NCBI RefSeq assembly: GCF_025643275.1
Contig: NZ_CP089977.1
Coordinates: forward strand, 1,050,001-1,082,000
Direction of reading: 5' to 3'
Length of the DNA stretch: 32,000 nucleotides
Source of the DNA: Moraxella nasicaprae
GTDB taxonomy: Bacteria; Pseudomonadota; Gammaproteobacteria; Pseudomonadales; Moraxellaceae
Shown: positions 1 to 32,000 of the stretch, one piece after another
Layout of the letters: every line of letters starts with the position of its first letter
Numbering within the stretch: the stretch's first letter is position 1
Notes under the pieces: model-generated
Database searches by the model: none
What the model saw: the letters and a program-made list of their open reading frames with translations, nothing else
Told to the model about the DNA's origin: nothing
Position numbers and translations under genes: made by a program

Positions 1-479
1 ACACCATCGCTAAATGATTGGCTATGAGCAAAGCCATCACGCCAAATGTTTAATACCAGCTTACTCGACAGAGCATTCACCACCGACACGCCCACGCCAT
101 GCAGACCGCCTGAAACCTTATAAGAATTATCGTCAAACTTACCGCCAGCATGCAGCACAGTCATGATGACCTCTGCTGCCGACACACCTTCTTCTGGGTG
201 AATATCCACAGGAATGCCACGGCCATTATCCATCACTGACACCGAGCCATCGTCATGAATGATGATGTTAATCTCATCACAATGCCCTGCCAATGCCTCA
301 TCAATGGCATTATCCACCACCTCAAACACCATGTGATGCAAGCCAGTACCATCGTCCGTATCGCCAATGTACATACCAGGACGCACTCGCACCGCTTCTA
401 GTCCACGCAAGACTCGAATATTCTTGGAGCTGTAATCCTGTTCTTCGACTTGATGATTGTCATGTGTCTGTTCGGTCAT
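1..479 (-). CDS. gyrB: DNA gyrase subunit B, N-terminal part (gene runs off the window start)
   Basis: This ORF is open-ended, so it is not in the ORF track. Hand translation of the minus strand from the ATG at 479-477 gives [70 protein letters not shown]..., the canonical GyrB GHKL ATPase N-terminus. Its position completes the conserved dnaA-dnaN-recF-gyrB order. Confidence 0.93.
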
Positions 480-591
480 GAAATATCCTTTAAATTTGGG
501 ATTTTATCTGTTTTCTTAATAAAAAGAACGACCAAATTATAGCATTTTTTTGACCAAAAGTCATCGGATAATCGCTTGATTTATGGCTTTT

Positions 592-1785
592 TTATTCATC
601 TTTGGCATCATTATTGGGTGCTGTTTGTGCGGTCAAAAACTCGCCTTGTTCCACATGAAACACACGACAAATGGCTGATGGCGACAGTATTGATAATTTA
701 TCATCAATAACTTGGCAAATCTCTTGATTTAGACTGGTGATGATGACTTGGCATGGCAATGATAATATCGTATCCAGCAGCATTGATACCGCCCTTTGGT
801 CAAGCTCTGCATCAATATCATCAATCAGCACCACAGGTAGATTTAGTTGATTGCCTTGGGTGTTTAACTGACAAATCAGTGTTAATTGTGACAGTTTCAA
901 GGCAGTGATGAGTAGTTTTTTTTCGCCACGAGACAGAACATGACTTGCCTGCTCTCGCACCTTTTTGCCCTGCTCGTCCATCGTCTTAAATACAACGGAA
1001 ACATCAGCACGATGCGAGCCAACTCTGGTATAACCAAGCTCAATATCCTGCCAAATGCGTTCGGTCAAAGTGTGCAATAATGGCGTGCTAACATCAAAAC
1101 CTGCCTGATAAGATAAACTTAACATATCTTGATAAGCTGGCAACAGGCGACTGACCATCTGCTCAAATGCCAACTGCCATTGCTCAAAAATCTGCAATCG
1201 ATGCTCGTGTAAGGCATGAGCATAAAAAGAAAGCTGATTATCCCAAGCGGTTAGTTGGTGGGTATGCTGACGAATATTGGCTTGCTTTAACAGGGCATTT
1301 CGCTGTTTTAGCAGTCTTTGATAATTTAGCCATTGTTCATAAAAATCAGGTTTCACATGAAACACCAGCCAATCAAGCATCTGCCTACGAGTTGCACTCC
1401 CCTCGTCCAACACAGTCATGCTACTAGGGTCAATCAAAAGGACGGGCAAATGCTTACTTAGCACGCTTTGCCCCAACACCGTCTTATCATCAAATTTTAG
1501 TGTGGTGTCTGATTTTCCTGACAAATCCATCTGTTTTTTGATGGCGAGTGTGCAAGGCTGATAAAAATCAGTCATCGCCCAAACGATGCACTCTGTGGCG
1601 TGATGACTGATGTATCTTTTGGGTTCATGATGTCGAAAACTTTTGCCACGAGAAAGCAAAAACACCGCCTCCAACAGCGATGTTTTTCCGCTACCATTCT
1701 TGCCAATCAGTACATTATGCTTGGCAAGCGATAAGGTTGCTTGCTTGACATTACGAAACTGATGAATGTGTAACTTGCGAATCAC
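592..1785 (-). CDS. recF: DNA replication/repair protein RecF
   Basis: 397-aa ORF with Walker A GKNGSGKTSLLEA, ABC-like signature LSRGEKKLL and Walker B VLIDDIDAELD. It has a GTG start 2 nt after the dnaN stop and sits in the dnaN-recF-gyrB context. Confidence 0.95.
   Translation of the reverse strand: MIRKLHIHQFRNVKQATLSLAKHNVLIGKNGSGKTSLLEAVFLLSRGKSFRHHEPKRYISHHATECIVWAMTDFYQPCTLAIKKQMDLSGKSDTTLKFDDKTVLGQSVLSKHLPVLLIDPSSMTVLDEGSATRRQMLDWLVFHVKPDFYEQWLNYQRLLKQRNALLKQANIRQHTHQLTAWDNQLSFYAHALHEHRLQIFEQWQLAFEQMVSRLLPAYQDMLSLSYQAGFDVSTPLLHTLTERIWQDIELGYTRVGSHRADVSVVFKTMDEQGKKVREQASHVLSRGEKKLLITALKLSQLTLICQLNTQGNQLNLPVVLIDDIDAELDQRAVSMLLDTILSLPCQVIITSLNQEICQVIDDKLSILSPSAICRVFHVEQGEFLTAQTAPNNDAKDE
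648..661. repeat. 14-mer word GTTYCA-YR-TGRAAC, copy 1 (GTTCCACATGAAAC), inside recF
   Basis: Exact match read from the sequence. It encodes VFHVE in recF. Confidence 0.9.
1350..1363. repeat. 14-mer word copy 2 (GTTTCACATGAAAC), inside recF
   Basis: Exact match. It encodes VFHVK in recF. Confidence 0.9.
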
Positions 1786-1787
1786 GC

Positions 1788-2957
1788 TTAGACACGCATT
1801 GGCATGATGACATGGCGATAAAACTCATCGCCATCTTGATAAATCAAGGTTGGAGAGCCTGGCTGGCTCATCTCGATACACACCTTACCCTCCAAGACTC
1901 CAAGTACTGCTCGCAAATAGCTTTCATTGAATGATAATTCAATCGGACCGCCCTGATAGCTGACCGCCAGCAATTCTTCGGCTTGGCTTTTACTGCGTTT
2001 ATCATCAACACCGATTTTAAGGGTATCAGCCGATGAGAAATTCAAGAGTACGCCTGGCACTTCTTTGCTATTTAAAATCGAAATACGGCGTAGCACATCT
2101 GCCATTGCATCACGGTCAAAATAGACTTTTTTGTCATTTTCGGTCGGTATGACACGGCGATAATCGGGAAACTTACCCTCAATCAAACGGGCGGTCAAAC
2201 CCACTTCCATACCAGCTGCAACACCCACCTGCTCTTCGCTAGTCAAGGTTAAAGCCACTTGCAGGTATTCGCCATTAAACCCAAGCTCAACCACCTGCTC
2301 ATCATTGCTTGATTTGGATAATTCAAGCAACAATCGCTCCAATTCACTAATCGCCTTGCCAGGAATAATCATCTGAGTTGGCTCATAAGTTTCATTCAAT
2401 GGACGATACGCCATCGCCAAACGATGTCCATCTGTTGCTACGGCAGTCAGCTGTTCACCACCAAGCTCAAACAACACGCCAGTCAGATAATGACGCACAT
2501 CTTGGGTTGCCATTGCAAAACGAGTGCGATGAATCAAATCCACCAAGTCTGACTGAGCAATCTTAACAATGGTGGTCGGCACACCAGCACCCACATCTGG
2601 AAAATCATCGGCTGGCAACGCACTTAGCGTGTACTTACCTTGACCACTGCTGATTTGGCATCTTAGACTGCCTTGCGGTGCTTCGATGGTCACCATTTCA
2701 TCGGATAATGACTTACAAATACCAAAGAACATCTCGGCTGGCAAGGTGGTTGAACCCGCCTCAATGCACACATCAGGCGAGATTGGCAAACGCACCGTCA
2801 ATTCCAATTCAATGTCCGAACCTGTCAAGACCAAAAACTCTGGACTAAGTTCAATTTTAATGTTCGCCAAGATTGCCAAACGATGGCGTTTATCAGCCGC
2901 TTTTACAACCAGATTTACCGCCTTAATCAGCAAATCTCTATTGATGACTAATTTCAT
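1788..2957 (-). CDS. dnaN: DNA polymerase III beta sliding clamp
   Basis: 389-aa ORF. N-terminus MKLVINRDLL and C-terminus ...VIMPMRV are typical of DnaN. It lies directly downstream of dnaA. Confidence 0.96.
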   Translation of the reverse strand: MKLVINRDLLIKAVNLVVKAADKRHRLAILANIKIELSPEFLVLTGSDIELELTVRLPISPDVCIEAGSTTLPAEMFFGICKSLSDEMVTIEAPQGSLRCQISSGQGKYTLSALPADDFPDVGAGVPTTIVKIAQSDLVDLIHRTRFAMATQDVRHYLTGVLFELGGEQLTAVATDGHRLAMAYRPLNETYEPTQMIIPGKAISELERLLLELSKSSNDEQVVELGFNGEYLQVALTLTSEEQVGVAAGMEVGLTARLIEGKFPDYRRVIPTENDKKVYFDRDAMADVLRRISILNSKEVPGVLLNFSSADTLKIGVDDKRSKSQAEELLAVSYQGGPIELSFNESYLRAVLGVLEGKVCIEMSQPGSPTLIYQDGDEFYRHVIMPMRV

Positions 2958-3010
2958 AACAACTCACTTTGTTTATCTTTTTACTATGGTAAAAGGTTTA
3001 TTGGTCAAAT

Positions 3011-4381
3011 TCAAGAAAATTCCAGCATCATTTTTAGGGAATTATAATCCTTCTCAATGCTTGGGTCGGTCAGCTTTAATTCCTCAATTTTTTCACAAGC
3101 GTGCATCACGGTGGTGTGGTCTCGACCGCCAAACGCCTGTCCAATCTCAGGGAAGCTATCTTTGGTCAGCTCACGAATGAGTGCCATCGCCATCTGTCTT
3201 GGGCGAGCGATGGTACGCATGCGTTTTTTGCTCATCAAATCTTTTGACGATACGCCATAATATTCTGCCACCACATCACGAATATTTTCAGCATTCAATG
3301 CTCTGGCTCTGGCGGCAATCTTATCCTTAATGGCGGTGCTGACCAACGCCAAACTGACTGACTCGCCACGAATTTTGGCAATCATGTCTACCTGTTTTAA
3401 TGCACCTTCTAGCCCTCTGACATCGGACGGTAGATTTTGTGCCATGAACAACGCACATTCTTTGGGCAGCTCAAAACCCATCAACGAGGCTTTTTTGTCC
3501 AGAATCTGTACTCGCATTTCCATGTCAGGCGGTTCAATCATCAATGAAAGCCCGCCTGAAAATCTGGATAAAAATCTATCGTCAAACCCTTTCATCTGAG
3601 TTGGATGTCTATCCGATGCCATCACGACTTGTTTTTTGGTTGTCTTGCTAAAAGTATCAAATAAAGTCGTCAAAATTTGGGTGACTTTGGGTGCACTTTT
3701 GCCATCAAACAAATGCACATCATCGACAATGAGCAAATCCGCCTGACAAATCTGCTTAACAAAATCGTCCATTTTGTTTTCACGAAATGCCTCGGTGGTT
3801 TTCTCAAAAAAATGCTCTTTGGTAAAATAACAAAAACTCTTGCCGTGTTTGCGATAGCGATGGGCAATGGCGTGCATCAAATGCGTCTTGCCAAGCCCTG
3901 ATGACCCATATAAAAACACAGGTCCATAACTGTTGTTATAGTCTTTTTTGGATAATTCATGACAAGCATTGTACGCCAAACTGTTTGACTTACCCTTGAC
4001 AAAACGCTCGAAGGTAAATGACTCATTTAGCTGCTCGCTTTGTGCCAACAGCTTGCCTAAGGTTGTTTTTTTGGCGGTCTTAGTGGCGGTCTTGGCAGAC
4101 AAATTAACCGTTTCAACGATGACCTCAACCACCAAGCCCTGTGCATGCTTGAACACACTGCTTTTGATGTCCGCCAAATAATGATCTTTGATGTGCTGCA
4201 CCCATAAAGCATTGGGTGCAGTCAAAGTCAGCACTTTGGACGACAACTTGATGCTCAATGGGTGAATCCATTGATTAAAATCCTGCTCTTTCATGGCAAA
4301 TTGCAAATCTGCCAGACATTGCTGCCAGACATCGCCAATCTCAATCACAGGGATTTGTTCATCGTCAAATAATTGACTCAT
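3011..4381 (-). CDS. dnaA: Chromosomal replication initiator protein DnaA
   Basis: 456-aa ORF with AAA+ Walker A GSSGLGKTHLMHAI, Walker B LLIVDDVH and the C-terminal DNA-binding helix region GGRDHTTVMHACEKI. DnaA boxes lie upstream. Confidence 0.97.
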   Translation of the reverse strand: MSQLFDDEQIPVIEIGDVWQQCLADLQFAMKEQDFNQWIHPLSIKLSSKVLTLTAPNALWVQHIKDHYLADIKSSVFKHAQGLVVEVIVETVNLSAKTATKTAKKTTLGKLLAQSEQLNESFTFERFVKGKSNSLAYNACHELSKKDYNNSYGPVFLYGSSGLGKTHLMHAIAHRYRKHGKSFCYFTKEHFFEKTTEAFRENKMDDFVKQICQADLLIVDDVHLFDGKSAPKVTQILTTLFDTFSKTTKKQVVMASDRHPTQMKGFDDRFLSRFSGGLSLMIEPPDMEMRVQILDKKASLMGFELPKECALFMAQNLPSDVRGLEGALKQVDMIAKIRGESVSLALVSTAIKDKIAARARALNAENIRDVVAEYYGVSSKDLMSKKRMRTIARPRQMAMALIRELTKDSFPEIGQAFGGRDHTTVMHACEKIEELKLTDPSIEKDYNSLKMMLEFS

Positions 4382-5131
<750 letters not shown>

Positions 5132-5140
5132 GCATGATTG

Positions 5141-5170
5141 AAAAAAGCACCAGTTTTGGTGCTTTTTTTT
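5141..5170 (+). terminator. Rho-independent terminator/attenuator between rpmH and rnpA
   Basis: The hairpin AAAAAAGCACCA-GTTT-TGGTGCTTTTTTTT starts 10 nt after the rpmH stop and has a perfect GCACCA/TGGTGC stem followed by a T-run. Confidence 0.7.
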
Positions 5171-5220
5171 GCCCAAAATTCATCAATGATGTTACAATCT
5201 TTCTACCCTTTTGTGAAAAG

Positions 5221-5589
5221 ATGATGATTATGACCCAGCAATACACTTTTGATAAGAGCGATAGACTGCTTAATCCCAATGAGTTTAAAAAAGTGTTTGA
5301 CCAGCCAATTAAGAAAGTCCATGGCGAGCATTGCCTATTGTTTGTGGGCAAGGCTCAGACAAATACTGCCAGACTTGGACTTGCTATTACCAAAAAAAAG
5401 CTCAAACACGCCGTTGATCGCAATCGCCTTAAACGCCTAACCAGAGAGCATTTTCGTCTTACTCAATCATCTTTATCCCCCGTTGATGTAGTGATGATTG
5501 TCAAAAAAGGCTACGATAGGGAGTTTGACATCGGTGCTGAGGTGGCTGAAATTTTTAGAAAAATTAAACAAATGTATCCAAGTAATTAG
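5221..5589 (+). CDS. rnpA: Ribonuclease P protein component
   Basis: Track ORF 5134-5589, trimmed to the MMIMTQQYTF start because the upstream part overlaps the rpmH terminator. It has the RNR motif region AVDRNRLKRLTREHFR and the rpmH-rnpA-yidD-yidC context. The exact start (5221, 5224 or 5230) is uncertain. Confidence 0.88.
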   Translation: MMIMTQQYTFDKSDRLLNPNEFKKVFDQPIKKVHGEHCLLFVGKAQTNTARLGLAITKKKLKHAVDRNRLKRLTREHFRLTQSSLSPVDVVMIVKKGYDREFDIGAEVAEIFRKIKQMYPSN

Positions 5590-5606
5590 GTTGATATTTT
5601 GTAGAT

Positions 5607-5936
5607 ATGATAAAAAATATTATCCTAAAATTGATTGAGTTTTATCAAAAATTCATCAGCCCACTATCGCCACCACGCTGTCGGTATTACCCAACTTGTT
5701 CAGCGTACGCCAAACAGGCCATCGTTTGGCATGGTGTTAAAAAGGGTTTACCAATGGCAGTCACCAGAGTGTGTCGGTGTCATCCATGGGGCGGTTCGGG
5801 CATTGATTTTGTGCCATTGCCGATGTATTTGTATCGCTATCACTATGTTGGTGGGCAAGCATTGGGCGTACCTTGGCGAAAGGCATTTACCAATTATGCT
5901 GATATAATAAATTTAAAATTTAAAAAAAATAATTAA
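5607..5936 (+). CDS. yidD: Membrane protein insertion efficiency factor YidD
   Basis: 109-aa ORF with the YidD core FYQKFISPLSPPRCRYYPTCSAYAKQAI...GGSGIDFVP. It lies between rnpA and yidC. The C-terminal tail of about 30 aa is longer than usual. Confidence 0.88.
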   Translation: MIKNIILKLIEFYQKFISPLSPPRCRYYPTCSAYAKQAIVWHGVKKGLPMAVTRVCRCHPWGGSGIDFVPLPMYLYRYHYVGGQALGVPWRKAFTNYADIINLKFKKNN

Positions 5937-6107
5937 AATAACGATAGCTTTACTGATTTCCCATACTTTGATTACAAAATGTCATAAAAATCTATCAATT
6001 CTTTGCTGTTTTTAGTAGAATAAAGGGTTTATTTATGATAGATAATCAACCCACAGGTGGTTTGAGTGCGGCTTAAACCATAAATATGCCTACATAGGAT
6101 TTGATTT

Positions 6108-7754
6108 ATGCAAAGAATTCTTAGGATTTTAATCATTGTTGCGATGCTAATAACAGCTTATTTGCTGATTTTGGCATGGCGAGATGATTATGCAGGAAAG
6201 CCTGCAACCAGCGTACAGCCAACAACCATGACGCAAGCAGGTAGCGATGTGCCAGCGATACAGCACGCAGGTGATGTGCCAGCAACCACCGCCAGTACGC
6301 AAGTGGTATCGCCAAATAATGCCAATTTCATCACGGTCTCAACCGATCGCTACGACATCAAAATCAATCCTGTGGGTGGTGATATCGTATATGCCGCTCT
6401 AAAAGACCATAGTGCCACACTGGGCAGCAAAGAACCGTTTGTTTTGCTTGAAAGTGAGCAAGGGCGTGTGTATGTGGCACAGTCAGGCTTGATTGGTCGT
6501 GATGGTGTGGATACTGCAACAAGTCGCCCAACTTATAGCAGTCCAAAAAATAGCTATCAGATGAATGCCAATGCAGGTGCATTGCAAGTACCGCTCATCT
6601 ACCAAAAAGATGGTGTTACCATCACTAAGACTTATACTTTTACTGCTGGTCAATACCCCATTACACTGAGCTACAACATCAATAATAATTCTGCCAAAGA
6701 TTGGCAGGGTCAAATGTATGCACAGTTAAAGCGAGATGGCAGTGCTGACCCAGGCATTGAGGATAAAGGTATGCTGAGTATGGCGACCTATTTAGGTGGT
6801 GCATGGGGAACGCCTGATAAGCCTTATAATAAGCTAAAATTTGCTGACTTCAACGAGAAACTTAATGTAAGCAGTCGTGATGGTTGGGTTGGCATTGTTC
6901 AGCATTATTTCGTTTCTGCGTGGACGCCCAAAGATTTTGATGCCAATTTTTATAGCCAAAGCAATGGCAATGACTATTTTATTGGTTATAATAGCTCCAT
7001 CTTAAATGTTCCAGCAAACAAACAAATCACTTTGACAAACACCCTATACGCAGGTCCAAAGGTTCAAGCTGATTTGGCACAAGTGGCAACAGGATTGAAT
7101 CAGACGGTGGATTATGGTTTCTTGTGGCCGATTTCTAAGGTGCTTTTTGCAACCTTAGAAGGTGTGCATAAGATTGTGGGCAACTGGGGTTGGTCAATCA
7201 TTATTTTGACATTGATTGTCAAAATTTTGTTGATGTGGTTGTCAAATAAGAGCTATGTTTCGATGGCAAAAATGCGTGCCATTGCACCAAAATTACAAGC
7301 CTTAAAAGACAAACATGGCGATGACCGCATGGCGATGAGCCAAGAGATGATGCAGTTGTATCGTGATGAAAAGGTCAATCCAATGGCGGGCTGCCTACCA
7401 ATCTTAATTCAGATGCCGATTTTCTTGGCACTATATTGGGTGCTTGTAGAGTCTGTGGAACTTCGTCATGCTCCGTGGATTTTATGGATTCAAGATTTAT
7501 CAGCGATGGACCCTTGGTTTATTTTACCGATTTTTATGGGGGTTACCATGTTCATCCAGCAGCTGCTTAATCCACAGCCAACTGACCCAATGCAGGCAAA
7601 AATGATGAAAATCATGCCGATTATCTTTGCAGGTTTTATGCTGTTTTTCCCAGCAGGTTTGGTGCTGTACTGGACGGTGAACAACTTGTTTAGCATGACG
7701 CATCAGCATTTGGTGAATAAGCGTGTCGAAAAACAAATGCAAAATAAAGGCTAA
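6108..7754 (+). CDS. yidC: Membrane protein insertase YidC
   Basis: 548-aa ORF with an N-terminal TM helix, a large periplasmic domain and the conserved C-terminal core NPMAGCLPILIQMPIFLALYWVL...FPAGLVLYWTVNNLFS. Confidence 0.96.
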   Translation: MQRILRILIIVAMLITAYLLILAWRDDYAGKPATSVQPTTMTQAGSDVPAIQHAGDVPATTASTQVVSPNNANFITVSTDRYDIKINPVGGDIVYAALKDHSATLGSKEPFVLLESEQGRVYVAQSGLIGRDGVDTATSRPTYSSPKNSYQMNANAGALQVPLIYQKDGVTITKTYTFTAGQYPITLSYNINNNSAKDWQGQMYAQLKRDGSADPGIEDKGMLSMATYLGGAWGTPDKPYNKLKFADFNEKLNVSSRDGWVGIVQHYFVSAWTPKDFDANFYSQSNGNDYFIGYNSSILNVPANKQITLTNTLYAGPKVQADLAQVATGLNQTVDYGFLWPISKVLFATLEGVHKIVGNWGWSIIILTLIVKILLMWLSNKSYVSMAKMRAIAPKLQALKDKHGDDRMAMSQEMMQLYRDEKVNPMAGCLPILIQMPIFLALYWVLVESVELRHAPWILWIQDLSAMDPWFILPIFMGVTMFIQQLLNPQPTDPMQAKMMKIMPIIFAGFMLFFPAGLVLYWTVNNLFSMTHQHLVNKRVEKQMQNKG

Positions 7755-7770
7755 ATACCGCCATTGATAA

Positions 7771-7801
7771 AAAAATCCTGCCCTTTTGGCGGGGTTTTTT
7801 A
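7771..7801 (+). terminator. Rho-independent terminator after yidC
   Basis: The hairpin AAAAATCCTGCC-CTTTT-GGCGGGGTTTTTT (one G-U pair in the stem) begins 17 nt after the yidC stop and ends in a T-run. Confidence 0.6.
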
Positions 7802-7886
7802 TTGCTCAAATTCCAGCGGTGATTTTCCCCAAATGACCAAAAAAGTGCTACAATATCAGGTTAACTGTCATTTTATCCCAAATATT

Positions 7887-9284
7887 ATGAACCAAATTAC
7901 TATCCAAAAACCCACCATTGCCGCCATTGCCACGCCGATTGGTCAAGGAGGTGTTGGGGTTGTTCGTTTATCTGGCAAGACCGCTTATCAAATTGGTTGC
8001 CAAATCACAGGACTGCCCAAGCTAAAACCTCGCCATGCACATTTTGCCAAATTTTATGGAGAGCAAGGCGTGATTGATGAGGGAGTGGTGCTTTATTTTC
8101 AGGCACCACACTCATTTACTGGCGAAGATGTGGTGGAGCTGCAAGGACATGGCGGTGTTGTGTTACAAAACATGCTGCTTGCCAGATTGTTTGAGCTGGG
8201 TGCAAGACAGGCTCAGGCGGGTGAGTTTTCGTATCGAGCTTTTGAAAATGATAAGATAGATTTGGTGCAAGCAGAAGCCATCAGTGACATGATTAGTGCC
8301 AATTCTGTTGCTCAGGCAAGCAGTGCGATGCGTTCTTTGAGTGGGGAGTTTTCTAATAAAATTAATCGATTGCTGGATAAATTGACCAATTTACGCCTGT
8401 ATGTGGAAGCATCTATCGATTTTCCTGATGAAGAAGATGTGGATTTTTTATCCGATGGCGTGATTGAATCTCGCTTGATGGATATTTTGTCAGGTGTTGA
8501 TGAGATTTTGGCGACCGCTAAACAGGGTCAGCTACTCAGAGATGGTGTGCATGTGGTACTGGCAGGCAGACCTAATGTTGGCAAATCAAGCCTGCTGAAT
8601 CGACTGTCTGGCACTAATCGAGCCATCGTTACCGACATTGCAGGTACTACCAGAGATACGCTCGAAGAGACTTTGGTGCTAAATGGCTTGACGATTCATT
8701 TGACAGACACCGCAGGACTTAGAGAGACGGATGATAAGGTGGAGCAGATTGGGATTGAGCGTGCCAAAACCGCCATTGAGCAAGCCGATGTGCTGATGAT
8801 GGTGTATGATATAACCCAAGAAAGCAAGCCACTTGACTTGGCAAAAGAGCTGTTTGGCGATAGCATTACTGGTGATATTGACCAGATATTGCATCAAAAA
8901 TTGATGCCCGTTGCCAATAAATGCGACCTTTTGGCAAGTCAAGACGATATTGTTCCACATGAAACTTGTCAGCCCATCAATATTTACCCCGTTTCATGTG
9001 AAACTTCTTGGGGGATTGATGCTTTGGTTGATGCTTTGTGTGAAAAGGTTGGATTTCATCCATCTGAAAATAGCCTGATTGCCCGCACCAGACATATTGA
9101 CGCCCTTAAAAGAACCCGAGCAAATCTTGAACAGGCACATCAAGAATTAACTGTATTTATGGCAGGCGAATTAGTGGCTGAGCGTTTGCGATTGGCACAG
9201 CAGGACTTGGGTGAGATTACAGGTCAGATGAGTGCTGATGAATTATTGGGTAAGATTTTTTCTAGTTTTTGTATTGGAAAATAA
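7887..9284 (+). CDS. mnmE: tRNA uridine-5-carboxymethylaminomethyl synthesis GTPase MnmE
   Basis: Track ORF 7764-9284, trimmed to MNQITIQKPTIAAIATP, because the upstream part overlaps the yidC terminator. G motifs are GRPNVGKSSLLN, DTAGLR and NKCD, and the C-terminus is FCIGK. Confidence 0.94.
   Translation: MNQITIQKPTIAAIATPIGQGGVGVVRLSGKTAYQIGCQITGLPKLKPRHAHFAKFYGEQGVIDEGVVLYFQAPHSFTGEDVVELQGHGGVVLQNMLLARLFELGARQAQAGEFSYRAFENDKIDLVQAEAISDMISANSVAQASSAMRSLSGEFSNKINRLLDKLTNLRLYVEASIDFPDEEDVDFLSDGVIESRLMDILSGVDEILATAKQGQLLRDGVHVVLAGRPNVGKSSLLNRLSGTNRAIVTDIAGTTRDTLEETLVLNGLTIHLTDTAGLRETDDKVEQIGIERAKTAIEQADVLMMVYDITQESKPLDLAKELFGDSITGDIDQILHQKLMPVANKCDLLASQDDIVPHETCQPINIYPVSCETSWGIDALVDALCEKVGFHPSENSLIARTRHIDALKRTRANLEQAHQELTVFMAGELVAERLRLAQQDLGEITGQMSADELLGKIFSSFCIGK
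8952..8965. repeat. 14-mer word copy 3 (GTTCCACATGAAAC), inside mnmE
   Basis: Exact match. It encodes VPHET, a different codon phase from the recF copies. Confidence 0.9.
8991..9004. repeat. 14-mer word copy 4 (GTTTCATGTGAAAC), inside mnmE
   Basis: Exact match, starting 39 bp after the start of copy 3. It encodes VSCET. Confidence 0.9.
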
Positions 9285-9355
9285 TAATTTCTAATCAATA
9301 ATTTTGCCAATCTTACACAAGATTATTGATAAAAAATAAAATATTTGGAGCGAAT

Positions 9356-9817
9356 ATGCATTGTCCGTTTTGTAATGAAGTAGATACCAAAGTGATGGAT
9401 TCTCGATTGGCTGCCGAAGGAGCTCAGGTTCGCCGTCGCCGTCAATGTACTTCTTGCCATGAACGATTCACCACTTTTGAGATTTATGAAGTGGTGATGC
9501 CACGAGTGGTGAAATCTAGCGGATTGATAGAGCCGTATGACCAAAACAAGCTTCGCCGCTCAATTTCGTTGCCATTGCAAAAGCGACCAGTCAGTGCTGA
9601 TGAGGTTGAGGCTGCCATTAGTCGTATTGAGCAGGCATTACGCAAGACTGGCGAGCGAGAAGTACCCAGTAAAATACTTGGCGAGGTGGTCATGAATGAA
9701 TTAAGACAGCTTGATGTGGTGGCCTATGTGCGATTTGCCAGTGTGTATCGAGATTTTCAAGACATTGATGAATTTCAGGCTGAGCTTGCTAGCATCAAGC
9801 AGCCACAAGGAGTATGA
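9356..9817 (+). CDS. nrdR: Transcriptional repressor NrdR
   Basis: Canonical start [18 protein letters not shown] with a GGAG Shine-Dalgarno 6 nt upstream. It has the zinc ribbon CPFC...CTSC and an ATP-cone, and lies directly upstream of ribD as in many Proteobacteria. Confidence 0.95.
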
Positions 9818-10867
9818 ATGGACGGTCAGATTTTGCCCCATGATGCTTATTATATGGGGCTTGCCATTGCCTTAGCAAAAAAAGGAGAGTTTACCACCAG
9901 ACCCAATCCTGCTGTGGGGTGTGTGCTGGTCAAAGATGGGCGGATTATCGGAGAGGGATTTCACCCCAAGGCAGGAGAGCCGCACGCAGAAGTGTTTGCG
10001 TTGCGTCATGCCAATCAGCAGGGGTATGATGTGACTGGGGCGACTGCCTATGTAACGCTTGAACCGTGCAGCCATACAGGACGCACGCCACCGTGTGCTG
10101 ATACGCTTGTGCAAGCTGGTATTGCTCGTGTGGTCATCGCTTGCACAGATAGCAATCCTAAGGTGTCAGGCGGTGGTATTGCAAAGCTTCAACAAGCTGG
10201 TATTGCCGTGACGGTTGGGGTAGCTCATCAGCAGGCAGCTGCATTAAATCGTGGATTTTTAAAGGCGATGGCAACAGGAATGCCGTATGTACGCCTAAAA
10301 ATTGCCACCAGTTTAGATGGCAAGGTGGCAATGGCAAACGGAGAATCCAAGTGGATTACTGGTGATGAGGCTCGAGAAGATGTGCAAAAATTGCGTGCAA
10401 AAAGTGCCGCCATCATCACAGGTTCTGGCACAATCATCGCTGACAATCCATCATTGACCGTGCGTAGTACCCAGCTTGGCGTGCCAGCTTGCCATGTTCC
10501 AAGCCCAAAAATTGTCGTGCTAGACCGCAGCAAAACACTAAGCCGTTCCATGGATTATCAGGTGTTTTGCAATCCTGATACCATGATTTGGCATCAGGAT
10601 ATCCATTCATTATTAGCACTTTTGGTGCAAGAACATCAATGCCATGATGTTTTGGTGGAGGCAGGTGCTAAGGTTGCTGGTGCGTTCATTGAGGCTGATT
10701 TGGTCGATGAGTTGATTGTGTATCAAGCACCAAGCATTCTAGGGGCAAAGGCTGTTTCCATGTTTGATTTTGATGTTGGTCGGTTGGACAATCAAAGGCG
10801 ATTTACTTTGTCAGAAATGACTAAAATCGGTGAAGATGTCAAGTTGGTTTATCATAAATTATATTAA
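9818..10867 (+). CDS. ribD: Bifunctional riboflavin biosynthesis protein RibD (deaminase/reductase)
   Basis: 349-aa ORF with the CDA zinc motifs HAEVFAL and LEPCSHTGRTPPC, followed by the reductase domain (KIATSLDGK). Its ATG abuts the nrdR stop. Confidence 0.95.
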   Translation: MDGQILPHDAYYMGLAIALAKKGEFTTRPNPAVGCVLVKDGRIIGEGFHPKAGEPHAEVFALRHANQQGYDVTGATAYVTLEPCSHTGRTPPCADTLVQAGIARVVIACTDSNPKVSGGGIAKLQQAGIAVTVGVAHQQAAALNRGFLKAMATGMPYVRLKIATSLDGKVAMANGESKWITGDEAREDVQKLRAKSAAIITGSGTIIADNPSLTVRSTQLGVPACHVPSPKIVVLDRSKTLSRSMDYQVFCNPDTMIWHQDIHSLLALLVQEHQCHDVLVEAGAKVAGAFIEADLVDELIVYQAPSILGAKAVSMFDFDVGRLDNQRRFTLSEMTKIGEDVKLVYHKLY

Positions 10868-11149
10868 CTATTATATTATTTATTTTAAATAATATAAAAT
10901 TATCCACAGTCTATTTTTTCATAAATATGAACAATAGTATTTAAATTATGTTCCATGTGAAACTGTGGATAATTAGACGATTTGTATCATGATACATCGT
11001 TTATTGTATCGTAATATGATGATTTTTCAGGATATTTTTAAAAAATCAATGATTATTTTTATCTTGTGGATAACTTGATGATGGTTGATTTTACCATGCG
11101 ATAATAAATTGATTTCAAAAAAGTTATCCACAGTTTTGGAATGATGATT
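10868..11149. promoter_or_regulatory. Second DnaA-box cluster (4 perfect boxes) in the ribD-ribE spacer
   Basis: Perfect TTATCCACA at 10900-10908 (+) and 11124-11132 (+). Perfect TGTGGATAA at 10964-10972 and 11065-11073. The surroundings are AT-rich. The palindrome GTATCATGATAC is at 10984-10995. A copy of the 14-mer word directly abuts box 2. Confidence 0.7.
10950..10963. repeat. 14-mer word copy 5 (GTTCCATGTGAAAC), intergenic, abutting a DnaA box
   Basis: Exact match. It is immediately followed by TGTGGATAA (10964-10972). Confidence 0.9.
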
Positions 11150-11815
11150 ATGTTTACAGGCATTATTGAAACTCTGGGCAAGATTAAGGCGATTCAACCA
11201 ATTGGCGGCGATGTTCAGTTGGTGATTGATGCTCCCGAGTTGGATTTTAGCGATGTTAAGTTAGGAGACTCTATTGCCTCTAATGGCATTTGTCTGACCG
11301 TCGTTTCGGTGAGTGGTCATAGCTATGCGGTCGATGTTTCTCGTGAAACCATGAGTAAGACCGCCCTGCAAAACTGGCGAGTTGGCGATACGATTAACTT
11401 GGAAAAAGCCATGCTCCCCACCACTCGTTTTGGCGGTCATATTGTGGCAGGGCATGTGGACGGCGTGGGTCGAGTGCAAAAAATCAACCAAGATGCACGC
11501 TCGGTTTATATTGAGATTGAGATTCCCCAAGAATTGATGAGATATACTGCACATAAAGGTTCTATCACGCTAGACGGCATTAGCTTGACAACCAACGCCA
11601 TCATTCCTGAGAGAAATCTGGTGTGCCTGAACATCATTCCTCATACTGCCGAAAGAACCAATATCGCCAAACACTGGCAGGTGGGAGCTTTGGTTAATGT
11701 GGAGGTTGATTTGGTTGCTAGATATCTAGAAAGACTGTTATTGAGTCCAAAATCAGACAATAAACCTAAGAGTAATATCACAGAGGCTTTCTTGGCGGAA
11801 AATGGATTTGTGTAA
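11150..11815 (+). CDS. ribE: Riboflavin synthase (alpha chain)
   Basis: Canonical MFTGIIE start; the track ORF begins 9 nt earlier at MMIM. It has the duplicated lumazine-binding repeats GDSIASNGICLTV and GSITLDGISLTT. Confidence 0.93.
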   Translation: MFTGIIETLGKIKAIQPIGGDVQLVIDAPELDFSDVKLGDSIASNGICLTVVSVSGHSYAVDVSRETMSKTALQNWRVGDTINLEKAMLPTTRFGGHIVAGHVDGVGRVQKINQDARSVYIEIEIPQELMRYTAHKGSITLDGISLTTNAIIPERNLVCLNIIPHTAERTNIAKHWQVGALVNVEVDLVARYLERLLLSPKSDNKPKSNITEAFLAENGFV

Positions 11816-11922
11816 TTTTAGAAAAATTGCATAAATATTGATAAATTTTTTATTTCCAATTAGGTATTTATAATTTAGATTATATAAATAATAATTGGGT
11901 GTATATAAGAGATAATAAAAGT

Positions 11923-12915
11923 ATGGCAAAAATGAGAGTGGTATTTGCAGGCACGCCAGAGTTTGCTGCGGTGGCGTTGCAAAAATTGATTGATGAAAAA
12001 GAAGCGTTGAACATTGATATCGTTGCGGTGTACACTCAGCCTGATCGCAGGTCTGGGCGTGGACAAAAAATAACCATGTCAGCAGTCAAGAATGTCGCAT
12101 TGGCAAATGGTATTGCTGTTGAGCAGCCTGAAAGTTTTAGCTTAAAGCATGAATTAGGTCAGGTTTGTCGTGAAACTTTGCAAAGTTATCAAGCTGATGT
12201 CATGATTGTGGCGGCTTATGGATTGATACTACCCAAGGCGGTGCTGGAAATGCCAAAATATGGCTGTCTTAATATCCATGCTTCTTTATTACCAAAATGG
12301 CGAGGGGCGGCACCAATTCATCGAGCCATTTTGTCAGGCGATGCCACAACAGGCATCACCATCATGCAGATGAATCAAGGCTTGGATGCAGGAGATATGC
12401 TATATAAGGTGGCTTGTCCAATCCAAGATGATGACACCACGGCGACACTTCACGATACATTGGCGGTGCTTGGCGGAGAAGCGATTGTGACCGTTTTGGC
12501 GGACTTGGTGAATTTTCAAGCCAATGCAATTCCTCAAAATGATGCCGATGCAACCTATGCTGACAAGGTGTTTACCCAAGATGGTTTGATTGATTGGAGG
12601 CAGTCTGCTCATCATATTCAGCGACAGATTCGAGCATTATCTGCGTACACTTATGTCAATCAGGAGCGTATCAAGGTAATCTCAGTCTTGCCTGTTAAAC
12701 CTGAACAAACAACTAATGAGCCTGCTGGCAAAATCATCAGCGTGGGCAAAAAAGCCATTTTGGTTTCATGTGGAACAAATGAGCAGGGTGTGGCACATTT
12801 GCTAAACATTACAGGAATGCAGTGGGCTGGTGGCAAAATGCTAAATGCAGAACAAATCGCCAATGCCAATAAGCTGAACGATGGCGATGTCTTTGAGATA
12901 AAAGCAGATGAATAA
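11923..12915 (+). CDS. fmt: Methionyl-tRNA formyltransferase
   Basis: N-terminus (MAK)MRVVFAGTPEFA and the motif HASLLPKWRGAAPI. It overlaps rsmB by 8 nt. The start could be 11923 or 11932; the track ORF starts at a GTG at 11899. Confidence 0.92.
   Translation: MAKMRVVFAGTPEFAAVALQKLIDEKEALNIDIVAVYTQPDRRSGRGQKITMSAVKNVALANGIAVEQPESFSLKHELGQVCRETLQSYQADVMIVAAYGLILPKAVLEMPKYGCLNIHASLLPKWRGAAPIHRAILSGDATTGITIMQMNQGLDAGDMLYKVACPIQDDDTTATLHDTLAVLGGEAIVTVLADLVNFQANAIPQNDADATYADKVFTQDGLIDWRQSAHHIQRQIRALSAYTYVNQERIKVISVLPVKPEQTTNEPAGKIISVGKKAILVSCGTNEQGVAHLLNITGMQWAGGKMLNAEQIANANKLNDGDVFEIKADE
12763..12776. repeat. 14-mer word copy 6 (GTTTCATGTGGAAC), inside fmt
   Basis: Exact match. It encodes VSCGT. 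Confidence 0.9.
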
Positions 12916-14245
12916 TTTTTTAGATAAAATCAATAAAAAGACCTTATCATCTCGTGCAAAGTCAATATTGGTTATTGAAGAAATTCTAAATGGAAATTCA
13001 CTATCTAGTCTGCTGGATATGACGCTTGGTACCATCAATGAGACTGATAGAGGATTTTTTCATGAGTTGCTGGTGGGTACATTAAGGCACTGGCACGCAC
13101 TGGCACGCATCAGCGAGAGTCTGCTTGATAAAGAGGTGAGTGATCAGGGTTTGCTTGTGGCGATTCATGTTGGATTGTACCAAATGCTGTACATGAATAC
13201 GCCCGATTATGCTGCCATCAATGATACCGTAGAGGCTGTCAAGCAGCTGGATAAGGGTTATGGGGCGTCTTTGGTTAATGCGATTTTACGAAAGGTACAA
13301 AAAACCCCTACTAAATTTGCCAAAAAAGTGCATAAAAATCATAGCTTACCTAATTGGCTGGCAAAAGAATTAAAGCAAGACTGGCCTGAGTATTATGATG
13401 AGCTGGGGCAGGCTTTGCGTACTTGTGCGGCGGTTTTTTTGCGTATCAATGAGCGACAATGCTCGGTTGAGCAATATTCTGGCATTTTAACGCAGCATCA
13501 GACTGCTCATCAAATCGTCAAACTGGGTATTGATGACAAACAAACCATTCGGCTAGATGAGCAGATTCGCATTGTTGATTTGCCTCATTTTCAGGAAGGC
13601 TGGCTGATGGTGCAGGATTTGCATGCTCAATTATCGGCACATTTACTTGAAAAACTGGCAAAAAATCAGCTGTCTGGCAGAGTGCTTGATTTGTGTGCCG
13701 CACCAGGTGGTAAGACAACCCATTTGCTTGAAAAGTTCCACATGGAACAGTTATTAGCGATTGATAATGACGAAAAACGCTTGCTAAGAGTGCAGGAGAA
13801 TCTTGATAGACTGCGGTTAAATGACATGGCGGTGCAGACATTGGTGGCTGATGCCAGAAGTTGGCAGGCGGATAAACCATACGATGTGATTGTGCTTGAC
13901 GCTCCTTGTACGGCGACGGGTGTGATTCGTAGGCATCCTGACATCGGACTGCTTCGTACCGAAGATGATGTCCGCCAAACTTGTCAGTTACAAAAGCAAA
14001 TTTTGAATAATGCATGGCAGCAACTACAAGTTGGCGGTGTGTTACTATACATCACTTGCTCCATATTAAAGGTTGAAAATGAGCATCAATTATTGGATTT
14101 TTTGAACACCAATACTGACGCCAAACCACTGCCGTTCACATTGGACCTGCCCAACCAAATCAAACAGCAGGTTGGTTATCAATGTTTGCCATTGGATACA
14201 CAAGGCGGCGATGGTTTTTATTACGCAGCTTTGCAAAAAGTCTAG
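12908..14245 (+). CDS. rsmB: 16S rRNA (cytosine967-C5)-methyltransferase RsmB
   Basis: 445-aa ORF with an N-terminal NusB-like domain, the SAM motif DLCAAPGGKTTHL, and catalytic cysteines in DAPCTATGVIRRHPD and YITCS. It shows fmt-rsmB coupling. Confidence 0.92.
   Translation: MNNFLDKINKKTLSSRAKSILVIEEILNGNSLSSLLDMTLGTINETDRGFFHELLVGTLRHWHALARISESLLDKEVSDQGLLVAIHVGLYQMLYMNTPDYAAINDTVEAVKQLDKGYGASLVNAILRKVQKTPTKFAKKVHKNHSLPNWLAKELKQDWPEYYDELGQALRTCAAVFLRINERQCSVEQYSGILTQHQTAHQIVKLGIDDKQTIRLDEQIRIVDLPHFQEGWLMVQDLHAQLSAHLLEKLAKNQLSGRVLDLCAAPGGKTTHLLEKFHMEQLLAIDNDEKRLLRVQENLDRLRLNDMAVQTLVADARSWQADKPYDVIVLDAPCTATGVIRRHPDIGLLRTEDDVRQTCQLQKQILNNAWQQLQVGGVLLYITCSILKVENEHQLLDFLNTNTDAKPLPFTLDLPNQIKQQVGYQCLPLDTQGGDGFYYAALQKV
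13735..13748. repeat. 14-mer word copy 7 (GTTCCACATGGAAC), inside rsmB
   Basis: Exact match. It encodes KFHMEQ. Confidence 0.9.
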
Positions 14246-14317
14246 CATCATCAAGATGATTGATGATTATTTTATGAAAATTATGCTAGAATGATTGATG
14301 GATTTTTATAAAGGTAG

Positions 14318-15739
14318 ATGACAATGAAATATATCAGTACTCGTGGCAAGACAGAGCCAATGTTATTTAGCGATGTGTTATTGATGGGGCTGGCTCCTGA
14401 TGGTGGTTTGATGTTGCCAGAATCATATCCACAGATTGATGATGAAGTATTGACACAATGGCGTACACTTGGCTATACCGACCTTGCTTTTGAAATCATG
14501 AAATTATTTGCCACCGATATTCCAGAGCAAGATTTACAGGATATTATTAATAAAACCTACACAAAACAAGCCTTTAATAGCGATGAGATTACCCCAGTGA
14601 CCAAGCTGTACCAAGGGGTGGATTTGTTGGAATTATCCAATGGTCCTACGCTGGCATTTAAAGATATGGCGATGCAATTTTTGGGCAATGCATTCGAGTA
14701 TGTGTTGAGCAAAAAAGGCGAAAGATTGACCATCATTGGGGCGACCTCTGGCGACACGGGTAGTGCTGCTGAGTACGCATTGCGTGGCAAGCAAAACATC
14801 GAGGTCTTTATGATGTCGCCACATGGCAAAATGAGTGCTTTTCAGCGAGCTCAGATGTACAGTTTGGACGATAAAAATATTCACAATATTGCGGTTCAGG
14901 GCATGTTTGACGATTGCCAAGAGATTGTTAAAAAATTACAAGAAGACCATGATTTTAAGCAAAAATATAGCTTAGGTACGGTTAATTCTATCAACTGGGG
15001 TCGTATTTTGGCTCAGATTGTGTACTATTTTAAGGGTTATTTTGCCGCCACTCAAAATAATCATGAGACAATCAGTGTTTGTGTCCCTTCTGGTAATTTT
15101 GGCAATGTTTGTGCAGCTCATATTGCTCGTGAAATGGGCTTGCCAATCGACCGCCTGATTGTGGCAACCAACGAAAATGATGTGCTAAATGAGTTTTTTA
15201 ACACAGGTAAATATCAACCAAGAACTTCTGATGAGACTTTTGTGACTTCAAGTCCATCGATGGATATTTCAAAAGCATCGAATTTTGAAAGATTCATCTA
15301 TCTTTTGTTGGATAAAGACACGCAAAAAGTGGCTCAATTATTCACACAAGTCCGTCAAGGAAACGGGTTTGATTTATCAGAAAATCTAAACAAAATCCAA
15401 GAGACATTTGGTTTTGTGGCGGGCAAATCCACCCATCAAGACCGTCTGGATACCATTCGATTTATTTTTGAGCAAACCCAGCGTTTGATTGACCCGCACA
15501 CCGCTGATGGCGTGAAAGTTGCGTTGGATTTGCAACAGCCAAATGAGAGAATTTTGGTGGCAGAAACGGCATTGCCAGCCAAATTTGAGGAAACGATGAG
15601 TGAGGCGTTGGGAGAGATTGACCTGCCACGCCCTGCACATACGGTAGGTTTGGAAGAAAAGCCGCAGTATGTCACGGTGGCGGAAAACCGTGCCGAAGAG
15701 GTGGCGGATTTGATTAAGCAGTTTGTACAACCAAATTAA
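14318..15739 (+). CDS. thrC: Threonine synthase (long form)
   Basis: Starts M(TM)KYISTRG and has the PLP-lysine motif PTLAFKDMAMQF. About 470 aa, like the Pseudomonas-type ThrC. The start is 14318 or 14324. Confidence 0.92.
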   Translation: MTMKYISTRGKTEPMLFSDVLLMGLAPDGGLMLPESYPQIDDEVLTQWRTLGYTDLAFEIMKLFATDIPEQDLQDIINKTYTKQAFNSDEITPVTKLYQGVDLLELSNGPTLAFKDMAMQFLGNAFEYVLSKKGERLTIIGATSGDTGSAAEYALRGKQNIEVFMMSPHGKMSAFQRAQMYSLDDKNIHNIAVQGMFDDCQEIVKKLQEDHDFKQKYSLGTVNSINWGRILAQIVYYFKGYFAATQNNHETISVCVPSGNFGNVCAAHIAREMGLPIDRLIVATNENDVLNEFFNTGKYQPRTSDETFVTSSPSMDISKASNFERFIYLLLDKDTQKVAQLFTQVRQGNGFDLSENLNKIQETFGFVAGKSTHQDRLDTIRFIFEQTQRLIDPHTADGVKVALDLQQPNERILVAETALPAKFEETMSEALGEIDLPRPAHTVGLEEKPQYVTVAENRAEEVADLIKQFVQPN

Positions 15740-15750
15740 CCTTAATCATC

Positions 15751-16935
15751 ATGCAGGCATATCAGGCACTTACAGGGCGATGGGCGGTGTTGGCGTTATG
15801 GTATATTGTCAATACTTCGCTGATTGCCTATTACAAACTGTTGGAGCGATTTGGCGGTGCGTCTGAGGCACTACTTGCCACACGGACGGCTTGGCAGGAG
15901 CTGGGCATTCATACAGCTCATCTAAATCGTTGGCAAGATGCAACCGATGTGCTGGCATTTATTGACCGAGTGCAAAAAGAACTGTCCATCAATACCTATC
16001 ATTTGCTTGATACCAGCGATGAGGCGTATCCGAGCCAGCTTTTGCAACTGTATGACCCGCCGCCAGTACTGTTCTATCGTGGCAATGTCGCAAGGCTCAA
16101 TGATGAGCAAATCGCCATTGTTGGTACTAGAAATCCCACCCAATATGCCCAAAAAACCACATTTGATTTGGCTCAGTATCTGGTGCAGTCGGGCTATACC
16201 ATCACTAGCGGATTGGCTCAGGGTGTGGATAGACAGGCTCATCTAGGTGCATTGACACAGCTACCTACTTTGATGGGTAGAACGGTTGGTGTGATGGGTA
16301 CAGGGATTGATGTGTGCTATCCACGCAATCATCATGCCCTGTTTGCTCAAATTATTGATGAGGGCGGCTGTGTATTGACAGAACTATTGCCTGCCACACC
16401 TGCCAGCAAGCACACCTTTCCTAGACGCAATCGTCTGGTGGCAGGATTGTCTTTGGCAACGGTCGTGACGGAGGCTGCCGTACAATCGGGCTCTTTGATT
16501 ACCGCACGATTGTCTGCTGAACAAGGTAAGCAGGTGTTTGTAGTGCCAGGATTGATTGACAATCCACAGGCACAAGGTTGTCATCATCTGATTCGTGAGG
16601 GGGCGACTTTGATTTATCACCCTAATCACATTTTGGAGGATATTGGTCGTCAGATTGATGTGCCAAAAACTTTCGGTTCTGGTGCGTCGCCTGAAAAAAC
16701 CCCATCAAAATCCACTCAAAACAGCCAAGTAGCAGCAACATCTTCTGTGGCACAACATAAAATCATTCCCAAGCATTTGACCGCTATCTTTGATGTGTTA
16801 TCCGATACACCGCAAGATTTGGATGTATTGGTGGCGATGAGTGGCATGGCAGTGCCAACATTATTGGCTGGCTTGTTGGAGCTTGAAATCTTGGGGGTTT
16901 TGGTGCAGATTGGAGGGCGTTATGCCAAAGCCTAA
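15751..16935 (+). CDS. dprA: DNA processing protein DprA (Smf)
   Basis: 394-aa ORF with the Rossmann-like DprA core IAIVGTRNPT...GLAQGVDRQAH...FPRRNRLVAGLS...VVTEAAVQSGSLITA and a C-terminal winged-helix-like tail. Confidence 0.9.
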   Translation: MQAYQALTGRWAVLALWYIVNTSLIAYYKLLERFGGASEALLATRTAWQELGIHTAHLNRWQDATDVLAFIDRVQKELSINTYHLLDTSDEAYPSQLLQLYDPPPVLFYRGNVARLNDEQIAIVGTRNPTQYAQKTTFDLAQYLVQSGYTITSGLAQGVDRQAHLGALTQLPTLMGRTVGVMGTGIDVCYPRNHHALFAQIIDEGGCVLTELLPATPASKHTFPRRNRLVAGLSLATVVTEAAVQSGSLITARLSAEQGKQVFVVPGLIDNPQAQGCHHLIREGATLIYHPNHILEDIGRQIDVPKTFGSGASPEKTPSKSTQNSQVAATSSVAQHKIIPKHLTAIFDVLSDTPQDLDVLVAMSGMAVPTLLAGLLELEILGVLVQIGGRYAKA

Positions 16936-17524
16936 GCATTATTTTCATCAGGATAATTTGCCTCAGTTGTTGGCATTTTTGCGTGCTGGCGGTGTGTTGG
17001 CTTATCCTAGCGAAAGCGTTTGGGGGTTGGGCTGTGATGCAAGCGATGAGCAAGCATTGCAACGCATTGTGACACTTAAACAACGAGATTTGGGCAAGGG
17101 TTTGATTGTTTTGACCGACCAAGCCAAGAGGCTAAAATCAGCTTTATCAGACGAGTTGATTGAGCGGCTGCAAAGCATTAGTGCAAAACATATGTTGCAA
17201 CAAGGTCGAGCCAGCACTTGGCTTGTTCCAATGCCAACCAAAGTCATCAATCCACTGTTGATGGGGGATTTTGGGACGCTGGCAGTTCGCATCACACCAC
17301 ACCCGATTCTGGCAAACATTTGCCAACATTTGGTCAGTGATGTCAATCCTTATGGTTTTTTAGTGTCCACCAGTTGCAATCCATCAGGACAAAACCCTGC
17401 CACAAGCCTACAAGAGGCGTATGACTATTTTGGCGAAGAGGTTGGCTATCTTGATGTCCAAAGTTTGGGTTTTAAGCAACCAAGCCAAATCATTGATTTG
17501 ATGACAGGCAAGGTTTTTCGTTAA
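16922..17524 (+). CDS. tsaC: L-threonylcarbamoyladenylate synthase TsaC (YrdC family)
   Basis: Track ORF 16841-17524, trimmed to MPKPKHYF; the ATG at 16922 overlaps the dprA end by 14 nt. It has the YrdC motif GGVLAYPSESVWGLGCDA. Confidence 0.85.
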   Translation: MPKPKHYFHQDNLPQLLAFLRAGGVLAYPSESVWGLGCDASDEQALQRIVTLKQRDLGKGLIVLTDQAKRLKSALSDELIERLQSISAKHMLQQGRASTWLVPMPTKVINPLLMGDFGTLAVRITPHPILANICQHLVSDVNPYGFLVSTSCNPSGQNPATSLQEAYDYFGEEVGYLDVQSLGFKQPSQIIDLMTGKVFR

Positions 17525-17573
17525 AAGTCAATCAGTTATCCAAGACCGCTTACCCTGTGGTTACCAAAAAAAT

Positions 17574-17587
17574 GTTTCACATGGAAC
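17574..17587. repeat. 14-mer word copy 8 (GTTTCACATGGAAC), intergenic between convergent tsaC and the glsB-like gene
   Basis: Exact match, 50 nt after the tsaC stop and 9 nt before the glsB-like stop codon. Confidence 0.9.
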
Positions 17588-17786
17588 TTTAAGATTTATT
17601 TTTTGTTGGTTAAAAAGCCATAAATCACCAGCACAATCATCGCACCAATGACCGAAAATACCCAATAGGCAAATCCAGCCGTCGCATTAGCACCAACCAA
17701 TCCTGCTAATAGCGAGCCAATATAAGCTCCCACAATGCCTAAAATGATGGTAAAAATCCAGCCCATGCTGTCATTGCCTGGTTTTA

Positions 17787-18729
17787 TACTAAATTCACTT
17801 TAAAACCCTACAAATCTATGCTAAAATATCGCTATTATGGCATATTCAATAGAACTTAAACAAAAGGCCTTAGCCTACTTAGAGCAGTGTGGTAATATTA
17901 GCACAGTTTGTACTGCTTACAACATTTCAAGAAGCACCTTGTATGCTTGGATTAAAAAACAAGAACAAGGTGATTTGTCCTGTCAAAGTGGTGGCAATCG
18001 TGGTGTTAAAGTGGACAGAAATAAGCTTAAAACTTATGTAGAGCAAAACCCTGATGCTTACTTGTATGAAATTGCTGAAGTTTTTAATTGTGGTACAAGT
18101 ACCATCTTTTATGCTTTACGCTCTCTTGGTATTACCCATAAAAAAAGACCACAAGTTACAAAGAACAAGACCCAAACAAAATCAAAGACTATCAAGACAG
18201 GCTAAAACAGTTACAAAGCATACAAGACTACGAGCTTGTTTATGTAGATGAAACTGGTATTGACACTTACCTACACCGCACCCACGCCAGAAGTTTAAAG
18301 GGTCAAAAAGTCTATGATAAGGTGAGTGGTAAATATTATCAACGCATATCATTGGTTGCTGGACAAATTGGTAACAAAGCCAAAAACTTGATTGCTCCAC
18401 TTATCTATCAAAACACAATGGTAAGCAACTTATTTGAAACTTGGTTTGAACAAATGCTTCTACCTAGCCTTGACAACCACGCCAAGCAAACAGGTAGACC
18501 TTGTATCATCATCTTAGATAATGCAAGATTTCATAGAATGAAGCAGTTACAGGTACTTGCTAATAACACAACATGCAAACATGTTATCTTGCCACTCCCA
18601 CCTTATTCACCTAACCTAAACCCCATAGAACACACTTGGGCAACTATTAAGAGATGGCTTAGAAGTCATCTGTCAAAGTTTGAGAGTATTGAAGGTGGGC
18701 TGATGTCTTATTTTGAGTTGAATTGAGTA
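17787..18729 (+). mobile_element. IS630-family insertion sequence (943 bp)
   Basis: Imperfect terminal inverted repeats: left TACTAAATTCACTTTAAAA, and reverse complement of the right end TACTCAATTCAACTCAAAA (15 of 19 identical). It is flanked by TA at 17785-17786 and 18730-18731, the target-site duplication typical of IS630/Tc1-mariner. It carries an HTH plus DDE transposase. Confidence 0.85.
17837..18726 (+). CDS. IS630-family DDE transposase, two frames joined by a -1 frameshift at A7 (18140-18146)
   Basis: Frame 1 (17837-18145) gives MAYSIELKQKALAYLEQCGNISTVCTAYNISRSTLYAWIKK...LGITHKK (HTH domains). The -1 frame is open from just after a TAA at 18139-18141 to the stop at 18724-18726. It gives KTTSYKEQDPNKIKDYQDRL...VYVDETG...IIILDNARFH...NPIEHTWATIK, the DDE triad. 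The fused product is about 296 aa. Confidence 0.8.
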
Positions 18730-18892
18730 TAATAGACGAGCCAATAGTCCAACCAAAAATCCTACAATGATGGTTTTAATCATGTTTGTGCCTCATTTTT
18801 TTATCTATGATGTCTTGATTATACGGATTTTTTTGTTCTTGTGGGTTGTTTGTCTGTAACAATAGTCATCATAGGATTGGTTCTTTTGCAAT

Positions 18893-18919
18893 AAAAAACG
18901 CCCCAAACGGAGCGTTTTA
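18893..18919 (-). terminator. Rho-independent terminator after ribBA
   Basis: The minus-strand RNA reads AAAACGCUCC-GUUU-GGGGCGUUUUUU, beginning a few nt after the ribBA stop. Confidence 0.65.
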
Positions 18920-18924
18920 TTGTG

Positions 18925-20025
18925 TTAGGTTTTATCTACGGTCTCGATGACATTCAACCCAAAGCCTGACAGGGCATTAAATTTGACAGGGCTGGATAAT
19001 AAACGCATGTTCTTGACGCCTAAGTGTTTTAGGATTTGAGCACCAACACCGATGGTTTGGTACATTTCTCGGCGGATATGCACAGGTTTTGGGGTTGGGT
19101 TTTTGATGGCGGTAAAGGCATCGGCAAGCTGCATATCATCGCCATGCCCAATCCATACAAACACACCATGTTTGGCTTGGCTAAGCTCTTGCAAGGCGTT
19201 TTGAATGTTCCATTGGCTACCGCCTGTATGGATACCAAACAAATCTTTCATGGGCGAAAAGCTATGCACACGCACGGTACTGACTTCGTTGTCGTCAGGC
19301 GTGCCTTTGACAAAAGCTAGATGTGTGTCGGTTGAGCCAAATTCAGTAAATCGGTAGGCGGTAAATTGTCCATATTGGCTGTCGATGTCAAAATGCTCCA
19401 CTTCACTGACGGTCTGTTCGGTTGCCATGCGATATTCAATCAAATCGGCAATCGTGCCAATCTTAATGCCATGTTCTTTGGCAAAAATTTCCAAATCATC
19501 ACGGCGAGCCATTTCGCCATCTGGTTTAATAATCTCGACAATCACCGCCGCAGGTTCAAGTCCTGCCAAGCGTGCCAAGTCACACCCTGCCTCCGTATGC
19601 CCTGCACGATGCAAGACACCGCCTTGTCTTGCCATGATGGGAAAGATGTGTCCTGGCTGAACGATGTCGGTGGGCTTGGCGTTTGGGGCGACTGCTGCCA
19701 AAATGGTGGTGGCACGGTCAGAGGCTGAAATGCCAGTCGTCACCCCTTCGGCGGCTTCGATGGATAGTGTGAAATTGGTGCTAAATTTTGCACCGTTTTT
19801 ATCACTCATCAAAGGTAGGTCAAGTTGCTTGCAGCGTTCTTCGGTGAGCGTCAAGCACACCAAGCCACGAGCGTGAGTAATCATAAAATTGATGTCTGAT
19901 GGCTTGACATGGGTTGCCGCCATGATGATGTCGCCTTCGTTTTCACGCCCTTCATCGTCCATCAAAATGACCATTTTGCCTTGTTTGATGTCTTCGATAA
20001 TCTCGCGAATGTTATTTAGTGCCAT
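18925..20025 (-). CDS. ribBA: 3,4-dihydroxy-2-butanone-4-phosphate synthase fused to a degenerate GTP cyclohydrolase II-like domain (RibBX type)
   Basis: 366-aa ORF with the N-terminal DHBPS core MVILMDDEGRENEGDIIMAA...HTEAGCDLARLAG. The C-terminal domain aligns to RibA, but reads VRVHSFSPMKDLFGIHTGGSQW where active GCHII has its zinc-binding cysteines (VRVHSECLTGD...CDCG). Confidence 0.9.
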   Translation of the reverse strand: MALNNIREIIEDIKQGKMVILMDDEGRENEGDIIMAATHVKPSDINFMITHARGLVCLTLTEERCKQLDLPLMSDKNGAKFSTNFTLSIEAAEGVTTGISASDRATTILAAVAPNAKPTDIVQPGHIFPIMARQGGVLHRAGHTEAGCDLARLAGLEPAAVIVEIIKPDGEMARRDDLEIFAKEHGIKIGTIADLIEYRMATEQTVSEVEHFDIDSQYGQFTAYRFTEFGSTDTHLAFVKGTPDDNEVSTVRVHSFSPMKDLFGIHTGGSQWNIQNALQELSQAKHGVFVWIGHGDDMQLADAFTAIKNPTPKPVHIRREMYQTIGVGAQILKHLGVKNMRLLSSPVKFNALSGFGLNVIETVDKT

Positions 20026-20069
20026 AATAATCTCATTGTGTTTGGGTGGTTAATTGATGGGGTTTTTTG

Positions 20070-21335
20070 TCAATTTTTAAAGGTGTGATTTTGTTTGAGC
20101 CAGTTGATGAAAGCAAAACTTGCCTGTTCCTTTTGATTATCGGCAAATTCATAAAAACGCACACCAGACAAATGCTCTGGCAGGTATTGCTGAGGGTAAT
20201 AATGATTGGGGTAATCATGCGGATAGACATAATCCACCCCATAGCCCTCTTGTTTCATCAGTTTGGTTACACCATTTCTTAGGTGTAATGGAACAGGTGA
20301 CTGGTCGGTCTGGGCAACTGCCATTGCCTGATTGATGGCGTTGTAGCTGGTATTGGATTTTGGACTATTGGCAAGATAAATCGCCACCTGCCCTAGTATG
20401 ATTCTTGCCTCTGGCATGCCAATGGACTGCACAGAACGCAAGGCGGTATCTGCCAGCAATAGAGCATTTGGATTGGCAAGTCCGATGTCTTCGCTGGCGG
20501 CAATCACCAGTCTTCGAGCGATAAAAGCAGGGTCTTCGCCAGCGGTCAGCATTCGTGCCAGCCAATATACAGCGGCATCAGCGTCTGAGCCACGAATGGA
20601 TTTAATCATCGCAGAGACGATGTCATAGTGATTATCGCCTGATTTGTCATATCGCACCAAAGATTGTCCTGCCACTTTGGCGGTGCTTTGATTATTAATG
20701 ATGATGGGTTCTGGGGCGGTGCAGATGAGTTCTAGTAGATTTAAGACTCGCCTACCATCGCCTTGTGATAAATCAATCAAGGCGGTCAAGTCATCAATGA
20801 TGATTTGTCGGTGTTTTAAAATCTCATCATGAGCGATGGTATGCTTGACCAGCTTAGTAATGTCATCAGCATCAAGTGGTTTTAGGCGATATACCTGACA
20901 ACGAGAAAGTAGTGCGTTATTGACGCTAAACGATGGATTTTCGGTGGTTGCCCCAATAAAAGTAATCTGCCCTGTTTCGACCGCTTGCAATAACGCATCT
21001 TGCTGGGCTTTATTAAAACGATGAATTTCATCGACAAATACCACAGGCGGCTCAAAGAACAAGCCATCATCGCCATCAAGCACTTCTCTAAGTTCTTTTA
21101 CGCCTGAGGATATGGCAGATAAGGGGCGAAAAGGACGACCGACCGCTTGTGCCAGTAGCATTGCCAGCGTGGTTTTACCAATCCCTGCTGAGCCGTGCAA
21201 AATCATCGATGGCAAAAACTTTTGTCTGATGATGTTGGTAATGGGGGCATCATCGCCCAGCAGGTGTTGCTGTCCGACAATGTCATCAATACGCTTGGGT
21301 CGCATGCGTTCAGCTAGGGGTTGTTGGCTCATCAT
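20070..21335 (-). CDS. rarA: Replication-associated recombination protein A (MgsA/RarA AAA+ ATPase)
   Basis: 421-aa ORF with [17 protein letters not shown], Walker [13 protein letters not shown], Walker [16 protein letters not shown] and the C-terminal MgsA domain ([28 protein letters not shown]). Confidence 0.95.
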
Positions 21336-21401
21336 GATGTGCGTGGGATAAAAATTTGTGTTATTTTAGCACAATTTATCGTATTTTTTGTGTTTGATGA
21401 C

Positions 21402-21430
21402 TTGTCAGAATGTATGACGATTTTTATAAT
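21402..21430 (+). promoter_or_regulatory. Candidate sigma70 promoter for the DUF4157-like gene
   Basis: TTGTCA (21402-21407), a 17-nt spacer, then TATAAT (21425-21430), about 17 nt upstream of the ATG at 21447. This is sequence-pattern evidence only. Confidence 0.4.
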
Positions 21431-21446
21431 GGATTTTATTTTTTTA

Positions 21447-21890
21447 ATGCCAAATATGCCACGATTCATCAAACAAGACAGAGCCTTGACCATAGGCGAA
21501 CAGCAGCTTGCACGCAGCGTTTTTGGCGATGCCATACAGCTTGAACAAGTTCGCCTAAAAACCGCTTGTTGGGTGATAAAGGGTTATGCTGTTTCTCCTA
21601 ATGGGCATATTTATTTTCATACACAGGATTTTTGTGCAGATTTTAGCGTTCAGTCGTTACAAATCAGAGCGTGGCTGATTCACGAATTGACCCATGTTTG
21701 GCAGGTGCAACAGGGTAAGCAGGTGTTTTGGCGAGCGTTATTTAATCGCAGATACCGTTATCGTTTGGGTAAGCGATTTGAGCAATACGGCATTGAGCAA
21801 CAAGCTCACATGGTTGAAGAATATTACATTCGCCGTGAGATGGGCAAAAATTGCGATGCTTGGCGGGCGTGTTTACCGTTTTTGGCGTGA
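21447..21890 (+). CDS. Small stand-alone DUF4157-like HExxH (putative zinc metallopeptidase-like) protein
   Basis: Track ORF 21321-21890, trimmed to MPNMPRF because the upstream part overlaps the rarA start and the promoter. The pattern LARSVFGDAIQLEQVRLKT...AVSPNGHIYFH...AWLIHELTHVWQVQQG matches my recollection of the DUF4157 layout (V-R-h...A-x-T-x-G-x-I-x-F...HELxHVxQ). No signal peptide is visible. The start (21447 or 21456) is uncertain. Confidence 0.6.
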   Translation: MPNMPRFIKQDRALTIGEQQLARSVFGDAIQLEQVRLKTACWVIKGYAVSPNGHIYFHTQDFCADFSVQSLQIRAWLIHELTHVWQVQQGKQVFWRALFNRRYRYRLGKRFEQYGIEQQAHMVEEYYIRREMGKNCDAWRACLPFLA

Positions 21891-21927
21891 CAAAATCATC
21901 AGATTGATAATAGCGATACAAAAACAT

Positions 21928-21956
21928 TTGAGTTTACAAGTGTTTTTTCTTATAAT
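21928..21956 (+). promoter_or_regulatory. Candidate sigma70 promoter for the autotransporter gene
   Basis: TTGAGT (21928-21933), a 17-nt spacer, then TATAAT (21951-21956). An AGGGA Shine-Dalgarno lies before the ATG at 21992. Confidence 0.4.
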
Positions 21957-21991
21957 GGCATGATATATTGATGCGATTTAGGGATAATTTG

Positions 21992-23857
21992 ATGAAATTT
22001 TCGTATGTATCTTTGATGATTGGGGCGTTGCTTGGTACGCAAGCCTTAGCACAAGATTTTAGCCAGATGGTGATTTTTGGCGATAGCTTATCAGACACTG
22101 GCAGGCTTAAAGACATCGTCACACAGGTCAATCCCACTTTTGGCAATGCACTACAAGAGTCCTTCACCACCAATCCTGACCCTGTGTGGGCAAGGGTGTT
22201 GGCAAGCAATTTGAGCACCAAAGCCGATGCCAACACCACCGCCAATCCTGCTGGCACAAACTATGCAGTTGGTGGAGCCAGATCTGGCAGTGAAGTTAAT
22301 TGGAATGGCGTGATTAGCGTTCCTTCGACCAGTAAACAGATTGGTACTTATCTTAGCCAGCACCAAAATAAAGCAGACCCTAATGCTTTATATGCGGTAT
22401 GGATTGGCTCTAATGATTTGATTGCCGCTGCCCAAGCAGGTAGCACCAATGAGGCTTTGGTGGCGATTTCTTCTTCGGCACAGGCAACTTATCAAGACAT
22501 TTTGACCCTGCATCAAGCTGGGGCAAAGTATGTTTTGGTGCCAAATGTGCCTGACATTAGCCTAACACCACGAGTGCTGTTTGCCGAAAAAGTGCTTGGT
22601 TTAACTGGCACGGCACAAAAATCTAGGACTGCCGCCAAACTTTATAATGATAAGCTGTATCAGCAGCTTAATCAATCTGACATCAATGTCATTTCTGCCA
22701 ATACTTTTGGTTTGCTTCAAGAAGTTGCTGGCAATCCTACTGATTTTGGCTTCAAAAATACCAGCAGCGTGGCGTGCCAGATGCCAAATCGCACCACAGG
22801 AGCAGATGACCCGCTTTCGACTTCTTTGGCGTGCACACCTGCCAATCTGGTAGCAGCCGATGCCAATGAGACCCACCTGTTTGCTGATGATATTCACCCT
22901 ACTGGACGCACGCACCGTATTTTGGCACAGTATTATCAATCCATCATTGATGCACCAGCCGCCATGGCAAAACTGACGAATGTGGTGACTGATGATGGAC
23001 AAAGATTTGGGCAAAAACTGTACCAACAAATGAATACATTGACCGATGGTCAGGCGAATTGGTGGATTGATGGCGATGTGGTTAAATTGGATAATGGCTT
23101 AATATCCAGTCAAGGCACGCCCACGATGGTTGCTGTTGGAGCAAGTTTTGCCACTGATAACGGACATATTGGTGCTTATGCAAAACACGGTCAGCATCAG
23201 TACACACTAAGCCCCACCACCAAAGCAGATATTGACCAAACAGGGGTTGGTGTGTATGCTAAGCAGACTTTTGGTAAAGCCATCATCAATGCCCAAGCTG
23301 GTGTATCTCGCCTAGATGCCAAGACCGACCGCAGTATTGCTTGGGAGGGTCAGGCTCGCCATCATCAGGCTTGGGGGCGTGGCAGTCATACGCACGCAGG
23401 TCTAAGAGTGGCGTATCAGCTTGGGTCTGATAAGCTAAACTATCGCCCTTATGTGGGGGTGCTTGCCCAGCAGGTTGTCATCAAGGATTTGGTGGAAGAC
23501 CAAAGTCATTTGTCCACAGCGATGCGATTTGACACCCAAGAATACAACTCACTACAAGGTGAGCTTGGTGTGGCGGCAGATTATCAGCTTAATGACAAAA
23601 TCGCCATCAATACAGGCGTGGGCTATACGCATGAATTTCATGATGACGACCGCCAGATTGGAGCATCTTTGACTTCCTTGCCGTACAAAGGCTTTGTTTT
23701 GCCCACCACCAAAGATAAGAATGATGGTATCTATGCCCATCTTGGGGCAAATGCTCGCTTGACGGCTTCAACATCACTGAATCTGGGCGTGCTTGCCAAC
23801 CGTGCTGATGATAAGCATGGCGTGGGTGGATTTATTGGACTACAAGGCGTATTTTGA
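21992..23857 (+). CDS. GDSL/SGNH lipase-esterase autotransporter (McaP/EstA/ApeE-like)
   Basis: Signal peptide MKFSYVSLMIGALLGTQALA|QD. GDSL block I is VIFGDSLSDTG and block V is FADDIHPT. The C-terminal portion of about 270 aa has alternating beta-strand character and ends ...GGFIGLQGVF with a terminal aromatic residue, typical of an autotransporter beta-barrel. Confidence 0.88.
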   Translation: MKFSYVSLMIGALLGTQALAQDFSQMVIFGDSLSDTGRLKDIVTQVNPTFGNALQESFTTNPDPVWARVLASNLSTKADANTTANPAGTNYAVGGARSGSEVNWNGVISVPSTSKQIGTYLSQHQNKADPNALYAVWIGSNDLIAAAQAGSTNEALVAISSSAQATYQDILTLHQAGAKYVLVPNVPDISLTPRVLFAEKVLGLTGTAQKSRTAAKLYNDKLYQQLNQSDINVISANTFGLLQEVAGNPTDFGFKNTSSVACQMPNRTTGADDPLSTSLACTPANLVAADANETHLFADDIHPTGRTHRILAQYYQSIIDAPAAMAKLTNVVTDDGQRFGQKLYQQMNTLTDGQANWWIDGDVVKLDNGLISSQGTPTMVAVGASFATDNGHIGAYAKHGQHQYTLSPTTKADIDQTGVGVYAKQTFGKAIINAQAGVSRLDAKTDRSIAWEGQARHHQAWGRGSHTHAGLRVAYQLGSDKLNYRPYVGVLAQQVVIKDLVEDQSHLSTAMRFDTQEYNSLQGELGVAADYQLNDKIAINTGVGYTHEFHDDDRQIGASLTSLPYKGFVLPTTKDKNDGIYAHLGANARLTASTSLNLGVLANRADDKHGVGGFIGLQGVF

Positions 23858-23864
23858 TGACACA

Positions 23865-23898
23865 AAACCCCTAAGCATCACTTAGGGGTTTGTTTTTT
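23865..23898. terminator. Bidirectional rho-independent terminator between convergent genes
   Basis: AAACCCCTAAG-CATCA-CTTAGGGGTTTGTTTTTT has a perfect 11-bp stem with A-rich and T-rich flanks. It sits between the autotransporter stop (23857) and the methyltransferase stop (23913). Confidence 0.8.
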
Positions 23899-23912
23899 GG
23901 CATGATACAAAT

Positions 23913-24518
23913 TTAGTCTTTGACCGCCATCGTGATGGTGTAGGTCTTGCCTTGTTTGATTTTGTCGCTATTACCAAATACTTCGGTAAAAGAGCGTTTC
24001 ATAAAATCTCGCAAGCCGTTGATGGTCACCACATAAAATCTAGCACCGCTTTGCATACGCTCATAAGCGTCCAGCAGATACAGATAGTGCTGTTCCTTGC
24101 TGGCTTTGGCAGGTAGATTGCTCATCACAAGGCTAAATTTTTTGTCCATTGGCACTTCACGAAAGCCATTTGAGAGTTGGACTTGGGTGTTGGTTAAGCC
24201 GTTTTTTTGGCAGTTGAGCTTGGCGTACTCCACCGCCACAAAGTCTTTATCGATGAGTAAATGCTGACCATTTGGGCATTCACGAGCGGCTGTCATGCCA
24301 AGCACGCCATAGCCACAACCTAAGTCAATGCTGTCATCATCAGATTGAAAATCAATATAATCAAGCAACATCAGACTGCCCTCGTCCAACTTTTCGGGGC
24401 TAAAAATCCCCCAAGTGCTGACAAAGTCAAACGGCTTACCAAGCACTTCTTGGCGAAAGCTGATGTCGCCTCGCCATTGTTTGGCACGAGCAAGTAGGTC
24501 TGGATTGATTTGGTGCAT
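23913..24518 (-). CDS. Class I SAM-dependent methyltransferase (small MTS/RsmC-like domain)
   Basis: 201-aa ORF with SAM motif I IDLGCGYGVLGM and a motif IV-like MSNLPAK where RsmC/RlmG-type enzymes have NPPF/H. The substrate cannot be assigned from sequence. Confidence 0.7.
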   Translation of the reverse strand: MHQINPDLLARAKQWRGDISFRQEVLGKPFDFVSTWGIFSPEKLDEGSLMLLDYIDFQSDDDSIDLGCGYGVLGMTAARECPNGQHLLIDKDFVAVEYAKLNCQKNGLTNTQVQLSNGFREVPMDKKFSLVMSNLPAKASKEQHYLYLLDAYERMQSGARFYVVTINGLRDFMKRSFTEVFGNSDKIKQGKTYTITMAVKD

Positions 24519-24560
24519 ATAAATTCCTTGATAAATAAGCCAAATTATAACACAAAAGCC

Positions 24561-25376
24561 CTAGTCTTGGGCGTACTGCACCATCAATTCTCGCCTGCCA
24601 ATATTGGTCTGCCCAATGATGGGGCTAATGCTGGCAAGCTGGCGTTTGATTCTTTGGCTGATGGCATTGGCTGTTGCTATCGTGTTTGCATCAATATTGG
24701 GGTCTGATTGACCAAATAAATAGCCATCCAACAGTCTTTGGGCGTGCATGCCTTCTCGGCAATGATTTAGTACGCCCAAATGAGCATCGCCAAACAAAGT
24801 ACCAACCATTGTGCTTTCGGCAAGAGCGATGCCTAATGCACCATCTTCTCCGCCAAATTGGCGAAATAATGTATCGGTAGGAAAGCCACCGCACGCCAAA
24901 AATAATCCTTTGCGAAACACGGTATTGCCAGCCCCTGTCATTTGGGCAATGTCCCAGACTTTGGCAAAATTTGGGTGCTGATGATAGCGGTCTGCCAGAT
25001 TGATGGGAATCAGTTTGAGTCGGATAAGACTTAGGTTTGGTAATTGGGCAAATACTTGTGGCACGATGTCTAAGGCAGATGGCTGATATTCATCGTCAGC
25101 GTCTAAAAATGCCACCAAGTCCGCCTCACTGTGCAGGACACCCCAATTTCTGGCAAGAGCGACACCGCCATTGGTGGGTAGGTGTAATGCTTTGATTTTA
25201 TTGGGAAATTTTTTGGCAAACTCATCAATCATGGTGGCGGTATCGTCCGATGAGCCATCATTGATGAGTATGATGCGTTGGCAGGCGGCTTGGTGCAGCA
25301 CGCTTGACACGGCACGATTTAGGGTGGATTGTGCATTATAACAAGGAATGATGACATCAAGCGTTGGCGTGTCCAT
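24561..25376 (-). CDS. Family 2 glycosyltransferase
   Basis: Track ORF 24561-25526, trimmed to MDTPTLDVIIPCYNAQSTL. The ATG at 25376 lies 1 nt after the xerD stop and an AAGAGGA Shine-Dalgarno precedes it. It has the GT-A fold motifs IIPCYN, LINDGSSDDT and a DxD (FLDADDE). Confidence 0.85.
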   Translation of the reverse strand: MDTPTLDVIIPCYNAQSTLNRAVSSVLHQAACQRIILINDGSSDDTATMIDEFAKKFPNKIKALHLPTNGGVALARNWGVLHSEADLVAFLDADDEYQPSALDIVPQVFAQLPNLSLIRLKLIPINLADRYHQHPNFAKVWDIAQMTGAGNTVFRKGLFLACGGFPTDTLFRQFGGEDGALGIALAESTMVGTLFGDAHLGVLNHCREGMHAQRLLDGYLFGQSDPNIDANTIATANAISQRIKRQLASISPIIGQTNIGRRELMVQYAQD

Positions 25377-25377
25377 G

Positions 25378-26301
25378 TTATCCTCTTGGGTGGTGAGTGG
25401 CGTGAAGTTGTTGCAGGCGTGCGGTGGCGACATGGGTATAAATCTGCGTGGTGGATAAATCGCTATGACCCAGTAGTAGCTGCACACTGCGTAAATCAGC
25501 ACCGTGATTGACCAGATGAGTGGCAAAAGCGTGTCGTAAAGTGTGTGGCGAGATATGACTGGTAATGCCTGCGATTAGGGCGTATTTTTTGATGATGTGC
25601 CAAAAATTATGCCGTGTCATGTAGCCACCATGCTCGCTCAAAAACACTGCCTGACAGTCTTTTTTGCCCAGTAAAAATCCTGCACGATGTGGTAGATAGC
25701 GATGTAAAGCATCGATGGCATAGTCGCCCAATGGCACAAGGCGAGTTTTATTGCCCTTGCCTGTGATGCGAATCCAGCCTGCATTAAGATTAAGCTCATC
25801 TAGGGATAAATTCACCAGCTCGCTGACTCGTAATCCACAAGCATACAGCACTTCTAGCATTGCTTTATCTCTTAGACCCAAAGCGGTGCTGACATCAGGA
25901 GCTAACAAGAGTGTTTCGATGTCTTGTTCGGATAGGGATTTTGGCAATGCCATGCCTAGTTTTGGGCTTTTGATGTGCTGGCAGGGATTGTCCTGCCTTT
26001 GGTCTTGTTCAATTTGCCACAAAAAAAATCGCCGCAAACTTGCCAATAGCCGTGCGATGGATTTGGGGGATTTATTGTCTTGCTTGGCAAGGGTTAGACA
26101 GCTGATGACTTGGCTTTCTTGCCATTGAGACAAAGGGAGCTGATGTTGTTTGATGCACCATCGCAAGTCTTGCAAATAGGCATTTCTGGTTGCCACAGAC
26201 AAACCCTGTGCCAGCATTGCCCCACGAAAATCACTCAGATAATCTGGGTCATCATCACACAGGACGACTTTGCTTTTGCGAGGTGTGGTGGCACGGCTCA
26301 T
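25378..26301 (-). CDS. xerD: Site-specific tyrosine recombinase XerD
   Basis: Trimmed to MSRATTPRK; its ATG overlaps the tusA stop as ATGA. The C-terminal catalytic region HTLRHAFATHLVNHGADLRSVQLLLGHSDLSTTQIYTHV...HHPRG is nearly identical in pattern to XerD. Confidence 0.9.
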   Translation of the reverse strand: MSRATTPRKSKVVLCDDDPDYLSDFRGAMLAQGLSVATRNAYLQDLRWCIKQHQLPLSQWQESQVISCLTLAKQDNKSPKSIARLLASLRRFFLWQIEQDQRQDNPCQHIKSPKLGMALPKSLSEQDIETLLLAPDVSTALGLRDKAMLEVLYACGLRVSELVNLSLDELNLNAGWIRITGKGNKTRLVPLGDYAIDALHRYLPHRAGFLLGKKDCQAVFLSEHGGYMTRHNFWHIIKKYALIAGITSHISPHTLRHAFATHLVNHGADLRSVQLLLGHSDLSTTQIYTHVATARLQQLHATHHPRG

Positions 26302-26534
26302 GATTTTTTTTGTACCACATAGCGATAACTGCCATCGTCTAGGGTTTCTTGGCTGACTAGGGTATGCCCCAAATGACGACAAAAATTAGGAATGTCTCTG
26401 GTGGTGGCAGGGTCGGTTGCCAATATCTGGATATACTCACCGCCAGCAGCCTGCCTGATGGTTTTGTGCAGTAGCATTACAGGTTCTGGACAAATCAATC
26501 CTGTGGTGTCTAATTGATGATGAAAGTCTGTCAT
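26298..26534 (-). CDS. tusA: Sulfurtransferase TusA family protein
   Basis: MTDFHHQLDTTGLICPEPVMLLHKTIR carries the CPxP active-site motif. The product is 78 aa from the ATG at 26534; the track ORF uses a TTG at 26543. Confidence 0.85.
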   Translation of the reverse strand: MTDFHHQLDTTGLICPEPVMLLHKTIRQAAGGEYIQILATDPATTRDIPNFCRHLGHTLVSQETLDDGSYRYVVQKKS

Positions 26535-26545
26535 AGTGTCCAATC

Positions 26546-27010
26546 TTAATGATGTTGTTTGGTTGAATGGTTGTGGGTGGATTTATCTTGTAAAAAAGAT
26601 AAGAATTTTTGTAAATTTACCTTAATCAAAAAAGGCATGCCAAACCAAGCAATCATCGCCAAAAATAAACTCATAAAAAAGACGATGCTTGCATTGCCAA
26701 TGGCATAACTAATCAGAGCAAACGCCAAAAGTCCTACTCCTACCATCAATAGAATCAATAAAATAATCCCATCAACAATGCGATAGCGATGGAGCAAAAA
26801 CAGATGATATAAACTGATGGGTATGCTGATGGCAATGAGCAAATACGGCAGATAGTGAAATGCATAATACACCACCGTGCTGTCTTTAAAGTGTGCCATC
26901 GATGCCAAAGTGCCAAAGACACAAAAGCAGATGACGGCAAGAATGCCAAGCCAAACCGTAAATTTGGCGAGCGTAAGAGCATGATTGAAAGTGTTGGTTA
27001 AGTCAGTCAT
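26546..27010 (-). CDS. Hypothetical integral membrane protein (about 4 predicted TM helices)
   Basis: Trimmed to MTDLTNTF; the ATG at 27010 overlaps the ruvX end by 8 nt. It has four long hydrophobic segments and a His-rich C-terminus (STHNHSTKQHH). I recognise no family. Confidence 0.6.
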   Translation of the reverse strand: MTDLTNTFNHALTLAKFTVWLGILAVICFCVFGTLASMAHFKDSTVVYYAFHYLPYLLIAISIPISLYHLFLLHRYRIVDGIILLILLMVGVGLLAFALISYAIGNASIVFFMSLFLAMIAWFGMPFLIKVNLQKFLSFLQDKSTHNHSTKQHH

Positions 27011-27485
27011 CTTTGGGCGAGTCTTTGTGGTTTTTGATATAGATAGCGTGCTTGGGACTACGAAAATAGCCGTCAATCAATAAGCAGGCTGAGATGTCAT
27101 CGATGGGGTCTCTTTCATCATCAATCCAGCCGTTTTCCCAAGCAATTTGTCGTGCTTCGACAGATGATAGGCGTTCATCATAGACGAAGACAGACACGGC
27201 TTGATGGCGTTCTGCCAAGCGGTGCGAAAGCCTGCGAGCAAATTTATGGGCTCGCTTGGAAATCATCGAGTCTGTACCGTCCATGTTAAGTGGCAATCCC
27301 ACCAACACCTCGTGAATGCCCCAATGCTCAATGATGCCAAGCAGATTATCCCAGTCGGCAGGCTGTCCATTATCCATCGCTAAGATGTCAAATGGGCGAG
27401 CGTCTTGGGTTAGGCTGTTGCCCAGTGCCATGCCCATTTTTTTGACACCGTAGTCTAGGGCGAGTATCAAAGTTGGATTGTTCAT
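27003..27485 (-). CDS. ruvX: Putative pre-16S rRNA nuclease / Holliday-junction-resolvase-like RuvX (YqgF)
   Basis: 160-aa ORF with the N-terminal LALDYGVKKMGMALGN motif (the RNase H-like YqgF signature). It lies directly downstream of yqgE. Confidence 0.9.
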   Translation of the reverse strand: MNNPTLILALDYGVKKMGMALGNSLTQDARPFDILAMDNGQPADWDNLLGIIEHWGIHEVLVGLPLNMDGTDSMISKRAHKFARRLSHRLAERHQAVSVFVYDERLSSVEARQIAWENGWIDDERDPIDDISACLLIDGYFRSPKHAIYIKNHKDSPKDD

Positions 27486-28037
27486 TTAGGCACTCCCAAT
27501 ATGGTCAATCATCATGTGGCGATGAATGCCGATTTTGTCGTAGATGCAAGCCAATCTGTCTTTGGCATCGATGGCAAATATGGTGGATAAATCAGCAGGA
27601 TAAGCCAACCAATCGCCATTGGCAATCTCTTGGTCTAATTGTCCTTTGCCCCAATTACAATACCCCATGCACAGCAGATAATGCTTGACTCGGTCAAGGC
27701 TGATGTCTTCTAAGATGTCTTTGCTGGTGGTCAGGCAGATATTTTCTGAAATGGCAAACGATGATTTATAATCAGGCAACCCTGTGTGTAGCACAAAGCC
27801 AGCTTCGCCTCGCACAGGACCGCCATTCATCGCTGGTGTGTTCATGGTGGTTTGGCTGGTGAACAAATCTAACTCGCTAAGCAGTCCGCCAACGCTGGCA
27901 TCTAGGGGTTGATTGATGATAAATCCCCAAGCACCATCTGTGTTGTGCTTGCAAATATAGATGAGCGTGTCAATAAATCGCTCATCGTCCATTTGAATGC
28001 TGGGTGCTAAAAAATGATGAGTGAGTTGTTTAGTCAT
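27486..28037 (-). CDS. yqgE: YqgE/AlgH family protein
   Basis: 183-aa ORF containing LIYICKHNTDGAWGFIINQP, the hallmark of the YqgE/AlgH (UPF0301) family. It forms the conserved yqgE-yqgF pair. Confidence 0.88.
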   Translation of the reverse strand: MTKQLTHHFLAPSIQMDDERFIDTLIYICKHNTDGAWGFIINQPLDASVGGLLSELDLFTSQTTMNTPAMNGGPVRGEAGFVLHTGLPDYKSSFAISENICLTTSKDILEDISLDRVKHYLLCMGYCNWGKGQLDQEIANGDWLAYPADLSTIFAIDAKDRLACIYDKIGIHRHMMIDHIGSA

Positions 28038-29766
28038 GATTACTCTGATGGAAATTTTGTAGCTCTTCTAGGGGAATGTTGGCAGTCATCTCATCAGCGT
28101 GCCTGATGTCGTTTAGCAGGCTTTTGACATGAGCCTTAGTGGCTTCGGTGATGTTCACACCGCCTGACATGCGAGCCAGTTCATCAATCTGGGCATCGTC
28201 TGTGATGATTTGCATGTTGCTGACGGTTTGCTCCCCGTGTTCTTTATGTACCAAAATATGACGATGAGCAGCAGCAGCAACTTGGGCTTGATGAGTGATG
28301 GCAAGCAGCTGTTGATGTTTGCCCAAACGACGCAGCAGCTCGCCCACCACCTGTGCTGTCCCGCCACTGATACCAACATCAACCTCGTCAAACACCAGCG
28401 TTGGCGTGTGATATTCGCCACTACCAGCCACCATCACTTGCATCACCAAAGCAATGCGAGACAGCTCGCCCCCTGAGGCGACTTTGTGTAAGGGTTGTAG
28501 TGGCATGCCCACATTGGCACTAAATAGTAGTGCGATGTCATATTTGCCATGTGCATTGTAGTGTTCGGCAGGTTTTTGATTAAAGGCAAATTCGCAGCGA
28601 GCATTAGGCAAAGCCAGAGGTAGCAGTCGAGCTTCTAGCCGTTCGCAGATATCTGGGGCAATGTTGATGCGAGCCTCATCAAGTGCATTGGCAGCGGTCA
28701 GATAGGCTTGATACGCTGCTTGAACCTGTGCGTCCATCGTGTCGTTGTCGGGCAATGCACCCAATGTATCAAGCTCGGTTTGCCAATTTTGGGCATCAGC
28801 CACCAATGCTTTGATGGGGGTGTGGTATTTATTGGATAATCTGTGAGCTAGACTAATCAGTGTATTTAGTTCATCTAGTCTTGCCTCATCTGGCAGTTGC
28901 TGCTCAGCATAATCGTACAGCTTGGCGGCTGCCTCGTTGATATGCTCTTGGGCGACAGATAGGATATGGCTACACTCATTGAAGGTTTTGCTACCAGCAT
29001 TGTTGTCACAAATCTTCATCGCACGAGCCAGCAAGCTGGACACGCTTGGCGTGTCATTGTCATTATCTAACAAAACCGCAGATTCGACTGCTTCACGCAT
29101 CAGATGTTCAAGATTTGACAGCTCATCGTATTCTGCTTCGATGTCATCAAAATTCACCAAAAGCAGTGGTTCGATGTCAGCCAGCTTGGCGGATAATAGT
29201 GCCATGCGGTCAGCTCTTTGGGCGGACTGGCTTTTGGCTTCATCGGCTTGTTTTTTTAGGGTTTGATAATGATGAAAAGCGGTTTTGGTGGCAGATTTTA
29301 GTTCGCCAAGCTCGCCAATGCGGTCTAGCCAATCCACGACAAATTGAGGTTTTAAGAGTTCAAGACCTGCATGCTGGCTGTGGATATTAACCAAGATGGA
29401 ACCAAGGCTTTTTAGTTCGCTGATGCTGGCTGGCACGCCGTTAATCCATGATTTTGAGCGACCCTGATTGCTGATTTTACGGCGAATCAGTAGGGTGTCT
29501 TCTTCTAACACTCTGTCGTGCTGGGCAAACCAGTCGGCAACCTGAGGATTGTCTGTGATGTCAAATTCGCCAAACACCGAAGCCTCGTCTGCACCGTGTC
29601 TGATGATGCCACTATCAGCCCGTTCGCCAGCACACAAGGATAAAGCGTCCAAAATCAAGGACTTACCTGCACCAGTCTCGCCTGTGATGACATTAAATCG
29701 TTCATCAAAGCTGATTTCTTTATGGTCGATGAGAGCCAGATTTTGTAAGGTAAGCGAGATGAGCAT
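28030..29766 (-). CDS. recN: DNA repair protein RecN
   Basis: 578-aa ORF with Walker A GETGAGKSLILDAL, a long coiled-coil middle, the signature ASGGELSRIAL and Walker B LVFDEVDVGISG. Confidence 0.95.
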   Translation of the reverse strand: MLISLTLQNLALIDHKEISFDERFNVITGETGAGKSLILDALSLCAGERADSGIIRHGADEASVFGEFDITDNPQVADWFAQHDRVLEEDTLLIRRKISNQGRSKSWINGVPASISELKSLGSILVNIHSQHAGLELLKPQFVVDWLDRIGELGELKSATKTAFHHYQTLKKQADEAKSQSAQRADRMALLSAKLADIEPLLLVNFDDIEAEYDELSNLEHLMREAVESAVLLDNDNDTPSVSSLLARAMKICDNNAGSKTFNECSHILSVAQEHINEAAAKLYDYAEQQLPDEARLDELNTLISLAHRLSNKYHTPIKALVADAQNWQTELDTLGALPDNDTMDAQVQAAYQAYLTAANALDEARINIAPDICERLEARLLPLALPNARCEFAFNQKPAEHYNAHGKYDIALLFSANVGMPLQPLHKVASGGELSRIALVMQVMVAGSGEYHTPTLVFDEVDVGISGGTAQVVGELLRRLGKHQQLLAITHQAQVAAAAHRHILVHKEHGEQTVSNMQIITDDAQIDELARMSGGVNITEATKAHVKSLLNDIRHADEMTANIPLEELQNFHQSNHD

Positions 29767-29807
29767 CTTGCCAATTTCCCATTTAGATAAGTAAGGTCAA
29801 ACTCTCT

Positions 29808-29836
29808 ATGATAATAAAAGCCGTCTGATTTGGCAA
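29808..29836 (-). promoter_or_regulatory. Candidate sigma70 promoter for recN
   Basis: The minus strand reads TTGCCA (29836-29831), a 17-nt spacer, then TATCAT (29813-29808), about 40 nt upstream of the recN ATG. This is pattern evidence only. Confidence 0.35.
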
Positions 29837-30036
29837 TCATCAAAATGTAAAGCGATGATTTTTACCAAATCGCATCAGGTGTGTAGGCAAAATATTAACC
29901 CAAAGATGATTGATGGGCTGATGAGGGCGACTTTGTTTTTTTGAATATGATGTGGGTTAATGCAGACTTATTTTGACAATCTGCATTGAATTTGCCACAA
30001 TAGCTCATCTTTATCCATCATTTTAATCAATCCGCC

Positions 30037-30891
30037 ATGAACAAAGTGCATAAAAAATCTCGCCATAGCGACAAATCAGTAGCTCAATCAAAATCTTTTG
30101 AAAAATCCACCCAAAAATCTAAGCCAAAAAATCCACATTTTTATGGCATTCATGCTGTCAAGATGCTGCTCAATCGCCGTCCGCAAGATGCACTGACCTT
30201 ATTTGTCCAACTAAGAGATGATGGCGGAGTCAGTGATGAACACGCCCAGCTGGTGGAGCTTGCCAAGTCGGCAGGCGTGAGCGTGCAGATGACGCACAAA
30301 GACCGACTGGCTCAGCTGTGTGATAGCCATCAGCATCAGGGTGTGGTCGTGGCCGCCAGACCGCTTGCCATGCTTGATGAAAGCGTGTTGGAGCAGCTGT
30401 GTCAAAAAGATGATGTGTTATTTTTGGTGCTAGACCAAATCACAGATGCTCATAATTTGGGGGCGTGTTTGCGGTCGGCATGTGCGATGGGTGTTGATGC
30501 CGTCATTATTCCAAAACACCAATCAGCCAGCCTAACCCCGACTGTTGCCAAAGTTTCGGTTGGAGCAGCAGAGGTCATCGATGTGGTGTCTGTGACCAAC
30601 TTGGCTCGCACTTTGACCATGCTCAAAAAACAAGGCGTGTTTGTGTTTGGCACGGCACTTGATGAGACTGCCAAGCCGCTGCATGATTGTGATTTTGAGG
30701 GTAAGGTTGCCATCGTGATGGGTTCGGAGGGCGATGGCATGAGACGCTTGACCATCGAAAGCTGTGATACTTTGGTGTACATTCCGATGGCGGATATTCC
30801 TGACCGACCTCAAAGTCTAAATGTCAGCGTTGCCACAGGCATGACTTTGTACGAGGTGGCTCGTCAGCGTCTGATGCGTGGTTCATCGTAG
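30037..30891 (+). CDS. rlmB: 23S rRNA (guanosine2251-2'-O)-methyltransferase RlmB (SpoU family)
   Basis: 284-aa ORF. FYGIHAV begins the conserved RlmB core. SpoU motifs are LVLDQITDAHNLGACLRSA, IVMGSEGDGMRRLT and IPM...SLNVSVATGMTLYE. It carries a Lys/Ser-rich N-terminal extension of about 35 aa. Confidence 0.9.
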   Translation: MNKVHKKSRHSDKSVAQSKSFEKSTQKSKPKNPHFYGIHAVKMLLNRRPQDALTLFVQLRDDGGVSDEHAQLVELAKSAGVSVQMTHKDRLAQLCDSHQHQGVVVAARPLAMLDESVLEQLCQKDDVLFLVLDQITDAHNLGACLRSACAMGVDAVIIPKHQSASLTPTVAKVSVGAAEVIDVVSVTNLARTLTMLKKQGVFVFGTALDETAKPLHDCDFEGKVAIVMGSEGDGMRRLTIESCDTLVYIPMADIPDRPQSLNVSVATGMTLYEVARQRLMRGSS

Positions 30892-30906
30892 GAGTAAGTT
30901 GATGAT

Positions 30907-30920
30907 GTTTCATGTGAAAC
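30907..30920. repeat. 14-mer word copy 9 (GTTTCATGTGAAAC), intergenic after rlmB
   Basis: Exact match, 16 nt after the rlmB stop and upstream of the bidirectional terminator. Confidence 0.9.
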
Positions 30921-30921
30921 C

Positions 30922-30935
30922 TATCCATGTGAAAT
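30922..30935. repeat. Degenerate 14-mer word copy (TATCCATGTGAAAT)
   Basis: The core TCCATGTGAAA is conserved and three outer positions differ. It lies 1 nt after copy 9. Confidence 0.5.
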
Positions 30936-30952
30936 TGTTCTGATAATGCCAT

Positions 30953-30985
30953 AAAAAAACCGCCCTAAGTTAGGCGGTTTTTTTT
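30953..30985. terminator. Bidirectional rho-independent terminator between rlmB and fabF
   Basis: AAAAAAACCGCC-CTAAGTTA-GGCGGTTTTTTTT has a GC stem flanked by A7 and T8 runs. It sits between convergent stop codons. Confidence 0.7.
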
Positions 30986-30994
30986 ATGGTGTTA

Positions 30995-32000
30995 TCAGTC
31001 TTGCCAGCGTCTAAATAGCAATGAACCATTGGTGCCACCAAAGCCAAAGCTGTTGCTTAGGGCATAGTCCACACCATCAACTTGGCGGGCGATGTGTGGG
31101 ATATAATCTAGCGTGCAATCTGCATCTGGATTATCCAGATTGATGGTGGGCGGTAGGGTTTGGTGTTGCAAGGCAAGCACGGTAAAGATGGCCTCGACCG
31201 CACCAGCAGCCCCCAACAGATGACCTGTCATGGACTTGGTGGAGCTGACAGGTACGCCATCGCCAAACAGTCTTTTGATGGCACAGCTTTCGGCGATGTC
31301 GCCTTGTGGTGTGCTGGTGCCATGTGCATTGATGTAGCCGATTTGTTGTGGATTGACGCCTGCATCGTTGAGGGCGTTTTGCATGGCACGATATGCCCCT
31401 TCACCACCTTGTGAAGGTGAGGTGATGTGATTAGCATCATCACTCATACCAAAGCCAACCAGCTCTGCCAAAATCGTTGCCCCACGAGCTTTGGCATGGG
31501 CAAGACTTTCTAGCACTAAGGCACCAGCCCCATCGCCTAATACAAAGCCGTCACGGTCTTGGTCAAAAGGTCGGCTGGCTTTGGTTGGTTCGTCATTTTT
31601 GGTGGATAGGGCGTGCATTGCCCCAAATCCAGATAAGCCAAGCGGTGTCGATGCTTTTTCACTACCGCCCACCAAGACCGCATCACAGTCGCCATAGGCA
31701 ATCAATCTTGCCCCAAGTCCGATGGCGTGCGTTGAAGTGGTGCAAGCGGTGGCTGTGGCAAGATTTGCTCCTTTTAGCCCATGACGCATCGCAATCAGAC
31801 CTGCTGGCATATTGATGATTGTGCCAGGAATGATGAATGGCGAGACTTTTTTGGCACCGTGTTCTTTGATGGTGTCTCGGCTGTGTTCGATGGTTTGAAT
31901 ACCGCCAATGCCAGAACCCATCACCACACCAAATCGTTCGCCAGCGACCTTGGCAGGCAGACTATCTCCATAAACATCATCAATCAAACCAGCATGATGT
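30995..32000 (-). CDS. fabF: Beta-ketoacyl-ACP synthase II, C-terminal about 335 aa (gene runs off the window end)
   Basis: It has the active-site Cys context [12 protein letters not shown], the His motifs [13 protein letters not shown] and [15 protein letters not shown] (FabF-like rather than FabB-like), and the C-terminus [15 protein letters not shown]. The reading frame stays open to position 32000. Confidence 0.9.

Follow-up and report, generated by a model that had tools for sequence, protein, structure and literature searches.

The window, that is, the whole 32,000-nucleotide stretch of DNA that was analyzed, is the oriC region of Moraxella nasicaprae, with recF-dnaN-dnaA on one side of a group of DnaA boxes and rpmH-rnpA-yidD-yidC-mnmE on the other. 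A DnaA-box scan found three perfect TTATCCACA boxes and three more with one mismatch, and the GC skew changes sign at 4 to 6 kb, where the cumulative skew also reaches its minimum. The GC content computed for the window is 44.1%, slightly above the roughly 43% estimated in an earlier, sequence-only reading. Around the origin lies a repeated dyad word, GTTYCAYRTGRAAC. That reading had placed nine exact copies of it, at 648, 1350, 8952, 8991, 10950, 12763, 13735, 17574, and 30907, and all nine were found there. The features are listed below, with the parS labels to be read as very probable identifications.

4537..4761, strand., oriC, DnaA-box cluster between dnaA and rpmH; reference point for the probable parS cluster
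648..661, strand., probable parS core GTTCCACATGAAAC, exact match; recF, amino acids ~375-380, ~4.0 kb left of oriC
1350..1363, strand., probable parS core GTTTCACATGAAAC, exact match; recF, amino acids ~141-146, ~3.3 kb left of oriC
8952..8965, strand., probable parS core GTTCCACATGAAAC, exact match; mnmE, amino acids ~397-401, +4.3 kb from oriC
8991..9004, strand., probable parS core GTTTCATGTGAAAC, exact match; mnmE, amino acids ~410-414
10950..10963, strand., probable parS core GTTCCATGTGAAAC, exact match; ribD-ribE intergenic, +6.3 kb
11336..11349, strand., probable decayed parS GTTTCTCGTGAAAC, one mismatch; ribE, amino acids ~66-70
12163..12176, strand., probable decayed parS GTTTGTCGTGAAAC, two mismatches, ACGT gone; fmt, amino acids ~89-93
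12763..12776, strand., probable parS core GTTTCATGTGGAAC, exact match; fmt, amino acids ~289-293, +8.1 kb
13735..13748, strand., probable parS core GTTCCACATGGAAC, exact match; rsmB, amino acids ~276-281, +9.1 kb
17574..17587, strand., probable parS core GTTTCACATGGAAC, exact match; intergenic, between tsaC (+) and a transglycosylase-associated protein gene (-), +12.9 kb
30907..30920, strand., probable parS core GTTTCATGTGAAAC, exact match; intergenic, between rlmB (+) and a fabF-like gene (-), +26.3 kb

The window copies run from -4.0 to +26.3 kb relative to the DnaA-box cluster, and same-species contigs contribute further sites at -11.1 and -18.5 kb. Window and contigs together hold at least 11 intact sites over at least 45 kb, from -18.5 to +26 kb, the left edge being a lower bound, as the sites reach at least -18.5 kb.

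The claim that the word is far above chance was borne out. Dinucleotide-preserving shuffles gave a mean of 0.01 matches, none of 100 shuffles reached nine, and the local enrichment in the window is about 900-fold. When up to two mismatches were allowed, the window scan added only the sites at 11336 (one mismatch, an A-to-T change that destroys ACGT) and 12163 (two mismatches), both at positions where relatives carry perfect sites. Isolated half-sites are not in excess, since 9 of the 12 occurrences of GTTYCAC on both strands of the window are inside full sites. The sequence at 30922 that had been taken for a degenerate copy has three mismatches and belongs to a class found at chance level (16 found versus 15.5 expected). 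It is kept in two same-species contigs, although these are about 94% identical overall, so this carries little weight. That the word accumulated by chance, or spread as a mobile-element repeat, is vanishingly improbable. The one pointer to either in the window is an IS630 fragment, whereas 0.01 copies were expected, the sequences flanking the copies are unrelated to one another, and across nine species the copies sit at orthologous codons of conserved core genes.

Six of the copies are inside recF (two), mnmE (two, 39 bp apart), fmt, and rsmB, and three are intergenic, with those at 17574 and 30907 between convergent genes, all as described previously. The coding copies occupy two codon phases and encode the unrelated peptides VFHV, VFHV, VPHE, VSCE, VSCG, and FHME, which supports the proposal that conservation acts on the DNA and not on a protein motif. 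The suggestion that copies lie next to terminators did not hold, as a terminator scan yielded none overlapping the site at 17574 or 30907.

The sites recur at orthologous positions in Moraxella and Psychrobacter. The recF site at amino acids 377/378 (window position 648) and the rsmB site at amino acids 278/279 (13735) are both present in all nine species compared, and the former is CACGTG centered in M. equi and M. lacunata. The second recF site (amino acids 143/144; 1350) occurs in M. pluranimalium, M. porci, M. equi, M. lacunata, and Psychrobacter, and the fmt site at amino acid 291 (12763) occurs in M. pluranimalium and M. porci. Seven species have the mnmE site at amino acid 399 (8952), Psychrobacter too has the one at amino acid 412 (8991), and the 39-bp pair is kept in M. 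porci, Moraxella sp. ATCC 23246, and M. catarrhalis. Between ribD and ribE there is one site in M. pluranimalium and three each in M. equi, M. lacunata, and Psychrobacter. At ribE amino acid 68, the decayed position 11336 of the window, M. equi and M. lacunata have a perfect TGTTTCACGTGAAACA and Psychrobacter has TGTTTCACGTGAAACT, and M. porci has lost ACGT via another change. At fmt amino acid 91 (12163), six Moraxella species carry CACGTG-centered sites. The 17574 site is kept in a same-species metagenome-assembled genome (MAG) contig (L080:21241), and the 30907 site in same-species contigs (L080:8847 and L081:1666). M. equi and M. lacunata have 11 exact cores each, 9 of the 11 in each species with a CACGTG center, and several of their orthologous sites match the 16-mer TGTTTCACGTGAAACA in full; in Psychrobacter there are 9 sites.

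The consensus of parS, which is located in the ori domain, is TGTTNCACGTGAAACA (PMC7022226). The window copies agree with it at 13 of 14 core positions and depart from it only at a single base of the central CG: the dyad center is CA or TG in nine of nine copies and CG or TA in none. The repeated dyad is a known, ordinary kind of element, though with the central CG changed in every copy. We conclude with high confidence that the nine copies and the two decayed ones are chromosomal parS, sites where ParB nucleates for segregation of the origin and loading of SMC. The sequence-only reading, which had listed the site of an abundant dimeric DNA-binding protein among its alternatives, was essentially right on that point, parS being bound by ParB. 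What counts is where the sites lie relative to oriC, and selection at the DNA level therefore keeps their codon positions fixed.

The chromosomal parS/ParB (Spo0J) centromere was first defined in Bacillus subtilis (PMC7022226). The Moraxella sites resemble such parS in being 14- to 16-bp dyads near the origin, in several copies, many within coding sequences, and sister Moraxella species have the perfect consensus at orthologous positions. They differ in that every M. nasicaprae copy seen is CA/TG centered, so that none is a perfect palindrome, and in that the ParB is a predicted one. Multisite origin clusters are known from Corynebacterium glutamicum (10 sites), Streptomyces coelicolor (21), and Myxococcus xanthus (22) (Table 1 of PMC7022226). 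These are likewise sets of about ten or more parS in the ori domain, not one to four, but M. nasicaprae, with its 11 or more intact sites over 45 kb or more, belongs to a different phylum. Pseudomonas aeruginosa, with parS1-10 and half-parS sites (GTTCCAC/GTTTCAC) (PMC4368675, PMC7022226), is also gammaproteobacterial and shares the mix of GTTCCAC and GTTTCAC arms and a hierarchy of imperfect sites; each Moraxella site retains one perfect half-site. However, the functional P. aeruginosa sites keep the CACGTG core, changes in which reduce ParB affinity (PMC4368675), whereas the window cores are CA/TG. The all-CA/TG set may thus consist of weak sites unless the ParB of M. nasicaprae tolerates them.

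The Noc-binding site (NBS) of Firmicutes is also a dyad of 16 bp, and the protein that binds it belongs to the ParB family. Its consensus in a ParB/Noc study is reportedly TATTTCCCGGGAAATA, which, compared by eye, has A and not G at position 2 and C and not A at position 7. At these two positions of the 16-mer the window sites carry the parS-type bases, G and A respectively, and identity with NBS was rejected on this account. NBS copies occur throughout the chromosome apart from the region around the terminus (PMC12203958).

Within the Moraxella DNA sampled, copies occur only around the origin: 49 sites were counted across about 150 kb from seven Moraxella origin loci, versus none in about 96 kb of pooled non-origin DNA. 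Four non-origin loci from M. lacunata, M. equi, and M. caprae (81.6 kb) gave no matches at one mismatch or fewer; one of them, L071, shares its M. equi contig with L073 and is 1.2 Mb or more away from the origin. The same-species sampling far from the origin, about 14 kb around iscS, likewise gave no sites at one mismatch or fewer, and there are none in the 8.8 kb beyond the +26-kb site. Contigs from other phyla have the word as well. Those of Chloroflexia and Treponema carry arrays of it close to dnaA (6 and 12 copies), and two further contigs from uncultured bacteria each have a single copy about 1 kb away from a parB gene.

This distribution bears on the headline of the sequence-only reading, a genome-wide uptake signal of the DUS/USS type. 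Known uptake sequences are asymmetric, lineage specific, and spread genome-wide at about 1 per kb, often forming inverted pairs in terminators. Were the word such a sequence, it would be read by the competence machinery, would bias transformation to own-species DNA, and would accumulate genome-wide. Moraxella is indeed naturally competent, with no uptake sequence reported for the genus (PMC3045334), and the local density of about 1 per 3.5 kb, the copies inside core genes, and dprA in the window speak for it; a short overrepresented word, found also in core genes of a naturally competent host, recalls the Neisseria DUS and Pasteurellaceae USS. At 1 per 3.5 kb, however, about 27 copies would be expected in the 81.6 kb plus about 14 kb of non-origin DNA, where there are none. 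Unlike DUS and USS, moreover, the Moraxella word is a dyad, it is the pan-bacterial parS core found in Chloroflexia and Treponema contigs and near parB elsewhere, it is origin restricted, and it lies outside terminators, with the intergenic copies single and no inverted-pair terminators in the terminator scan. Since the word is origin confined in the DNA sampled and is not lineage specific, we consider an uptake function extremely improbable. The presence of dprA, to which the same reading had pointed, is coincidental: gene order is conserved here, and M. equi shows the same arrangement.

The word could also be the target of a restriction-modification system or of an orphan DNA methyltransferase, as had been proposed. 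Short palindromes in this genome do carry the signature of very strong restriction-type selection: 4-bp palindromes are depleted in M. nasicaprae, ACGT occurs once in the window versus 63 expected, and the site itself contains CAYRTG. Restriction targets are depleted here, whereas the word is enriched; the conserved unit of 14 to 16 bp is longer than the avoided 4-bp palindromes; and the copies are origin confined, at orthologous positions across genera. On these grounds the proposal is not supported, and we give it almost no credence. The ACGT depletion is informative with regard to the dyad center of parS. Across nine species, the fraction of CG-centered sites follows the observed/expected ratio of ACGT outside the sites (Spearman rho 0.84, p=0.005, n=9, the species being related and the points therefore not independent), and species retaining ACGT retain CACGTG centers. 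CA/TG centers are found as well in Psychrobacter, Chloroflexia, and Treponema, none of which avoids ACGT, and the variant is therefore not peculiar to ACGT-avoiding genomes.

As for the protein, neither ParB nor ParA was detected by a profile search of the window and of about 450 kb of Moraxellaceae loci, and all M. nasicaprae sites deviate at the core whose alteration lowers ParB affinity in P. aeruginosa (PMC4368675). Both observations could fit another dimeric DNA-binding protein whose site coincides with parS, for example a paralogue of ParB or a regulator of the origin region, in which case canonical ParB would be missing or play no part. This is unlikely, since the perfect 16-bp parS of sister species at the same positions is hard to explain without ParB, an SMC partner is present in M. 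caprae, and an origin-centered distribution is a hallmark of ParB (PMC7022226). The SMC gene is a TIGR02168 match in a truncated open reading frame of M. caprae (L072) and shows the partner for the genus, in another species. Chromosomal par genes are reported missing only from Enterobacteriaceae, Pasteurellaceae, and Mycoplasmataceae (PMC7022226), and from that distribution we infer a cognate ParB in the M. nasicaprae lineage.

With parS as the identity of the sites, each would act as a centromere-like loading site for the CTP-dependent DNA clamp ParB (Spo0J). By analogy with characterized systems, a ParB dimer would read the two GTTYCAC half-sites through its helix-turn-helix domains, and parS binding would lead to CTP-dependent closure of the clamp, which would then slide onto flanking DNA. 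Repeated loading at many sites would build a partition complex across the origin region, to be separated by ParA and also to load SMC condensin.

The canonical CACGTG center includes ACGT, the tetranucleotide nearly eliminated from M. nasicaprae, and from that near-elimination we infer that each site fixed a CG-to-TG or CG-to-CA transition. Each site would be left with a perfect GTTYCAC on one side and, on the other, GTTYCAT, in which the innermost base is altered. Restriction-type pressure seems to have edited the site center, ACGT being purged from the genome. Whether a near-total purge of ACGT rewrote the centromere of M. nasicaprae, and similarly that of M. porci, is in our judgment evenly balanced. 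The purge would presumably stem from long exposure to an ACGT-specific restriction system or from m5C deamination; every parS would have lost its palindromic CACGTG core by those transitions, with two decayed by other ACGT-destroying changes; and ParB would either tolerate the hemi-degenerate sites or have coadapted to them. The sole new angle offered by these sites is that ACGT purging may have reshaped a centromere sequence; if so, genome defense and chromosome segregation would pull on the same bases.

Nine exact matches to the 14-bp dyad GTTYCAYRTGRAAC occur in the window, at 648, 1350, 8952, 8991, 10950, 12763, 13735, 17574 and 30907, reproducing every position given in the sequence-only reading, whereas dinucleotide-preserving shuffles of the window yield a mean of 0.01 matches by chance. 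Allowing up to two mismatches adds just two more, at 11336 and 12163. The three-mismatch class stands at chance level (16 in the window versus 15.5 expected), and the "degenerate copy" that had been described at 30922 belongs to it and so carries no statistical weight. The flanking DNA differs among the nine copies, save for a leaning to T before the core and A after it, and the two central nucleotides are CA or TG in all nine. Three copies are intergenic and six lie within genes (recF twice, mnmE twice, fmt and rsmB), where they take up two codon phases; here the earlier account of the genic copies and their encoded peptides was borne out.

The window is the replication origin of M. nasicaprae, whose chromosome is 2,106,666 bp, and the GC skew switches sign at 4 to 6 kb of the window.

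Features of the window
592-4381, minus strand: recF-dnaN-dnaA
4537-4761: DnaA-box cluster, three perfect and three near-perfect boxes
After the DnaA-box cluster, plus strand: rpmH-rnpA-yidD-yidC-mnmE-nrdR-ribD-ribE-fmt-rsmB-thrC-dprA-tsaC
Remaining genes: IS630 fragment, ribBA, rarA, GDSL autotransporter, glycosyltransferase, xerC/D-like, ruvX, recN, rlmB, fabF-like

Several details of this neighborhood are recorded here in their own right. The mnmE open reading frame (7764-9284, 506 amino acids, TTG start at 7764) is ~40 amino acids longer than annotated orthologues, which have 457 to 466 amino acids in close relatives, and the real start is probably downstream of that TTG. An IS630-family element at 17837-18726 is split between an HTH ORF (17837-18205) and a DDE ORF (18322-18726), the latter with 99% identity to an M. 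nasicaprae transposase, and is probably frameshifted or degenerate; it is missing at the equivalent position of a same-species metagenome-assembled genome (MAG) contig, L080, and is thus a strain-specific insertion. A split IS630-family element also lies beside oriC in M. equi (7239-8077 of the origin locus, L073), between yidD and yidC, where it interrupts the rpmH-rnpA-yidD-yidC-mnmE operon that is conserved elsewhere. About 20 kb to the left of oriC, a same-species MAG contig (L083, 19279-20241) encodes a type I-F Cas1 that falls in the same cluster, at at least 90% identity, as Cas1f of Alysiella filiformis and A. crassa (Neisseriaceae) and of M. oblonga, which suggests that the CRISPR-Cas locus was recently transferred horizontally between families.

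The word is very probably the parS core, to which the chromosome-partitioning protein ParB/Spo0J binds. The parS consensus is TGTTNCACGTGAAACA, and most bacteria have their sites in the ori domain (PMC7022226), and the window copies are one base off this consensus, within the central CG. The first lead came from a DnaA-based scan of reference genomes, which returned Moraxella origin loci plus unrelated phyla. Five Moraxella origin loci from that scan hold 3 to 8 copies of the word each. A Treponema MAG contig (L044, 4080-4710) has 12 cores in ~620 bp near dnaA at ~45-bp spacing, the last adjoining a TGTGGATAA DnaA box, and a Chloroflexia MAG contig (L017, 13110-13482) has 6 cores in ~370 bp, every one with a CA/TG center; both are uncommonly tight centromere arrays. 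Further Chloroflexia-related contigs carry 3 or 4 copies near dnaA, and two more contigs from uncultured bacteria carry a single copy ~1 kb from parB. A reading of the word as a DnaA box, from the resemblance of GTTCCACA to TTATCCACA, was rejected; the copies lie outside the intergenic DNA that holds oriC, and the dyad as a whole is that of parS. Straight after the site at 30907, a half-site-like CCATGTGAAAT recurs (30907-30935) to give GTTTCATGTGAAAC-C-TATCCATGTGAAAT, an arrangement kept in two same-species contigs that are themselves ~94% identical overall, so that this conservation carries little weight.

The MnmE proteins of M. equi, M. lacunata and one Psychrobacter gave access to their origin regions. 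M. equi and M. lacunata have 11 exact cores each in 21.5 kb, 9 of the 11 in either species being centered on CACGTG and several being the perfect 16-mer TGTTTCACGTGAAACA; the Psychrobacter region has nine sites. These perfect consensus sites in sister species make it unlikely that a protein other than ParB binds the same dyad, even though no ParB was retrieved from the lineage: motif and profile searches found neither parB nor parA, whether in the window or across ~450 kb of loci from Moraxellaceae, and literature searches found nothing on a Moraxella ParB. When each site was placed on the window proteins by tblastn, sites fell at matching positions over the nine species compared.

Shared site positions (amino acid of the window protein)
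recF: aa143/144 and aa377/378
mnmE: aa399 and aa412
ribD-ribE: spacer
ribE: aa68
fmt: aa91 and aa291
rsmB: aa278/279

The rsmB and recF-aa378 sites were found in all nine species, and the imperfect window matches at 11336 (ribE) and 12163 (fmt) are orthologues of canonical sites in other species. Such sharing of positions means that selection acts on the DNA, as the sequence-only reading had proposed, and that this selection predates the split between Moraxella and Psychrobacter.

The headline of that reading was a genome-wide, uptake-type signal. Four non-origin control loci, obtained via relatives of the IS630 transposase (two from M. lacunata and one each from M. equi and M. caprae), contained no copy of the word across their 81.6 kb, even with one mismatch allowed. 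The M. equi control and origin loci share one 2.9-Mb contig, at least 1.2 Mb apart, and have 0 sites in 20.4 kb and 11 sites in 21.5 kb, respectively. The M. nasicaprae region was extended with a MAG contig encoding proteins that group with those of M. nasicaprae at 90% identity or higher; same-species contigs have extra sites to the left of oriC, at -11.1 kb and -18.5 kb, and no site was present in the 8.8 kb of the MAG contig past the +26 kb site. Nor was any found in ~14 kb of same-species non-origin sequence, taken from contigs that encode exactly the M. nasicaprae IscS and carry the same palindrome-avoidance signature as the window. The total is 49 sites in ~150 kb of seven Moraxella origin loci versus 0 in ~96 kb elsewhere; for M. 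nasicaprae the coverage is the window, the adjoining same-species contigs and the ~14 kb of non-origin DNA, and the sites counted in this species are a minimum. This distribution is the pattern of parS and not that of an uptake sequence.

An uptake role is refuted on other grounds as well. The word has no lineage specificity, being found also in Treponema and Chloroflexia, and the proposed placement next to terminators did not hold up as an association. The dprA gene in the window, which might seem to favor uptake, is a member of a gene order also conserved in M. equi. For M. catarrhalis, no uptake sequence has been reported (PMC3045334); literature searches found nothing relevant on an uptake sequence or 14-mer repeat in Psychrobacter or Moraxella, and the variant words appeared in no bacterial paper. 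The original observation is therefore confirmed and its headline interpretation refuted.

The window is very poor in six 4-bp palindromes, while others (e.g., CTAG, GTAC and TTAA) are close to expectation.

Palindromes in the window, observed versus Markov expectation
ACGT: 1 versus 63
CCGG: 0 versus 36
CGCG: 2 versus 51
GATC: 6 versus 190
GCGC: 1 versus 97
GGCC: 8 versus 147

The same poverty was seen when 72.5 kb of same-species sequence was pooled (ACGT, 3 observed versus 150 expected), and the depletions, ACGT excepted, are common to M. lacunata, M. equi and M. caprae. They suggest long exposure to several type II restriction-modification specificities. The sole ACGT of the window, at 5002-5005, is in rpmH codons 2 to 4 (ATG AAA CGT ACT, M K R T), where the coding sequence for L34 begins. 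The earlier alternative that the word is itself the target of a restriction-modification system or methylase fails, as such targets are depleted in M. nasicaprae and the conserved unit is 14 to 16 bp.

The canonical parS core, CACGTG, includes ACGT. Across nine species, the observed/expected ratio of ACGT outside the sites was correlated with the fraction of CG-centered sites (Spearman rho 0.84, p=0.005, a value that overstates the evidence because the species are related).

ACGT observed/expected outside sites; CG-centered sites
M. nasicaprae: 0.02; 0/9
M. catarrhalis: 0.07; 1/5
M. porci: 0.12; 0/6
M. pluranimalium: 0.25; 2/8
M. canis: 0.27; 1/3
Moraxella sp. ATCC 23246: 0.34; 1/5
M. equi: 0.66; 9/11
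M. lacunata: 0.71; 9/11
Psychrobacter: 0.89; 5/9

In M. nasicaprae, ACGT has also been lost other than by CG-to-TG/CA change, with CTCGTG at ribE aa68 and GTCGTG at fmt aa91; the M. porci equivalents are CCCGTG and CGCGTG. Psychrobacter, Chloroflexia and Treponema, none of which avoids ACGT, have CA/TG centers too, and the variant is thus widespread and not peculiar to ACGT-avoiding genomes. We infer that the ACGT purge may merely have fixed a parS variant that ParB already tolerated. In P. aeruginosa, however, keeping the CACGTG core intact is important to ParB affinity (PMC4368675), and M. nasicaprae ParB may bind its CA/TG sites less well than perfect ones. The literature on M. catarrhalis restriction-modification yielded no ACGT-specific system.

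By analogy with established ParABS biology (PMC7022226), each site would be a nucleation point for ParB dimers. Binding to parS would lead to CTP-dependent closure of the ParB clamp, which would then slide to adjoining DNA, and many sites at close spacing would give a large partition complex across oriC, to be segregated by ParA and to load SMC. The genus Moraxella does have a gene for SMC.

The element is one more example of a textbook system, namely a parS cluster near the origin, and the main value of the result is corrective: an apparent new uptake signal of a competent, pathogen-related genus is an ordinary centromere. It also provides a first parS map for Moraxella and Psychrobacter, in which the codons occupied within recF, mnmE, ribE, fmt and rsmB are fixed; the mapped sites are usable as ori-domain markers. 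The uncommon feature of the cluster is that the palindromic center is lost at every site, in a genome purged of ACGT. This apparent conflict between the purge and the centromere is the sole part meriting follow-up, as what may be a clean natural case in which restriction-type avoidance of a 4-mer has won out over the perfect palindromic form of a cis-acting site that is essential, and it yields a testable prediction on the tolerance of ParB at the dyad center.

Follow-up and report, generated by a model that had tools for sequence, protein, structure and literature searches.

A conserved array of four DnaA boxes joined to a parS-like site between ribD and ribE, close to the dnaA-linked origin region in Moraxella and Psychrobacter

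Boxes and other features of the ribD-ribE spacer

The DNA analysed here, hereafter the window, is a 32-kb stretch from Moraxella. Its minus strand carries recF-dnaN-dnaA, followed by a 615-bp spacer before rpmH; to the right of this spacer the plus strand reads rpmH-rnpA-yidD-yidC-mnmE-nrdR-ribD and, after a gap of 282 bp, ribE-fmt-rsmB-thrC-dprA-tsaC. The element described below occupies this gap, 6.1 kb to the right of the dnaA-rpmH spacer, and its neighbours are ribD and ribE; no mnmG was found in the window or in the related loci. The open reading frame of ribE opens at 11141, yet the homologues start with MFTG, which corresponds to the ATG at 11150, and the RibE proteins of the closest relatives are called at 221 aa. 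The ATG at 11150 is most likely the start codon, which would place the end of the last DnaA box 17 nt upstream of the gene. RibE is 99% and 97% identical to the proteins of its nearest relatives, both Moraxella sp., and 70-83% identical to those of many Moraxella and Psychrobacter species. The features in and around the gap are as follows.

9818-10867, plus strand: ribD
10836-10893, plus strand: three overlapping promoter-like matches (9/12 each), the only ones on the plus strand near the element
10868-11149, no strand: ribD-ribE spacer, the whole DnaA-box/parS element (282 bp, 22% G+C)
10900-10908, plus strand: DnaA box 1, TTATCCACA, perfect; at most one mismatch in all 11 taxa of the first comparison set
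10950-10963, no strand: parS-like palindrome GTTCCATGTGAAAC; the 16-mer at 10949-10964 has two mismatches to tGTTNCACGTGAAACa and overlaps box 2 by one base
10964-10972, minus strand: DnaA box 2, perfect, reading TGTGGATAA on the plus strand
11012-11024, minus strand: IHF-like site AATCATCATATTA, one deviation from WATCARNNNNTTR; aligns with exact sites in L001-L003, L025 and L028
11065-11073, minus strand: DnaA box 3, perfect, reading TGTGGATAA on the plus strand
11102-11114, minus strand: exact IHF consensus AATCAATTTATTA in the interval between boxes 3 and 4, in the window and L018 only; meaning uncertain
11124-11132, plus strand: DnaA box 4, TTATCCACA, perfect, ending 17 nt before the ribE ATG at 11150

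The first-pass annotation of this DNA had reported four perfect boxes in an AT-rich spacer, and their positions and sequences (TGTGGATAA is the complement of TTATCCACA) were all verified, as was the measured base composition; the distance of 17 nt from box 4 to ribE also holds with the start at 11150. Seven perfect DnaA boxes are present in the 32-kb window (expected 0.46 +/- 0.64), a number that was reached in none of 100 shuffles. They all fall in two intergenic clusters, four in the ribD-ribE spacer and three in the dnaA-rpmH spacer (4537, 4561 and 4735), the latter also having one-mismatch boxes at 4618, 4661 and 4753, which agrees with the earlier count of three perfect and three one-mismatch boxes. 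No perfect box was found outside the two clusters anywhere in the window, and hence the similar density of perfect boxes that the annotation had considered for other intergenic regions does not occur there. The ribD-ribE cluster is not due to chance, and it is a genuine non-coding cluster distinct from the one linked to dnaA. The suggestion that its boxes share an extended flank with those of the origin is broadly right, since most taxa have the flank AAGTTATCCACA(G/A) beside boxes 3 and 4, and it also occurs at 4537.

A scan of the whole window against Rfam at gathering thresholds gave no matches, and the spacer thus contains no FMN riboswitch or other known RNA. The 12-bp palindrome GTATCATGATAC, also pointed out in the annotation, is present at 10984-10995 but conserved only in the closest relatives. 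As an RNA hairpin it is no more stable than shuffled sequences (z -1.0 to -1.7), its predicted fold differs among relatives and the region is not conserved further out, so that this candidate was dropped. The arms flanking the palindrome show, in close relatives, a C-to-U followed by a G-to-A change that looked compensatory.

Placement of the main origin

The annotation had left it undecided whether the dnaA-rpmH spacer or the ribD-ribE spacer is the true origin. The features of the former are listed here.

4382-4996, no strand: dnaA-rpmH spacer, probable oriC on the basis of origin signature and skew
4537 and 4561: tandem boxes, forward, 24 bp apart, next to dnaA
4630-4642: IHF-like site
4661-4669: R1-type box
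about 4670-4734: AT-rich DUE

The GC3 skew, calculated for the plus strand, is negative in the genes to the left (recF -0.24, dnaN -0.20, dnaA -0.11) and positive in those between the two spacers (yidD +0.12, yidC +0.18, mnmE +0.16, nrdR +0.25, ribD +0.19). To the right of the element it is positive in nearly all genes, the sole exception being an esterase gene with a near-zero value. The nine minus-strand genes on that side are all positive as well (+0.16 to +0.39), indicating that the sign of the skew follows replication and not transcription. The sign change lies at dnaA-rpmH and the minimum of the cumulative GC3 skew at 5481; the skew check recommended in the annotation, run here on the genes of the window, accordingly puts the switch at dnaA-rpmH and not at 10.9-11.1 kb. 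GC skew marks the region of an origin, not its exact site.

A sharper criterion is the oriC signature of Weigel (2025), which consists of an AT-rich DUE, a reverse R1-type box (TGTGNAWAA) about two helical turns downstream of it, and an IHF site whose conserved C lies about 21 bp beyond that box; in confirmed origins the left-flanking gene is described as being, without exception, transcribed counter-clockwise. The dnaA-rpmH spacers of the window, L018 and L020 fit this signature: the C is at +22, and the DNA upstream is 81-85% A+T. In the orientation that places rpmH to the left, the spacer contains about 65 bp of very AT-rich DNA, a reverse R1-type box and an IHF-type site, followed by more reverse boxes and then by the two forward boxes beside dnaA. 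By contrast, a pattern search of 15 loci showed the combination of DUE, R1-type box and IHF site to be absent from the ribD-ribE spacer in both orientations. Moreover, ribD and ribE are both on the plus strand (clockwise), so that transcription enters and crosses the element, in breach of the rule of a counter-clockwise left gene. The ribD-ribE spacer as the main origin is contradicted, and the main origin lies elsewhere: the sign of the right replichore is already found in yidD to ribD, and the signature occurs only in the dnaA-rpmH spacer. For the related proposal of a bipartite or second origin element we found nothing in support. For origin-prediction tools this is a caution, since the tightest grouping of perfect boxes in the neighbourhood of dnaA is not necessarily the origin.

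An additional origin, weaker or conditional, should nevertheless be weighed, because an arrangement of this kind is known from Pseudomonas aeruginosa, whose family is related (Pseudomonadales in the GTDB taxonomy). In that species oriC2 (oriCII) is found on the far side of mnmE, some 5 kb away from the dnaA-linked oriC1; both regions work on plasmids, oriC2 is dispensable for chromosomal initiation, and DnaA bound there regulates gidAB-parAB. Dual origins have been predicted in Pseudomonadaceae and Halomonadaceae, in a study without mention of Moraxellaceae or rib genes. If the ribD-ribE element were a Moraxellaceae counterpart of oriC2, its distance from the main origin and its side relative to rpmH...mnmE would match; its spacer is AT-rich, with a single G/C in the 32 bp before box 1 (10868-10899), and boxes 3 and 4 face each other as R1 and R4 do. 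However, the skew changes sign between dnaA and yidD and is positive through ribD, neither orientation has an R1-type box that is preceded by a DUE and followed by an IHF site at +21/22, both flanking genes run clockwise against the rule for confirmed origins, and relatives do not share the AT-rich DNA in front of box 1. Nor is there an mnmG next to the element, and the spacer had no match in the PLSDB plasmid collection when used as query. As skew marks only a region and both origin-like regions of P. aeruginosa work on plasmids, we keep weak or conditional origin activity in consideration, although as a very unlikely reading.

Conservation of the array and its accessory sites

The annotation had asked for a comparison of the spacer in related species, and this comparison shows that the four-box cluster is retained across Moraxella and Psychrobacter. 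Our first set comprised the window and ten genome loci (L001-L010; 11 taxa), to which we added the close relatives L018 and L022-L028, the M. bovis-like L020, Psychrobacter urativorans (L021), six metagenome loci, the deep lineage L044 and Moraxella osloensis (L109). In L001-L010 the synteny from rpmH to ribE is kept, with dnaA upstream wherever the sequence extends to it, and all have a long ribD-ribE spacer with boxes in the order forward, reverse, reverse, forward. Altogether this order and similar spacings are kept in at least 23 Moraxella, Psychrobacter and related loci; the four-box chain was detected automatically in 22, L109 being the additional one. RibE identities of about 55-100% are covered by these loci, which are mutually related, so that a count of loci is higher than the number of independent cases behind it.

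Aligned with MAFFT, the eleven spacers have a mean column identity of 37%, and the invariant columns are nearly all within the four boxes or at the one or two bases beside them. The spacings across the 22 loci are 52-84 bp (boxes 1-2), 98-145 bp (boxes 2-3) and 47-60 bp (boxes 3-4), and they group in steps of about 10-11 bp (e.g. 47-48 versus 57-60). Rayleigh-type tests on unique spacing values gave P of about 0.003-0.02, figures that are optimistic because the lineages are related; the periodicity is therefore taken as suggestive only. At closer range, the spacers of the window and its closest relative (L018) differ at 3 positions in 282 bp (98.9% identity), compared with 97.1% identity for ribD and 95.8% for ribE. 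A spacer that is more conserved than the adjacent genes indicates constraint on its whole length and not just on the boxes, and to judge from these identities it is under purifying selection.

The element appears to be restricted to this group of organisms. For 73 of the 74 metagenome loci with RibE identities of 56% or less, a perfect box is lacking from the 600 bp that precede ribE, and the sole exception is L044 (RibE 55%), which has the element. In a relative of the L044 lineage (L110), ribD and ribE are only 21 bp apart in a classical rib operon without boxes. Six betaproteobacterial loci have no boxes, and in the three of them with ribD upstream the gap to ribE is 17-90 bp. A gap of mostly 12-90 bp was also seen in the other Proteobacteria sampled in which ribD precedes ribE, in line with the remark in the annotation that the two genes are normally close. 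The outer limit of the distribution is expressed here as RibE identity and not as a named taxon such as Acinetobacter.

The most consistent accessory feature of the element is the site abutting box 2. The 14-mer word GTTYCAYRTGRAAC, which the annotation had noticed as fused to this box, is real and strongly overrepresented (10 copies in the window where 0.11 would be expected); 3-7 copies are present in each Moraxella or Psychrobacter locus, and it was never found in the betaproteobacterial loci. Its parS-like nature had gone unrecognised in that annotation. The 14-mer differs at 0-2 positions from the chromosomal ParB site tGTTNCACGTGAAACa (consensus from PMC7022226), and one copy, in L009, matches it perfectly. 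Of the ten window copies, nine are found between about 4 kb to the left and 13 kb to the right of the dnaA-rpmH origin, and several copies are found at matching positions inside mnmE, ribE, fmt and rsmB across genera. We regard the 14-mer as a parS-like centromere site, an assignment made from its sequence and its origin-proximal clustering alone, as no par genes occur within the 32-kb window and the sampling is origin-proximal only. The end of L109 carries a ParA/CbiA-like gene, and according to a review only two gammaproteobacterial families, Enterobacteriaceae and Pasteurellaceae, are those in which par genes were not found (PMC7022226).

Among the 22 loci, the parS core directly adjoins box 2 (offset -14) in 15 and is no more than 30 bp away from it in 19. 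In most loci without abutment it begins 2-4 bp past the box, several Psychrobacter loci have parS on both sides, and only L001-L003 keep the four boxes with no parS in the spacer. Sites of IHF type form a second accessory feature. Of the 11 taxa, 8 have the consensus WATCARNNNNTTR in the interval from box 2 to box 3, compared with 0.37 expected and a maximum of 3 in 2000 shuffling trials. Between boxes 3 and 4, the ten taxa scanned besides the window have no consensus site. In the window the exact consensus is absent between boxes 2 and 3, where a variant with one deviation is found instead; the nearest relatives also carry AATCATCATATTA at the position aligned with the IHF site. The ATCAT variant recurs in the dnaA-rpmH origin, at 22 bp from its R1-type box (window, L018 and L020), and for this reason we infer that it is an acceptable IHF site here. 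Six loci without any IHF-type match have a second parS between boxes 2 and 3.

These associations raise the alternative that segregation is the primary role, with DnaA beside parS licensing or organising the ParB-parS complex and the titration of DnaA being secondary. It would account for the closeness of parS to box 2, for the Psychrobacter arrays in which parS stands on either side of that box, for the second parS of the loci that lack an IHF consensus and for the location of the element inside a dense origin-proximal parS cluster. There are also precedents: DnaA is reported at the centromere of Caulobacter, about 8 kb from Cori, and ParB-DnaA contacts are described in Vibrio and Deinococcus (PMC6399470, PMC7022226). 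Nonetheless, L001-L003 keep the array with no parS in the spacer, the nine other parS-like sites of the window have no adjoining DnaA box, and the boxes in Caulobacter are few and weak compared with the four perfect ones here. We consider it unlikely that segregation comes first.

Another possibility is that the element serves the gene behind it. No terminator-like site was detected in 10600-11400, and thus none after ribD, and there is no plus-strand promoter match between box 1 and ribE. The promoter-like matches at 10836-10893 would start transcripts at or in box 1; counted on both strands, such matches are weak in this AT-rich DNA (7 versus 3.7 +/- 1.7 expected). Transcription from ribD or its 3' end must consequently cross the boxes, and in this species the element appears, from these predictions, to hold no separate promoter for ribE. 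The element might then be mainly a DnaA-controlled promoter or roadblock that sets the expression of ribE (riboflavin synthase), its closeness to the origin being incidental. Consistent with this, box 4 ends 14-29 nt before ribE in the window and about eight relatives, ribD lacks a terminator with the only plus-strand promoter-like sites lying just upstream of box 1, and DnaA acts elsewhere as repressor, activator or terminator, the P. aeruginosa oriCII boxes regulating gidAB-parAB. However, the distance from box 4 to the ATG varies from 14 to 324 nt among relatives while the four-box geometry is kept, which suggests that the module is conserved as a unit and not as a promoter operator. Four perfect boxes with parS and an IHF-type site also exceed the needs of a simple operator, and there is no obvious reason to link riboflavin synthase to DnaA. 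Expression control as the main function is thus quite unlikely. The earlier idea that box 4 gates ribE is weakened by the same variable distance, but control through read-through is still plausible.

A putative control locus and its known counterparts

With the sequence anatomy, its conservation and a main origin elsewhere in place, our preferred reading, to which we give a probability of roughly 0.5, is that the element may be an origin-proximal but non-origin DnaA-binding control locus, datA- or DBC-like and coupled to a centromere, with ribE as a read-through passenger. Binding by DnaA, ParB and IHF, together with every functional consequence, is here predicted from sequence. Judging from what is known of R-type boxes, DnaA should be held firmly by the four consensus boxes, irrespective of its nucleotide state. 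The module would consist of these four high-affinity boxes (forward, reverse, reverse, forward), a parS on box 2 that may be bound by ParB, and midway a site for bending by IHF or a second parS. Lying 6.1 kb to the right of the dnaA-rpmH origin, it would be copied almost at once after initiation. DnaA held there would be kept away from oriC, either in a datA- or DBC-like sink or on an inactivation platform that damps re-initiation. Through the abutting parS, DnaA occupancy could be linked to the loading of ParB in the cluster of centromere sites near the origin, and at box 2 and parS the two proteins would be either competitors or in contact. Expression of ribE would follow DnaA occupancy as a passenger, via read-through of the bound boxes, and this read-through could in turn clear the site, as it does at E. 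coli datA. Several points run against the control-locus reading: four boxes make a small sink, the IHF-like site of the window deviates from the consensus at one base, the window holds no par genes, and nothing equivalent to the low-affinity box beside box 2 of datA or to the oligomerisation of ATP-DnaA could be demonstrated for the element.

A more specific and rather tentative version of this scheme takes the box 2-parS junction as a hard-wired switch between initiator and partition protein, where, 6 kb from oriC, the sites of DnaA and ParB overlap and the two proteins would either compete or cooperate. If it were true, DnaA occupancy would set the time at which ParB is loaded, and through this the recruitment of SMC and the segregation of the origin; alternatively, ParB would set the amount of DnaA kept from oriC. 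In either case a new class of composite cis-element, a datA-like sink joined to a centromere, would be present across Moraxella and Psychrobacter.

Clusters of DnaA boxes outside the origin are already known, and what appears to be new here is a fixed four-box array with parS abutting one of the boxes; in the papers searched on DnaA boxes in Moraxella or Psychrobacter or with rib genes, and on the 14-mer, we found no description of the element. Non-origin DnaA loci that tune initiation have been detailed only in E. coli (datA, DARS) and Bacillus subtilis (DBCs). The element bears on how re-initiation is restrained in bacteria without SeqA/Dam or a known datA, and on how initiation is coupled to ParABS-driven origin segregation. 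Being short, sharply defined and strongly conserved, with parS fused to one box, it makes a compact target for mutation, and its host family includes human and animal pathogens (relatives of Moraxella catarrhalis, M. bovis) as well as the cold-adapted Psychrobacter.

Among the four roles put forward in the annotation, datA-like titration or inactivation is the best fit, with four boxes, the co-oriented boxes 2 and 3 flanking an IHF consensus in most taxa, and a position near the origin and downstream of an operon without a terminator. In E. coli, three boxes and the IHF site of datA are essential, read-through from the tRNA operon evicts IHF with box 2 as a roadblock, and a low-affinity box next to box 2 and oligomerisation of ATP-DnaA are required. 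In the datA of MG1655, by our measurement, boxes 2 and 3 point the same way at a distance of 162 bp and enclose the IHF site; another box lies upstream and an inverted box 3 bp past box 3, and the whole is just downstream of the glyVXY operon. The likeness to this locus, at which DDAH takes place, includes four boxes in non-coding DNA, which are functional in datA, an IHF site, putative in the element, between two co-oriented high-affinity boxes, location in the origin-proximal part of the chromosome and read-through, predicted for the element, across the locus from an upstream operon. On the side of the element, boxes 2 and 3 are co-oriented in all loci, with an IHF-type site between them, which in the window deviates at one base, or in six loci a second parS, and the outer boxes are inverted; the distance of 6.1 kb from the origin, the lack of a ribD terminator and the lack of an internal plus-strand promoter match give it a position of datA type. 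The differences are also clear, as there is no relation in sequence or synteny (glyVXY-queG in E. coli, ribD-ribE here), datA boxes 3 and 4 are 3 bp apart whereas the outer pairs of the element are 47-84 bp apart, and datA has no parS, E. coli lacking ParABS. The datA locus is about 470 kb from oriC, compared with 6 kb for the element. A further point against the control-locus reading is the statement in PMC11331064 that the behaviour of E. coli can be almost normal when its extrinsic DnaA regulators, among them datA, are missing.

Another of the four roles, a DARS-like site at which ADP-DnaA is turned back into ATP-DnaA, does not fit. Like DARS2, the element is a non-coding cluster of DnaA boxes with an IHF-type site, but the core of DARS has three tightly packed boxes, while in each of the 22 loci 47-145 bp separate one box from the next. 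In addition, DARS1 and DARS2 of E. coli are thought to act later in the replication cycle, after their duplication, in contrast to datA near oriC, and this role is extremely improbable. Like oriC2 of P. aeruginosa, for which the distance is about 5 kb, the element is a second box cluster to the mnmE side of the dnaA-rpmH origin. However, oriC2 lies upstream of mnmG (gidA), has the full DUE-trio-R1-IHF signature and replicates plasmids, whereas the Moraxella element has neither mnmG as a neighbour nor the origin signature.

Two systems resemble the element in bringing an initiator together with a centromere. At rctA/parS2 of Vibrio cholerae chromosome II, a centromere likewise lies in a non-coding locus that titrates the initiator near the origin; ParB and the initiator occupy adjacent zones there and transcription modulates the locus, although the initiator is RctB and not DnaA, and the origin is plasmid-like. 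In the parS region of Caulobacter crescentus (Mera et al. 2014), the initiator is found beside ParB sites a few kb from the origin and initiation is linked with segregation. Moraxella and Psychrobacter differ in having four consensus boxes in a conserved array and a direct abutment of box and parS, and they are Gammaproteobacteria with many parS copies.

The DBCs of B. subtilis are, as their abstract describes them, clusters of consensus boxes outside oriC in intergenic DNA near the origin; they act negatively on initiation in genetic synergy with Spo0J (ParB)/Soj, and some regulate neighbouring genes. The element likewise has consensus boxes clustered in intergenic DNA outside oriC, four perfect ones in 282 bp, conserved across genera. 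It differs in that the DBCs are several loci with no fixed four-box layout, belong to a different phylum and have no box-fused parS mentioned in that abstract. By analogy, the fused parS suggests that control through DnaA boxes and a system of the Spo0J/Soj type may meet on one piece of DNA in Moraxellaceae.

The origin neighbourhood in relatives

In two Psychrobacter genomes the interval from rnpA/yidD to yidC holds two or three perfect DnaA boxes as a third small cluster, which is absent from the window:

L006 (Psychrobacter sp. DM8), 1656-1696: third DnaA-box cluster
L007 (Psychrobacter sp. DM4), 1707-1734: third DnaA-box cluster

In the DM4 locus the heptamer GAGCACA is also repeated in a long tandem array (about 75-185), situated in the dnaA-rpmH spacer immediately outside its DnaA-box region. 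Upstream of rpmH in a Moraxella MAG (L009, 1-1320), the sequence resembles coding DNA: its G+C content is 40% and it contains a transposase-like HWAIEN motif. Neither DnaA boxes nor a dnaA match were found in this segment. Either an insertion sequence has parted rpmH from the origin in L009 or the contig is chimeric; the ribD-ribE element is intact there even so.

The spacer and the riboflavin genes

The spacer of the window differs by three substitutions from that of its closest relative, L018. Two of the three lie one in each arm of an imperfect inverted repeat at 10977-11000 (ACGAT...ATCGT against ATGAT...ATCAT), for which the close relatives L022-L024 possess a G·U-compatible intermediate. 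A stable hairpin at this position was considered and is not supported by folding statistics.

Further to the right, a patch at 17500-18900 is poor in G+C (0.37); its GC skew is reversed and its AT skew strong. The corresponding place in L018 holds a small Transgly_assoc gene. The patch and the gene beyond it comprise:

17837-18205: ORF of 122 aa, within the patch
18322-18726: IS630-family transposase fragment, within the patch
18925-20025 (-): ribBA

With ribBA 7 kb downstream and in opposite orientation, the window has scattered riboflavin genes, unlike the ribD-ribE-ribBA-ribH operon of L110, a relative of the deep lineage L044.

parS-like sites

The parS-like palindromes GTTYCAYRTGRAAC occur in 10 densely clustered copies in the 32-kb window, most of them intragenic (recF, mnmE, ribE, fmt, rsmB):

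Copies 1-4: 648-661, 1350-1363, 8952-8965, 8991-9004
Copies 5-8: 10950-10963, 11336-11349, 12763-12776, 13735-13748
Copies 9-10: 17574-17587, 30907-30920

The ribE copy (11336-11349) recurs at about position +189 of the gene in L001, L004, L005, L007 and L008, and encodes the conserved RibE motif V-S-R-E-T. Because the betaproteobacterial ribE genes compared show no parS-like match although their products share the invariant residues V61, S64 and E66 of this motif, the sequences suggest that codon choice keeps up the site in Moraxella and Psychrobacter. In M. osloensis, a ParA/CbiA-family ATPase gene is located downstream, at a distance of about 9 kb from the element:

L109, 18230-18669 (-): ParA/CbiA-family ATPase gene

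At least in M. osloensis, this gene is a hint of par or related genes close to the origin. Where canonical parS has a central CG, the window copies usually have CA or TG, and the CACGTG centre is retained in some relatives (e.g. L004). Ten copies per 32 kb is a high number for a chromosomal parS set.
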